Shown: positions 1 to 64,000 of the stretch, piece after piece | Position numbering within the stretch: the first letter of the stretch is position 1 | Layout: every line of letters starts with the position of its first letter | DNA from: an uncultured bacterium | Lineage (GTDB): Bacteria > Chloroflexota > UBA5177 > JANWHV01 | Direction of reading: 5' to 3' | DNA: 64,000 nt | Assembly (NCBI GenBank): GCA_963729625.1 | Contig: CAVSOU010000005.1 | Coordinates: 57,467 to 121,466 of the forward strand | The notes under the pieces: model-generated | Databases searched by the model: none | What the model was told of the DNA's origin: nothing | Seen by the model: the letters and a program-made list of their open reading frames with translations, nothing else | Made by a program: the position numbers and the translations under genes

Positions 1-826
1 CAACTGATTGGGGCGCAGTCCTGTGGCCAGCAATATCGCATAGAACCAAATAGCAATGCCCGCGACTACCAGAGACTCTGCTACCTGGGGGCATTCGTGA
101 ACCGGAGGCGGCCCGGCATGGCGACGAATATTAACGCTACTAGGCAGGCAAACAGCATCGCAGCACGTGACCAAATACATCCCCGAGCCCGTCCCAGATA
201 GCAGGCGCCACTCCAACAAAGAATAGATCATGTGGCATGAGAGCGAGCGACTTCAGGATTGGTGAGGTTGAGCAGGCAACCGCCGCCAGCAGAGGTAATA
301 GCCAACTCACAAGAACTGCTCGGCATTTCGCATCCGCTCAACAAGGATTGTGACAAACACGGGCAGGCAGAACTTCATTTCCATGGCTAGTGTCCAAAAT
401 ACGCTGTCGACGTTGCCACACCGAGGTACGCCCGCACCAGTGTCTAGTTTGCCAATAACGTGCTTGCGTACGGCAAAGCATTACCCTGAAAAGACGGGAT
501 TGTCGTTGCAAACGCGCACGTCACGCCTATCCCATGCATTGGGTATTGCCGAAGGAATCTATATGATACGAACGCGCGTCCCGCACGCTCTTCAGCGCTC
601 CACAAAATGACAAATCCGCTAACAGGGAAGACCAGGCGCATGCTCAAGTGGTCGTATCAGGGCGCCTCCTGTAGGTCCCTGTACGCCCAAACTTGTGGGC
701 GGCGTCCGGCCGTCGCTGAGCGGCAGGTAAGCGGTACAGGACAACGCGGGTGGCTGCTACAAACCTCAGTAGATCCAATACGGGAACTCGCTCATGTTTG
801 TCGCGGGCAACGCTCCCCACCCGCAC
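1..826 (-). CDS. Acyltransferase 3 family (OafA-like) O-acyltransferase; frameshifted, runs off the window edge
   Basis: Family motifs in different frames: RVPVLDLLRFVAA..VVLY, SGFVILWS...F...RFLRQYP, GNVDSVFWTLAMEMKF; lies at the distal end of the EPS operon. Confidence 0.7.
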
Positions 827-919
827 CCCCAGTTCCGCCGGAACTTTTTTAAGTCACACCATGGCGCATGGCAACAGCAGGCCATGCCACAGAACCTCCG
901 GCACCGTGCTATCTAGCGT

Positions 920-2223
920 TTATTGCTTGGGGGTGGTGGAGCCATCGTAGCGAAGCTTCGCCCAAATTCGGGTCTCGCTCATGCTCGTAGCCGATATCGG
1001 CGTCGCGTAGCTGTAGTGTGCCGCCGAAATATCTGCAAAGAGATGCCTTCCAAGTCGCCAGGAAACGCCTGCCTCGAGGTCCCTTTCCTTACTATCATTC
1101 AATGACAGGTCGTAGTCAGCGCGTGTATAGGAATAAGAAGCCCGGGCACGGAGGAGTTCCGTAAATGATCGTTCGAGCCTTATCGAGCCTATGTATCGCT
1201 TGCGATCATTGGTCGTGCTGACCTTGTAGGTCTCGTCGTACCACCCAGCGCCAATCGCCAGCAGGGTGCGCCGTCCAGTTATTGTCCAGTCAAGCCGGGC
1301 GTATTGGCTGAGAAATGCGTCGGTGGTTTGCGTTAGGCTTTGAATATCATGCGCCGCCACCGGCAGCGGTTCGCCACCGCTCCAACCCATGGCAACTTCG
1401 CTGGATCGGCACAATTGTGTCCCGCTCGCAGACTAATCGTAGAGAGGTCACCGATCTTGCGGCTGATCTCGAGCCTCAGGAGGGGGCTAGACTCGGCGAC
1501 GGCGGAGCCCGTAATTCGATTCACGCCGATATCGAGACTGCCCTTCGTGTGAGCGCCGTCGAGCGCGTACTCCAGATGTGCTTCCTGTCGGTCGTAGGCA
1601 CTGAATAGCGACTCGCTTTGCGGCTCCACTCGCTCCGTCCTACGCCTAGCGAGACTCTGCTCGTGTTCGACAGGTTTCGCTCCAGAGCCAGTTCTCCACT
1701 GTAGCGCTGGCTGTCCAGCGGACTCCACCTGATAGTCGACACGACCATACCGTGCATTCGCCAGAATGCGCATTTGGCTATCGAGTTCAAATCGAAAATC
1801 AGGTCCGGTAGACAGGGAATTAATGTTCTCGCGATTTAGGGGCGAATCTACGGTAAACAGATCGCGCCGGGTCTGGCCAAAGCTATCGTCCAGAGACCAA
1901 TGTATCCGGTCCTGCCAGAGTTCCAACTTCAGAGCCGCGCCAGCGTTGCCAAGCAATTCGGAACCGTAGGTGCTATTCGCGTAGTTCAGATACGCCAGAT
2001 CACCACGCACGTCGGTTGAGAGTAGACGGGACTGGTCGATATACAAGAAGCTTGCGCCCAGCTCACTTATCGTGTCGCGTTGCTCGTTCGTTGCCGTTCG
2101 CCCAATATTATTCGACGTTCCTACACCTGCATCGCCAGACAACGAAAAGTCCGCGGCGTTCACCAATGGACTGGCCAACAGTGACAGACCAAGAATGGTT
2201 GTTTTAGTTATTTTGATTCGCAC
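920..2223 (-). CDS. EPS-associated outer-membrane beta-barrel protein; frameshifted
   Basis: Signal peptide, amphipathic beta strands, C-terminal ...WAKLRY; split over ORFs 1333-2223, 1521-1790 and 920-1414; sits downstream of the BY-kinase. Confidence 0.7.
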
Positions 2224-2225
2224 TT

Positions 2226-3140
2226 ACGTCACCATTACCCGAGGAGTAATCGCCATATGCCCCATAGCCGTAGGGCCCTTCGGCCAATCCTAACGCCCTT
2301 GGTTCAGAACCAAGCCAATAGACTTGCCATTACCCAGGCTCGTGATGGAATCGAGCACAGCCTGACGTGGCGTCCTGCCCGCCCTCACGACCAGCACTAC
2401 CTGTCCGACCACGGCCGCAAGGGCCCTGGACTCGCTGGAAGCCAGCAGGGGCGATGAGTCGAACAACGCGATACGCGAGCGGTCGCGCGAGATTATGCGG
2501 GTTACAATTTCCGTCATTCGCCCGCTAGACATGAGCTCCGTGGCATTTTCGTTTGGCCTGCCCGATAACAGTATTGACAGGCCGCGGACGTCCGTTGGCA
2601 AAATCAGCGATTCCACGTCGATCGTGGAATCGCCAGCGCCTCTAAGCAACCCCATTTCCTTATCTACGCCGAAGATTCGGCTGATGTGCGGCTCTGTGAT
2701 GCTGGCGTCGATCAACAACCGAGGTATCGCGCTCGCGCGCCATACTGAGTGCCAGGTTAATGCTCGTAAACGTCTTTCCGTCACCCGGCAACGCACTCGC
2801 CATCATAATTAGACGAGGATTAGCAGCCAGCGCCGCACCAGATGGTCTCGCCGAGTATGCAGCAGCAATTAGCGGTCGCTTAATTTGACGGTACTGATCT
2901 GCAAATCGCCGGTCTTGCTGTGTTTCCGGCAAGTAGCCCGCGGCGCGCAGCGCAGCTCTGTCGATGAGTACACGTTGAGCATTTGTGGGTACCGCAGTGC
3001 CTGAGGCCCCGACTTCTTCCGATTTATAGGGTGCAAGTGCTCCAATATTTTCAGGGGGCGCTACGCCCCCCGTGGGTGACGCAGGAGCGATGGCACCGGC
3101 ACTGCGGCGCAGCTTGTCAATGGTTCGTTACGACACTCAT
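2226..3140 (-). CDS. Bacterial tyrosine autokinase (Wzc C-terminal/CpsD-like, XrtA-associated type); frameshifted
   Basis: DQYRQIKRPL, Walker A SALPGDGKTFTSINLALS, FDSSPLL, GLVLNQ; Tyr-rich tail YGYGAYGDY in a shifted frame; end coordinate approximate. Confidence 0.8.
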
Positions 3141-3149
3141 GGGTCACCC

Positions 3150-4766
3150 TTAGCCTGCACTTGATATTGGTAAGGCAATCCGCAGGTTTGCCCAGTTGAG
3201 AACAAGCACGGCCAAGAAGATACCCGCGAGGCCCGCTGCCGCCATGATTAAGCGCGTCAACTCCCCTTTTGCTGCGGCCTCCTGCTCTTGTGGGAAGGCA
3301 GGACTCACAACGCCCAATACGGGCAAGTCGGTTAATTCGCTCAAGCTTCTAACCGACGACACGACCGGCGCAAGTAGATTCAGCAGGTACGTCAGGCCAG
3401 CACCTGCGGCCAGCGCGACAAGCAATACGGCTGACAGGAGCACAAGTCGTCGGGGAAAGACCGGAGCGTAGGGCGCAGTCGTCGGTTGGATTACCTCGAA
3501 GCGCACTGAGCCGGCATTGTCAGCCTGCTCTCCTAGCCTAGCCTTCTCATAGTTCCCGAGCAGCGCGGTGTACTGCGCCTTGTTGGTATCGTAGTCGCGG
3601 TTTAACTGCGCAAATTCGGCCTCGACCTTCGGAGCAGTGTCCAGGCGCTGCCTTAATTCTGCTGCCTTGCCGCGGTGCTGCGATAACTCGCCCCGAAGGG
3701 ACGCTATGTCTACGTCAGCCTGGTTTAGCTGTAACTGGATACTTTGGTACACGGGGTTGCTGCTAACGCCGCTTGCTGCGACTGCTCCCACGTCACCACG
3801 ACGAAGACTTTCAATCTCCGCTTCACGTCGGACCTTTAGTTCCGCGAGCGTTGCACGCGCCGCCATGACGTCGGGATGCTTGTCCGTATAGCGCAGGAGC
3901 AACTCGTCCAGACGGGCCTGGGTTTCCTTAATGCGGGACAGCGTGTCGCCTCCTCCAGCCGCAGCTCCCCTAATAGCCACGGTGCCTGTTGATGCTGACA
4001 CTACCGATTCGCCATGCAACTGACGTGCCAACTCCGCGCGTCTCGAGACCGCAACATTCAGGTCATTCTCGGTCTTCTTCGCCGCATCTATTTCAGTCTG
4101 AAGCTGTGAAAAATAGCCGCCCTGCTCGGTTGGCATCAAACCAATATTGTTCTTCTTGAAGTCGGCCAGCCGACTCTCCGCGTCCTTTAGGCGCCGCTCA
4201 TAGAGGCTGATCTCGGTCTCAAGAAATTTCTGAGCGCTCTGGGAGCCGGCCCGCTTTCCCCCGAGCGTCTGCTCTACGAACGCATTGAGCACAGTATCGG
4301 TAACTTTCAGGCTTCGTGCGCGATTCCTGTCTTGGTAGGTAAAGGTATAGACGCTTCCGCCTGTGTCGCGGTCGCTGTCATGACCGCTGGCGCGACGCAC
4401 AGCGATATTGAGGCGTTCAGCTAGGGCGCTAAGAATTTCCGCCTTCCGGCGCGGGTCCTGTAGTGGTCGGCTTTAGAATGCCGCTTTCGATTGCAAGCTT
4501 CTCGAGCTGATCACCCGATAAGAGAGACTGGCGCACATAGTTGAGCTGGACACTGACGTCCTGCTCCATGGTCAGCCCCGAAGCACGGGTTTGAGCGCTG
4601 TGCGTGTGTCGACAAATATACTCGCGGTCGCCTCATACCGGTCCGGCAGGGCAAAGACCACGACCCAACCAACGATTGCCAGCGCAGCCGCGGCCGCCAT
4701 ACCAAGCCAGCGGAAGCGCCAGCAACTCCTGACTTCATCTATCACTTGACTGAGGATTTGGTGCAT
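3150..4766 (-). CDS. Polysaccharide chain-length determinant (Wzz/GumC, XrtA-system type); frameshifted near the N-terminus
   Basis: WRFRWLGM..GWVVVFALPDRYEATASIFVDT N-terminus, YTDKHPDV, LNRDYD, coiled coil, C-terminal TM segments. Confidence 0.85.
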
Positions 4767-4770
4767 CGGA

Positions 4771-5356
4771 TCAGAACCTTGACTCGGGTATGAGCAGCAC
4801 GTCGCCTGGCAAGAGTGGGATGTTTTGACTCATGTCGCCATCGTCCAGAAGCCTACTGATCTTCAGATGAATCTCGGTCTGCTTGCCATTGATGTTGCGT
4901 ATGACTTTTGCTCGGTTGGCTGCCGCATACTGGGCAAGACCGCCTGTTGCCAATACGGCGTCGAGGACGGTCATGCCATCCCGGGACGCCAGGGCCTGAG
5001 GCCTTAAGAACCTGCCCCATCACTTTCGACTTGATTTATGGCGCCAATAGGTTGTGTAACAATGACATTGACCTGTGGTGACTTTACGTACTCGCTCAGG
5101 ACGCGCTCGATATCGCGCGCTAGGGCCGTTGGGTTCTTTCCACGGCCACCATGTCTTCAACGAGTGGCGTGGAGATCTTGCCATCCGGGCGGACCGGCAC
5201 GGTGCTTGTCAGCTCCGGGTTCCTCCATACGAACACCTGCAGAATGTCGCCCGGCCCTATGATGTAGTCGGGTGACACGGATGGCGCAGCGGGCTCCGCT
5301 GCGGAACCTAGCGTTACCATTCCGAGGCCAAGCAAACACAGAATAAGTCGCTTCAT
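4771..5356 (-). CDS. Polysaccharide export protein (Wza/Poly_export + SLBB); frameshifted
   Basis: YIIGPGDILQVFVWRNPELT..VPVRPDGKISTPLVED and MTVLDAVLATGGL...GDMSQNIPLLPGDVLLIPESRF. Confidence 0.88.
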
Positions 5357-6646
5357 AGGCTGGCTATCTATTTACGGGCTGGCCGTTCAGTGTAACAGAG
5401 GGGGCTTTCAGTTCGCCGCCGAGGTGCTCGGCGCATATGGGGTTGCCAAGGGGAGTCTGGGCCGGGGTCGGTTTCGTCACCTGCTGTAATACCTGCAGGA
5501 GGTCGCCGGGTCGCAACCAAGACAGCAACCAGATGAGCACGCGACCTGATAGCCGCAGGCTCGACCTGGCCGGTGGTCCTGAGCGTGGGCAGCGACGGCA
5601 CTGTCGAGCTGCCCTCAGCAAGGGGCCAACCGTACGGGATGGAATGGGTGCCGACCTGGGTACTCTGTGACGAGCTTGCTTGGCCGCTATGGGCACCGGC
5701 GTTGCCGGTGCGGCTCGCATTTCCACGCGGGGTCGTCCGTTGCGGCGCGCCCGTACGTGAGAATTTCGCTGCCTTTTTGATCTCTGCGGCGTCGAGCCGT
5801 CCCAACAACCCGCCGATTTGAGGAGTGTCGCGATTTTTCGGTGTGCGAGCGCCGCACACGTGCCTTCGGCCTCTGACACATCGCCCTGCCGCAAAGCACC
5901 AAGATCCCCCCAGCGCGGTCGCCCTGAACTGCTTTTCCGGCAGTTGCCGCCACGATATGGCCGCGTCGCGATAAAGCCCCGGCGCCATCAGGACCGCGGC
6001 GATCGGGGCCAGAACCACCGAGTTCGGCGCACGGCAAGACTCAGAAATTCCAAGGGACGTTTCGACACAGCCTGACTCATAACCCACCCTGTGAATGCTC
6101 GCACGCGAGGTTTACGTTCAGGCGCGCGGCGGGAGCAGGACCCGGCAGTGCGCCGGGGCCCACGTTACGTTCGCAGACTAGCGCCCATTGATATTTTAAG
6201 GCGCTAGCCGGAGGAGCTCTGTGCACTGGCGCTCAGTTGGGCCACTTGCTGGCCTTTCCGGACCCTTGGTCGGGACTTCCGCGTTCACCACCAAAGCACC
6301 TTGAACGAGGACGCATCCACAGCCTCGTCGCTCCTTCCCGTGTCCTGCCGGGCGTACAGGCCCTCGCACAACCGCGCCACTGCTCCGTCGCCGCCCGATA
6401 CAGCGGCAGTTGTACTGCGCCCCTTCGCATCGAATGGCATTCATCAGTCTGGCTAGGGTTGAGCAGGATGCGCTGGACACCACCAGTGCCAATTGCGCGC
6501 ATCGGGCAGGCATTGAAGGGGAAAGTAATGGATCTGCGGCACATCGTCGGCCTGATCCATTTTAGGGCTCCCGGGGATCGGGGCCAGATGTCGTCGCCAC
6601 AGAGAGCCATCTGGCGCGCTGACGTATCAGCGCGCCAGACGCAAAA

Positions 6647-7942
6647 TCATCGCTTGTTGACGTCCGTGTAGTCGCGCTTCGCCGAGCCCGTGTAGAGCTG
6701 CCGCGGGCGACCGATGCGCATGGCGGGATCGGAGATCATCTCCTGCCAGTGCGCGACCCAACCGACGGTACGTGCGATAGCGAACATCACCGTGAACATC
6801 GAGCGGGGGATGCCCAGCGCGCTGTAGATCACGCCGCTGTAGAAGTCCACGTTCGGGTAGAGCTTGCGCTGGATGAAGTACTCATCCTGCAGGGCAATCT
6901 CCTCCAGTCGCAGCGCCAGCTCGAAGAGCGGGTTGTCCGTACGCCCAAGCTTCGCCAGCACCTTGTGACAGGCACCGCGGATGATCTTGGCGCGCGGGTC
7001 GAAGTTCTTGTACACGCGGTGACCGAAGCCCATGAGCCTGAAGTGGCTGGACTTGTCCTTGGCCATCGCCAGGTACTTGGGAATGTTCTCCACGGTGCCG
7101 ATCTGCTCGAGCATCGCCAGGACCGCCTCGTTCGCACCGCCGTGCGCCGGGCCCCAGAGGGCGGCAACGCCTGCCGAGATCGCGGCATAGGGGTTCGCGC
7201 CGGTGCTGCCGGCCAGGCGCACGGTGGAGGTGCTCGCGTTCTGCTCGTGGTCCGCATGCAGGATGAACAGCAGGTCCAGCGCCTGGGCGGCAACCGGATC
7301 CACGACATAGTCCTCGCAGGGCACCGAGAAGAACATGTTCAGCATGTTCGAGGTGTAGTCGAGGTCATTGCGCGGGTAGACGAACGGCTGGCCCAGCGAA
7401 TGCTTGTGCGCGGCCGCTGCGATGGTCGGTAGCTTCGCGATGATGCGGTGGGCGAAGATCTCGCGGTGCCGCGGGTTATTGATGTCCATCGAGTCGTGGT
7501 AGAAGGCCGACATCGAGGCCACCACCGCCGACACCATCGCCATCGGGTGGGCGTTGTGGTGGAAGCCGTTGGTGAACCGCAGCAGCGATTCGTTGATCAT
7601 CGTGTGGCGGCGGATGCTGCTCGTGAAGTCCACGAGCTCTTCCTGCTTGGGCAGCTCGCCATTCAGAAGCAGGTAGGCGACCTCCATGAAGGAGCTCTTC
7701 TCGGCCAGCTGCTCGACGGGGTAGCCCCGGTGCAGCAGGATGCCGGCGTCCCCATCGATGTAGGTGATCTTGCTCTCGGTGGCGGCGGTGACACCGAATC
7801 CGGGATCAAAGGTGAATACGCCGTGGTCCTTGTAGAGGGACGCGATGTCGAGGACATCGGGGCCGATGGAACCGGACAGGACGGGCAGGAGGGATTTCTT
7901 GCCGGAGCTCAGGTCGGTGAGCTCGAACTTCTTGTCTGACAT
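6647..7942 (-). CDS. gltA: Citrate synthase (type II)
   Basis: [63 protein letters not shown]. Confidence 0.98.
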
Positions 7943-8106
7943 TCGCCGCAAACCTTATAAAAATGCCATGCCGCAGGACGCAACATACCTGTCACGAGCC
8001 TACACGGTCCGGCATCCAAATCAAGGCAAGGCGGCGTGCATGCTGCACGTTCCTTGAAAGTTGCAGGCACCCATCGCTTCGGTGCCTGCAAGCCAACCTT
8101 CCGTAT

Positions 8107-8337
8107 TTAGGAAGCCTTGGCGCCCACAGCCACCGCGGCAGCGGCGTACTTCTTGCGGAACTTGTCGACGCGGCCCGCGGTGTCGACGATCTTCTGCTTG
8201 CCCGTATAGAACGGATGGCAGGCGGAGCACACGTCCAGGTCCAGGTTCTGGCCCAGCGTGGAGCGGGTCTTGAAGACGCTACCGCAGTTGCAGGTCACCG
8301 TGATCTCGGCGTACTCGGGATGGGTATCGGCCTTCAT
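8107..8337 (-). CDS. rpmE: 50S ribosomal protein L31 (Zn-binding type)
   Basis: [13 protein letters not shown]...[26 protein letters not shown]. Confidence 0.97.
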
Positions 8338-8478
8338 GTCGCTCTCCAGTAGTCAGGGTGGTTCTGGCGAATCGGTGCGCGGGCCTAGCTTCAAGGCCTT
8401 GTCGAACCGCCGCCAAAGGGCCGGGGAGTCTAGCCCCAGCGTGCGGGACTCACAACCCCCTGTTTTTACGGGGTCGCC

Positions 8479-8691
8479 TTATCCACATTTTCTGTGGATA
8501 ACTCTGTGAGTAGTCCTGCTGCCGGATTTCCAAAACGCTGGCAAAACAGCATTTCTGTGGCATTGATCAAATTATGACCATTGCATTTCCATCTGGTATA
8601 TCAATGGGTTACAGATACTTCATGCCGCAGTGGGGGCGATGTGAGTCGTAATGCCTTAATAGTCAGGAGATCGGATTTTCGCTGTGGATAG
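8479..8691. promoter_or_regulatory. DnaA-box cluster with IHF site; DARS-like architecture
   Basis: TTATCCACA (8479-8487), 5 bp, TGTGGATAA (8493-8501), 3 bp, degenerate TGTGAGTAG (8505-8513); IHF consensus TATCAATGGGTTA (8599-8611); further box TGTGGATAG (8683-8691). Confidence 0.7.
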
Positions 8692-8718
8692 AAACGCCAG
8701 ACGCTGCGGGAGAATGTC

Positions 8719-9888
8719 CTAAGCCCTCGCCGCAGCTTGCGATTTTTCGCCATCCAGAAAGCTTCCCACCACGTCGTTGAGGAAGGAAAAGCCCCGCTCG
8801 GTCGCCTGCCAGCGCCCGTCCCGCTCCTCCAGGAGCCCCCGCCGGGCCAGCCCTTCAAGCCGCGGCATGAGGTCCGCTGCGGCAAGCCCGGTGCGCTCCG
8901 CGTAGCTCGCCAGCTCAAAACCCGCCTTGAGCCGGAGCGCGTTCATCGCGAACTCGAACGGCAGTTCCGCTGCGGGCACCGTGCGACGCGCAAGGCTCGC
9001 CAGCGGGTCCGCCTGATAGCGGCGCGGCTCGCGCTGGTGGGTCGTGCGCTCGATGAGCCCAGTCTCGGGGAAGCTGAGCTTGCCATGGGCCCCGGCGCCC
9101 ACGCCCAGGTAATCGCCAAAGCCCCAGTAGTTGAGATTGTGGCGGCACTGGCGGCCGGTGCGTGCGAAAGCGGACACTTCGTACTGCTCAAAGCCCTGCT
9201 CGGCCAGCACGGCGTGGCAGTCAGTCTGCATGTCCCAGGCCATATCCTCATCCGGGATGCCGGTCGGCGGCCGCGCGGCGAACACCGTTCCCGGCTCCAA
9301 GGTGAGCTGGTAATGGGAAAGATGCGCGGGCTGGAGCTTCAGCGCCTCGCGAAGGTCCCGCAACGCCCCATCGCGCCCCTGCGTCGGCAGGGCGTACATC
9401 AGGTCCAGGTTGAAGTTCTCAAGGCCCGAGGCGTGCAGCTCCTCGGCCGAGCGGTACACGTCGGCCGGTACATGGATGCGGCCCAGAATCTTGAGGATCG
9501 CCGGATCAAAGCTCTGCGCACCCAGGGACACGCGGTTCACCCCGGCCGCGCGGTACTCGGCAAAACGCCCGCGCTCAACGGTGGCCGGGTTGGCCTCCAG
9601 GGTCACCTCCGCATCCGGCGCCAGGGGCAGATGGGCACCCAGGTACTCAAGCACCCGCTCGATGGCCGCCGGCGCGAACAGGCTCGGCGTGCCGCCACCC
9701 AGGAACACGCTGGATACGATCCGCCCGGCAAGCCCGGGGGCCTGCGCGGCGATATCGGCCTTAAGCGCCGCAAGGTAGCGCTGCTCCGGCAGCGGTTCGC
9801 TCAAGGTGAAGGAGTTGAAATCGCAGTACGGGCATTTCTGCACGCACCACGGAAAGTGCAGGTAGACCGCAAGCGGCGGCGTGATCAC
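8719..9888 (-). CDS. hemW: Radical SAM heme chaperone HemW
   Basis: [51 protein letters not shown]; rdgB-hemW synteny. Confidence 0.93.
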
Positions 9889-10478
9889 CGGCTTCCCGGC
9901 AGCTGTTCCAGAAGGAGGCCCAGCGCGATCGCGCGGTGACTGATCGCGTTCTTCTCCCCGTCCGTCATCTGGGCGGCCGTAAGAGGCGACCCTGCCGGCA
10001 CGAATACGGGGTCGTAGCCAAACCCACCCTGCCCCCTGGGCGAATGGGCGATGTGCCCCTCCCAGTCACCGTGGGCGATTACAGGCTCGGTATCGTAGGC
10101 ATCGCGCACGAACGCGATCACACAGCGGTAGCGTGCGCTGCGGCGTGCCTCCGGTACGTCCACCAGCTCGCGCAGCAGCAGCTGCAGGTTCTCAAGGTCC
10201 GTCGCTTCCTCCCCGGCATAGCGCGCCGAACGCACGCCCGGGCGGCCGCCCAGCGCGTCGACCTCAAGGCCGGAGTCATCGGCGAGCGCGGGCAGTCCCG
10301 TGACCTTCGCCGCGTGACGGGCCTTTAACAGCGCGTTGGCCTCAAAGCTCTCGCCGGTCTCCTCGACGCTGGCCACGCCCAGCTGCGTCTGCAGCAGCAG
10401 CTCAAAGCCGCGCGGCGCCAGCAGCGCCGCGAGTTCGCGCTGCTTGCCGGCATTGCCCGTGGCGAGCACGACGCGCAT
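9885..10478 (-). CDS. rdgB: Non-canonical purine NTP pyrophosphatase (HAM1 family)
   Basis: [45 protein letters not shown]. Confidence 0.96.
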
Positions 10479-10489
10479 GGGTAGCTCCC

Positions 10490-11242
10490 TTATCCGGCCA
10501 GTGGAAGCGGTAGCGAGAGCGCCTGCGTCTGAAGCTCAAACAGCCTCGAAGTTCCCTGGGAGGCCAGCTCCAGCAGCTCATCCAGCTCGCTGCGGCGCAG
10601 CGGATGGCCCTCAGCCGTGCCCTGCACCTCGATGAAGCCGCCGCCGGAGTTCATGACGACATTCATGTCCGTCTCGGCGCCGGAGTCCTCGACGTAGTCC
10701 AGGTCCAGCACCGGGCGGCCGCCTACGATCCCCACGGACACCGCGGCGATCTGCCCGTGCAGCGGGCTCTTGATGCCCCGCTTGGCCACCAGCTGGGCGC
10801 AGGCATCGGCGAGCGCCACATAGGCGCCGGTCACCGAGGCGGTACGCGTGCCGCCATCGGCCTGCAGCACATCACAGTCCAGCGTCACGGTGCGCTCGCC
10901 TAGGGCGGTCAAGTCCAGGGCCGCGCGCAGCGAACGGCCGATCAGTCTCTGGATCTCCTGCGTCCGTCCCGACTGCTTGCCGCGGGCGGCCTCGCGGGCA
11001 CCACGCGTGTGCGTGGCCCGGGGCAGCATGCCGTATTCGGCCGTGACCCAGCCCTGACCCTTGCCGCGCAGGAAGGACGGCACCCCCTCCTCGATGCTCG
11101 CCGTGCACAGCACGCGGGTGTTGCCGAATTCCACCAGCACCGAGCCTTCGGCGTAGCGCGTGAAACCGCGGGTGAAACGCACGGCGCGCAGCGCATCGAA
11201 AGCGCGGCCGTCATGGCGCAGCGCAGGGGCAGTATCGGTCAT
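10490..11242 (-). CDS. rph: Ribonuclease PH
   Basis: [57 protein letters not shown]. Confidence 0.98.
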
Positions 11243-11252
11243 GGGGTGAAGT

Positions 11253-11996
11253 CTATTCCTTGATCCGCAGCAGCGCCGCGGTGGTGTTGTCGCTGCCCAG
11301 GCCGCCGCGTTGCACCGCGAGCCGGGCCAGCATTTCCAGCGACGGCGTCAACGGTCCATCCGTCGACAGCGCGCTGGTGATGTCCTCGTCAGTCAGGTTC
11401 GCCCAGAAACCATCTGTGCAGACCAGCAGGATGTCGCCGGGCTGCACGCGCTGCAGCCGCCCGATGCTCATCTCCGGCAGCATCGGGTCACCGCCGATGC
11501 AGACCTCGACGAAGTTGCGCAGCGGATGGGTCAGCGCCTGCTCGGCGCTGATGAGCCCTTCCTGCAGTAACAGCTCCACGTGGCTGTGGTCGCGCGTGCG
11601 CCGGTGCACCCGGCCGCCACGCAGCAGGTAGATGCGCGAGTCACCCATGTGCCCGAACCACGCCGTGCCCTCCTGCACCAGGCAGACGGCAACCGTGGCC
11701 CGCGGCCGCCGCTCGATCGCAACGCCTGCGCCCAGCAGGGTGACCTCCTCGTGCGCCCGGCCCAGCGCCAGGTGCAGGAAGCCCATCGGATCCAGCAGCG
11801 GCTGCAGCGGCTGGCCGAAACGCTCGACCAGGACCTTGGCGCCCAGCTCCGCGGCGCGCTCCCCGTGCGCATGCCCGCCCATGCCATCCAGCACCACCAG
11901 CAGCGCGGCGTGCGGCGACACGACCGCGGTCGCGCGGTCCTGATTGTCCTCGCGCGCTCCCAGCAGGCTGACTTCGGCGTAATCGACGCGCAACAT
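11253..11996 (-). CDS. PP2C-family Ser/Thr protein phosphatase
   Basis: [37 protein letters not shown]. Confidence 0.92.
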
Positions 11997-12136
11997 CCTT
12001 CTCCCGCGCGACCTGATCCGCGCGATGGGCAACAGCCTTGGGGGCCGGTGCGATTGGGCTAAACTGGCCGCGCTTTATAACACCCGGGCACCAGTACCGG
12101 AAATTCCTACATTCACGACCAGACTTAACCACACCC

Positions 12137-13012
12137 ATGATCGCCAGCATGACGGGCTTTGCCCGCCGCGAAGCAGCCCTTGCCCAGGGCACCCTGGTCT
12201 GCGAGCTGCGCAGCGTCAACCACCGCTACCTTGAGGCCGGCCTGCGGCTCCCGGAGGAGCTGAGGAGCCTGGAGGGGGAGTTCCGCGCCCAGCTGCAACG
12301 CGACCTGCGCCGTGGCAAGGTCGACTGCACCTTCACCTACCGCAGCGCAGGCCCGTCGGACCGCAAGCTGGAGCTCGACCCCGCCCTGCTGGCCCAGCTC
12401 ACCGAGCGGCTGGCCCAGGTCGCCGCGGCGGTCCCTGCGGGCGGCGCCCAGACGAGCGTGGACCTGGTGGAGCTGCTGCGCTTCCCCGGGGTGCTGCGCG
12501 AGGCGGCCAGCGACAATGAGCCCCTGCTCAAGGCCGCCCGCACGCTCTTTGGCGAGGCGATCCGGGACTTGTCGGCGATGCGCTCGAGCGAGGGCGGCCG
12601 CCTGGCCGAACTGATCCTCACCCGCTGCACGCAGCTGGAGGAGCTGGTCGGGCGCGTGCGCACGCGTCTGCCTGAGGTGCACGCGCTGATCCGCGCCCGC
12701 TTCAACGAGCGCCTGGGGGAGCTGCGCAAGGAGCTGGATCCGGATCGCCTGGAGCAGGAGGTCGCCTTGAGCCTGCAGCGCCTGGACGTGGCGGAGGAGA
12801 TGGATCGCCTCGCCGGCCACCTGACCGAGACGCGCAAGATCATCGCAAGTCCCGAGGCCGCCGGGCGCAGGCTGGATTTCCTCATGCAGGAGTTCAACCG
12901 CGAGGCCAACACGCTCTCCTCCAAGTCCCAGGACCTGGAGACCACGCGCGCCGCGGTCGACATGAAGGTGCTGATCGAACAGATGCGCGAGCAGGTGCAA
13001 AATTTGGAGTGA
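12137..13012 (+). CDS. yicC: YicC/YloC family endoribonuclease; its 3' end is the integration target
   Basis: MIASMTGFAR, ELRSVNHRYLE, GRRLDFLMQEFNREANTLSSK, EQMREQVQNLE*. Confidence 0.96.
   Translation: MIASMTGFARREAALAQGTLVCELRSVNHRYLEAGLRLPEELRSLEGEFRAQLQRDLRRGKVDCTFTYRSAGPSDRKLELDPALLAQLTERLAQVAAAVPAGGAQTSVDLVELLRFPGVLREAASDNEPLLKAARTLFGEAIRDLSAMRSSEGGRLAELILTRCTQLEELVGRVRTRLPEVHALIRARFNERLGELRKELDPDRLEQEVALSLQRLDVAEEMDRLAGHLTETRKIIASPEAAGRRLDFLMQEFNREANTLSSKSQDLETTRAAVDMKVLIEQMREQVQNLE
12991..13010 (+). repeat. att core at yicC 3' end (attL)
   Basis: GCAGGTGCAAAATTTGGAGT; exact copy at 14595-14614, 19-bp copy at 16418-16436, diverged copies at 31925 and 35231. Confidence 0.85.
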
Positions 13013-13219
13013 TCTGCGGCGGAAACCGCCCGCAGACGCCTGCGGTGGTGGCGCACGGACAGGGGCGTCACGATATTGCCCAGAGCACCAACGGCTGGTC
13101 GATCGCGTATTTACGCAACTCGCGCCTGAGTAAAAGTGCTGAACGGGTAGCTACGCTGCCATCGCTGGCTGCGCCGCGCTGAACTAGGATCAAGCGGGGT
13201 TGACGGGGGCGCAGCGACT

Positions 13220-13852
13220 ATGGACAGACTCAGGGTCGGTATCCTGATCTTCGACGGCGTCGAGGTGCTGGATTTTTGTGGCCCGTTTGAAGTGCTATCC
13301 GTGACTCGTCTCGATGAGGCCACCCGACGCGAGCAACCCTCACCCTTCGAAGTCTCGCTGCTTGCCGAGACGGATCAACCGGTGGTGGCCACTGGCGGAC
13401 TGCGCGTGCTGGCCGACTACCAGCTCGCCAACTGCCCGCCCTTGGACGTGCTGCTGGTGCCCGGCGGCTGGGGGACCCGCAGGGAAATGAACAAACACCG
13501 TCTGCTCGAGTGGATCGCGCAGCGTGGCGCACAGGCCCGACTGCTGACCTCGGTGTGCACCGGCGCCCTGTTGCTCGGCTAGGCTGGCCTCTTGGACGGC
13601 AAGCGCGCGACGACGCATTGGCAGGCCCTGAGCCTGAAGCAGAAGCGGTTTCCCAATACCTGCGTCGAGCACAATCTGCACGTGGTCGAGGACGGTAATC
13701 TATTAACGTCGGCGGGCATTTCGGCCGGCATCGATATGGCGCTGCGTGTCGTCTGGCGCTACTGCGGTGAGTCCGTGGCTCGGGCGACCGCGCGCTATAT
13801 GGAGTATCCGTTCCCGGAGAACAATGCGCGCCGCATCGCGCTGGACGAGTGA
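13220..13852 (+). pseudogene. DJ-1/PfpI family protein (InhA/ThiJ-like) with in-frame TAG at 13580-13582
   Basis: FDGVEVLDFCGPFEV, LLVPGG, SVCTGALLLG*AGLLDGKRATTHW, TSAGISAGIDMAL all in one frame. Confidence 0.85.
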
Positions 13853-13920
13853 ACTGTTCCTGACCACCGGCCCGTTCCAAGGGGCTTCCAAGCGGTCACG
13901 AGCCGAACAAGTTCCGGGGC

Positions 13921-14199
13921 CTACCGTGACCGCAATTCCTGGCGCAACACGTCACGCAGCCTACGCACCGTAAGCGGGGCGTCGTCCGCATTCATGGCAG
14001 CGCGCAGCGTGTCGTTGATGAGCGTCTGGTAGTTGCCGCCGCCCTTCACTTGGGCACGGAACCACGCCAAGACATCCGCGTCGATGCGGATCGTGATGCG
14101 CTCCTTGCTCTCGTTCTCCTTCTGGATGCGGGCAAGGTGGGGAACATCCTTCGCCCGCTTTGCACGGCTGAAATCAAGCTCGGGCATTTCCGTCTTCAT
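13921..14199 (-). CDS. BrnA-family antitoxin
   Basis: MKTEMPELDFSRAKR...KERITIRIDADVLAWFR...GGNYQTLINDTLR; start overlaps the toxin stop. Confidence 0.88.
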   Translation of the reverse strand: MKTEMPELDFSRAKRAKDVPHLARIQKENESKERITIRIDADVLAWFRAQVKGGGNYQTLINDTLRAAMNADDAPLTVRRLRDVLRQELRSR

Positions 14200-14471
14200 G
14201 GCAGCTCCTCGTATTGACGCGCTGCGCCTGCGCTCGCCTTGCGGGCCGAAATGATGCGCGTAACATCCGGGCCGCGTTCCGTCCACACCACATACAGCAG
14301 CCGATCAGAGAAGGCTCTGCCCAGCGTGACAAACCGGGCTTAATCTTCGGCCGTCGGGTCATCACGTGTCAGACCGAGCGGGTCTTCGAGCGCACCCACA
14401 GCATCCGCGAAATCCACCTCGTGCTTGCAAATGTTCTCCTGCCGCTTGGCTTCGTCCCACTCGTTGCGCAT
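14196..14471 (-). pseudogene. BrnT-family toxin with in-frame TAA at 14340-14342
   Basis: Manual translation: MRNEWDEAKRQENICKHEVDFADA...AED*ARFVTLG...LYVVWTERG..TRIISARKA. Confidence 0.85.
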
Positions 14472-14478
14472 AGTCTAT

Positions 14479-14499
14479 TGTATGCACGTCGTGCATACA
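14479..14499. promoter_or_regulatory. Probable brnTA operator
   Basis: Perfect 9-bp inverted repeat TGTATGCAC-gtc-GTGCATACA just upstream of the brnT start. Confidence 0.6.
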
Positions 14500-14529
14500 G
14501 TCAATACCGCTACGCTTCACCGGGAGATG

Positions 14530-14614
14530 TATAGCTGGCCCTAAAACGCGTCAAAGTTTTTATCATTATCAACGCGATACGAGCACCGTAAATTGCAGGT
14601 GCAAAATTTGGAGT
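14530..14614 (+). repeat. att junction 1 (arm site, IHF-like site, yicC core)
   Basis: TATAGCT at 14530, TATCAACGCGATA about 30 bp before the core, 20-bp exact yicC core; about 49 bp similar to the junction at 16388-16436. Confidence 0.8.
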
Positions 14615-14667
14615 CAATTTGAGGTAACAGCTGGAGAGCCAACATCCGGTTACTCCGGATGGTCCTG

Positions 14668-14684
14668 TACGGTAAAATGCCGTA
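14668..14684. promoter_or_regulatory. Probable operator of the DUF1778/GNAT TA operon
   Basis: Inverted repeat TACGG-N7-CCGTA just upstream of the antitoxin. Confidence 0.5.
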
Positions 14685-14700
14685 TCTTCTGGAGGCGCCC

Positions 14701-14976
14701 ATGCCCACCACCACCGCCCGTTTCGATCTCAAACTGGATTCCGGCGAAAAGGAAATCATCGCGCGGGCAGCTGCCCTCATGGGAACAACCATGGCCGGCT
14801 TTGTGCGAGCGGCAGCCAAGGAGAAAGCGCAGACATTGCTCGAACGTGAAACCCGCGTTGTACTCAGCGAACGCGATTTCGCGCGTTTTGCAGCGGCCGT
14901 CAGCGGACCTTTCGAACCAAACGCGCACTTGTCGCGGGCGCTGAAGGAGGCACGGCGGAAAGTGCGTCGTGCTTGA
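14701..14976 (+). CDS. DUF1778 (TacA/AtaR-like) RHH antitoxin
   Basis: ARFDLKL...KEIIARAAALMG..MAGFVRAAA...LSERDFARF...EPNAHL.RA. Confidence 0.85.
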   Translation: MPTTTARFDLKLDSGEKEIIARAAALMGTTMAGFVRAAAKEKAQTLLERETRVVLSERDFARFAAAVSGPFEPNAHLSRALKEARRKVRRA

Positions 14977-15454
14977 GGAACGCGCATTCGATATCGGTGT
15001 ACATGACCGCGGCGGTTTCGATTGCGGTGTTCCCGAACTCAACAATTACTTGAGACGCTTCGCGGAGCAGCATCGCCGCAAAGGTATCAGCACACCGTTC
15101 GTGCTGGTGGATGTCGATACGCCGCACGAGATCTTGGGCTACTACTGCCTTAGCGCAGCACAAGTAGACGCGACAGAATTGGGGGAAAGTGCCCGCAGGA
15201 AACTGCCACGTTATCCGGTGCCGTGCTTTCGTCTCGGTCGGCTGGCGGTGCACAAGCGCCTGCGCGGGCAGGGCATAGGGAAACTGCTGCTAGCCTGCGC
15301 CATCGATCGCTGCCTGAAGGCACGGAGCGACGTGGCAGCCTACGCGCTGATTGTCGATGCCAAGGATGAAAACGCCAAGCAGTTCTACGAGCGCTACGGA
15401 TTCGCCGTGCTTGTCAGCGCGCCGATGACACTCTACCTGGGGCTTGGCCGATGA
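14969..15454 (+). CDS. GNAT toxin (TacT/AtaT-like)
   Basis: [58 protein letters not shown]. Confidence 0.9.
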
Positions 15455-16344
15455 TGGACGTGGACGGGCTCATCGCCTCGATCATCCGCGACGAGGATCG
15501 CGTGCCACGTGAAGTTATCGAAGAGTGCGCACGTTGGGGACCCGCGATGGTCGAAGCCTTGGACCGAATCGTCGGTCCCGCAGCGGACTGGAGTTCCTGT
15601 GCCAGTGATGGCCACTGGTGGCTGCGGCTGCACGCGGCGTTCATTCTCGGCCTGATGGACGATACAGAGTCAGGCCGCCTGCTCGCACACCTGATGCGAC
15701 GGCTTGCGGCCAATGAAGACGAGAACATCGAAGACTGGCTGGCCGGCTACTGGCCTGCCCTGTTCCGCAACAAGCCCGAGGAAGTTCTTCCGGACATCGA
15801 AGCCATTGCATGGACTGACTTCGCACAACCCTACTTCCGTGTGCATGTGCTGGAAGTTTTGCTGGCAGCGGCTCTGCGACGAGGCCCCGGGGAACTCGAT
15901 GCACTCCTTGCACACATAGCGGAGTGGATCGCGGCCGCACCGGATCAGGAGGAGCGCGCGCTGACTGCCAACATCCTGCTGGATTTTCCGCGCTCCGCCC
16001 ACCGAGCCTTGCTGAGTGATATGGCGGCACGGCAGAAGGGCATGTTCGGCTTGTTTGACGAATCCGATGTCGAATGCTCGTATGCCAAGGGCGACCAACC
16101 CGGCTGGTTGCGCTTCGAGGATCCCTGGAGGTTTTATTCACCTGATCAGATCGACGCCCGACAAAAACGCTGGGCCGAGGAGGATGAGAGGCGCTCGCGG
16201 AACGCTGTCGCCGAAGCCGCAGGGATCGACGAATCCCTTTACGAGCAGGAGCCGTATCTGCGCAATACGCTCAAAGTGGGTCGCAACGATCCGTGCCCGT
16301 GTGGCAGTGGCAAGAAATACAAAAAATGCTTGAGCGGCGTGTAG
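15451..16344 (+). CDS. DUF1186-like helical protein with C-terminal SEC-C motif
   Basis: C-terminal [19 protein letters not shown]; helical N-terminal region. Confidence 0.75.
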
Positions 16345-16436
16345 CTGGCGGTGCAGCTATTATCGGATGCCGACCATTTCCGTAAATTTATCAATGCGCT
16401 ACGCGCACCAGAAATTCCAGGTGCAAAATTTGGAGT
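16340..16436 (+). repeat. att junction 2
   Basis: TGTAGCT (16340) and TGCAGCT (16352), TATCAATGCGCTA, core CAGGTGCAAAATTTGGAGT followed by AG (VQNLE*). Confidence 0.8.
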
Positions 16437-16857
16437 AGTTAGCATAGCGAACTACTTCCAGCACCCTGACCTGCCGTCTCTTTACCGCACTGAATTCATG
16501 CGGAGAATGGGCTCGTCGTCGCAACAATCGTCTGCTCAAGGCGCCCTGCAGACAACACGAGTATCAGGGCGATCCACCCCGAAACACTCTGGTCGCATTG
16601 TCGACGTTGAGTCCGGAGCTGACTGTGCGCTAGGTCAACCCACACTCAACTAATATTTGTATAAGAAGGAAAGGTGTGTTTGCGCCGATTGACTCTCCGG
16701 CGTGGCGACTGCGACGGCGACTTCGGAGCGTGGTGAGTCGCCCGCAAGAAGAATGGAGGTGGCCCCATGGACATCCCTTCGTCCTCTTGCCGGGGCCTTG
16801 TGCCGGCCCCGTGCAACCCCCTGATGGCCAAGCCCCGGGCGGGGCAGGCTCTGCGCC

Positions 16858-17637
16858 TCAGCCCTTGCAGGGGTGCGGCGCCCACTTGGAGCCGTCGGGC
16901 TCCTTGCGAAAATGCGAGCTGGTCATGAACTGGCGCTGCAGGTATTGCGGGTCGTCGACCAGCGTCGTGACCACGAACCACTGACTGCCATCGGCGACCG
17001 GGAACGTGTCGTAGTACTCGGTGATCTTCGCGTTCTCGCTGTAGGGCACGCCATTACGTCGCAGCCAGCCTGCCGTGTGGTTATCGGTCACCACGTGCAG
17101 CGAACCGTTCGGTGGGAGCCTGCTCGGGTCGGCGGCCGGGCCAGCCAACAAGTCGGTTGGGTCGACGGAGTATTCCCAGTTCGCAAGCGAGTTGCCCTGC
17201 AGCGTGCGCGGACCGGCCTTGATGTCGGCCTTGTCAAAGTTCAGCACGCGCGTCTGCTGGCCCCAGTCGGACTCGATCTTCAGCGTCTGGTCGTCGACCC
17301 AGGTGATGTGCAGGCGCGTGGGCATGCGCAGCAGGTTGCCGACGCCGTAGGCCTTGCACGAGCCGTCGTTGGCGTCCGTCCAGGTGTCGGCCTGCTTCTT
17401 GCCCTCGGGGTTGAGCGGCACGCTCTGGTAGTCGCCCTTGGCCGGCGTGACCATGCGGTAACGCCAGTCCTCGTTGACGATCGAGACCCAGTAGCCGGCC
17501 AGGTCGATCGGGGCTGCAACCTTCGGGGCCGGCGGCGGGCCGGTCGGACCGCGCGGGGCCTGCTGCGCAGTGGCCATCTGCCCCAGCGTAAGCAGTGCCA
17601 CCGCGAGGGTGATGCTCTTAACGGCGCTGATCTTCAT
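16858..17637 (-). CDS. Uncharacterised secreted protein, paralog B1
   Basis: Signal peptide; DLAGYWVSIVNEDWRYRM, VPLN, CKAYG, GWLRRNGVPYS, KEPDGSKWAPHPC. Confidence 0.75.
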   Translation of the reverse strand: MKISAVKSITLAVALLTLGQMATAQQAPRGPTGPPPAPKVAAPIDLAGYWVSIVNEDWRYRMVTPAKGDYQSVPLNPEGKKQADTWTDANDGSCKAYGVGNLLRMPTRLHITWVDDQTLKIESDWGQQTRVLNFDKADIKAGPRTLQGNSLANWEYSVDPTDLLAGPAADPSRLPPNGSLHVVTDNHTAGWLRRNGVPYSENAKITEYYDTFPVADGSQWFVVTTLVDDPQYLQRQFMTSSHFRKEPDGSKWAPHPCKG

Positions 17638-17710
17638 GAGATGCTTTCTCCAGGACTGTTCGTTCAGCCGTGCGCTGCCTGGGCCCGGGCCCCGCGGCGG
17701 CGCCGGGTGC

Positions 17711-18745
17711 TTACTTCTTGCCCTTCGGGGCAGGCCTGAGCGAGTTGTAGATGGCTTCGATGAACTTGTCGGTCGTCCAGAAGCCCGTGGTCGCGCCGAA
17801 TCGACCGTCGTAGTCGGACGAAGGCTTGGCGGCCTTGACCTGGTCGAGGGTCTTGCCGGCCTTGATGAGCACCGCGACGCGGTCACGGATGATCGTGAGC
17901 ATATCGCGGTATTCGACCAGGTCGGACTGGTCGCCGATGCGGCCGTGGCCCGGGATGATCAGCGTGCCGCCTTCCTGCTGGTGGTCGGGAACCGCGTAGT
18001 CGATGATGTCGTTCACCGCAGCCAGCACGCCATTGATGTTGCCGCCATTGGCGGTGTCGATCACCGGGTACATGTCGGTGAAGTAGAGGTCGCCGGTCGC
18101 CACCACGTCGGAGCGCCGGAAGCTGACCCAGTAGTCGCCATCGGTGTGCGCGTTCTTCGGGTGCACCATCTGCACGGCCTCGCCGTTGAAGTGCAGGCTG
18201 TAGATGGGCTCGAGGTGCGTCTCGGAAGGCCACAACTCGCGGTCGGCCTTGAAGCCGCCCGGGCCCTTCGCGTCGGGCTCGGTCATGTAGATCATCACCG
18301 TCTCGTGCGCCATGACAGTCGCGCCGGTCGGGATATTGCCGCGATCGCGCACCACGTTGCCGTCGAGGATGGTGTCACCGGCCTTGCGGATCACCTCGTT
18401 GCCGCCGGTGTGGTCGGCATGCAGGTGGGTGTTGATCACGTAACGGATCGGCTTGTCGCCGGCGAGCTTCTTGATCGCCGCGAGCAGCTGCTCGGCGAGC
18501 GGGCGGATGCCGGTGTCGACCACCAACACGCCTTCATCACCGAGCTGCACGACCACGTTCGAGGGCTCGCCCGTCATCGGCCAGACGTTGCCGGCGACGT
18601 GGTAGGGCACGATCTCGACGGCCGGGCGGGCCGCAGGCGCGGCGCCCGCGGGAGTGGCGGGCTCGGCCGCGAGGGCCGTGCCACCGGCCAGGGCCGCGAC
18701 GAGGCCAAGGAGGCTCAGCGCCGAAGCCTTGCGATTGCCGTGCAT
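17711..18745 (-). CDS. Secreted MBL-fold metallo-hydrolase (MBL1) with intact metal motifs
   Basis: Signal peptide; NTHLHADHTGGN, AHTDGD, GDLY, PGHG. Confidence 0.85.
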   Translation of the reverse strand: MHGNRKASALSLLGLVAALAGGTALAAEPATPAGAAPAARPAVEIVPYHVAGNVWPMTGEPSNVVVQLGDEGVLVVDTGIRPLAEQLLAAIKKLAGDKPIRYVINTHLHADHTGGNEVIRKAGDTILDGNVVRDRGNIPTGATVMAHETVMIYMTEPDAKGPGGFKADRELWPSETHLEPIYSLHFNGEAVQMVHPKNAHTDGDYWVSFRRSDVVATGDLYFTDMYPVIDTANGGNINGVLAAVNDIIDYAVPDHQQEGGTLIIPGHGRIGDQSDLVEYRDMLTIIRDRVAVLIKAGKTLDQVKAAKPSSDYDGRFGATTGFWTTDKFIEAIYNSLRPAPKGKK

Positions 18746-18799
18746 GCTGCACTCCATACCAGTATTGATTGCGTTGGATCGGGTCATGGCGTTGCCTGC

Positions 18800-19700
18800 T
18801 TACTTCTTCTTCGCCGGCTTCTTGGCCGAGGCTTGCTGCGCGCGCCAGGCGGCGATGCGATCCTGCGTCTCGGGCAGCGCGGTCTCGGGGCCGCCCTCGG
18901 TCTCGGCGAACGGCAGGTTGAAGCGGTTCGCGTATTCGTGGTCCATGTCGTCGGTGCCCGGCAGGTGCGCCGGCACCATGCCGCGCTCGCGCGGGATCTC
19001 GGTGGCCGGGCGGCACGGGTAGGCGCCGATCGCCACATTGTCAGCCCTGGCGGTAGCCGGTGGTCTTGATCATCGGCTCGGCGAGGTACACCGGGTCGTA
19101 GACCATCAGCACGTGCGTGAGCACGTCTCCGTGGCGGATGAAGCGCTCGTCGGAGCTGGCGCGGTCGGAGAGCGCCAGGCCGTTGCGGCGGATCCAGCCC
19201 ACCTTGAGGTGGTCGGTGTGCACGACCAGCTGGTCGCCTTCCCAGCGGCCGAGCGAGAAGCCCTGCCAGGTGTGCGGAGAGGCGGCGACCGGGTGCGGGC
19301 GGCCGTCCATGTAGATGTGGCGGTGCTGCGCTTCCCAGACGATGTAGGTCTCGATCTCGGTCTGCTTCTGCGTGACCGGGTCGAGGTCTTCCCAGATACG
19401 CAGGGTACCAACGCCGCGGATACCGTAGGTCGAGGGGTGCGGGATGCATTGGTGCTCGGGCTCGGTAAGGATCGACGGATCCCACGCGTGGCCGCGCTCG
19501 CGCATCGCCTGGTTGATGGGAGCCGCCGTACTCGTGCTGGTCGGGGCCTGGGATTCGCTCGTCGAAGTCCTCGTCGAACACGGGGCCCCAGTAGCCGAGC
19601 AGCAGACTCTGGGAGTGGGCCGGTGCATCGCCAGCAACCCAAGTGCCGCCAGCATCACGCAAGCGAGAGCCGTACGCGCATTAAATGTCGACATTTTCAT
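18800..19700 (-). CDS. Uncharacterised secreted protein, paralog A1; frameshifted
   Basis: GYWGPVFDED..., PINQA, HQCIPHP, IYMDGRPHP, WQGFSLGRWEGDQLVVHT, GWIRRNG, DPVYLAEP, GGPETALPE across three frames. Confidence 0.7.
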
Positions 19701-19730
19701 AACTTCGCCTCGGACGGGACTGGAACGAGA

Positions 19731-20822
19731 TTAATGCTTACCGGCCGGTCGTAGTGCGCAGACAGAAAGCACTGCCAGCGCTGTGGCGCTGGGCGAGGCA
19801 GCATCCGGACACTGGTCATTTCGTGCCTTCAGAATGCATCGCAACGTGTAGTAAAGCCCTGGTCTCCGGCTACGGTGAAGGACGAGCCGCAGCAATAGTG
19901 CCCGCAGTATTCGCCGGTGGCCGATAGGCAGGTGCGATGCGCTGCGCGAACTCCGCATACATCGTGTCTCGCCCCCCATCGCTGCCTCATGCGGGATGTT
20001 GTACTGGGTTGTCATCGACATGAAGTTCGGGTTGTCGGCCGGCGTCAGATAGCTCGGCACGTGGCCGTTCAGCACGCTCGGCACCTCTTCCGCGGACATG
20101 CAACTGTTCGGGTTGGTCGCCCCGACCACGGCATCCAGCGGCTTGCTGTGGTCTGACGCGAACACATTGGTGATCACAAAGGGGGCCGTCAAGTTGACCG
20201 GATCCTGGATGACGCCGGTGATCACAAGATTGGAGCCCTGCCGCGTCAGGAGACATGGTCAGGACCTCCTGATCGCTCGTCGGCACGCCATTGCGGGTCA
20301 AGTAGCCATCCTGCAAATGCGTGGTGACGGTCTTGAGCGTGTCGCCTTTCCAGCTTCCTATTGTGAACCCAGCGGGTGTTGAGAGCGCCTGGGCAGAGGG
20401 CGGCTTACGCCCATCCATCCATATGGTCGTGGGCTCCCGATCGATGGTGCCGTTCAGATTCCAGGCAATCACCGCACCGGTCTCCGGATCGACGGTGGGC
20501 CACAGACGGAAACCCCAAGCTGCCTCAAGCAAGTAGTGCAGCGAATAGGGTTGGCGCTGTTCCCCACTTCGCTGATGGTCTCGGGCGTGTGGCTCAGTGC
20601 GGCCGCGCGCGCCTGCTCATTGATAGGAATGCCGGCATAATCTTCGTAGTTCGGTCCTTCGAAAAGCAACTGGACATCCTGGTCCACGGCCCCCACGTAG
20701 GTACCGGAGAGATCTACCTGTGCCGTGGCGAGGCTCGTCTGCAGCAACAACGCGAAGCCGGCGAGCGCCCCAAGGCAGTTGAGCTGACGCCGGATCGGCC
20801 GGAACGTGGTGCGGCTTTTCAC
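19731..20822 (-). CDS. Uncharacterised secreted protein, paralog A2; frameshifted
   Basis: AQVDLSGTY, YAGIPINEQA, IWMDGRKPP, GFTIGSWKGDTLKTVTT, GYLTRNGVPTSD, DPVNLTAP; end approximate. Confidence 0.7.
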
Positions 20823-21642
20823 GATGCGGACCTCAGCGTGCAGGGTGTGGGATGCCATTTGGAGCCGTCCGGCTCGCATGAAGATCGGCGTGGTCGTATA
20901 GGTTGGCGCGCTCAGTACACCGGATCACTGACGACGGAGACAACGCTCAAGTAATCGAGGCCCTCGGACACATGCAACACCTTCAGTACTCTTGCAGTGT
21001 CGTCCGATCGCTGTAAGGCACGCCGTTCTTGCGCAATAGCCCCGGCTGCAGGTTGCTGGTCACGATGCTGAGCGTGCCGCTGGCGGGCCGCGGCGCGCCT
21101 GGCCCGAAGGCTGGCGTCGGAAGCCGCCACCGCGCTTGCGAGTAGCCCTGCAGACTGCGCTCACCCGGCGCGGACGATGTATCAAAGCGCAACAGCCGAG
21201 TCTGCATCCCCGAGTCGGTGTCAATCCGCAATGTATTCCCATCCTGCCAACTAATGTGCAGGCGTTCGGGAATACGCATCAATGCCGGGGCCCCATAAGC
21301 TTCGCACGCCTTACCCGCCGCCGTATCGACCTCCGCATCAAATTTGTCCGAGAACTGCTTGGCGTCGAGGTTCAACGGGATGCCGGCAAATTCGCCCTTG
21401 CCAGGCACGACCATGCGAAAGCGCCAATCCTGCGTAACGACTGCAACCCAGTAGCCGTCGAGACCCATCGGTGCCTGGTCACGCGCGCTTGGTGGCGTCG
21501 CCACCAGGGGTAGCGGCTCTGCGGCCCACGCCAACGGACTGAGCAGCCCAAGCAGCAGCGCTCCAACCGATCGCCGCGTACAGTGAGCGTCCTCGCGACG
21601 AGGGCCCGATCGCACTATCTGCCGAAAGAGCCATTTGCTCAT
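20819..21642 (-). CDS. Uncharacterised secreted protein, paralog B2; C-terminal frameshifts
   Basis: LDGYWVAVVTQDWRFRM, GIPLN, CEAYG, PGLLRKNGVPYS; EPDGSKWHPTPC in a shifted frame; clear paralog of 16858-17637. Confidence 0.75.
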
Positions 21643-21676
21643 ATCTATTACCTACTCCTTCCTGTGCTGTCCGATC

Positions 21677-22801
21677 TCAGCCCTTGTTGCCCGCTCGCCG
21701 CTCTGCCTGCAGGCTCTTGTAAACCGCCGCGACAAAGTCGCGCGTCGTCCATGATCCGCTGCTGGCACCAAAACGCGCGGCATCGCACGCGTTGGATCGG
21801 CCGCTTGCACCTGGGCAAGGCTCATTTTCTGGTCCGATCAGCGCGGCAATGCGATCGCGGACGATCGTAAGCATATCCCGATAGTTTAAAACGTCTGCCT
21901 GATCGCACAGATGCCCGCGTCCTGGGATGATCAAGGTCCCATACCAGCCCTGCCACCGCGGCGCTGGCGGTATCGTCAGTTGCTCGACCAGGAGGTTCAA
22001 GGCGTTGATCTCGCCCTGTATGCTGCCACCGTGCTCGACGTCGATGACCGGAAAGCGGGTAACGTCGAAGATGTTGCCAGTGACGATCACGTCGGCCTGG
22101 CGCAGCATGACGATGGCGTCGCCATCCGAGTGCGCCGCCGGCATCCAGAGCGCCTGAATTCCCTGACCATTGACGGCAAAACTTGCGGCCGGACGCGTGA
22201 ATGCATCGGTCGGCGTGCTATCCGCCCCGGACCCCTGCGAGAGTCGCAGCAACACATTCTGATGCGCGATTACCGGCGCCTTACCGTCGCTGTGTACGGC
22301 TCTGTCCATATAGCCAAACTGGCGGCTGACCGCAACGATCGCGCCAATGCAGGCTACCCGGTCGGCATCGGCACTGGTCTCGATCACGTAACGGATCGGC
22401 CCTTGAATAACCTGTTGAACCGCCATCACCACGGCCGGACAGTCGCTGCCCCCACTGTCGACAACCACCGTTCCCTGCGGGCCCGTCAACAATGCAAAAT
22501 TGGCACCGCCAGCCGTGAGCATGTAGACGTTCGGACGCACCTGTAACGCGCTGACCGGGCCTACGGTCAGCGACTGGTTTGCCGGCAGCAGAGTGCTCGC
22601 GTGAGCCGCGGTATCAGGCTGAATAACCGATGGGGCCGCGGCATCGTTGGGCCCCAAGCCCGGGTTGAGGTCAACCGCCAGAGAGCCGAGCGTTTGCGTC
22701 GTTATGTCTTGACCAATCGCCACAGCCGACAGCCCTACGCATGCGCCGAGCAGTGCCGTGGCCAAACCGTTCAACCCACCAAACAGAGAAGGTCTTCGCA
22801 T
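21677..22801 (-). CDS. Secreted MBL-fold protein (MBL2) with degenerate metal-binding motifs
   Basis: Paralog of 17711-18745 (PIRYVI, AHSDGD, FPVID..GGSIQG, YRDMLTIVRDR) but HxHxDH reads SADADR, GD reads GN and PGHG reads PGRG. Confidence 0.75.
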   Translation of the reverse strand: MRRPSLFGGLNGLATALLGACVGLSAVAIGQDITTQTLGSLAVDLNPGLGPNDAAAPSVIQPDTAAHASTLLPANQSLTVGPVSALQVRPNVYMLTAGGANFALLTGPQGTVVVDSGGSDCPAVVMAVQQVIQGPIRYVIETSADADRVACIGAIVAVSRQFGYMDRAVHSDGKAPVIAHQNVLLRLSQGSGADSTPTDAFTRPAASFAVNGQGIQALWMPAAHSDGDAIVMLRQADVIVTGNIFDVTRFPVIDVEHGGSIQGEINALNLLVEQLTIPPAPRWQGWYGTLIIPGRGHLCDQADVLNYRDMLTIVRDRIAALIGPENEPCPGASGRSNACDAARFGASSGSWTTRDFVAAVYKSLQAERRAGNKG

Positions 22802-23352
22802 GGATCGCCCCTAGACCGCTGTTAGCCTGATCATTTTGCCGCTCCGTCTCCGGGCATCGATCTGACACTTGTCCATCATCTACGCCGTCCAACTTCGTTG
22901 AACGCTATTGCCCCACGCACGTAACTTGTACATCGACGTTTTTGTCGGCGCATGGTTTTATCGCCTAACCCTCCAGCACGGCGCTCCGGCTGCTGCATCG
23001 AATCAACACTTGCGTTCTGAGCCAAGCTGACCATCGGTGGCTCCCGTGCAACACATGGATGACCGCCCTGCACCTTCGCGTCAGTCCGCTTGGACGGGAT
23101 GGACAAGAATGAATGGGGCTGTCCAAGCTGCGTATCGGGTCAGCATAAGAATAGGGCCTTTGCTTCGTGAGTACATCAAGAATGCCAGGGCGTCGACTTG
23201 CAAGTAGAGCTCGGCCATGTTCGCCAACAGCTTCCGGTGGGAACAACCATCCGCCATTTCTACAGGAAAGAAGGGAGGCCCGATGCGCTGGCGATGCCGT
23301 TTCTGCTGCGTTGGGACCGCTAGGCCACTTAATGGCGGGCCGTGCGCAGCGC

Positions 23353-23967
23353 CTAGTTCGCCTTCTTGCCCGGGGCCAGCGCGCCCTGCTTCTTCGGCAG
23401 TTCTGAAAGCGGCTTGAGCAGGAATTCCGGCAGCTTGCTGGGAATTTCCGCCGCATCCCAATGCTCCATCAGCTTACCGTCCTTCACGCGCCAGGCGTCA
23501 AACCAGAACGCTTCGTAATACTTCCCCTTGTACTGCGGGTCGGGAAGGTAGCGCTGCTGCAGCACAACGATCATGTCGCAATCGGCCATGACCTTATAAA
23601 GCGGGTTGCCCTTGGGTGCGTCGGGCGGAGGGGGCGCAAACGGGCCATCACCGCTCAGCATCATGGGCATCAGCGCGTTGAATTCCTCAATACCATGGAG
23701 ATGATTGATCTCCCCGAAGCGCTTGAATTCGGGATTGTGCTGCACATAGCCCTTGTCCATGATGGCATTCACCTTCCCGATGTCTTCGGGCTTCGGCGAT
23801 GCCTGGAACCACGGTTGGAACATGGTGGGCGCAAGCTTCTTGTTCGCCTCGATCGTGGCTTGATCCGGGCACACCGATTCACCCTTGCCACTGCCGGTCG
23901 CCGCCTGCACCGCTACTGCCGGCAGCATATTCGCCAATACTATCGCTCCGAATAGCAAGTAACGCAT
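23353..23967 (-). CDS. Secreted SnoaL/NTF2-like protein
   Basis: Signal peptide; EANKKL, YVQHNP, FDAWRVKDGKLMEHWD. Confidence 0.8.
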   Translation of the reverse strand: MRYLLFGAIVLANMLPAVAVQAATGSGKGESVCPDQATIEANKKLAPTMFQPWFQASPKPEDIGKVNAIMDKGYVQHNPEFKRFGEINHLHGIEEFNALMPMMLSGDGPFAPPPPDAPKGNPLYKVMADCDMIVVLQQRYLPDPQYKGKYYEAFWFDAWRVKDGKLMEHWDAAEIPSKLPEFLLKPLSELPKKQGALAPGKKAN

Positions 23968-24210
23968 TTCAATGTCTCCGGGAAGGTCTGGTTGCAAAGG
24001 GTCCGCAGGGATTCACGGTCCGGTCTTGCACATCAGCGTTTTCACCGCGTATTCGACGTCCGCACTGCCACCACAGCAATAGTGCGTGCACTGACCCGCC
24101 GGGGGGCGGCGATAACGGCCAGCTTAGTGGTCGACTCCTCTTGCTCCTCGCGACAATCATGCCGGCAGCGCCACGCATGGCGCTGCCGGCTCTTCCTGCG
24201 CTACGGTTGA

Positions 24211-26529
24211 TCAGAAACTCTTTCGGACCCTGAGGCCGATCTGCCTTGGCGCCCCGTAGTACTCGGTGTTGTTGAAGTAGCCGGACACATACGTCGCGTT
24301 CGCCAGGTTCTTGACGTAAACCTGCGTCAGCCACGAAGCATCTTCGTAACTGACCGATGCGTCCCATATGTTACGAGCAGGCATCAGATAGAAATTGTCA
24401 TTCTGGAAAAGGGAGGCGAACTGCTTGTCCGTATGGGTGAAGCTGACCACCGGGCGGATCGTCGCCGACCCCACCCGGATCGCATAGTCCACGCTCGCGT
24501 TGGCAGTGAGCTTCGGAGAGTAGGGGTTCTGCTCGCCGCTGATGTGCTCAGCGTAAGCTGCGTAGGGAAAGCCGCTGGCCGGAAACAACGCCGGCACGGC
24601 TTGCACCACGGCCGGGAGCAGGTATCCAGCAACCACCCCGCCGCTGATCAAGGCGTCCGGGCTGGTGACAGCCCCGAGTTTCGAGTTGTTATAGGCAGCG
24701 CTTAGGTTCACCCCCAACCCACCGAAATTCGACTGGATCGACGCCTCGAGGCCCTTGATGGTCGAGTTCCCGAGATTGACTACCTCGTCTGAGTACCCGG
24801 CATGCGCGTTGAAGATGTCTTCCTGCATGCCTTTGTAGAGCATGTAGTAGGCGCCCAAGCGGGTCTGCACGTGGCCATCAAAGAACCGGCTGTTTATGCC
24901 GACCTCGTAGTCGTCAACGTGCTCGTCCTCAAATGGCGCCCCCGTCGCAACGTTCACGCCTCCGGATTTGTATCCCCTTGACCAGAATCCATAGATGAAC
25001 TGGTCCTCGACCGGCGACCAATTGAGCCCGACTTTGGCCGTCGGTGTGTTGGACTTGAACTGCCCGGTGTTCGGGAGCACCGCAATCGGCGGGCCAACCG
25101 GTCCGTTGACGGTGATCGAGCCGCCGTTGAAGTTGTTGTCCCAGTTCTCCCGGACGCCCACCTGCAGCTGCAACGTATCAAGGAACTTGTAACTGAGCTG
25201 GCCGAACACGCCAACACTGCGAGTCACCGTCAAGATGTCGAGCGCGGTCTCGGGGCTGGGGCCAGAGTTCAACGGCCCGGCGGGCGGCAGGGAAAGGCGG
25301 TTAGAGCTTAGGTAGACGGGCGTGTTCCTGTAGAACGACGCGGCGCCGGCCACCCAAGTGAGCCTGCCGGTATCAGGTGATATCGCATTGATCTCCTGGT
25401 AATAATTGCGGTCGCTCGGGCCTATCTGCGTGTAGGTGATGCCGTCGTTGAACTTGTCGCTGCTGTTTTCCAAGGTCGTACGGAAATAGTGGCTCTGGTA
25501 GCCCGTCTGCGACCGCAGCACCACTCCGTTCGGTAGCGTGTAACGCAGCTCCAGACCGTATCGGTCCATCTGGCTGTCGTTGATCAGGCCCGTGGTCTCG
25601 TAGTTGAGCACTAACGGCTGGTGCGTCGAATAGGCGTACGAGGAGACATACTGCGTCTGCCCGGGAACGAGCGGGTTCGGGAACGGATTCTGGTTGGGCT
25701 GGCCGGCAACGCCGTCGGTGTTGCTCTGGTTGAGCTCGACCTTCAAGAGGGCCTGGAAGTCTGCACTGGGCTTCCAGAGCCCGCTGATGCGGATATTGAG
25801 GTCATTAACCTGGCCTGGATCGCTGATCGGTTCGCCGGCTGGCGTGAGATTCTGCGAGCCGATGTCCCGGTAAAAACTCCCGCGGTGCTCTGCGTTGAAC
25901 CCGACCCGGAAAGCCAGCTCATCGTTGACCGGCATGTTAACGGCACCGTCGAAGCGACGATCCGTGTAGGTACCGAGGATGCCCTCAAAGTAGCCTTGAA
26001 CTCCGGCAAGGCTAGGATCGGCGGAGTTGATCAGCAGTGCCCCACCGGTTGAACTGGCGCCGACAAACGTACCCTGGGGACCCCGGAGCACCTCTAGACC
26101 GCGCAGGTCGTAAAACGGCTCGCCGAGGGCATTGGTCTCGACATCGGGCAGGCCATCCCTGATCACGGCCACGCCGGTGGTGACCGCGGGATTGAACGAG
26201 GAATTGCCCACGCCGCGGATGTTGATGTTCTGGAACGTGCCTGCCGTACCGTTCACCGTGAAGCTTGGCACGACAGACTGAAGATCCTCGAGCGATGTGT
26301 TGGGCTGCACGCTCTCGAGCTGGCTTGCCGGGATCGCGGTTATCTGTATGGGTATCGCCAGGATGTCGACGGACCGACGCTCAGCGGTGACCATGATTTC
26401 TTTCAGCTGGCCCACATCTTCGGCCTCCTGCTGGGACGTGCCCATGGCCTGTTGCGCATACGCAACAGGACCAACAAGAGACAGGCTGATGGCTACGGCA
26501 ACGCTCTGTCGGATCTGCATTGAACGCAT
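24211..26529 (-). CDS. TonB-dependent receptor
   Basis: TonB box EIMVTAERR, plug INIRGVG...LEVLRGPQGT, YSRGYKSGG-like motif, C-terminal PRQIGLRVRKSF. Confidence 0.93.
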   Translation of the reverse strand: MRSMQIRQSVAVAISLSLVGPVAYAQQAMGTSQQEAEDVGQLKEIMVTAERRSVDILAIPIQITAIPASQLESVQPNTSLEDLQSVVPSFTVNGTAGTFQNINIRGVGNSSFNPAVTTGVAVIRDGLPDVETNALGEPFYDLRGLEVLRGPQGTFVGASSTGGALLINSADPSLAGVQGYFEGILGTYTDRRFDGAVNMPVNDELAFRVGFNAEHRGSFYRDIGSQNLTPAGEPISDPGQVNDLNIRISGLWKPSADFQALLKVELNQSNTDGVAGQPNQNPFPNPLVPGQTQYVSSYAYSTHQPLVLNYETTGLINDSQMDRYGLELRYTLPNGVVLRSQTGYQSHYFRTTLENSSDKFNDGITYTQIGPSDRNYYQEINAISPDTGRLTWVAGAASFYRNTPVYLSSNRLSLPPAGPLNSGPSPETALDILTVTRSVGVFGQLSYKFLDTLQLQVGVRENWDNNFNGGSITVNGPVGPPIAVLPNTGQFKSNTPTAKVGLNWSPVEDQFIYGFWSRGYKSGGVNVATGAPFEDEHVDDYEVGINSRFFDGHVQTRLGAYYMLYKGMQEDIFNAHAGYSDEVVNLGNSTIKGLEASIQSNFGGLGVNLSAAYNNSKLGAVTSPDALISGGVVAGYLLPAVVQAVPALFPASGFPYAAYAEHISGEQNPYSPKLTANASVDYAIRVGSATIRPVVSFTHTDKQFASLFQNDNFYLMPARNIWDASVSYEDASWLTQVYVKNLANATYVSGYFNNTEYYGAPRQIGLRVRKSF

Positions 26530-26757
26530 GGTGTCTAAATCCCCCCTTCTTCTTAACTTAGAGTTGGCCTGACTGTAATACCCAGTCGACTATCCCCTCA
26601 GGTGCCAAATACCCAGCACCTCCCATTCGTTGGGTGTGCCAGGGATACACTGGGGGCTGAGTAGCCGTCTTCACCCTGGCCGCGTAGGCCCGTGGCACAA
26701 TTTTGACGGGTGGTATTCTTCGATTAGTCCCATTCGCTCGGGTCAGCACAAACCACA

Positions 26758-27349
26758 ATGATTGCCGGTAGCCGCGGATTCCTGGAGATGACCCGTGCCA
26801 GGCTTGGGCGCCAAGCCAAGAACCTGGAATCAGAGCCTTACGTGCTGGTGAGAGCCCCAGCCGGCTATGGAAAGTCGGTACTACTCCGTCACTGGCTCGC
26901 GGAATCCAAGGCACGTCGCCAGCCATTTGCGCAGCGCCATCTCACTGGCTGCACCCGGCCACTATCTGCGCTCTATCCTCGACGGTGGCCGGCAACTCGG
27001 AGCCTTGCTGCTCGACCACCCGAGCCTCGGCGCAAGCCTGTCGGACGATGGCAACTCTTTCGGCGCTACGCTTGTCAGTGCCTTTGAAAAGGTACCGAGT
27101 CGCACTTCTTCGGGCCTCTCGAGGCCATGCAAGGATTCTGCCCCACCCAATCTGCTCGCTACGCTGAACAGCCGCGACCGTGAATTGCTGCAACTCATCG
27201 CATCCGGGCTAACCAACCGCGAGGTCACAGTACGCATTGCGAGCAGTGAGGGTACCGTGAAGTGGTACCTACATCACTTGTATTCAAAGCTGGGCGTCAA
27301 TCGCCGCACCTTGGCGGTCATGCGTGCGCGCGAACTCGGCATAGCTTAA
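26758..27349 (+). pseudogene. Internally deleted MalT-like LuxR regulator
   Basis: Walker A LVRAPAGYGKSVLLRHW followed within about 300 bp by the LuxR HTH (RDRELLQLIASGLTNREV..SEGTVKWYLHHLYSKLGV..RT.AV.RARELG). Confidence 0.75.
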
Positions 27350-27590
27350 GCGGGAGACCCCGGAATTGGCTTCGCCATCGCGCGCCTGGAATCCCCCGGA
27401 CTACTGCTGGTCCGGCAGTCGCCGAAGTGCGAATTCGACTCCGCAGGCGCTCATCCAGAGTGCATTCCACGGCTGTGACCAATGACTTGGCCGCGGGCAG
27501 CGTGCCCGCGGCCAAGTGAAGCCGGCCAGATTAATGCCTGCGGGGAGCGCGAGACGTCCAGCGCATGCCGCCCCAACCCGCACCGGTGAC

Positions 27591-29856
27591 CTAGCGCACA
27601 GTCCCGGAAGACGCATTGGCCCGGTCCGCCGTCACGCAGATGTAGTCCACGGGCGCCTCCACAAGTTCGCTAGTCGCCTGCGCCACAAGCGGCCAGGCGC
27701 AGACCGAACGTATACCGAACACAGGCTCGAACACAAAGCCCACCGGCGGCGGCACAGGAGTGTTGCGCCGCCGGGGCGTGATCGACAAGCAACACGTCCG
27801 GTGCGCGTCCACGCTGCACCCACTCGTCGAGCGCCGCAACCCAGTGGCCCCGAAACGTGTCGCCCTTCTGCCCGGAAGGCACGACGAACAGGCGATAGAA
27901 TTGACGCGCCGGTTCGATGCCACCTGCGCGCGCGCCCACGGCCTCATAGCCCTTGATCGCGTTGTCGGCCACCAGGGGCTGCGTGCCGCCACCGTGGTAT
28001 TCAATAATCTTGCCGCCGCGCGCCGCGAAGGCCGAGAGATCGGGTGCGGCCGAGCCCATCGAAGCCGGCGCGCCGTCGGCTGAGCCGACCACGAGGCCAT
28101 CGAAGTCCGCCGGGTTCGCCTGCACCTCGGCCAGAACCTGCGCCACGTCAGCCGAGCGGCTGTCGCGGTACGAGTAGCGGGGCGCTGCGCCGTAGAATGC
28201 CCCTATGAGCGCCTTGGCGATGACCGCGCCATCGCGCGCGCTGCCGCTCGCATCGCCAGCAGCCACCGCATAACCCTGCGCCAGCGCGTCGGTCATCGCC
28301 GCTGCGTCGGCGTTACCGAGCAACAGGAAACTGGCATTCCAACCAGCCGTCGGCAGCCACACCTGCACGCTGCCCACGCCCTTTCGACTCGATCCACGCT
28401 GCGCCGTGGCTTCGCAATGCGCTGGCACCTCCTGCCGGAAAGCCTGCCGGTCCAAGGCCGTTGACGCAGGCACGTCGATGGCACCCGCCGGCGCATCCTT
28501 GGCGCCTTGCACGCGGCCTTGTGCCAGTTTCACCGAGGCCAGCTGTGCACAGCCGATGACCGGAGCTTGCTCGGGCCGCGCCACCTGGGCCGTCAGCGCA
28601 CCGACGCCGTTGGCGATGACCGCGCCAGCCAGTGCTTCCAGCGGGGCGCGCCCGGAGCGTTTGTCGACCACGACTTTGCCATCCTTGAGCACGACCACGG
28701 TGTTGAGCAGCGCATGGAAATCGTCGAAGGGATTGCCCTGCACCAGCACGATGTCGGCGCGCTTCCCGGGCTCGATTGTGCCGATCTGGTCCTGTAAGCC
28801 GAGGAACGTGGCGGTGTTGATCGTCAGGATACGGATCACATCCTGCATCGAGAACATCACCATCAGCGACTTGAGCTCGTGCTCGAGCACATCGCGCACC
28901 GGATAGTTCTGGTCGCTGCCGAAACCGAGTCCCCTGCCATGCGACGCATCCCAGAGGCGACGCGCATTGATCAGCGTGTAGGCACCCTCGGTGCCGGTCG
29001 CGCGGCCTTTCGGATCGCGGTTCGGGTCCACGATCGACTCTGGCCAGCGCAGCCCCGAACGAAAGCGCGGCGTGTCATCCTGCGCGAACACGTCGATAAT
29101 CGGCGCGCCGAAACTGATCAGGTCGAGCACGATCGTGCCACTGTCGGCAATGTGCGCCGCGTCGTCGAAGCTCATGAAATCCTTGTTGGGCAGGTGTACC
29201 TGGTGGCGCACGCCGGCATCGGTTGCAGCGACCATGGCTGGCGTCGAGACCGCATGCACCAGGATCTCAACGCCCAGCTTCTTGCCCTCATCAACCAGTG
29301 CGCTGAGCATTGCCACCTCCTGCGGCGTGAGGCCCGGCGCCGGCATCATCGGCAGCTCGCCGGTGTACTTGATGCCCTGGGCGGCCATAGTCCGGAGTGC
29401 CTCGCGGCCCTTTTCCGGTGGCTGGTCCAGACCGAAGATGCCGGCCGATGCCAACACGTGCGGGCCGTTGATCAAGCCGAAATCAATGTGCCGCGCGAGC
29501 GCGAGCGTACCTTCGGCAGGGCCACCGCCCGCAAGCACGGTCGTGAAGCCGTTCTCGATCAGGTCAGCCAACTGCTCTTTTTCGTAGGGTCCGGTGTTGA
29601 TGTGCTTGTGGCCATCGACCAGGCCGGGCACTGCGGTCATGCCGCGCGCGTCGACGACGGTGCCCACAGGCTGGGCCGGGCGACCCGGGCCGACCGCAAC
29701 GATGCGGCCATCATGGACGGCTATGTACCCGCTCTGAATGACCGGACCATTGCCGACCGCGATGCGTGCGCCCACGATGGTGGCGTCCTGCGCCCAACCC
29801 GCTTGAGCGGCCGCGAGCATCAGCCCGGCGACCAGTGCCTGACCTACTGGATTCAC
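27591..29856 (-). CDS. Secreted amidohydrolase fused to a degenerate tannase/feruloyl-esterase-like domain; C-terminal frameshift
   Basis: PGLVDGHKH, HAVS, GSD, GTIEPGKRADIVLVQGNP; then VWLPTAGWN, ALAQGYAVAA, FYGAAPRYSY, PADFDGLVVG, PDLSAFAARGGKIIEYHG, ALDEWVQRGRAPD, CAWP. Confidence 0.75.
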
Positions 29857-30113
29857 GTCATACCTCCACTCATGTTGCAGTCATTTTCTTCAGACACACG
29901 GGCCTGTTTCTAACTTAGCGCAGCACACCGTCCTTGAATAGCCGCCTTGCCTGCAGTTCGATCGTGCCGCCAACCAGGTCCGCGGGCACTCATGGTGCTA
30001 CTTGGACCGGGGCTCCTACGCAGGAAGCCGCCAGCGCAACGTCACCCACTCGTACGCATGCTCATCCAGATCAGGAAAGAATGGGTTGGGTGGCATCTCC
30101 GCCCTGAGGAAGG

Positions 30114-31532
30114 GATCGTGTCCCAGCGAGTGGTGTATGAGTCGTGAGTTCTGGTCAGGTTGGACTCATGCTCAGTTGACGACGGCCGACAACCGAACGG
30201 CTTGATTGTTGCTCAAGGACTGCAGGCCCTCAAGCTGCATGTAGCGGCGCTGCAGTTGCCACTCGTCGTTTTGCTCCAGCAGCAGCGCCCCGACGAGGCG
30301 TATCACAGCGTTTTCGTTGGGGAAGATGCCGACGACGTCGGTCCGGCGCTTGATCTCGGCGTTGACCCGCTCCAGCGGGTTGGTGCTGTGGATCTGGGTC
30401 CGGTGGGCCTTCGGGAAGCTCATGTACGCCAGCACATCGGCCTCGGCGGTGTCCATCAGGTCCGCGAGCTTGGGGAACTTCGCGCGCAGCTGATCGGCGA
30501 CGACACGCCACTGCTGCGCTTGCCGAGTCGAACGAGTCCTGCGCGAACGCGGTGTTGATCGCCGCCAGCACCATCTGCCGCTGGCCCTTGCCGGCGTGCG
30601 CCAGGGCGTTCCGCAGGAAGTGCACCTTGCAGCGCTGCCACGTGGCGGCCAGCACCTTGGCGGCGGCGGCCTTGAGGCCTTCGTGGGCGTCGGAGATCAC
30701 AAGCTTTACGCCCCGCAGACCGCGGCGGGTGAGGGAGCGCAGGAACTCGGTCCAGAAGGGCTCTGCTTCGCTCGGCCCGACCGCCATGCCGAGCACTTCG
30801 CGCACGCCGTCGGTGTTGACCGCTACGGCGATTATTACGGCCTTGGAGACGATCCGGCCGGCCTCCCGTGCCTTCACGTAGGTCGCATCGATCCACAGGT
30901 ATGGCCAGTCCCCTTCGATGCGGGCGATCGAGGAACGCATGAACGCGTTCGTCGATCTCCCCGCAGAGCCTGCGACCTGGCTCTTGGAGATCCCGGTCAT
31001 GCCCATGGCCTTGACCAGCTCGTCGACCGAGCGGGTGGAGACGCCCTGGATGTAGGCCTCCTGGATCACCGCCGCCAGCGCCTTCTCCCCCGTGCGGCGC
31101 GGCTCCAGGAACCCCGGGAAGTAGCTGCCCTGAGCGCAGCTTGGGGATCTTCAGATCGACCGAGCCGGCGCGGGTCTCCCAGAGCCGCTCCCGGTAGCCG
31201 TTGCGGCTGTTGGCCCGGTCCGGACTGCGCTCGCCGTAGGCGGCGGCGCAGAGGCCCTCGGCGTCCATCTCCATCATCCGCTGGGCGACGTACTGGATCA
31301 TCTGCCGCAGCAGATCCGTGTCTGCCCCCTTCTCGATGAGCTCGGACAGTGCAATGCTTGGCTTGGTGGTCATCGTGGTGTTCTCCGGTTGAAGTCCGGT
31401 GTGGTAACCAAACCTTAAACCAGGACCCACGATGGCCGCCTTCCCGTCGCCTGCGGCGACGTCGGCGCTACCTCTCCGAGCTAAAAGCTCAGATCAGCAA
31501 ATCCCTCATACACCACGGGATGGGACGTCAGC
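30114..31532 (-). mobile_element. IS256-family insertion sequence
   Basis: Inverted ends GTCCCAGCGAGTGGTGTATGAG (30120-30141) and CTCATACACCACGGGATGGGAC (31505-31526); no target duplication recognised; outer ends inferred from IS256 end spacing. Confidence 0.85.
30172..31373 (-). CDS. IS256-family transposase; frameshifted
   Basis: [74 protein letters not shown]. Confidence 0.92.
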
Positions 31533-31639
31533 AGAAGTGTTGCCCGGCCGCTATCGCCGCGTGCACATCTTCGAAGCCAATGCCACGCTCAGCCCAGAGC
31601 AGCCTGTTCTTGGCCTCGCTCCAGCGATAAGTCTTCGCT
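31533..31639 (-). pseudogene. 5' fragment of a BrnT-like toxin cut off at the IS256 end
   Basis: Manual translation KTYRWSEAKNRLLWAERGIGFEDVHAAIAAGQ resembles the W...KN..L..ERGISFE N-terminus of BrnT-like toxins. Confidence 0.55.
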
Positions 31640-31780
31640 GGACAAGACCATTACAATGTGTGCCGTTTGTCATCGGCTGCTCCAGCGCTGGTGTAGTTCG
31701 TCACCTCAGAAAGAGCGCGCCGGCGCACTGACATGTGTACCCGCGCATCTAGACGGAAAAGGCTGGAAATCTTCGTTTTG

Positions 31781-31943
31781 TCCGGAGTAGCCCAGGCCAA
31801 TCCTCGAGGCGCCACGGACATCCAGCCAAATCCACCCATCTCGTTGTAGCTAGATCAGTAGCTTACTTGGCGCAGCACTTCTTTTCGCAGCTGTGTCAAT
31901 TGGTTAGGGAGGTGGGGAGAAGCGGGTGCAGAATCTGGAGCAG
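31781..31943 (+). repeat. att junction 3
   Basis: About 160-bp diverged repeat of 35087-35249; TGTAGCT (31845), AGTAGCT (31857), TCAATTGGTTA, core GGTGCAGAATCTGGAG (VQNLE). Confidence 0.78.
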
Positions 31944-32162
31944 TTTGCGCAGCAAACTACTCCAGATCGCTCACAAGGCCGGGCATATGTCAGCAACGGC
32001 GCGTGGTGGCCGCCCTGTTGTGGCCCTGATTGTTATCACGAGCGGCCAGTGCGCATCCTGAGTATCGTGGCGATTCGCACCGAAACACGACGCTCGGAAA
32101 TGGCTCAGCAGGGGCGTTCACACGTGAACTCGCGGCGCGGCATCAACCATGATGTGCGGCTG

Positions 32163-33521
32163 TCAAGCAAAGCTGATCAACACAACTACGCCGGTACGAT
32201 CTGCTGTCCGCTGATAGGCATCCACAGTCTGCTCAAGCGAATACGTATGCGTGATCATCGATTTCACGTCGTAAGCGCCGGTCTCGATGTAGCGCACGAA
32301 GCGCGGTATGTCCCTGAGGGGTACGGCACCGCCGAAAGTCGAAGGGTGGTGCGTCCTGTTCATAACAGCCCACATGCCGGGGTTTGAAAAGACCAGATCG
32401 CCATGCTGCCCTGCACCCAGTGTGATGAAGTCTCCCCCGGGAACACATGCCTCCCACGCCTGGCGTAACGAGGTAACGCCAGAAGGATCAGGCCCAGCTG
32501 GCACCTTGGGCGGGAGTCGATCGCCCCCCACTGCTTCGATGACAAGCTCGCCGCCGGCGGTCGCAAACGACGGACCTCCTCCGGCAAAGGTTCTCGACGA
32601 ATAACCGGTACAAATCGACTTGATGCTGGCAATGAGGTTATTTCCCTCTGAGTTTGGATCCAGCACATGTGTAGCACCCAGTTTCAATGCCAGATCCCGG
32701 CGGTGTTTCGCGGGTTCCACAACCACAATTCTGGAGGCACCGCGAATCCTCGCTCCCTGTACTGCACTGAGCCCCACCAGCCCTGCGCCCAAGACGACGA
32801 TGTTTGAACCCGGAAGCACCGGCACGAAACAAGCTGCCGCTGCAAGTCCAACCGTGCCGCCACTGATAAGTACCGCAAGCTCTTGGGATGAAACGCTGGA
32901 ACTTACCGGGTGCACAGAATACTCATAGGGCACCATAATCTCTGAGGTGCCGCCAACGTTCGCTGTCTGATAAATCTTCTCGCCACTCCTTGTCTCTGCA
33001 ATCGGTACAAGTGGTTCAAAGAACGCATTGCAAAAGTCTGCTCGCCCCTTTACGCAGGCGCTACACACGCCGCAATGCGGGTTGAACGCGACGATGACAC
33101 GATCGCCAACCTTCGCGCGCGTGACAGCCGATCCCACGGCCTCGACAATACCAACGCCGCCGTGCCCGACGATCGTTGGCAGCTCAGGAAAATCCGGGGG
33201 CTCCAGCCCAAGCATGACCCCGGCGAGCGTATACGTACAGAGCGTCGCCTCCGTTCTAACAACTAATTGCTTCTCAGCGATGGGTCGCAGCGTCAGTTCT
33301 TCTATTGAGCTGCGCGTACCACGATGAACCTGTGCTCGGAATTTTCGGGCGGGAGTGGAGGCCGCTCGTGGTTCGGCCGCAGATGCCGTTGCTCCTAGGG
33401 CAGCGCCGCCAATCATTGCCCCTGCGCCAACCAACGCATTTCGCCTTGAATAGATTGGCTTTGATGAGTCGTCGCTGTCGATCATCCCCGGCGTGCTATC
33501 GGAGGTGTTCATAATCCCCAC
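32163..33521 (-). CDS. Zn-dependent medium-chain dehydrogenase with Tat signal peptide
   Basis: SRRNALVGAGAMIGGAALGATASA; GHGGVGIVEAVG, CGVCSACVKGRADFC, GAGLVGLSAVQGA. Confidence 0.85.
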   Translation of the reverse strand: MGIMNTSDSTPGMIDSDDSSKPIYSRRNALVGAGAMIGGAALGATASAAEPRAASTPARKFRAQVHRGTRSSIEELTLRPIAEKQLVVRTEATLCTYTLAGVMLGLEPPDFPELPTIVGHGGVGIVEAVGSAVTRAKVGDRVIVAFNPHCGVCSACVKGRADFCNAFFEPLVPIAETRSGEKIYQTANVGGTSEIMVPYEYSVHPVSSSVSSQELAVLISGGTVGLAAAACFVPVLPGSNIVVLGAGLVGLSAVQGARIRGASRIVVVEPAKHRRDLALKLGATHVLDPNSEGNNLIASIKSICTGYSSRTFAGGGPSFATAGGELVIEAVGGDRLPPKVPAGPDPSGVTSLRQAWEACVPGGDFITLGAGQHGDLVFSNPGMWAVMNRTHHPSTFGGAVPLRDIPRFVRYIETGAYDVKSMITHTYSLEQTVDAYQRTADRTGVVVLISFA

Positions 33522-33989
33522 TACCTTGGTACTTGGTACCCACTTCTCGCCCTAACGAAATCATGTAGCTCCCAATGCCCGTCTATGGCACAGGAATAGG
33601 CGGATAGTACTTTCAGTCGGCCATGATTGGCCACGATTGCGCGACAGACCGCCTCGCGAGCACCTCGCGCGTGCCGGCCGGACGCCCGATCAGGATATCG
33701 CCAGCGCAGCCGCCAGCCTCTGATCAGCCTGTCAGCCCCAGCTGGGCTGGGCCAGTTGACCTATGACTGCCTCTCCACTCCGGCCCCCGTCAGCCCGTCA
33801 CCGGGCGCAGCCCGTCCCGACCCGCTGCCGTGATGGCGCAGGATCGGCTCTCGATCCGATTGCCGAAGCCCCACCCTGGCCGCACAGCAACGCCCACGGC
33901 AGCGGCGGCGCCCGCGCTGCTTGGGGCGCCAGTTCCGGCTCCTGGGCACCGGTGGTGCGATCCGGACGCACCAGGATGCCAGCGATGAC

Positions 33990-34325
33990 CGCCGGCTCTA
34001 CCTTCGCGCCGGGCCTGTCATATACCGCGTGCACCACAAGTTCGCACACACCGATGTGGCGGTGTCGGCCGGCGTGCAGTACAGGGTGCGCAGTGACCTG
34101 GGCGCCAGCGGCGTGATGTTCACGCTCGACACCGACTCGGACTTCCGCGACGTGGTGTTCATCGCCAGTTCGTACGGCCTCGGCGAGACCGTCGTGCAGG
34201 GCGCGGTGAACCCGGACGAGTACTACTTGCACAAAGCCGGCCTCGCGGCCGACCAGCGCTGTGTGCTGCAGCGGAACCTCGGCGCCAAGGCCATCAAGAT
34301 GATCTATGCCGAGGGTGGCAGCGAC
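33990..34325 (+). pseudogene. ppsA: Internal fragment of phosphoenolpyruvate synthase
   Basis: [64 protein letters not shown]. Confidence 0.8.
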
Positions 34326-34435
34326 AACGGGGCAGCGGCACGCGGGTCCGTCCATCCTACAAGAACGTTGCCGCATCGCATGCAATGGCCGCACCCCATA
34401 GTCGGTACCGTGTATCCCATGGCTCACAGTACCCC

Positions 34436-34745
34436 ATGCGTCAGATCATCCGGTCTGGAACGTTTGGTCTCTGGTTAGCCGGTCTTCGTGATCGCAATGC
34501 TAGAACGCGGGTCATGGTGCGCGTGGACTGGCTGGCCGGCGGCAATGCGGGCGACGTGAAGCCGGTAGGCGCTGGTGTCAGCGAACTGCGCATCGACTGC
34601 GGCCCAGGTTACCGCGCGTATTTCTTCCAGAGGGGCGACGTGCTTGTGGTGCTGCTTTGCGGTGGCGACAAGCGCACCCAGGTGGCCGATATCAAGCAGG
34701 GGCGATCCAGTTGGCCGCACAGTGGCAGGAGCAGAATCATGGCAA
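34436..34745 (+). CDS. RelE/HigB-like addiction-module killer toxin; C-terminal frameshift
   Basis: [14 protein letters not shown]...[41 protein letters not shown]; end approximate. Confidence 0.85.
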
Positions 34746-35039
34746 AAGCCAAGCGCGAGAAGTACGCTTCTTACGACAGCGCGGACTGCCTTCGCGCCAA
34801 GTAAGGACGTTGCCGCTTATCTCAGGGTCTGCATGGAAGATGCGGGCGATGATCCCGCCTTCATCGTCCAGGCACTTGGTACGGTGGCACGCGCCAAAGG
34901 CATGCCGAGCCTTGCCAAGAAGACGGGACTCACGCGAGAGGGCCTGTACAAGGCGCTAAGCAAAGGCGGCAATCCAAGCTTCGGCACCGCGTTTCGAGTC
35001 ATCCACGCCAAGGGCCTGAGGATGGAATTGGCACGCTAG
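34739..35039 (+). CDS. Addiction-module antidote (HTH antitoxin); frameshifted
   Basis: YDSADCL / DVAAYL...DPAFIVQALGTVARAKGM..LAKKTGLTREGLYKALSKGGNPSFGT. Confidence 0.85.
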
Positions 35040-35086
35040 ATTCGGGTCATTAATTCGGCCGACAACGACGGAACTCTCGCACTTCG

Positions 35087-35249
35087 TCCGGAGTAGTCCG
35101 ACATGGCCCGGCAAGCGGCAACGACGTCCAACCAAATCTAGCCCTTTCGTTGTAGCTGGATCAATAGCTAGATTGGAGCAGCCCTACTTTTCGCAGCCAC
35201 TTCAATTGGTTAGGAAGGCGGGGAGGAGTTGGTGCAGAACATCGAATGA
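35087..35249 (+). repeat. att junction 4, directly upstream of the integrase
   Basis: TGTAGCT (35151), AATAGCT (35163), TCAATTGGTTA, core GGTGCAGAACATCGAATGA encoding VQNIE*, a typical YicC C-terminus. Confidence 0.8.
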
Positions 35250-35381
35250 CTTCCGCAGTCATCCGAGAGCTTCCAGAGAAGTTGCCGTAAACCCCATGAG
35301 TTTCTGTCTGTTTTGACCAGATTCATCCACTAGGGCCCAACCCCCTCTGGGCTACATTCGCAGCGAGGCAGGTAGCCGACC

Positions 35382-35401
35382 TGTAGCTAATTCTGTAGCT
35401 A
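35382..35401 (+). promoter_or_regulatory. Tandem arm-type integrase binding sites
   Basis: TGTAGCTA at 35382 and 35394, with the same 12-bp period as the pairs in the junction arms. Confidence 0.65.
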
Positions 35402-35424
35402 CCATTCGACGAGAAGGGGGCGCA

Positions 35425-36682
35425 ATGGCACGCGCGAAACTCACGGCGCTGAGCGTCGAGCGGGCTCACCGGTCCGGCGAGCCGCTGCTGCTCAGCGACG
35501 GTGATGGCCTCTACCTGCGTAAGCAGACCCGCGATGGCGCCTCGTGGACGCTCCGCTATCACTACGCGGGCAAGGAGCATTGGCTCACGCTCGGCAACTA
35601 TCCCGACATGCCGCTTTGCACAGGCGCGCATAGGCGCGCCAGGCGCGCGTGCTGCTCGCCAAGCAGCAGAATCCACTGGCCGTCCGGCGCAGCGCTCTGA
35701 CTAAGGAACGCCAGAAAGGGTCGTTCAAGACGCTCTGCGAGGATTGGTATCGCGCCGAAGTCCAGGCGCGCGGCCTCAAGCACCCCACCGTCCCGCGCCG
35801 CTATCTCGACAGGTACCTGCTGCCGAAGTTCGGTCGATTCCCTGCCAGCGACATCACGCCCGCGGATGTCGCCTGCCTGTTGGACGAGATCAAGGAGCGC
35901 GCCCCGACCGCTGCGAATGATCTCCTGCGCTTCACTCGGCGGATTTTCGCGTTCGGCGTGCGTCTTCGTTTCGTGCCGAGCAGCCCTGCGACCGATTTCT
36001 CGCCTCGACTGGATGCCGGCGGCACGGAACGGCCGCGCAGCCGCGCGTTGAGCACCGAAGAACTCGCACGACTCTTCAAAAAGATCCGCGAGACCCCGAG
36101 CTTCGGCGAGGACAACTTGCTCGCGATCAAGCTGCTGCTGGCACTGTGTGTACGCAAGGGCGAACTGCTGGGCGCAGGTGGACTGAGTTCGATCTCAACG
36201 GCAAAACTCCCCTCGGCGCTGTCTGGCACTTGCGTGGCCCGCGGACCAAAACGGGTGAGAGTCTCGACATACCGTTGACGCCGGCGGTGATCGAATGGGT
36301 CACCGCCTTGCACACGCTCACGGCGGGCAGCGACTACACCTTCCCGAAGCGCTGCCGTGGTCCGCGGGAGCGGGTACCGCACGTCGGTATCGATACCCTG
36401 AACGTGGCGTTGCAGCGCGTGAAGCACGAATTACCGCACTTCACACTCCACGATCTCCGGCGTACAGCGCGCACGCACCTCGCAGCATTGGGCGTGCGGC
36501 GCGAAGTTGCAGAGCGCTGTCTCGGCCACAAGCTCCGCGGGGTTGAGCGGACCTACGATCGTCACGATTACTTCAAGGAGCACCGCGTGGCGCTGGAGCA
36601 GTGATCCACGCTGATCCGCCAGGCTGAGAGCGGCGAACGGAAGGTCGTGCCCCTTCGCGCCAAGAACATTCGGGAAAATTAA
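35425..36682 (+). CDS. P4-like tyrosine integrase with N-terminal arm-binding domain; two frameshifts and a TGA at 36602-36604
   Basis: DGDGLYLR..W.LRY..LTLGNYP; CVRKGE (R), RTKT (K), HDLRRT, CLGH, TYDRHDY (Y). Confidence 0.9.
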
Positions 36683-37332
36683 GGTCGTTGCATCCGTCGA
36701 AACTGTTCAACCAGCAAAGGCATGTCTGTGTCCGGAGCGATGCCGCCGCTGGCCCTCAATTCCGCTTTCAACTGCTGCACTCTCTGGCACGAAAGATCGA
36801 GTTGCGCTGCCGTCTTGCAGAAAATGTCGCGATCGCTCTTTCGATAGTCGGGCAGATGGGCGCGGAGCGCTTGCTGCACCTCGGCCGCGTTCTGGAACGG
36901 ACGCGCCGAGTACTCGAAGTGGAGCAGCAGCCAGAACTCAATACTCGGGCAACTGGCGATGATCTGCACTTGCGTGGTGGTACCGGCGGCGTTTCGCAGC
37001 GGGCGAGCGGCCAGCGCCCGCGCGGCGACCAGATGATGCGAGTCGCCATCGCAGACCACGTAGACCAGATCGTAGTCGCGGTCGCTCTTGAATAGCTTTT
37101 GCGCTTTGCGAACGAGTCCGACCGGATCGGTCACCGAGTCACCGGCCTCGATGTGAACGGCGGCGGCGTTGATTCGCAGGTGATCGCGCAATCCGTCGAT
37201 ATAATTCGGCTCCGTTTCGCGGCCTTCGCAGACTACCAATATCGCGGGCAACCCACGGCGCGACGCTTTCTGACGCGCAAGGCGACGCTGCTCCTTGCGC
37301 ATCTGCCGGTGCTTGGGCTGATTGTCGCGCAT
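36679..37332 (-). CDS. RloB-family protein
   Basis: ILVVCEGRETEPNY, YDLVYVVCDGD, SCPSIEFWLLLHF; coupled to the upstream AAA_21 ATPase. Confidence 0.88.
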   Translation of the reverse strand: MRDNQPKHRQMRKEQRRLARQKASRRGLPAILVVCEGRETEPNYIDGLRDHLRINAAAVHIEAGDSVTDPVGLVRKAQKLFKSDRDYDLVYVVCDGDSHHLVAARALAARPLRNAAGTTTQVQIIASCPSIEFWLLLHFEYSARPFQNAAEVQQALRAHLPDYRKSDRDIFCKTAAQLDLSCQRVQQLKAELRASGGIAPDTDMPLLVEQFRRMQRP

Positions 37333-37336
37333 CGCT

Positions 37337-38600
37337 TCAATGCAGGTGGGTTCGCGAGATGAAGGGCACGCCGCCGTACCGCGCGCGCAGGTACCCCTTC
37401 TCGAGCGCCTCGCCCTTGCGCGGACTGAAGGCGGTCAGAGGATAGAGTCGGCTTGCCTGGCGTTCGTCCTTGTCCACGAACCACACCTGATCACGCCGCA
37501 GCAGGTCCGTGTCCAGCAGCGACGTGTCATGAGTCGTCATCCACAGCTGCGCACCGTGCTTCGAAACCTCCGGATTGTGGAACAGGCTCAGCACGAATCG
37601 GACGACCATCGGATGCAGGCTCGAGTCGAATTCATCGACGACCAGGAGCTTGCCGCTTTCCAGAACATCGAGGATCGGGCCGATGTAGGACAGCAGCCGC
37701 TGGGTACCCGCCGATTCGAATCGACCATCGAATGCGACTGCGTCCTCGCCTTCGAGCTTGTGAACAAACTTCACGATGGGGAGCTCCTGTGCGCTTGTCG
37801 ATAGTTCAGGCGCCTTGCCGGGCTCCAGCTTGAAGGCCACCTGATGACCCGGAACATTCTCCACTTGGATGTCCGCGATGTGCAGATCTGCCGAGCGCAA
37901 TAGACTCAGGGCCCGGGCCTTGAAGGCTGGGTCATCCATGCGCTGCAGTGTCTGGCCGAATGCCCAGCGCGCCAGCCCAGTTCACGATGACGAGGCCATC
38001 CATAAACCAGTTCCAAAGCGGCTTGAGCTGCTCGTTGTTGAGCTGAATGGCTGTGGTCAGGAACAGTGCGCCCGGCCTCGTGGCCTGCCGCCAGGTTTCC
38101 TTCGACCCGGTGAAGTAACTCGAGAAGGGGGCCCACTCGTGCTCGCCCTTCGCATCATTCCAGCGGCGCTCGAACCAGGACTGACCCTTCCCGGTCTTGT
38201 AGACGATCAGCCACTCGTCACGAATCCGCTGCGCGTCATAGGAGAAGCCGTACTGGTAACGCGTGCCGTCGAGCAGAACCACGATCTCGAACTCCGTGGG
38301 ATCCCCCGCGCTGCTGCGCTCAAGGCGATAGGGGGTGTACTGCTCGGCACGCGCGGCATCGAGCATCGACGTGGAATGCAGCACGAGGTTGCGCATGGTC
38401 ACGAGGGCAAAGATCAGGTTGCTCTTGCCGCTGGCATTGGCGCCATAAACGACACCCGCCCGGTTCAGCCTTGGCACGCTTCGAACGCCGGTCTCAATGG
38501 TGTGCGTCGCAAGGTGTGAGCGGTCCGTACTCGACACCATGCTCAGCGTCTGCTCATCGCGCAGGGAGCGGAAATTCTTTGCGCCGAATTCGACAAACAT
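37337..38600 (-). CDS. AAA_21 ATPase (RloA/AbiL-type); one frameshift
   Basis: NFRSLRDEQTLSM, YGANASGKSN, YQYGF, ESAGTQR, VVDEFDSSLHP, QLWMTTHD, LRRDQVWFVDK, YLRARYGGVP. Confidence 0.9.
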
Positions 38601-38917
38601 TTTCGCTCCTAGAACAAAATAACGGCCATATGTGCGTATGATACGCAATAATCGCGTTATTTTTGTAATAAAAACGTGAAATTGGTTCCGAATTCCCTGC
38701 CGCACAACGCTATCGTGCGCCGCAGTCACGTCGATTCCGCACGATGCCTATAAGATATTGATTTATATAAACCCCAGCCTTCCCGGGATGATGACCCAGT
38801 GTCGCCAGCCGTCGCCCATGTCGTAGCGATTATCGTTCTACGGTGTGCTTGGCCTCCGGCGCGACGCAAGTGCAAGCATCGGCTGTTTGCAGGTTTAGGC
38901 GGCCGCTATCTGCAGGG

Positions 38918-41621
38918 TTAGGGCGCGCCCGGCACGAAAACGTGCCGATCACCCGGCGCGAGCACGGCCGCGAGCGACCGGGCCAGGTTTTCGAGTGCGG
39001 CCTCGCTGGGCAGCGTCACGGTGAGGCGCGGACGACCCTGCTCATCGCGATCGACGCACTCATCGAGGCGGGCCTTGAACTCGCTGGTGAGTATCGCGGC
39101 GCCATCGGTCGGCTCCCGTCGCGGGAGCATCTCGCCGAGGAAGCTGAAGGCCGCGGCAACCAGTTGACCGCCCGCCTCGGCGACGCGTTGACGGCGGGCA
39201 ATCCGCTCCGCCTCCTGCTGCACCCGCTGTTTCTCGCTCTCATCCGTCGGGGCGTGGACGTTGGCGCCGAGCAGCACCTCGAGCCGCTGCCGGAGCTCTT
39301 CGACGCCCGAAGTCAGGGCGACCTCCCGGACTTCCGACTCCATGTCGAGAGCGGCGAGCGCGAGGTCCCGTTTCGCGGCCAGGGTTGCGAGCAGCTTCTC
39401 CTCGATCGTCGCTTCTGTCACAAACAGGTAAACCTGCACCGGGTTCTTCTGCCCCATCCGGTGCGCCCGCGCGATGCGTTGTTCGAGAACGGCCGGGTTC
39501 CAAGGCAGATCGACATTGATGACAGTGTTCGCGGCCTGCAGGTTGAGTCCGGTCGAGCCCGCGTTGCTCGTCAGGAAGACGCGGCACGCGGCTCACGCTG
39601 GAACCGGTGCACCAGCTGCTGGCGCTTCTTCTGCGGGACCGAGCCGTCCAGCCGCACGTAGCCGAGCTTGAGGCGCTGCGATCTTGCGCTCGATCAAGGT
39701 CAGCATCGTCGTCCATTCGGAGAAGAGCACGACCTTGCGGTCCTCTTCCAGCGCCAGCTCCTCCAGAAGCTCCACCAGGCGCTCAAGCTTGCTCGAGAAG
39801 CCAGGCGCCTGTTTGTCCACGAGAAAGGTGCTGTCGGCGGCCATGCGTGCACAGCAGCAGCGCCTTCTGCAATCGCAGCAGATCCATCTCGGAGAGGTAC
39901 TTCTTGCGCACGATGCTGCTCACGATCTGCATCTGTGCCTGTTCATGCCGGCCTGCTCGTCCGTGGGTGCCACGCGGACGATCTCCGTCGTGCGTGGCGG
40001 CAGGTCCTTCATCACGGCGCTGCGCGTCCGGCGCAGCAAGACGGGCTTGAGCCGCTCGCGCAGAAGTCGTCCAGGTCCTTGTAACCCATGACCTTGCCTC
40101 GGTCGTCGATGACACGATGGCGGTTAAAGAAGCGGAAGCGCGGGCCCGAGCTGGCGCGCATCGATGAATTCGCACGACGGAAAACAGATCGTCCAGGCGG
40201 TTTTCCAGCGGCGTGCCCGTGAGCACGAGCGCGAATGGGGAGCGCAGGCTTTGATGATCCGTGACGGTCTTCGCCTCCCAGTTCTTGATGCGCTGGCCCT
40301 CGTCGAGAATGATCAGATCCCACCGGATATTTTCGATGGCCAGGATGTCGCGCAGGACCTGCTCGTAGTTGCAGATCGTGAAGAAGCACGCATTCCCATA
40401 CTGTGCGCCGCGCTCTGCGGCGCTGCCCAGCACGACCTGGCAATCACGAGCGGAGAACCGCTGGATCTCGCTGCGCCACTGCGACTTTGACCGATGCGGG
40501 GCAGACGACGAGAACCTTGCGTATGTCGGCCTCGCGCGCGAGCAACTCGGCGACGCCGATCCCCTGCATGCGTCTTGCCGAGCCCCATGTCGTCCGCGAG
40601 GATCGCGCGTCCGGTGCCAGCGGCGAAGGCGATCCATCAAGCTGGTACGGCAGGAGTCTCGGCTTTCAGCAGCTCGGTCCGGAGCGGGTGCGTCTTCGGG
40701 TTGCGACGGATCTCGGCGGCTCGGGTGGCGATGCGCTGCTGCAGGAGCCGGGTCTGGATGTATTCCTCGGCGTCGGGATAGACGGTGACTGGGGTGCCTT
40801 GTGCTTCGAGTCGCCGCATGCGCTGTAGGAGCGCCGGCAGATCGGTGATCGGCCTGTCCCGCAGCGGACGGACGATGGTGGCCGCCGCCTGATCGAGCTT
40901 GTCCGGGGCCAGCAGGCGAAGCTCCAGGTCCTTCCCGTAGGCCAGATGTACGCACAGCTCGCGCAGCCGGTACGGTCGGACGTGCGCGGCGCCCGGAAAG
41001 CGTCGCCGCGCTTTCTCGATCGTATGCAGGATGTGCTTGCACGTGCCGAGCGTATTCTTGCGAAAGTCCGGGCAGGAGCAGTAGGACTCACCCCGTTCCC
41101 AGCCCCGCAGCGCCACCCGGTAGGACTTCCCCGACGCCGCGTTGGTCAGCGTGTAGTCGGTCCAGAGCTGCCGGGGGATCCTGGGCGAGCAGCCGCATGC
41201 GCTCCGTTCGCGCGCGCTCGCCACGCTCCGCGATCGCCTGAGCGACGAGTTGCTCCTCGCTGAGGGCCGCGACGCTCGCTGTCACAGGCGGGGTACCCGC
41301 CAGACCGAGGGCAAGCTTTTCCTCGAGGATCAGCGAGAACGCGGCGCCGGCATGCTCGCACGGCACGTTGCAGCGATCGCAGCGCCAGTAGAGGCGATCG
41401 CGGGCGGCGGGGTCCAGCGCGAGCGTGACCGTCGAGCCCTCAAGAGTCAGGCGAAACTGACGCTGATCGAAGCGCACCTGGGTGGCAACGTCGATGTCAT
41501 GGCGGCCACCGGCGGCGATGAGTCGGCTGCCCTGCGCGCCGAGCAGCTTCGCCGCTCGGGTGAAGGTCAGGCGCGAGAGCGTGTCATACAGTGTCAGTTC
41601 GGCGCTCGATTTTGTCAGCAT
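38918..41621 (-). CDS. SWIM zinc-finger SNF2-family helicase; multiple frameshifts
   Basis: CDRC..PCEH and CSCPDFRKNTLGTCKH; MGLGKT, LDEGQRIKN, LTGTPLEN, VLFSEW, GLNLQAANTVINVDLPWNP, MGQKNPVQVY. Confidence 0.85.
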
Positions 41622-41642
41622 GGGATCAACGGTCCTTGGGGT

Positions 41643-42568
41643 TCAGGGTTCCATCGGGGGAATGAATTGCACTTCACATCCGAACCTCTGCAAATCGAGG
41701 ATGCGGCTCGGGTCGACGATTCTGACCTCCGACTCGCCCGCGAAGAACGTGGTGATGCGGAGGTTGTTCAACGTCGTTTTCACTTGCACAAAATGCGGCC
41801 CGAATTTATCGCGGCCGATTTCCGGGTTGAGAGATACGATTGCTGGGCGCTCGCCCACAGGTCCTGGGCGAAACCCGGCGCGTCAATCTCGAACCCCGCG
41901 CGCCGGGCGAGCGTGTCGGCGAGCCAGGTGCCGTCGAGCAGGCCCGCGGTCTCGGAGCGCTTGACGCGATCGTGAATCGTGTTGAATGACAGGACCGAGT
42001 CGGACAGCATCTCAGCCTGCAGGGCGAGGTACCGTCGCCAGGTCCCGCGATTCGGCGCGGAGAGATCCGCTGCGCGAAACCGCAGCTGGCGGAACACGGG
42101 GGCATCGCCGATACCGCGATAGAGGAGAACCTCGCCCTCTCCAAGATGGGGCTGATCCTCCGCCGGAACCCACTGGTAGCTCCCGTGCTGCATCAGCACC
42201 GCGCCGGCGATGCGAAAGGGCTTGCGAATGTGGTGGTAGGCAGCCAGGGGCGTGCGCAGCTCATCGGCCGCGATAAGTCCAGGCTCGCCATAGAGAGGCG
42301 CCGCTGCGCCCGGCCCGCGGCGCGCGTCGGTCCAGAAATCGAACAGGAAGCGCGCGCTGTCCTTGAGCGGACTGCCAAAATAGCGGGGCTGACGCCGATT
42401 GACCTCGGAATTGAAGATGCCGGGCAGAATCAAGGTATATTGGAAAAAATAATCCCTGGGAGGCGGACCTGCCGGGCTGTACGCCAGCGGACCCGCCGCC
42501 GCCAGCCATGGCACGAGCCCGTTCGGGTCTATCACGGTGGACGTGGAGAAGCGCGCGGGAGTTCCCAT
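41643..42568 (-). CDS. Hypothetical protein, putative R-S-E clade ADP-ribosyltransferase fold; one frameshift
   Basis: VLLYRG ... QSY(S)LNPEIG..KFG ... AGESEVRI when the frames are joined near 41835; function inferred from short motifs only. Confidence 0.45.
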
Positions 42569-42573
42569 CGCAG

Positions 42574-42903
42574 TCAGCGTGCGTCCAGCCGGGTGGCAAC
42601 GGCATTACGTGTGTCCGGACTCGGGCGGGAGAACTCCTCTTTGGTCAACAGGCCTTCTGCGTGCAGACCGGCGAGCATCATCAATGCCGTCGAACGCCGC
42701 GGGTCGCTGAAGAGTCGGGCGATCTCGCGATCACGCGTCTGGACGAGTTCGAAGAGACCTTGGTAGCGCTCGTGGGTACCCTTGGAGCTGTCCTGCACGA
42801 CTTGTTCGACCTCGCGCAGCACTCGATCGCAGTAGCGCTCCAGGGCGAGCGGATGCACGGTGCGCAGCAGTTTCCAGTCGGCTTCCTGTATCGCGTGCTG
42901 CAT
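42574..42903 (-). CDS. Small helical hypothetical protein
   Basis: EADWKLLR...ALERYC...HERY...RDREIARLFSDPRRSTA...GLLTKEEF; co-oriented within the cargo cluster. Confidence 0.65.
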   Translation of the reverse strand: MQHAIQEADWKLLRTVHPLALERYCDRVLREVEQVVQDSSKGTHERYQGLFELVQTRDREIARLFSDPRRSTALMMLAGLHAEGLLTKEEFSRPSPDTRNAVATRLDAR

Positions 42904-42988
42904 GACATTCATTCCTGTAATCGTCTGGCCTCGAACAAACGCGCTGAACACCCGTTTGTAGTTCGCCTGATTGCAACCCGTCCTCTCG

Positions 42989-43453
42989 TCACAGTGCAAT
43001 AACGTCAGAAAGTCGGGCGAGGACAGTTGCGACTCGCTCGGCATGCAGGTCGTCCGGGGTGATCAGCCCGGGCAACGTGTTCCGGAACCTCTCGTCGGCA
43101 TGGATGGCTGTGAGCCGCTGCACCACGTGAGCCCGCAGGGACGGCGAGGCCGCGCGGATGTCCGCGACCAATGTCGAGCGCCCCTCGATGATATTGATGA
43201 TGTCTTCGAAATCGTGGCTCGCCACCATGTCGCCACGGCCGCGCGTGTCGAACGCTTCGAACTTCGTTGCGAGAAACGAGGGCGTCGAAATCAGGTTGAT
43301 CGCGACACCGCTGGGCAGGATGCAGCGCGTCGCCGAGCGCATGGCTTCCGCGTACCACCGGTTGGAAAATCCCAGGACCAACTCTTCTCGAAGATCACCC
43401 AGGGCGTTCGCCACTACCTCGACCCGTTGAACATTCGGGTCACCGGGAGTCAC
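42989..43453 (-). pseudogene. AbiEii-like nucleotidyltransferase apparently lacking its N-terminal catalytic segment
   Basis: LREELV joined directly to LGFSNRWY; C-terminal FLATKFEAF..RG...SHDFEDI retained; no GG...DxD motif. Confidence 0.6.
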
Positions 43454-43983
43454 AGGCGCTCCTCGAGCAATTTTCGCGCGAGCGTGCGTTCGCGCGCATT
43501 GCCGGCGCGGATTGCGTCGAACAGGGCGAGGCCCTCGTACAAGGATCGGTTCCGCAACGCCGCCGCCGGAGCCGAAGGGTACAGTGGCGTCAGTGCCAGC
43601 CCGCGTACCTTACCGGCGACCGACGGCCACACGGGAGGGGGATCCGAGGACGGGGCAATATGGGCGCTCAAGGGTTCCGTCGCGTGGGCGGTCGGCAGAC
43701 CCGCCACCATGCCGCCCCGTAGGGGCGGGAACGCGTACTTGGCACCGTGAAACAGGAACTCTTTGAACGCTTCCAGGAGGATGCGCGGCCGCTTCGCGTC
43801 GAAGTGCAGCAGCCGCGCGGCCTCGGCGCGTTTGAGCGCGGCGTGCACTTCGGACATCGAGAGCCCTGAGGATTCCGCGAGCTCCGGATAGGTCGTGCCT
43901 CGGTCACGGCCAGAGGCTAGCACCAGCAACAGGTAGAGATCCTGCGGCTTGAGAACGGGCTGGCGGTTGCTCAGTCGGGCCAT
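43450..43983 (-). CDS. HTH-containing partner of the nucleotidyltransferase (putative antitoxin/regulator)
   Basis: LKPQDL, LAESSGLSMSEVHAALKR (HTH), EFLFHGAKYAFP, GLPTAHA, PLYPSAP, LALFDAIRAG.ARER; 4-bp overlap with the downstream gene. Confidence 0.7.
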   Translation of the reverse strand: MARLSNRQPVLKPQDLYLLLVLASGRDRGTTYPELAESSGLSMSEVHAALKRAEAARLLHFDAKRPRILLEAFKEFLFHGAKYAFPPLRGGMVAGLPTAHATEPLSAHIAPSSDPPPVWPSVAGKVRGLALTPLYPSAPAAALRNRSLYEGLALFDAIRAGNARERTLARKLLEERL

Positions 43984-43997
43984 GGTCGATCACGGAG

Positions 43998-44021
43998 TTT
44001 CGTGTTTCGCGAAACACGAAA
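43998..44021. promoter_or_regulatory. Perfect 24-bp palindrome (probable operator) with adjacent IHF consensus
   Basis: TTTCGTGTTTCG/CGAAACACGAAA about 15 bp upstream of the HTH gene start; AATCAACGACTTG at 44031-44043. Confidence 0.65.
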
Positions 44022-44113
44022 GTATCTCCAAATCAACGACTTGTCAACGACCCAGGAGGTCGATGCATGCGAGGGCTACCGAGCCTAAAACAGGGGCAGG
44101 CCTTATTTTAGGT

Positions 44114-45065
44114 CCTGATTAGCAATGAACGTCAGCCGACCGAATCGAGCGCAGTGGCTGTGGCGTGCAGGCGGCGGCGGCGATCAGCAGTCGCTGAGGC
44201 AGAGTACGCAGGTCGAAGCGATAGCAGAATTCGGCAAGGTAGCGGGCGGCGTACTTGCGGAAATCAAACGAATGGTAGCAACCCGACAGGCTGGTCTTGA
44301 GATTTCCGAGAATGGTGTTGATCCATTTGAACTGGGGGACATCCTTCGGCTTGCGCCCGACCATAACCGTAGGCCGGTGCTCACAGCCGGCCGTGGTGAC
44401 GGCGCCAAAGCAGGCCAGGCCGTCGCAAAACACGGTGCTTTGCGGGGGCGAGATTCTCGTGCGCCCAGGTGCCGATCAACTGCAGCGTGAAGCTGGGCAG
44501 CGCAGTCAGCCGGACCCGCAGTGGGCGGTTGTCCTGGGTGAGGGAGACCGCGGCGATAAAGGGAACCTTGTTCTCCGACCCGCGCCCGGCCATGGCCTGC
44601 ATGAGCTTGTGGTGCGTCAACCACGCAGTGGGATAACTCACGCCCACTGCCGGTTCAAAGCCAACGCCGACAGCCCGGTCTTGGCTTGGCTGATCAGGTA
44701 GAGGGCCAGGAACCAGATCCGCAAGGGAAGCTTGGTGCCCTGAAATACCGTCCCGGCTATCTGCGAGGCTTGGTGGCGGCAGGCGTTGCACTGGAAAACC
44801 TTGCGCGCACCGTCCCGCAGGACGTAATGGGCAGCCTGAGCGCACCGCGGACAGACAAAACCGTTCGGCCAGCGGACGCCCTCCAGGGCGTGCTCGCACT
44901 GCTCCTCGGTTGCGTAATCCTGCAGAAACTCTGGCATCGACAGCCAGGTTGAAACTGAACGCGGTTCATGGCCATCACTTACCCCCTGCGATTGCACTGC
45001 AGAGGTCACTCTAAGGCCCGCCAGCCTCACCAATTGAGCCTGGCTGACGTTCGTTGCTAATCAGG
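44114..45065 (-). mobile_element. IS1595-family insertion sequence, defective
   Basis: 24-bp TIRs CCTGATTAGCAATGAACGTCAGCC and GGCTGACGTTCGTTGCTAATCAGG (23/24 match). Confidence 0.88.
44119..44975 (-). pseudogene. IS1595-family transposase; frameshifted and internally deleted
   Basis: MNRVQFQPG, RWPNGFVCPRC..FQCNACRHQAS..GTVFQGTKLPL..WF, DGLACF, WINTILGNLK, YAARYLAEFCYRF; LMQAMA fused to GRGSENK. Confidence 0.85.
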
Positions 45066-45288
45066 TAACTTTTTACGTCCCGGCCTGCAATATGTCGTTC
45101 AATGGTGACAGCCAGGGCGGGGGACCGGATGCGCGCTACCGCGCGGCAATGCAGGCAGCGGACGCCGCAAGCCGCCAAAACATCCAGACCTCATGCGTCG
45201 CTGCAGTTGCGGACCACGGCCGGTTGCCCCGATGGGGCGGGCGTATCATGTGTCAGTGCTGAATTAGCCTCATCGAAAGGGAAATACC

Positions 45289-46008
45289 GTGTCCGCGATT
45301 CCGGAAGAAACCATACAAGCCTTCGCGCGGACCATCTCGCAAGAGGCCAAGAAGTATGGCTTCGGGGAGCTCGACGTGGTCCGCCTGATCAATGCCCTCA
45401 TGGACTTGACCAGCAATGAAGGCGCAACGACGGCAGGGCATGCGCAGGACCGGATCATCGATCCCCAGAGCCTGCGGGTCGATGAGTTTCCGCTGACCTC
45501 GGCGCGCCTGCGGATTCGGCTCGCAGACTCCAGCGTCGACCGCGAGATGATCGAGCACTGGATTGACGGCAAGTACGGCCAGTACTTCCTGCTCAGTTGC
45601 GCGACGGCCCAGCGCCACGAAGTCTCCAACCTGCTGGATGATCCGCGCAACCAGATCGGCATCATCAACCTGGCAAGCGGCAAGCCCATTGGTGCCGTGG
45701 CCTTCCTCGATATCGATATCCTGCAGCGCCGCGCTGAATTGCGCAAACTGATCGGCGACGACAGCGAGCGTGGCAAGGGCTACGCGGAGGAGGCAACCGC
45801 GCTCTGGGTGGCCTACGGCCACGAGCAGCTGGGTCTGGAGAAGATCTACCTGAGCACGCTACAGACCCATCTGCGCAACATCAGGCTCAACGAATCCATC
45901 GGATTCAGGACAGAAGGCGTGCTGCGCAACGAAATCCTCCTCGGCAACGAGCGCCACGATGTGCTGAGAATGGGCCTGAGCTTCACCCCGTCGGTCAGCG
46001 AGAAGTAG
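45289..46008 (+). CDS. GNAT (RimJ/RimL-type) acetyltransferase with N-terminal extension
   Basis: KPIGAV, RAELRKLIGD..RGKGYAEEA..YGHEQLGLEKIYL..N.RLNESIGF.TEGVLR. Confidence 0.8.
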   Translation: MSAIPEETIQAFARTISQEAKKYGFGELDVVRLINALMDLTSNEGATTAGHAQDRIIDPQSLRVDEFPLTSARLRIRLADSSVDREMIEHWIDGKYGQYFLLSCATAQRHEVSNLLDDPRNQIGIINLASGKPIGAVAFLDIDILQRRAELRKLIGDDSERGKGYAEEATALWVAYGHEQLGLEKIYLSTLQTHLRNIRLNESIGFRTEGVLRNEILLGNERHDVLRMGLSFTPSVSEK

Positions 46009-46077
46009 TACACGGACAGGGGCTGGTGCACACGAGGCGCCGCGCGGGACGGCCGCGGCGGGGACGCAACGCGGGCC

Positions 46078-47019
46078 CTACGGAACGCTCTTGCTGCCGA
46101 CATTGCTCTGCGCGCTCTCCGCGCCTGCGCTGTTGTAGGCCGTGACCGCGAAGTAATACGTGCCACTTGCCAGGTTGCCGAGCGTGTATGCGGTCAGCCC
46201 CGAATTGCTCAGTGCGACTTTCGTCGTCAGCGCCGCGCTGCTCGTCCCGTAATACACGTTGTAGCCGGCCAGGTCGGTCAATGCACTGCCATTCACGTTC
46301 TGCGTCGGCGGGGTCCAGCTCAAGGCGGCCGAGCCCAGCACAACCGCATTGACCGTGATGGTGAAGGAGCGCAGGTAGGTGATTGCCTTGCCGTCACTGA
46401 CGCCGATGACGATGCCTGCGTAGCTGCCGATCTGGGCCGACGTGGGCGAGCCGCTCAAGCGGCCCGTGACTGCATCGAAACTCGCCCACGCCGGCAAACC
46501 GGCGATCGTAAACGTCAGCGCATAGCCATTGGCGTCCGTGGCCGCCGGTGTGAACGCATAGCTGCTGCCCGCCAGCACGCTGGTGGCAGGCGTACCGCTG
46601 ATCGCCGGCGCAACGCTTGCGGGCGTAGCGGCCGCAACGGCCGCAACCGTGAGGGTAAATGGAGCCAGCGAGGCGCTGGTGCCGCCGTTGCTCGCCTTGA
46701 TCGTGATGTTGCTGTAGGTACCGACATTCGTCGCAGCGGGCGTTCCCGAGAGCGTGCCAGTGGCGATACTGAAGCCCGCCCACGCCGGTTTGTTGCTGAT
46801 CGAGAAACTGTAGGCTGCGCTGGATACGACGGCCGGCGTGAAGCTGTAGGAGCTTCCGGCGGTGCCGTGCGTTACAGGGGTGCCAGCAATACTGATCGTA
46901 TTTCTCGAATAGCGGTGGTGGCTCGCCCACGCAGCCGGGGCCGCAGCAAGGCCAAGCAGCGCAGCGAGGGCCGCAAGCACTACGGGCAGGAACCGACGGG
47001 TGGTTTGAAATCCTTTCAT
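46078..47019 (-). CDS. Secreted protein with two Ig-like (He_PIG) repeats and a fibronectin type III domain
   Basis: Signal peptide; two ISGTP..YSFTP..FSI...PAWA.F...TG.LSG.P repeats; LSWTPPTQN..LTDLAGYNVYYG..GTYYFAVTAYN. Confidence 0.85.
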   Translation of the reverse strand: MKGFQTTRRFLPVVLAALAALLGLAAAPAAWASHHRYSRNTISIAGTPVTHGTAGSSYSFTPAVVSSAAYSFSISNKPAWAGFSIATGTLSGTPAATNVGTYSNITIKASNGGTSASLAPFTLTVAAVAAATPASVAPAISGTPATSVLAGSSYAFTPAATDANGYALTFTIAGLPAWASFDAVTGRLSGSPTSAQIGSYAGIVIGVSDGKAITYLRSFTITVNAVVLGSAALSWTPPTQNVNGSALTDLAGYNVYYGTSSAALTTKVALSNSGLTAYTLGNLASGTYYFAVTAYNSAGAESAQSNVGSKSVP

Positions 47020-47117
47020 GACCTCTTCTCCGCTTAAAGTGGCGAAGCCGGCCGATGAAAAGGCGATGACTCAACTGCACAACGATGTGTTGACGACGGC
47101 GTCGGGCTTGCGGCTGA

Positions 47118-47212
47118 CGCTTTGCCGGCAACCCCGCTATCAGTAGGTCTCATCGACCCTTAGACCGGAGGCTTTGCGTCCCCGCCTTTCGGCGGGTTTG
47201 CCAAGTAACGGT
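47118..47212 (-). ncRNA. c-di-GMP-I (GEMM) riboswitch
   Basis: Minus strand GGCAAACCCGCCGAAAGGCGGGGACGCAAAGCCTCCGGTCTAAG...GATAGCGGGGTTGCC, about 100 nt upstream of the Ig/FN3 gene. Confidence 0.9.
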
Positions 47213-47295
47213 CGTGACGTTACAACCTAATCTGCGCGCTGGAAAGCGCGGCCTTTACGTAGACCAGAACGCTTGAGCGACGGGGGATTCGTGCC

Positions 47296-48459
47296 ATGAG
47301 ACGCATTGATGTTTTGCAACGGCGTGGAGTTGTGATCGGCTTGGCACTATGCAGCGCGCTTTGCACTGCGCTTGCTGCGCAGAGCGCCGCGGCGGACACG
47401 ACGGTGGCCGATACGATCGCGCGCTACCGAGTGGAGGAGGCACCGCGAGCGCAGCGCGACAATCCAAAATGGCATACTGCATCCAAGGTCTTGCTGCTGG
47501 GCACCAGCAATCCGGCACTCGCAGGGCAGGCCGAGGCTTTCGCTGCGGCCGCGCCCGGCGCACGCATCGTCGTGGCCAGTGATCGCACGGCCGCGGTGGC
47601 CGAAGCGGTGGACGCCGACGTCATCATTGGCAACAACCCCGACATCTGCGATGCGCGCATCCTCAGCACCGCGCGCAAGCTGCGCTGGATCGCCTCGCTT
47701 TCGGCCGGTGTGGAGAACTGCATGGGCGTACCCGCCGTGCACGACCCGGATCTGCTGGTGACCAACATGCGCGGCGTGGATGCGCCGGCGATCGCAGAAC
47801 ATGCGATTGCGCTGCTGCTCGCGCTCGCACATGGCCTGGATGCCTTCGCCGCGGACACCGCGCGGGGCCAGTGGAGCCCGCGCGGCGCGGGTGTCGTGAC
47901 CATGCAGATGCTGGATGGCAAGACGCTGCTGGTCGTGGGCCTGGGCGGCATCGGGACCGAAGTTGCGCAGCGCGCCCATGGCCTGGGAATGAAGGTCATC
48001 GCCACCCGCGAGGGCGGCGGCGGAAAGCCCGATTTCGTCGACTACGTGGGTCAGCCGGGTGAGCTTTTGACCCTCGCCGCCAAGGCCGATGCGATCGTAA
48101 GTTCCGTGCCGCTCACGCCCCAGACCACGGGCCTCTATGACGCGAAGTTCTTCGCGGTGCTCAAGCCTTCCGCGCTGTTCGTGAACGTTGCACGCGGCGG
48201 CAGCGTCGTGACGGCAGAGCTGGTCAAGGCGCTCACAGAGCACCGCCTGGGCGGCGCAGGCCTTGATGTGGTGGATCCGGAGCCGCTGCCGCCGGATCAC
48301 CCGCTGTGGCATGCGCCGCGCGTGCTCATCACGCCGCACATCTCCTCGCGCTCGGACCTGCCAGGTGAGGCGCGCTGGATCCTGGCGACCGAGAACCTGC
48401 GCCGCTACGTGAAGGGGGAGAAGATGCTGCTGGTCGTCGACCCCAAGCGCGGGTACTGA
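47296..48459 (+). CDS. D-2-hydroxyacid dehydrogenase with N-terminal export signal
   Basis: SAGVE, TNMRG..IAEH, VVGLGGIG, FVNVARG, GLDVVDPEPLP, ITPHIS; RRGVVIGLALCSALCTALAAQSAAA leader. Confidence 0.88.
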   Translation: MRRIDVLQRRGVVIGLALCSALCTALAAQSAAADTTVADTIARYRVEEAPRAQRDNPKWHTASKVLLLGTSNPALAGQAEAFAAAAPGARIVVASDRTAAVAEAVDADVIIGNNPDICDARILSTARKLRWIASLSAGVENCMGVPAVHDPDLLVTNMRGVDAPAIAEHAIALLLALAHGLDAFAADTARGQWSPRGAGVVTMQMLDGKTLLVVGLGGIGTEVAQRAHGLGMKVIATREGGGGKPDFVDYVGQPGELLTLAAKADAIVSSVPLTPQTTGLYDAKFFAVLKPSALFVNVARGGSVVTAELVKALTEHRLGGAGLDVVDPEPLPPDHPLWHAPRVLITPHISSRSDLPGEARWILATENLRRYVKGEKMLLVVDPKRGY

Positions 48460-49416
48460 ATGAACATCCGCGGCCTCGCGGCCCTGCTGATCGCCGCGAC
48501 GCTGTGGGGCAGCGCGGCCAGCGCCGCGCCCTGCCCGCGCGAGTGCCTCATCGCAACGATCCAGGGCTACCTCGATGCGCTCGTCCGCCACGACCCCTCC
48601 ACCGTGCGCTGGGCAGCCAGCGCAAGACTGACGGAGAACGGCGCAGTGGTGCACGCCGGAGGCGGCCTGTGGAGCACGGCCGACCGCATAGGCGACTACC
48701 GGCTGCTGCTGGCTGACGTCGACTCGCAGCAGGCCGCGTTCGTCGGCGTGATCCACCGCGGCAAGGCGGCATCCCTCGTGTCGATCCGCGTGCTTCGCAA
48801 GCCCGATGGGATCAAGCAGGTGGAGACGATCGTGGGCCCCGACCGCTTCCCCGGCTCCCTGGGGCGTGACCCGCACAGCCTTGAAGGATTCCGGACCTCG
48901 TTCGACACCCTGTTGCCCAGGGCGCAGCGCCGCAGCCCCGCGGAGCTTCGCGCTATAGCCGCCTCCTACTACGCGGGGGTAAACGGCGCCGAGCCCCAGA
49001 CGGTGCCGTTCACCACGACCGGCAACCGCGTGGAAGTCGGTACGCAGATCACCGGCAATCCGCAGTTCCGCTTTGAGTTTTACGCGCAGCGCGAGGGACA
49101 GAGCCTGCCCAATTTCGCCGCGTGGAGCCCCGGCGAGCAATTCCAGCGCGGGCTGTGGAACTCCGACACGGTGACCCACGTGCGCCCCGCACTCATCGAC
49201 GCCGCTCGCGGGCTCGTGCTCGCCTATGCGGTGTACAACCCCTGGGGCAAGCGCGAGTGCACGAGCGTGCGTGACGTGGGCGAGGTGTGTCCGGCACAGC
49301 GTGGCACGCGCTCGAGCCTGCACATGATGGAGCTGTTCAAGATCATCGATGGGCGGATCGACGACATGGAGTCGGTGTGGACGGTCCAGCCCCCGGGCGG
49401 CACGATGGGTTGGTGA
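48460..49416 (+). CDS. Uncharacterised secreted protein, probably double NTF2/SnoaL-like
   Basis: Signal peptide; CPRECLI..YLDALVRHDP, RLTENG..GLW, NRVEVG, ELFKIIDGRIDDMES. Confidence 0.65.
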   Translation: MNIRGLAALLIAATLWGSAASAAPCPRECLIATIQGYLDALVRHDPSTVRWAASARLTENGAVVHAGGGLWSTADRIGDYRLLLADVDSQQAAFVGVIHRGKAASLVSIRVLRKPDGIKQVETIVGPDRFPGSLGRDPHSLEGFRTSFDTLLPRAQRRSPAELRAIAASYYAGVNGAEPQTVPFTTTGNRVEVGTQITGNPQFRFEFYAQREGQSLPNFAAWSPGEQFQRGLWNSDTVTHVRPALIDAARGLVLAYAVYNPWGKRECTSVRDVGEVCPAQRGTRSSLHMMELFKIIDGRIDDMESVWTVQPPGGTMGW

Positions 49417-49466
49417 CGACCCGGCGCGCAGCGGACGGTGGGTCGCGGCTGTGCCGCTCGCTCAGC

Positions 49467-49652
49467 CTAGGGCGGGGGCTGCGGCCGTCTTGGCGTGCGC
49501 GCGCCGCTCGCATACGCCAGCTCCAGCATCTCGACGAGCCACTCCAGGCGCTGTTCGGGCGTGCGCTGCAGGAACGACCACTCGCGAAGCCGCTGGGCGT
49601 CCTCATAGCTGCCCCAGCCCTGCGGAGGATCCGGATACGGCGGCTCTCTCAC
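49467..49652 (-). CDS. Small hypothetical protein, putative antitoxin partner
   Basis: 61 aa with RTPEQRLEWL..M motif; 4-bp overlap with the upstream nucleotidyltransferase. Confidence 0.55.
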   Translation of the reverse strand: MREPPYPDPPQGWGSYEDAQRLREWSFLQRTPEQRLEWLVEMLELAYASGARTPRRPQPPP

Positions 49653-50131
49653 GCGGGTCGATGCCGCTGCGCAAGCTGCGTAAGACGCGTGATGTCTGCA
49701 AGATCCTGCGGGCGACCGGCGTGTCGCTTCAAGCGGATCAGATGCTCGATGCTCGCCACCGCAACCGTCGTACCGCGAAGAGTCATCGCCACTGAATCGG
49801 CGAGAAGCTCCTCGAACGGCACGATACCTTCAAGCAGGATGTCCACCGTGGGGCGGCGATTTTCGCCGTCCCATAGGCTAAACACTTGCATCCCGTGTTC
49901 TTGCTGCCAGCGCTGGCGCACGACCGGATCGGCCAGGTGCGCGGGATCCACGGGCGCCATGGGCCGATAACCCGTCCCCACCAGCGCCGCGATGGTCGAC
50001 CGCACCGAATCGGCCGCCAGATCCACGACCAGATCAACGTCGGCGGTAGTCCGATCCACACCGTGCAGGATGCACGCAAGGCCGCCAGCGGCGGCCAGTG
50101 TCGCGAATAGGCTCGTGAAATCGGTCGGCAT
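49649..50131 (-). CDS. Pol-beta superfamily nucleotidyltransferase (DUF6036/AbiEii-like)
   Basis: GGLACILHG.DRTTADVDL, VDIL, ASIEHLIRLK..AGRPQDLADI. Confidence 0.8.
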   Translation of the reverse strand: MPTDFTSLFATLAAAGGLACILHGVDRTTADVDLVVDLAADSVRSTIAALVGTGYRPMAPVDPAHLADPVVRQRWQQEHGMQVFSLWDGENRRPTVDILLEGIVPFEELLADSVAMTLRGTTVAVASIEHLIRLKRHAGRPQDLADITRLTQLAQRHRPA

Positions 50132-50250
50132 CCGCCATTCTGGCCACACTGGACCGGGCACGGCAACGTCCCTCGCAACAGCTGCGGTCGGCGTTGTAGT
50201 CTCGGGCCCGTTGGACCTTTTCCAAGAACACCATCCGGGGGATCCTGCTC

Positions 50251-50529
50251 ATGAAGATTCGCGCTGCCATCGCCAGCCTCGCCCTGTTTGTCGCCGCCTC
50301 AAGCTTCGCGCAGGCCCCGCCGCCGGTCGCGCCGCCGGGCCCGCCCCCGTCGCCGGAAATGATGGCCGCCCGCCAGAACGTGGCCAAGGCCTGCGCGGAA
50401 GACGTCAAGAGCCTCTGCCCCGGCAAGGAAGGACACGAGTCGATGGTGTGCCTGCGGGCAGCCCCGGAGAAGGTCAGCACGCCCTGCAAGGACGCGATGG
50501 CCAAGCTCCACCCGCCCGCCGCGCACTAA
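50251..50529 (+). CDS. Small secreted cysteine-rich-repeat protein
   Basis: Signal peptide, Pro-rich linker, ACAEDVKSLCPG...CLR...VSTPCKDAM. Confidence 0.7.
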   Translation: MKIRAAIASLALFVAASSFAQAPPPVAPPGPPPSPEMMAARQNVAKACAEDVKSLCPGKEGHESMVCLRAAPEKVSTPCKDAMAKLHPPAAH

Positions 50530-50638
50530 GGGTCACTTCGTTCGTCAGCGGCGTGGGGCCGGCGGACGTCATGCGTCCGCGGGGTAAGCGAATGCGCTAC
50601 CCTTGCGCCCCTCGCCCCTGACCACTTAACGACGCCCC

Positions 50639-51262
50639 GTGACGCAACACCAGATCGGCCGCCTGTTGGTGATCGCCGCCCCGTCCGGGGCCGGCAAGAC
50701 CAGTCTCGTTAAAGCGTTGCTAGCGGTGGAGCCACGTCTGGCCGCCTCCGTCTCCCACACCACGCGCGCGCCCCGCCCGAACGAGCAGAACGGGCGCGAG
50801 TACCATTTCGTGAGCCGCGAACAGTTTGCCGAGCTCGTGCTGGCCGCCGGCTTCCTGGAGCACGCCCAGGTCTTCGACAACCAGTACGGCACGGGACGGG
50901 AGCAGCTGGAGGCCCAGTTGGCCGCCGGCCGCGACGTGATTCTGGAGATCGACTGGCAGGGGGCGCGGCAGGTGCGCACCGCCCGGCCGGTGACGCAGAG
51001 CGTCTTCATCCTTCCCCCCTCGCTCAAGGCGCTGGAGGAGCGGCTCTACGCCCGCCAGACCGACAGCGCCGAGGTCATCGCCCGGCGCCTGGCCGAGGCC
51101 CGCGGCGACATGTCCCACTACCGGGAATTCGACTACGTCGTGGTCAACGACGACTTCGAACACACCCTGTCGGAGCTTCGCCAGATCGTGGCCGGCCACG
51201 GCGAGGCCTTCCGGAGCGACCGGCCGCAGTTAGCGCCGATACTGGCGAATCTGCTGGCGTGA
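50639..51262 (+). CDS. gmk: Guanylate kinase
   Basis: [48 protein letters not shown]. Confidence 0.97.
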
Positions 51263-51323
51263 AAGGCCCTGTTTCGATTACACTTTCAGGTCCATTCTCG
51301 TTGTTAATCAGAAGCGAACCGCC

Positions 51324-51611
51324 ATGGCCCGTGTCACTGTTGAAGACTGCCTGAACAACGTCGATAACCTCTTCGAGCTGGTGCTGCTGGCGTCCGCCCG
51401 CGCCCGCCGGCTGGCCAACGGGGCCCAGGCGACGGTGCCCCTGGACAACGACAAGGTCACGGTCATCGCGCTGCGCGAGATCGCCGAAGGCAACATCACC
51501 CCCGAGATGCTGATTGAGCCGGAGCCGGCGCCCGTCATCGAGCAGGTCGAGAACGACATCGACGCCCAGCTGGCGAACTTCCGCGCCCCGCAGTTCGGTC
51601 TCGGAGACTGA
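51324..51611 (+). CDS. rpoZ: RNA polymerase omega subunit
   Basis: [33 protein letters not shown]. Confidence 0.97.
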
Positions 51612-51626
51612 CGCACCGCCGCCCCC

Positions 51627-53822
51627 ATGGATTACGCGTCTTCGCTGCTCGGGCTATTGCCCGGATCAGGAGCAAGGCGCACGCCGGGGCTTAAGGAACT
51701 GCTCGCGAAGGTAGAAACCTACCTCCCCCCCGACCAGGTTGAGCGCGTGCGCGAGGCGGCCGAATTTGGCGCCATTGCCCACCAGGGCCAGAAACGCCTC
51801 TCCGGCGAACCGTATATCGCCCATCCGGTAGCCGCCGCCGAGATCTTGGCCGACCTGCACCTGGATGCCGACACCATTGTCGGGGCGATCCTGCACGACG
51901 TCATCGAAGACACGCCGATCGCCAAGGAGGAGATCGCCGAGCGCTTCGGCAAGGATGTCGCCGAGATCGTCGATGGCGTCACCAAGCTCGACCAGATCAA
52001 GTTCAAGAGCCGCGAGGAAGCCCAGGCCGAGAGCTTCAGGAAAATGCTCCTGGCGATGGTGCGGGACCTTCGCGTGATCATGGTGAAATTGGCCGACCGC
52101 ACGCACAACATGCGCACGATCGGCATCATGTCGATCCCCAAGCGGCGGCAGATCGCGCGCGAGACGCTCGATATCTACGCCCCGGTGGCCGAGCGACTGG
52201 GCCTCTACAGCATGAAGCTGGAGCTGGAGGACCTGGGGTTCCAGACCCTCTACCCGCAGCGCTACCGCGTCATCGAGCGGGCCCTAAAGCGCGCCCGCGG
52301 CAACCAGAAGGAATTCCTCTCCAAGATAGAGGCGCAGCTTAACGCGGCGCTCGCGAAGGCCGGCATTGCGGCCAAGGTCGCCTCGCGCGAGAAGCACCTC
52401 TACAGCATCTACCGCAAGATGCGCCGCAAGAGCTCCATGCTCGCCGAGATCGTCGACGTCTACGGACTGCGTATCGTCGTCGACAGCCCGGATACCTGCT
52501 ACCGCGCGCTGGGCGTGGTGCACAGCGTCTACCGGCCGATGCCGGGACGCTTCAAGGACTACATCGCGATCCCGCGCGTCAACGGCTACCAGTCGCTGCA
52601 CACGACACTGTTCGGGCCCAACGCCGTGCCGATCGAGGTGCAGATCCGCACGCAGGACATGCACAACATCGCCGAGTCCGGCATCGCCGCGCACTGGAAG
52701 TACAAGTCCGGCACCCAGAGCACGGACTCCGCACAGCAGGAGCGTGCCCGCGCCTGGCTCTCTCACCTGGTGGAGATGCAGGAGAGTGGCAACCCGGAAG
52801 AGTTCATCGAGAGCGTCAAGGTCGACCTCTTCCCCGACAAGGTCTACGTGTTCACCCCGAAGGGAGCGATCCTGCGCCTGCCGCGCGGCGCCACCGTCGT
52901 GGACTTCGCCTACGCCGTGCACACGGATATCGGCAATCGCTGCGTTGCGGCGAAGACCGACCGGCGCTTGACGCCGCTGCGCACGGTGCTGCGAAACGGC
53001 CAGACCGTGCAGATCATCACCGCCAAGGGCGCGCAGCCCAATCCTTCGTGGGTGAACTTCGTCGTCACCGCCAAGGCGCGCAGCGCGATCCGCCACTACC
53101 TGAAGACCTTGAAGCGCTCCGAGGCAATCGAGCTGGGGCGCCAGCTCCTGAACGCCTCGCTGGCCGAATTCGCGCTGGACCTGGAGAAGGTGGACCCGGC
53201 CGCGCTCGCCGTAACCCTTGCCGAGTTCGGCCTGAAGGAGCGCGATGAGCTCCTGGAGAAGGTGGGCCTGGGCGAGCGCCTGGCGCCGCTGACCGCAAGA
53301 CTGCTGCTGCCCAGCGGCACGGACGCGAGCCACGCGCACACGCCGCTTGCGGTCGCCGGCACCGAGGGCCTGCTGGTCACCTACGCGCGCTGCTGCCACC
53401 CGATCCCCAATGACCCGATCATCGCGTTCATGAGCACCGGCCGCGGCATCGTCATCCACCGTGACGCCTGCGCGAACGTGGAGGGCTACGACAAGCATCC
53501 GGAGAAATGGCAGCCCGTATCCTGGCAGCAGGACCTCACGCGCTACTTCAGCTCCGAGGTGCGTGTGGAGACGTTGAACCGCGTCGGCATGCTGGCGGCG
53601 GTCTCGGCTTCCATTGCCGGCATGCAGACCAACATCGGCCATGCGACGGTGGAGCAGCGCGACGGTGACGTCTCCCTCATCACGCTGGAGATCGAGGTGC
53701 GCGACCGCAGGCACCTGGCACGCGTGGTGCGGACCATACGCCGGATGCCGGAAGTGCTGCACGTCGGGCGCACCCTCGCCCGCCACCAGGGTCGCGAGAA
53801 GCGCGGGCCGACGGCCAAGTAG
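51627..53822 (+). CDS. spoT: Bifunctional (p)ppGpp synthetase/hydrolase SpoT
   Basis: [49 protein letters not shown] and ACT domains. Confidence 0.97.
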
Positions 53823-53950
53823 CGCGGGCCCGCACGGCAGGATCCGGCACCCTCAAGCCAACGGTGCACACGCCGGCCGGGGGCGATACAGTGCACCCGA
53901 ACTGTTCGCCCGCCCCTTGGGCGGGCCCTTTGAGGAGACCCGTCTTTACC

Positions 53951-54331
53951 ATGAGCCGCAGCATCATCCAGACCGTCGAGGCACCGGCCGCCATCGGCAC
54001 CTACTCGCAGGCCGTGCGCGTTGGCAGCACCGTTTACGTCTCCGGCCAGATCCCGCTGGATCCGCACACCGGTGCGCTGGTCAGCGGCGACATCGACGCG
54101 GAGATCCGCCGCGTGTTCGACAATCTGCTGGCGATCACGCGCGCCGCCGGCGGCAGCTTCGCCGACGTCGCCAAGCTCACCGTGTACCTTGTGGACCTTA
54201 CGCACTTCGCGCGCGTCAACGAGATCATGGCGACCTACTTCGCGCAGCCCTACCCTGCCCGCGCGGCCGTGGGCGTGGCGGCATTGCCCAAGGGCGCGCG
54301 CGTGGAGATGGAGTGCATCCTGAGCTTCTGA
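53951..54331 (+). CDS. ridA: RidA/Rid-family reactive intermediate deaminase
   Basis: [52 protein letters not shown]. Confidence 0.92.
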
Positions 54332-56340
54332 CGCGACTGGGCCTTGAGTCGGCGGAGGACGCGCTGTTCATCCTGCCCTCGCGCTACGAGGACAGGACGC
54401 GCGTCACGCCGATCGGCGCCCTGCTGCCCGGCCACCGTGCAGTGGTCGAGGGGGAAGTGCAGCTCTCCGAGGTCGTGTTCCGGCGCCGCCGCGCGCTCCT
54501 GGTGCGCCTCTCGGACGGCACCGGCTTTCTGAACCTGCGCTTCTTCTACTTCAGCCGCGCCCAGGCCGAGGGACTCGCGCGCGGCACGCAGGTCCGCTGC
54601 TTCGGGGAAGTACGGCGCGGCCCATTGGGGCTTGAGATCGTCCACCCCGAGTACCGGCGCGTCGCTGCGACGCCCGAGCCACTGGAGGCCGCGCTGACGC
54701 CCATCTACCCGCTGACCGAAGGCGTGACGCAGGGCCGGGTGCGACAGCTGGTGGACCGCGCGCTGAACAAGCTTGCCGCAAGCGGTGCCACGGACCTGCT
54801 GCCCCGCCGCATCGTGGAGGGGCTCCATCTCCCCACGCTCATGGAGGCGCTGCGCTTCATGCACCACCCACCCGTGGGCACGAGCCTTGAGGAACTGGCG
54901 GCCGGCACCCACCCGGCGCAGCGTCGCCTGGCGTTCGAGGAACTGCTCGCCCACCAGCTCTCGCTGCAGCTGCTCAAGCGCACGATCCAGAGCGATCCGG
55001 CCGAGCCACTTGCAGATGCTGCCGGGCTTGCGCCACGCTTCATCGCCGCGCTGCCGTTCCCGCTGACCGGCGCGCAGCGGCGGGTACTGGCCGAGATTGA
55101 TGCGGACCTGACGCGAAACCGCCCGATGGTGCGCCTGATCCAGGGCGACGTCGGCTGCGGCAAGACGGTGGTCGCCGCGGCAGCGGCCGCGCGCGCGATC
55201 GGCAGCGGCGGACAGGCGGCGCTGATGGCGCCGACCGAGCTACTGGCCGAACAGCATTTCCGCTCGCTAAGCGCCTGGTTCAAGCCGCTGGGGGTAAGCG
55301 TTGCGCTACTGACCGGTTCGCTGCCCGCGCGTACCCGGCGCAGCACGCTTGCCGCCACGGCCTCAGGCGAGGTGCAGCTGCTCGTCGGCACGCACGCACT
55401 GTTTCAGGAAGGCGTGGCATTTGCCCGGCTGCGCCTTGCGATCGTCGACGAGCAGCACCGCTTCGGCGTGCAGCAGCGACTGATGCTGAAGGAGAAGGGT
55501 CGGCACGAAGCGCTGGTACCGCACCAGCTGATCATGACGGCCACGCCGATCCCGCGGACGCTTGCGATGACGGCGCATGCGGACCTGGATGTCTCGGTGA
55601 TCGATGAGCTGCCGCCGGGGCGCACGCCGGTGCGCACCGTGGTCATCGCCGAGGAGAAGCGCGCCAGCGTCGTCGCGCGCATCCACGCCGCCTGCCGGGA
55701 GGGGCGGCAGGTCTACTGGGTCTGCCCGCTGATCGATGAGTCGGAGGAACTGCGCTGCCAGGCCGCCGAGGAGACGGCCGCGACGCTCGCCGCGGCGCTG
55801 CCGGAGGTGCGCGTGGATATCGTGCACGGCCGCATGACGCCGAAGGCGAAGGAACGCGCGATGGCCGCGTTCAAGGCCGGCAAGACGCAGCTGCTGGTGG
55901 CAACCACGGTGATAGAGGTCGGCGTCGACGTGCCCAATGCAAGTCTTATGGTGATCGAGAATGCCGAGCGCATGGGCCTTGCCCAGCTGCACCAGCTTCG
56001 AGGCCGCGTCGGTCGCGGCGCGCAGGAGAGCAGCTGCGTGCTCTTGTACCGCGGCCCGCTCTCCCCGATGGCCCGCTCGCGCCTGGCAACGATCCGCGAC
56101 AGCAACGATGGCTTTGAGATCGCCCGGCGGGATCTGGAGCTACGCGGGCCGGGCGAGCTCATGGGCACGCGCCAGACCGGTCTTGCCGACCTTCGCGTCG
56201 CAGACCTCATCCGCGACGCAGACCTGCTCCCGCAGGTGCGCGATACAGCCGAGCAGCTGCTGCGCGAGGACGCGCCCTGCATCGGCCCCCTAAAGCAGCG
56301 CTGGGTCGGTGGCGCGGAGGCCTACGGCCGTGTCGGTTAA
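54313..56340 (+). CDS. recG: ATP-dependent DNA helicase RecG; start uncertain
   Basis: [62 protein letters not shown]. Confidence 0.96.
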
Positions 56341-57235
56341 GTCCATCAAGCGGCGCATCATCGACGGCGCGCTCCTGATGCGCCTGGACAAGCCCATTGG
56401 CATTTTTCTGCTGCTCTGGCCGCTCCTGTGGGCGCTGTGGATCGCCAGCCAGGGTCATCCGGACCTTGCAACGCTTGCGATCTTCCTGGCAGGCACCGTG
56501 GTCATGCGCTCGGCGGGCTGCGTCATCAACGACTTCGCGGACCGCGACATCGACCCGCACGTCAGGCGCACCCGTGCGCGGCCGTTGGCCGCGCGCCGGC
56601 TCTCTCCGCAGGAGGCCCTGGGTCTCTTTGCGGTGCTGATCGCGTTGGCCCTGTACCTGGTGACGCGCCTTACGCCGCTGACCGTGCGCTACGCGTTCAT
56701 CGGCGCGGCGCTCACGGTGAGCTACCCGTTCATGAAACGTTTCTTCCCGATGCCGCAGCTGTACCTGGGCGCGGCCTTCGGGTGGGCGATCCCGATGGCG
56801 TTCATCGCAACCTTGGGCCATGTCCCGCGCGTCGGCTGGATCCTGTTCTGCACCACCGTCGTGTGGGCGGGCGTCTACGACACGATCTACGCGATGGTCG
56901 ACCGGGATGATGACGTAAAGCTGGACGTGAAGTCCTCGGCGATCCTGTTCGGCGACATGGACCGGCTGCTGATCGGCGCAATGCAGGCGATGGTGCTGCT
57001 GGGCCTGGTGTCGGCCGGTCATCTGCTGGGGCTTGGCGGGTGGTATTTCGCGGGGCTTGCCTGCGGCGCCGGACTCTTCGCCTACCAGCAGTGGCTGATC
57101 CGCAACCGCGAGCGCGATGCGTGCTTTAGGGCTTTCCTCAACAACAACCTGTTCGGACTTGTTGTGTTCGCAGGGCTTGTGCTGGATCTGGCGCTCAGGA
57201 CGCGCGGCCAGGCAGGCCTGGCACCCACACCCTAA
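56330..57235 (+). CDS. ubiA: 4-hydroxybenzoate polyprenyltransferase
   Basis: [52 protein letters not shown]. Confidence 0.96.
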
Positions 57236-58028
57236 GGCAGCGCAGGAAAAGGGCACCGACCCCGCGCACCCTCAGCTGCCCCGTCAGCACTGACTTCAGG
57301 ATCGCCTGTACGGCCTCAAGACGAGGACCGCGCGTGCAGGTGAGCAACTGGTACGGGGCGGCGATCGCAAGGTCGCAGTCATCGGCATCCCCTTCCACGC
57401 AGCGCGCGCCCTCGCTCGAGAGCGTCAGCTGGCAGGGCGCAAAGCCTGCGATGCGAAGCTGGATCCGTAGCGGGCCCTCCCGCAGTAGCCGCAGGCATGG
57501 CGCGCGGGAGGCAAGGGCTTGCCCGCTCTTCTCCAGGCTCTGGCACAGCTGCCGTGCGCTGACGATCTTGCGGTAGCGGGTCGTACCGTCGGCGACCGCC
57601 GTATGCCCAAAGGCCTTGCGGTACACGCGCTCGTGCATGCTGCGTACGGCAAAACCGATGCCCAGCACCGCGCCTCCGGCGCTGATCCGCTCCTTGGCAT
57701 CATCGCGCGCGCGCAGCATGAGGCCGCCGCGCCGGTACTGCGGGTGCACCGCGAGGTCCCCCTCTATGCAGTAGGGCACCACAAGTCCGGGCTCTAGGGT
57801 CAGGTTCTGGAACGCCAGATGCACACAGCCGACCACGCGGTCGCCGTCCGTATAGAGCAGGATGTCACTGGGCTTGAAACCGGGGCGCTGCAGATGCTTC
57901 CAGCGCCAGTCCGCCTGGTTTCCCCAGTCCCCGAACGCATCGTTCAGCAGGCCGGCCACGGCCGCATCGCTTCCGGCGCGATAGGGCTGCGCGTCGATGC
58001 TCAGAGCCTTTCTTGCAAGCTCAGCCAT
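57195..58028 (-). CDS. GNAT-family acetyltransferase with probable C-terminal SCP2-like domain
   Basis: [24 protein letters not shown]; C-terminal G.LRVRG. Confidence 0.7.
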
Positions 58029-58042
58029 GCTGCCTCCGCTGC

Positions 58043-58849
58043 TTAAAACACGTCCGAGGTGGGTACCTGCCACGGGGCCTGGATGCTCAGCAGCTCCAGC
58101 AGTCTTAGCGCCTCGCTGAACTTAGCCGCCGGCACCACGCGTATCTGTCCGTTGGCCAGACAGCGGCGCGCCGGAACCGACCCGAACAGCACGTCCGTGA
58201 GGGTGGTCAAATCCGTGCTCAGCCGGCACTGCGGGGGATCGCAGCCCTGCAGCGAACGGTCCTCCACCACGAGCTCCTCGCTGATGTCGATCGACAGCCT
58301 TGTCTGCGGCAGCTCGCGGTAGGACCCGGGCGTGAGCTCCAGCAGGAAGGTCTGGTGCCAGCCGAGGAAATGGGCCCTGCGGTGATACAGAATCCGGCGG
58401 ATCACCTCCAGCGGATTAATCATCGCGAGGCTTGCAAACACACCCTCGTCCGTGTGGTAACCCGCCTTGCGCATCTGCTTTGCGATGAAGCGGTCTGCAA
58501 CCGGCGCGGCGCAGCTCACGAAATCGTAGTTGCGCTCTCTGGCCTGCCGCTCCAGGGCACGCAGCAACAGTTCAAATGCCAGCGCACGCTTGCGAGGCTT
58601 GAGGAGCGGCTCAACGGCAAACTCCAGGATCGCGCCGCCAGGACCGATCGCCCCGTAGGCGATGATTTCTCCATCCGATACGATGAGCCGGATGTCGGCG
58701 CAGGTCATGCCCGGCCGCTGCAGCACAGCCCACAGCCAGTGCGCCGGCGTGCGGGGGATGAACCCGCCGAGGTGGGCATAAGTTCGCTGCCACAGATCCA
58801 CCAACCGGACCTCGTCACCCGCCAGGTACTGTCTGGCCGTAAAGATCAT
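58043..58849 (-). CDS. GNAT-like protein with probable C-terminal SCP2-like domain
   Basis: RTPAHWLW..LQRPG, IIAYG..ILEF, LTDVLFG....GQIRV. Confidence 0.6.
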   Translation of the reverse strand: MIFTARQYLAGDEVRLVDLWQRTYAHLGGFIPRTPAHWLWAVLQRPGMTCADIRLIVSDGEIIAYGAIGPGGAILEFAVEPLLKPRKRALAFELLLRALERQARERNYDFVSCAAPVADRFIAKQMRKAGYHTDEGVFASLAMINPLEVIRRILYHRRAHFLGWHQTFLLELTPGSYRELPQTRLSIDISEELVVEDRSLQGCDPPQCRLSTDLTTLTDVLFGSVPARRCLANGQIRVVPAAKFSEALRLLELLSIQAPWQVPTSDVF

Positions 58850-58955
58850 GGGTTTACGCCGCGGGTCGCGGATGGCGAATTGCGGTCCAGTGTGGGGCTC
58901 TGTGTTCGCGATCAGGTTCAAGGGCTGCATCCTACTCAACAGCCACCGACACCCA

Positions 58956-59227
58956 GAATGGGCGGGCAGGTTGACAAGCTACGGGATGAGAATTAAGTGA
59001 GCCTGACACTGCGTCCGTGCCGTACCGCACTCAGGCGGCGGACCGGCGAGCGGCCGTTGGAGCCCCGCAGGGCGCGCGGCTCGGGCCTTGGCGATCGACC
59101 GCGGCGCCGCAGGTCTCAACCCAGTGGACTCGCCTACGCGCAATGGCTGATCCGGGGTCACGGGCCGCACGCGTGCTTGCGCTCGTTCGTGAACGATAAT
59201 CTCTTCGGACTGGCCGTATCCTTAGGT
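58956..59227 (+). pseudogene. Degenerate second copy of ubiA fragments, possibly including the recG 3' end
   Basis: GLAYAQWLIRGHGPHACLRSFVNDNLFGL vs Ubi[31 protein letters not shown]; RRTGERPL vs RRTRARPL. Confidence 0.65.
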
Positions 59228-59261
59228 GGTGACGCGCCACCACCTATGCCACTAGAGTCTC

Positions 59262-60260
59262 TCAGCGGTCTTTCATGTCACCCGAAGACTTCCTGGGTAC
59301 CAGGCGAACCTCCTCGACCAGTACAACACGTGCAATGTCCGTGGCCTGCCTGAACAGCTCCAGGTTTGCGATCTGTCGTAGATTCATGAGCCTGCCCTTG
59401 GGGGCGTGCTCTATGGCGGAGATCGGCACGCTCAGCGTCTGCCGAGACTGGGGTGGTATCTCGAACTCTGCGTTATAGCGATCCGCAAATGCATAGTTGT
59501 GCTGCCGATCATTCACCCGCAGCGAGATACGCACGGCAGCGGCGTCCAGATTTCGAACCGTGACCCGCAATTCATCGGCCTGGCTCCAGTCCGGCCACGG
59601 CTCATCGAACGTCACGCCCGGATAATCCGGTCCATTGGTGCTGACGAAGTAGCTATCAAGCAGATCGCCTGCACGCCAGAGAACAGGCAGCTGAAGCGTG
59701 CGGTGCGCGTAGGCAGCCCCGGCCCAGACGAGGGGCAGACCTATGAGTACCGCGCACAGCGCGGCAGCGATCAGCAAGGCCTTGCGGACCAGCTCTTTCT
59801 GCGGTCGGCCGCGCAAATGCCACCACGCGTGCAGTGTCGCCGTGAAGCTCGCGCCCAACAGATCGTTGACCAGATCCTCGAGGGAGCAGTCCCGGCCGAT
59901 AAAGCGTTGAATCGTCTCGGTTGTCGCACCGAGCAGAAGTGCGACGCCCAAGACGAGCAAATAGGCCTGCCACGGTGGCCGGACGCTGCGCCCGGACCAG
60001 GGGCTCAGTCTTCCCAGCGCGATCAGTGCGATCACCGCAAAAATCAGCGGATGCGCGCAATTCTCGACCACCCCGTACAGGTGCGGATAGGGCACCAAGA
60101 ACGGCACCGACGGCGGCGGCAGCAGAATCAGTGTCGCCAGCGCCAGAACGGCAAGTATTGACCACATTGGGAAGTTCCGAGGCTTAGGAACGAAGCTGTC
60201 CTGCACATTATCCACTATGGGCGCCCTGCCGCCCGGTCCCATGGCAACGCAAGACTCCAC
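59262..60260 (-). CDS. VanZ-family membrane protein with C-terminal carbohydrate-binding-like domain; start may be about 60167
   Basis: AHPLIF, TETIQRFIGRDCSLEDLVNDLLGA; PDWSQADEL, RVNDRQH..DRYN, APKGRLMNL. Confidence 0.7.
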   Translation of the reverse strand: MESCVAMGPGGRAPIVDNVQDSFVPKPRNFPMWSILAVLALATLILLPPPSVPFLVPYPHLYGVVENCAHPLIFAVIALIALGRLSPWSGRSVRPPWQAYLLVLGVALLLGATTETIQRFIGRDCSLEDLVNDLLGASFTATLHAWWHLRGRPQKELVRKALLIAAALCAVLIGLPLVWAGAAYAHRTLQLPVLWRAGDLLDSYFVSTNGPDYPGVTFDEPWPDWSQADELRVTVRNLDAAAVRISLRVNDRQHNYAFADRYNAEFEIPPQSRQTLSVPISAIEHAPKGRLMNLRQIANLELFRQATDIARVVLVEEVRLVPRKSSGDMKDR

Positions 60261-60895
60261 CGCGCTGCGAAGATTTGTCGTGGTCCGTCACGCCACCGGG
60301 CGCTTGTGCCCACCGCGCGCTCGGTTAGGGCCGCCATTCCTCGCCTGGGCCACGCCCCAGCGCTTGATCGCGATGCCGTGGATCTCGGAACCGTCGACAC
60401 GTTTAGCACCACTGTAACGGTGCCTCGCCCCCGCCTACGAAGGGATGATGCTCGAGCGGCTGGCTCGTCTCAATGGCTGGCTCCAAGGCGCGCCTCCTGG
60501 AACCGGTCCGAGGTTGGCGCCTCGCCAGGTGTGCGCACCTCGGCGCTTCCGGCAGCCCGGGTGCGTCGCCGGCCGCATCGACCGGCCGCACACGCACGGC
60601 CCACAACCCATACGGGACGGAACGCGCGCCGTATACGCCCCGGTGGCCATGGGCCCGATGCCACCGTGCGGGCGGCAAGTTCTCCTGGTCGGTTCGAGCG
60701 TCCGCGGCGGCGGCTACCCTTGGGGCGCGACGCAGCATGACTGCATTGATACAGCGCTCCATGGCGCCGAACACCGCGGTTTGCCGGTACAGCCGTGCGG
60801 GCCGGCTGCGCCTGACGCTGTTGAGCGGGTTGGGTCGAAAGGCGCTAGGCTCTGAATCAAACATCAGGGGCGCAAAGCGCCAAAGAGGGGGGCAC

Positions 60896-61552
60896 ATGAA
60901 CATCCGCAGCATCACGGGCGTCTGGGCATTGCTTGCGCTCGGCGCAAGCTCGCTCGCGCAGGCCCACTTCGTCTGGCTTGAACGCGATGGTACCGGCCCC
61001 GTCCGCGGCTATTTCGGCGAGTGGAACAACGAGCTCATCGAGAAGAGTGGTGGTGCGCTGGACCACATCGCCTCACCCCACGCCTTTACGCTCGATGCGT
61101 CGCAGACGCTGCCGTTGTCGCGGGGGACAGACCACTTTGACATCAACGTCAAAGGTCACGGCGACGTACGGCTCACCGACAGCATCGTCAGCGCGAAGGG
61201 CATCCATACCAGCTACTACGCGAAGGTCGGCCGCAGCGAGACCACGCCGGTGATGGACCTGGAGATCGTGCCGAGCACCGGAGACAGCAACACCCTTGCA
61301 GTGATCTGGAAGGGCGCGCCGCTGAAGAAACAGGAGGTGGAGGTCTACGGTCCACCCCGCTGGCAGAAGACCCTCACGACAGATGAAAACGGGCAGGTGA
61401 GGATCACGACTCCGTGGAGGGGCCGCTATATCGTGGAGGCGATCCACCCGGAGGAGCTGCCGGCAGGCGCAGCCGCCGGCACCGCACCCGCGCGGCATGT
61501 CGCGACCTTAAGCTTCACGGTGGCGCGGGGCGCCGCGGCGCCCGCGCCTTAG
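60896..61552 (+). CDS. DUF4198-family periplasmic protein
   Basis: Signal peptide ending AQA-HFVWLE, YFGEW, LEIVP, TDENGQV..PW.G.YIVE; RBS GAGGGGG. Confidence 0.75.
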   Translation: MNIRSITGVWALLALGASSLAQAHFVWLERDGTGPVRGYFGEWNNELIEKSGGALDHIASPHAFTLDASQTLPLSRGTDHFDINVKGHGDVRLTDSIVSAKGIHTSYYAKVGRSETTPVMDLEIVPSTGDSNTLAVIWKGAPLKKQEVEVYGPPRWQKTLTTDENGQVRITTPWRGRYIVEAIHPEELPAGAAAGTAPARHVATLSFTVARGAAAPAP

Positions 61553-61555
61553 GCT

Positions 61556-62269
61556 TTAGCGCCTGACCCCCAGGCCGTAGACCTCGACCCAGTCAACGCG
61601 GGAGGAACCCGCGGCACCCCCGCTGCCATGGCCGCTGCCGGGGGCCAGGTCCGTCCAGCCGATCTCATCGACCCGGCCGAGGTCCGGCTGGTCGACCCAG
61701 GCGCCATCGTTCATCACCTTGGCGTCAAGGGTTCGCCAGTGGACATCAGCAATCGCGATTTCCGACTCGCGCCAGTCACTGCTTGAGCCCTCGTAGCGAT
61801 CGCTGACGAGCAGCGTGCCGTCCGCGAGCTTGATCAGGAGCCGCAGCTGATGAAACCCCGTCTGCTTGGTGCGCCAGCGGATCCTGGCAAGGCCCGTGAG
61901 ATCCACGTACGCGTCCCGGTGCCTTAACGTGAAGCCGCAGACCTGTGTGCAGGAACCCGTCCAGATGTAGGACGGGTCATCCTTCGGGGAGTCATGGTGG
62001 CTCTTGGCGACCAGGTCCTTGCCCGGCCCGTAGCTTGCGATCAGCAGGGCCTTATTTAGGATGCTCGCCTGCGTCACCGGCGTCTCGTTCGGCTGGTCGC
62101 TGAAGTCCTCGCGAAAGAACAGCGGCGGACGATGGTCCTCGGGTACGAAGCGCGGCGCGGCGGCGGCGGCAGCCGCGCCCGGCGCCGCGGCGGACGGCGC
62201 CTGGGCGTTGCAGACGCAGGCGAGCGTGGCAGCGAGCAGCAGCGCGAGCGCCAGTGGACCCTTGTTCAT
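61556..62269 (-). CDS. Uncharacterised secreted protein
   Basis: Signal peptide; RPPLFFRE, YIWTGSC, DLTGLARIRWRT, DLGRVDEIGWTDL, RVDWVEVYG. Confidence 0.65.
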   Translation of the reverse strand: MNKGPLALALLLAATLACVCNAQAPSAAAPGAAAAAAAPRFVPEDHRPPLFFREDFSDQPNETPVTQASILNKALLIASYGPGKDLVAKSHHDSPKDDPSYIWTGSCTQVCGFTLRHRDAYVDLTGLARIRWRTKQTGFHQLRLLIKLADGTLLVSDRYEGSSSDWRESEIAIADVHWRTLDAKVMNDGAWVDQPDLGRVDEIGWTDLAPGSGHGSGGAAGSSRVDWVEVYGLGVRR

Positions 62270-62353
62270 GGACTCCCCCCTTGCATTTGGTTATGGGCCA
62301 AAGAATAGGCGTCCATAGGCCCAAAAGCGAAGGAGGAGCGTCCGCGTTTCTCC

Positions 62354-63241
62354 CTACGTGCCCTTCTTCTCGCTCGCGAGGCGTTCGGCAAGCTTCGCGC
62401 GTGCGGCCTGCGCATAGCGCTTGCACCCACCCTCCTCCTTAAGGGACTCCGGCTTGTCGGCGTCGCGCTTGGCGATGCGCTCGAAGAAATCCGAGACCTC
62501 CGGATGCGGCGTGATCAGCACGTCGCAGGGCATCGTCTCAAGCCGCGTGAACGACTGCTCGAAGTCACCGAGCACTTCAGGATAGCTCTTGCTCGCCGAG
62601 AACTTGAACTTCTCCGCCGAGACCGGCGTAAGGCTGTCGGCATAGACCACCTTCAGGCACTTGTCCTTGTCGCAGGCATCCCAGGCCCAGGTGGTGCCGC
62701 CGGGCGTGTGGCCTGCCGTTGCAAAGGCCTGCAGGCGGTTGGACCCGATCCCCAGCAACTGCTCGTCGCTGACAATCCAGATCGTCTTGGCTGGCGGAAT
62801 CGCCGGCGCCTTCATTCCGAACTGCGGATCATCGGGTGCAAGCTTGCCGGTGCGCAGCGCCTGTTCGCTGGGACGGCGCAGATAGACCGGCGCACCGGTG
62901 AGCTGCTGAAGCTCCGCGATGCCGCCCATGTGATCCCAGTGGGCATGGCTGTTCAGGATCGCCTTCACATCCGTGAGCTTGAAGCCCAGGGACTCGATGT
63001 TCTTTGCGATGAGCTTGGCGTTCTCGGGCGGGCCGCCATCGATGAGCACGTGGCCGAATTCCGACGTGATGAGCAGCGAGGTAATGCCCTTGCTGCCGAC
63101 ATAATAGGTGTTGCCGTAGATCTTGAACGGCGCCTGCGCCGCGGTCCAATCAGGATGGGTCGCGGGCGGCGGCGCCGCGAATACGGCGCCGGCCATAAGG
63201 CCCGCGAGCAGCAGCAGGACGGATCTAGCCTTGTTCTCCAT
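62354..63241 (-). CDS. Subclass B3 metallo-beta-lactamase
   Basis: PFKIYGNTYYVG, LIDGG, SHAHWDHMGG, GHTPGGTTW, YADSL, CDVLITPHP; signal peptide. Confidence 0.88.
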   Translation of the reverse strand: MENKARSVLLLLAGLMAGAVFAAPPPATHPDWTAAQAPFKIYGNTYYVGSKGITSLLITSEFGHVLIDGGPPENAKLIAKNIESLGFKLTDVKAILNSHAHWDHMGGIAELQQLTGAPVYLRRPSEQALRTGKLAPDDPQFGMKAPAIPPAKTIWIVSDEQLLGIGSNRLQAFATAGHTPGGTTWAWDACDKDKCLKVVYADSLTPVSAEKFKFSASKSYPEVLGDFEQSFTRLETMPCDVLITPHPEVSDFFERIAKRDADKPESLKEEGGCKRYAQAARAKLAERLASEKKGT

Positions 63242-63262
63242 GGTATCGGGCTCCGCGTGTGG

Positions 63263-64000
63263 TCATGATTTTCTTAAGCTGCGGTTCAACATCAACGTGG
63301 CCAGCAGCAGCAGCGCAGCGCCTGCGTTATGGGCCGTGGCCAGAAACAGCGGGAAGCCGCGCAGCACCATGAAGCTGCCGATGCACAGCTGAAGGATGAG
63401 GGCAGCCAGCACCGCCCAGGCCGCCGTGCGGGCGCCGGCAATGCGGCTGCGCAGCGTCGCCCAGACCGCAAACGCGAGCGCGAGCGTCGCGACGATTGCG
63501 CCCAGCCGGTGCGTGAAATGGATCGCCACGCGGGCCGGCAGATCCAGCACACCGCCCTCGTAGTTCACACCCAGGCCCCGCCACAGCACGAACGCGTCGT
63601 GGAAGTCGGCGCTGGGCCACCAGTGGTTCTGGCAGGTCGGCAGGTCCGGACAGGCCACTGCCGCATAGTTTGTGCTGGTCCAGCCGCCGAGCAGGATCTG
63701 GACAACCAGCGCAACCAGACCCAGCGTCGCCGCCCGCACGGCAAGCCGGGCCAGGGGCGCCTTTAGCACCAGCGAGGCTCTGCCCGTGCTCTGGCCCCAG
63801 GCAGTGCCACTTCCCAGGCCCCTGAGCGACAACCACAGCCACCACAGCACCGACACCGTCAGCAGCCCGAACACCAGGTGCGAGGTTACGATCAGGGGCT
63901 TTACCTTCCAGGTCACCGTGAGCATCCCCAGGAGCCCCTGGAAGAGCACCAGCGCCACCAGGCCAATCGGCAGCGCGCGCGGCATGTGCCGTTCGCGGCG
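63263..64000 (-). CDS. ctaA: Heme A synthase (COX15/CtaA), 5' part outside the window
   Basis: QGLLGMLTV..KP..VTSHL..G, LGGWTSTNYAAVACPDLPTC, IHFTHR, TAHNAGAA. Confidence 0.9.
   Translation of the reverse strand, partial: RRERHMPRALPIGLVALVLFQGLLGMLTVTWKVKPLIVTSHLVFGLLTVSVLWWLWLSLRGLGSGTAWGQSTGRASLVLKAPLARLAVRAATLGLVALVVQILLGGWTSTNYAAVACPDLPTCQNHWWPSADFHDAFVLWRGLGVNYEGGVLDLPARVAIHFTHRLGAIVATLALAFAVWATLRSRIAGARTAAWAVLAALILQLCIGSFMVLRGFPLFLATAHNAGAALLLLATLMLNRSLRKS

Follow-up and report, generated by a model that had tools for sequence, protein, structure and literature searches.

Probable tandem accretion of five small islands at the 3' end of yicC in an uncultured peat gammaproteobacterium, four of them without an integrase of their own

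Accretion in tandem that leaves integrase-less units between att sites has been described before for cis-mobilizable elements (CIMEs), for which a definition and a three-step accretion model are given in the sections of the source cited here (PMC5704250). In the CIME, ICE and IME elements related to ICESt1 and ICESt3 of Streptococcus thermophilus, for example, insertion is directed to the 3' terminus of a conserved gene; elements already in place shed their integration genes but not their att sites, and newcomers insert next to them, so that att sites separate the members of the tandem (PMC5704250). Leftovers of this kind have already been described for the tycheposons of Prochlorococcus, in which, according to the cited parts of that report, repeated integrations at one site leave partial target copies in between, older elements are displaced by incoming ones, integrases are fragmented in degenerated elements, and tandem repeat junctions were observed in cultures (10.1101/2020.12.28.424599). 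The yicC gene is itself the target of the MGIs of Vibrio and Shewanella and of GI21 of Shewanella putrefaciens, which the present locus resembles by target and by toxin–antitoxin (TA) content. Both an integrase and mobilisation functions are encoded by MGIs themselves. A TA system has been reported, in the portion of the work cited, to stabilise a composite island (PMC8978831).

Here we describe five small islands stacked at the end of yicC in a stretch of 64,000 nucleotides (the window); an integrase is missing from four of these. The contig was placed in the wrong MAG bin: its affinity is Steroidobacteraceae-like, and the host is an uncultured peat gammaproteobacterium. In contrast to the CIME systems, none of the yicC units was seen to carry genes for conjugation or mobilisation, and the integrase is of P4 type and uses arm sites; the units have a complete P arm at one end but only a core, or an end free of arm sites, at the other, and five of them stand in a row. 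The tycheposons differ, in the cited parts of their description, by a tRNA gene as target, by the replication modules they carry and by remnants without clear boundaries, whereas the yicC units are sharply bounded (10.1101/2020.12.28.424599).

The yicC gene (12137..13012, + strand; 291 aa, Pfam YicC-like_N/C) ends in CAA AAT TTG GAG TGA, against the usual CAG AAC ATC GAG in the yicC ends of 80 relatives; on this sequence comparison, the end in the window is an AT-rich variant derived from the element. It contains the first core, J0, an attL-type site (12991..13010, + strand). As the earlier note had claimed, this core recurs: a degenerate core pattern has exactly five matches, at 12994, 14598, 16420, 31925 and 35231, all on the + strand, against 0.01 expected, and five were reached in 0 of 100 shuffles. 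The first four copies read VQNLE and that at 35231 reads VQNIE; J0–J2 have an identical 19-nt CAGGTGCAAAATTTGGAGT in common. The claimed spacing of the arm sites was likewise recovered, with TGTAGCT 80 nt before the core at three of four junctions (16340, 31845 and 35151), a second xxTAGCT 68 nt before it at all four (TATAGCT, TGCAGCT, AGTAGCT and AATAGCT), and the IHF-like TCAA, which had been placed about 30 bp upstream, 29 nt before GGTGCA at all four downstream junctions. Taken singly, TGTAGCT shows no enrichment in the window (6 occurrences versus 3.21 expected; 9 of 100 shuffles reach 6); the pair TAGCT-N7-TAGCT with at most one mismatch is, at four places (eight strand matches) versus 1.23 expected and in 0 of 100 shuffles, and four of the five exact paired-arm matches in the whole 5.4-Mb assembly fall at the yicC locus. 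The arms form the two proposed families, 14566-14614 with 16388-16436 (88% identity over 49 nt) and 31809-31952 with 35115-35258 (76% over 144 nt). The full E. coli IHF consensus is WATCAANNNNTTR, which only part of the junctions match. Single-strand folds at J1 and J4 were no better than those of shuffles (z 0.31 and 0.07), the fold signal at J2 and J3 was only a local hairpin after the core, and no attC-like hairpin was detected at the junctions in this comparison.

The borders of the first four units, wrongly drawn in the earlier note, lie 0-2 nt from the core. Unit 1 (1.6 kb, 13011..14614, +) contains a DJ-1/PfpI gene (13220-13852) with an in-frame TAG at 13580, followed on the - strand by BrnA (13921-14286) and BrnT (14208-14471), the latter with an in-frame TAA at 14340-14342; both stop codons are unchanged in a Logan contig of run X1. 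One arm-like GGTAGCT lies 152 nt past J0, and the unit closes with a P arm (14525-14597) and core J1 (14595-14614). Unit 2 (1.8 kb, 14615..16436, +) encodes TacA (14659-14976), a TacT-like GNAT toxin (14969-15454) and a SEC-C-motif protein (15451-16344) before its P arm (16334-16419) and core J2 (16417-16436); its TacAT is about 80% identical in nucleotides to the TacAT directly after yicC in L040, L073 and L030. Unit 3 (15.5 kb, 16437..31941, +) begins with a conserved left end (16437-16590), including a hairpin formed from the 3' half of the core, and carries, mostly on the - strand, two MBL-fold hydrolases, a TonB-dependent receptor, LuxR and an amidohydrolase/tannase protein, together with an IS256-family transposase in two frames (30230-31430), up to its P arm (31838-31924) and core J3 (31922-31941). 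Unit 4 (3.3 kb, 31942..35246, +) has a related left end (31942-32095), a Zn-ADH gene (32163-33521, -), a PPDK_N fragment (33921-34478), a RelE/ParE-type toxin (upstrm_HI1419, 34385-34804), its antidote (dnstrm_HI1420, within 34575-35039), a P arm (35146-35230) and core J4 (35231-35246). A TA pair is thus kept in three of these four units; genes lie on both strands, and the TA operons are independent, with their own operators.

The fifth island starts with a P' arm (35247..35424, +) that has CTTCC repeats near the core and the sites GGTAGCC, TGTAGCT and TGTAGCT at 35371-35400, and is homologous to the same region in L025, L162, L269, L058, L047, L020 and L036. The TGTAGCT pair noticed earlier at 35382 and 35394 directly precedes the start codon, at 35425, of a P4-type tyrosine integrase in three frames (35425..36604, +; Pfam Arm-DNA-bind_3, Phage_int_M and Phage_integrase). 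Intact homologues, 60-89% identical, lie directly after yicC in other genomes. Against relatives, the integrase of the window has three small indels, +1 near 35617, -2 near 35634 and -1 near 36175; it may still be intact, since single-base indels separate the Logan contigs from the window at 12 listed places and 21 others. Matches to PF00589 and PF13356 (E<=1) occur on the contig only at 35.4-36.6 kb, which bears out the claim of four integrase-free units, and neither a second cognate integrase nor an AlpA-type excisionase was found on it. Within the window, P' arm sites and an integrase are confined to this distal island. Contrary to what had been proposed, the array neither stops at 36682 nor borders gmk there: the rest of island 5 (36605..46074) holds RloB (36679-37332, -), a split AAA_21 ATPase (37337-38729, -), an SNF2 fragment (39783-41042, -), a MarR-like gene (43450-43983, -), IS1595 fragments (44119-45033, -) and a GNAT gene (45289-46008), with neither a right end nor any junction beyond 35251 found. 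Sequence shared with the closest relative, L013, resumes near 46075 with the native flank (46078..51262), comprising a He_PIG/fn3 gene (46078-47019, -) behind a c-di-GMP-I riboswitch (47124-47212, -), a 2-hydroxyacid dehydrogenase gene (47296-48459) and gmk (50639-51262, +).

The arm/IHF-like/core attP is conserved in relatives with a P4-type integrase directly after yicC. Among 80 species-level loci, yicC is followed at 180-250 nt by an integrase of the same family (60-89% identity) in seven; a fragment is present in one and distant integrases in two, and the site is empty, with gmk at most 108 nt after yicC, in 31. Four relatives (L025, L047, L058 and L045) have P'-arm sites before the integrase gene, and a P arm plus core at the far end. 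Family-wide, two arm sites stand 12 nt apart in 24 of 26 junctions and TCAA lies at -28 to -40 in 25 of 26. The junctions stand, as the earlier note had read them, as att sites of a tyrosine integrase, here of P4 type, targeting the 3' end of yicC. A P-arm junction is present in 22 of 151 family genomes (a count that takes in the unpublished genome G482), and at least two on one contig in only three, G452 (3), G477 (2) and G242 (2). Among the 27 elements for which both ends were observed, an integrase is present in 10, reduced to a fragment in 3 and absent from 14; several of these 14 consist of a TA pair and a P arm only. Intermediates of decay are also found. In L045 the integrase is internally deleted with both att sites retained, stubs of 27 and 23 aa remain in G189 and G477, and in G242-B and G119 some 100-120 nt of a P'-type end survive without arm sites or integrase, followed by a TA pair and a P arm; in L057 the core marks the exact point at which a gene is truncated.

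These features enable us to propose a putative model. The 3' end of yicC would be the attachment site of a family of islands with P4-type integrases in Steroidobacteraceae-like gammaproteobacteria, a complete element running core, P' arm with three to four TGTAGCT-type sites, integrase, cargo, P arm and core; its P arm would comprise two TGTAGCT sites 12 nt apart and then, some 30 nt ahead of the core, an IHF-like ATCAA site. The locus shares with lambda/P4-type attP an integrase with an Arm-DNA-binding domain, direct-repeat arm sites flanking the core in complete elements and ATCAA at a fixed distance, whereas its binding and bending steps are assigned by analogy and only some of its junctions match the full IHF consensus. 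By that analogy, the N-domain of the integrase would bind the arm sites, IHF would bend the P arm, and strand exchange would take place within GGTGCA or immediately to its left; every integration would thus duplicate the core and replace the last codons of yicC. Five insertions would have accreted in tandem, units 1–4 keeping the P-arm/core junction. We consider it somewhat more probable than all other readings together that units 1–4 are CIME-like products of such accretion at a hot spot, mostly through integrase loss. Most integrase-less units would have lost the integrase module after integration, TA addiction favouring which parts remain, and units 3 and 4 would belong to an integrase-less lineage travelling as passengers of helper islands. 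Decay in the window is visible in the stops in DJ-1 and BrnT, the PPDK and IS fragments and the integrase indels. Against this reading, borders so close to the core are rarely expected of random deletions, the single integrase sits farthest from yicC, and the remnants by which the earlier note would recognise ordinary decayed islands, present in relatives, are absent from units 1–4, where neither a stub nor a P'-type end was found beyond chance-level matches of 9-13 nt.

A possible but clearly less probable reading is that units 1–4, or units 3 and 4 at the minimum, were without an integrase from the outset and were moved in trans as satellites by a helper integrase, such as that of island 5, each with a P arm, a core and a short arm-less left end, piling up between yicC and the helper. 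Units 3 and 4, an element of G442 (2.65 kb, with an amino-acid permease) and the metagenome contig L156 have a 170-nt left end in common at 85-86% identity and a P arm at 76-80%, around unrelated cargo without any integrase. The junctions here have a spacing of their own, -80/-68/-29 against -83/-71/-30 in most integrase-bearing islands. In L156, P arm, core and left end are joined, as in an attP or a tandem junction; the G442 element is a clean single insertion that displaced a native-like core rightward, in a host with a YicC of just 57% identity, with the unusual core variant GCAAAATTTGGAGT also seen in J0–J2. Given the shared ends, the unrelated cargo and G442, transfer of an already integrase-less element fits better than repeated independent decay, and these sequences may represent a lineage of non-autonomous elements; the absence of an integrase from over half of the delimited elements points the same way. 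However, the left end has no arm-type sites and occurs in only 1 of 401 order-level genomes (G442), no cognate integrase was found in the G442 or G412 assemblies at E<=1e-10, and G119 and G493 have only paralogues of 29-33% identity. To our knowledge, no lambda/P4-type system integrates a one-armed attP. Circular attP or empty-site core joints were not found in contigs of four runs, a weak objection as contigs hide rare forms. Because the same ends recur around other cargo in G442 and L156, the non-autonomous cassettes of the earlier note stay a live option for units 3 and 4, whereas the decay intermediates in the family and the three integrase indels speak for ordinary loss.

It is improbable that the array, instead of growing by successive integrations in this host, was acquired en bloc or built by homologous recombination, or that it is an assembly chimera. 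The mis-binning and the identical cores of J0–J2 would agree with this, and composite CIME-ICE transfers are described in the cited part of one source (PMC5704250). However, both flanks are syntenic with L013, the repeats, of only about 20 nt, are too short to mislead an assembler, the X1 Logan contig spans J0–J2 (12890-18502) in one piece of 5.6 kb, and a contig from another study (X8) spans J1. En bloc arrival, if true, would leave the nature of the units unchanged.

Least probable is the integron-like platform of the earlier note, taken here as a resident integrase that would add promoterless cassettes beside a fixed primary site, in polar order, for expression and shuffling: the locus has short, TA-rich gene units beside one tyrosine recombinase gene, as chromosomal integrons do, and that integrase adjoins a complete P-core-P' site (J4) at one array end, but its domains are P4-type and not IntI, attC, attI and single-strand hairpin substrates are lacking, the junctions being direct-repeat arm sites whose folds are shuffle-like at J1 and J4, the units are neither co-oriented nor promoterless, ten delimited elements have their own integrase directly after yicC, and arrays are confined to three family genomes.

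In summary, we read the array as an accreted hot spot, probably no longer active, and not as a dedicated gene-capture platform. It adds a clear new case to a known process, in which islands accrete at one specific site and integrase-less remnants are left behind.

The degenerate core GGTGCARAAYMTNGAR, a repeat of the yicC 3' end, is found at only five positions of the whole window, namely at 12994 inside yicC (J0) and at the downstream junctions 14598, 16420, 31925 and 35231 (J1–J4), against 0.01 expected; none of 100 shuffles reached five. The first three copies have an identical 19-mer in common. Upstream of the core, a TGTAGCT-type word is located at −80 in three of the four downstream junctions, and a second word, xxTAGCT, at −68 as well as TCAA at −29 in all four. 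As a single word, TGTAGCT is not enriched (six versus 3.21 expected; nine of 100 shuffles reach six); the arm pair spaced by 12 nt is enriched, standing at four places where 1.23 strand matches would be expected, a level that none of 100 shuffles attains. The arms form two families, J1 with J2 (88% identity across 49 nt) and J3 with J4 (76% across 144 nt), and a further arm pair at 35382/35394 ends 25 nt upstream of the start of the only integrase. The five core positions, the arm geometry, the two arm families and the arm pair before the integrase had been put forward in an earlier note, and these counts bear them all out. Each of units 1–4, stacked downstream of yicC, lies between two cores and carries on its right side a family-type P arm, the arm pair plus IHF-like site before the core; on its left there is either just the core or a conserved end without arms. 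Rfam and tRNA scans gave no match at the junctions. The array is confirmed by a Logan assembled contig of sequencing run X1, which holds 12890–18502 in one piece, and a contig of run X8 spans J1. Judged from their sequence, the junctions are att sites of one integrase family.

The integrase at 35425–36604 comprises Arm-DNA-bind_3 (PF13356), Phage_int_M (PF22022) and Phage_integrase (PF00589) domains across three frames. As in P4-type islands, it combines arm-binding, central and catalytic domains, and its target, the yicC 3' end, is duplicated as direct repeats (five copies); yicC is a known island target (PMC8978831). Compared with close relatives, the gene differs by +1, −2 and −1 nt. Within 19042–31393, X1 contigs and the window disagree by single-base insertions or deletions at no fewer than 12 listed places and 21 more, and thus the integrase frameshifts, like some others in the window, may be assembly errors. 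Both in-frame stops of unit 1 are unchanged in the X1 contig.

Neither PF00589 nor PF13356 has a match at E≤1 on the whole contig outside 35.4–36.6 kb, and therefore units 1–4 are without an integrase remnant, in agreement with the earlier claim that they are integrase-free. Neither an AlpA-type gene on the contig nor, by Pfam and NCBIfam among the ORFs scanned, any transfer gene was found. Vibrio-type mobilizable genomic islands at yicC have an integrase of their own together with oriT/mobilisation genes dependent on a conjugative helper. Unit 1 encodes a DJ-1/PfpI protein (in-frame TAG), BrnA and BrnT (in-frame TAA), unit 2 TacA, a GNAT toxin and a SEC-C-motif protein, and unit 4 a Zn-ADH, a PPDK fragment and a RelE/ParE-type toxin with its antidote. 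The 15.5-kb unit 3 contains MBL-fold hydrolases, a TonB-dependent receptor, LuxR, an amidohydrolase/tannase protein and an IS256-family transposase in two frames. Between two of its MBL-fold hydrolases, which show weak SoxH-related matches far below cut-off, there is a minus-strand run of ORFs (16858–23997) without Pfam or NCBIfam family, adjoined by the TonB-dependent receptor and the 728-aa amidohydrolase/tannase protein; this stretch and its neighbours may represent an uncharacterised catabolic cluster. TacA/TacT genes with about 76–80% DNA identity to unit 2 lie just after yicC in three other genomes (L040:10892–11673, L073:11630–12420 and L030:12477–12759), and no core repeat was found downstream of them in these three loci.

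The right border had been placed beside gmk, which proved incorrect: the ORF at 36679–37332 encodes RloB, and gmk is located at 50639–51259, followed by spoT and recG. RloB is paired with an AAA_21 ATPase (36679–38729, minus strand), split into two frames in the window, and followed by an SNF2 fragment, IS1595 fragments and a GNAT gene. A search for the right-hand junction of island 5, the distal integrase-bearing unit, found none (E≤50, --max), so this junction has apparently been lost. In the closest relative found (locus L013, YicC 85% identical), synteny extends on both sides, and homology picks up again at 46075 with a He_PIG/fn3 gene that has a c-di-GMP-I riboswitch upstream, giving an inserted block of about 33 kb. 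The riboswitch itself (47124–47212, minus strand, 77.7 bits) precedes the gene of this secreted He_PIG/fn3 protein (46078–47019), and its leader is conserved in loci L013, L057, L065 and L020. The large contigs of the MAG hold a divergent second copy of each of gmk, spoT, recG, rph, gltA and hemN, and this second gmk type is the one matched by the 'same genus' genomes. The YicC relatives are Steroidobacteraceae-like gammaproteobacterial MAGs. By these gene comparisons the contig is evidently mis-binned, which made the GTDB 'family' relatives of the MAG useless as a comparison set.

Among 80 species-level loci of relatives, 31 have an empty site with gmk at most 108 nt from yicC, and seven have an integrase, 60–83% identical, at 180–250 nt after yicC; one further locus has an integrase fragment and two have distant integrases. 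Three to four TGTAGCT-type sites directly precede the integrase start in the integrase-bearing loci, and in L025, L047, L058 and L045 the island is closed by P arm and core 2.8–8 kb further on. A junction profile, which the earlier note had proposed for scanning related genomes, detected 13 more junctions in 120 metagenome stretches and four more in 401 order-level genomes. A count of the strict arm/TCAA/core pattern was discarded as evidence, with five matches in the 401 genomes and also five for the reversed-pattern control, and hence only profile-confirmed matches were counted; the four new order-level matches were accepted after scoring by the junction profile. TCAA is found at −28 to −40 in 25 of 26 junctions, and two arm sites 12 nt apart in 24 of 26. 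The scan pattern pre-selected these words but let each gap vary by 25 nt, so the constancy of the spacing is genuine. With a model built on sequence alone, 22 of 151 family genomes (the unpublished G482 among them) showed a near full-length junction, and three of these had two or more junctions on one contig (G452, three; G477 and G242, two each). In L260 (genome G428), a partial P-arm match in opposite orientation (1305–1375) directly follows the yicC core. Another insertion, L017:6647–8969, is a 2.27-kb, lower-GC, single-gene segment (677-aa secreted protein) flanked by perfect 33-nt yicC-end repeats, without integrase and without TGTAGCT arm; it may be a leftover of another island family.

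The array is a tandem accretion with units resembling CIMEs (att-flanked, integrase-less leftovers of integrative elements), not an analogue of an integron. As in CIMEs, att sites flank each of units 1–4, which have no integration or transfer genes of their own. The structure fits the published three-step model (PMC5704250), in which integration is followed by decay to a CIME that keeps its att sites and then by further integration; it also resembles the stacked, degenerated elements of tycheposon islands (10.1101/2020.12.28.424599). That the units of this accretion have lost their integrase or are passengers is the reading we modestly favour.

Deletion intermediates are present in relatives (L045, G189, G477, G242-B and G119), and no such remnants in the window's units. 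In L045 the integrase is internally deleted with att sites intact on both sides; G189 and G477 keep stubs of 27 and 23 codons, respectively; and in G242-B (1.26 kb) and G119 (1.1 kb), about 100–120 nt of an integrase-side end lacking arm sites is followed by a toxin–antitoxin (TA) pair and then the P arm. A 1.05-kb element in G412 consists of a DUF4160/DUF2442 pair and the P arm. In L057 (16438–16745), an AAA_21 gene sharing 86% identity with its homologue in the window is cut exactly at the core, its end ...GGATGCAGG meeting the yicC core; core-anchored deletions therefore occur. A conserved motif of about 40 nt starting GGAAAAGCCTTGAATAGGCAA recurs inside several islands (L220/L098 of G242-B; L265 of G119; L254:408 and 4284 of G477; L095:785), in one case directly behind an AlpA gene and in another directly behind an integrase stub, and is a possible boundary mark between the int/alpA module and the cargo. 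Among 27 elements with both ends seen, 10 have a full integrase, three a fragment and 14 none, four of the latter being the window's units; outside the window this census used tblastn with the window's integrase pieces (E≤1e-4), supplemented for G452, G477 and G493 by Pfam on ORFs of at least 70 aa. The 14–16-kb elements of G420 and G428 may carry a recombinase of a different kind. By this census, roughly half of the elements delimited at the yicC site seem to lack an integrase, with TA pairs apparently their most frequent survivors.

A second, less likely reading is that the units are true non-autonomous elements mobilised in trans. The assembled Logan contigs of four runs contain neither a joint between any two cores nor a circle junction, but rare forms are hidden in contigs, so this absence speaks neither for nor against mobility. 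In one X8 contig, 12992 is connected to 32289 through 38 letters of other sequence. One X2 contig matches yicC to 13010 and then diverges from the window, and thus a close relative carries something else after the core. The unmatched letters of both contigs have no match in the window, the genome or any locus.

A narrower version, which we consider improbable, holds that units 3 and 4, the 2.65-kb element of genome G442 and metagenome contig L156 would form a lineage of integrase-less mini-islands, a helper-parasitising satellite that builds ordered arrays. Their ends are conserved, their cargo is unrelated and none has an integrase. The 170 nt after J2 is 85–86% identical both to the stretch following P arm and core in L156 and to that directly after yicC in G442; the left end of unit 4 is a diverged copy of that of unit 3, and the P arms of G442 and L156 share 76–80% identity with J3/J4. 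The G442 element carries an amino-acid permease and the same unusual core variant as J0–J2, with a native-like core displaced to its right end, in a host whose YicC shares only 57% identity with that of the window. The recurrence of these ends in three contexts, with differing cargo and never an integrase, points to movement of this putative lineage between hosts. Co-transfer of the yicC 3' part with the element was rejected, as the high identity to G442 in the final 136 nt is largely due to conservation of the C-terminal domain; full identity is limited to the closing 39 nt of the two yicC genes. Neither an integrase stub nor a P'-type (integrase-side) end is present in units 1–4, searches for P'-type remnants after J0–J3 by blastn-short and left-end profile gave chance-level matches only, and a single arm-like GGTAGCT lies 152 nt after J0 (0.13 expected per 260 nt). 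Units 3 and 4 may never have had an integrase. Against such a lineage, its unit-3-type left end occurs in only one of 401 order-level genomes, and no cognate integrase turns up in the G442 assembly at E≤1e-10. In the proposed mechanism, the attachment site would be one-armed, its core flanked to one side by the P arm (two integrase arm sites and the IHF-like site) and to the opposite side by the 170-nt arm-less end, which supplies the yicC stop codon and a hairpin. The cargo would be freely exchangeable. The mini-islands would exploit in trans the yicC-specific, P4-type integrase encoded by helper islands, for example by recombination of their P–core site with the core–P' site of the helper, and would stack between yicC and the helper.

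The integron-like array claimed in the earlier note fails on all three features tested: the integrase, unlike the IntI of integrons, has the Arm-DNA-bind_3/Phage_int_M/Phage_integrase domains and is most closely related to island integrases adjacent to yicC; the junctions are built of direct repeats instead of attC sites (DNA fold z for J1–J4: top strand 0.31, −2.34, −2.74 and 0.07; bottom strand 0.30, −1.72, −1.68 and 0.16; at J2/J3 the signal comes from a short hairpin after the core); and, in place of co-oriented promoterless cassettes, units 1, 3 and 4 use both strands and the TA operons are equipped with a conserved operator region of their own. Of that note's reading, the att junctions of one integrase family and the integrase-free units stand, and the integron analogy falls.

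In summary, the locus is a sharply delimited example of the filling of a protein-gene hot spot, with five att-separated units, in a poorly known host family of soil and peat. The family-wide attP plan of spaced arm sites, ATCAA and core could help to detect both islands of this kind and what is left of them in MAGs. Should the integrase-less lineage with conserved ends prove mobile in trans, it would be a simple satellite system, a tyrosine-recombinase satellite building ordered arrays without attC hairpins, testable with an intact natural integrase; for workers on integrative elements, it would extend the CIME and IME concepts, not overturn them. The outcome of the census is relevant to the question of why hot spots accumulate TA and defence genes.
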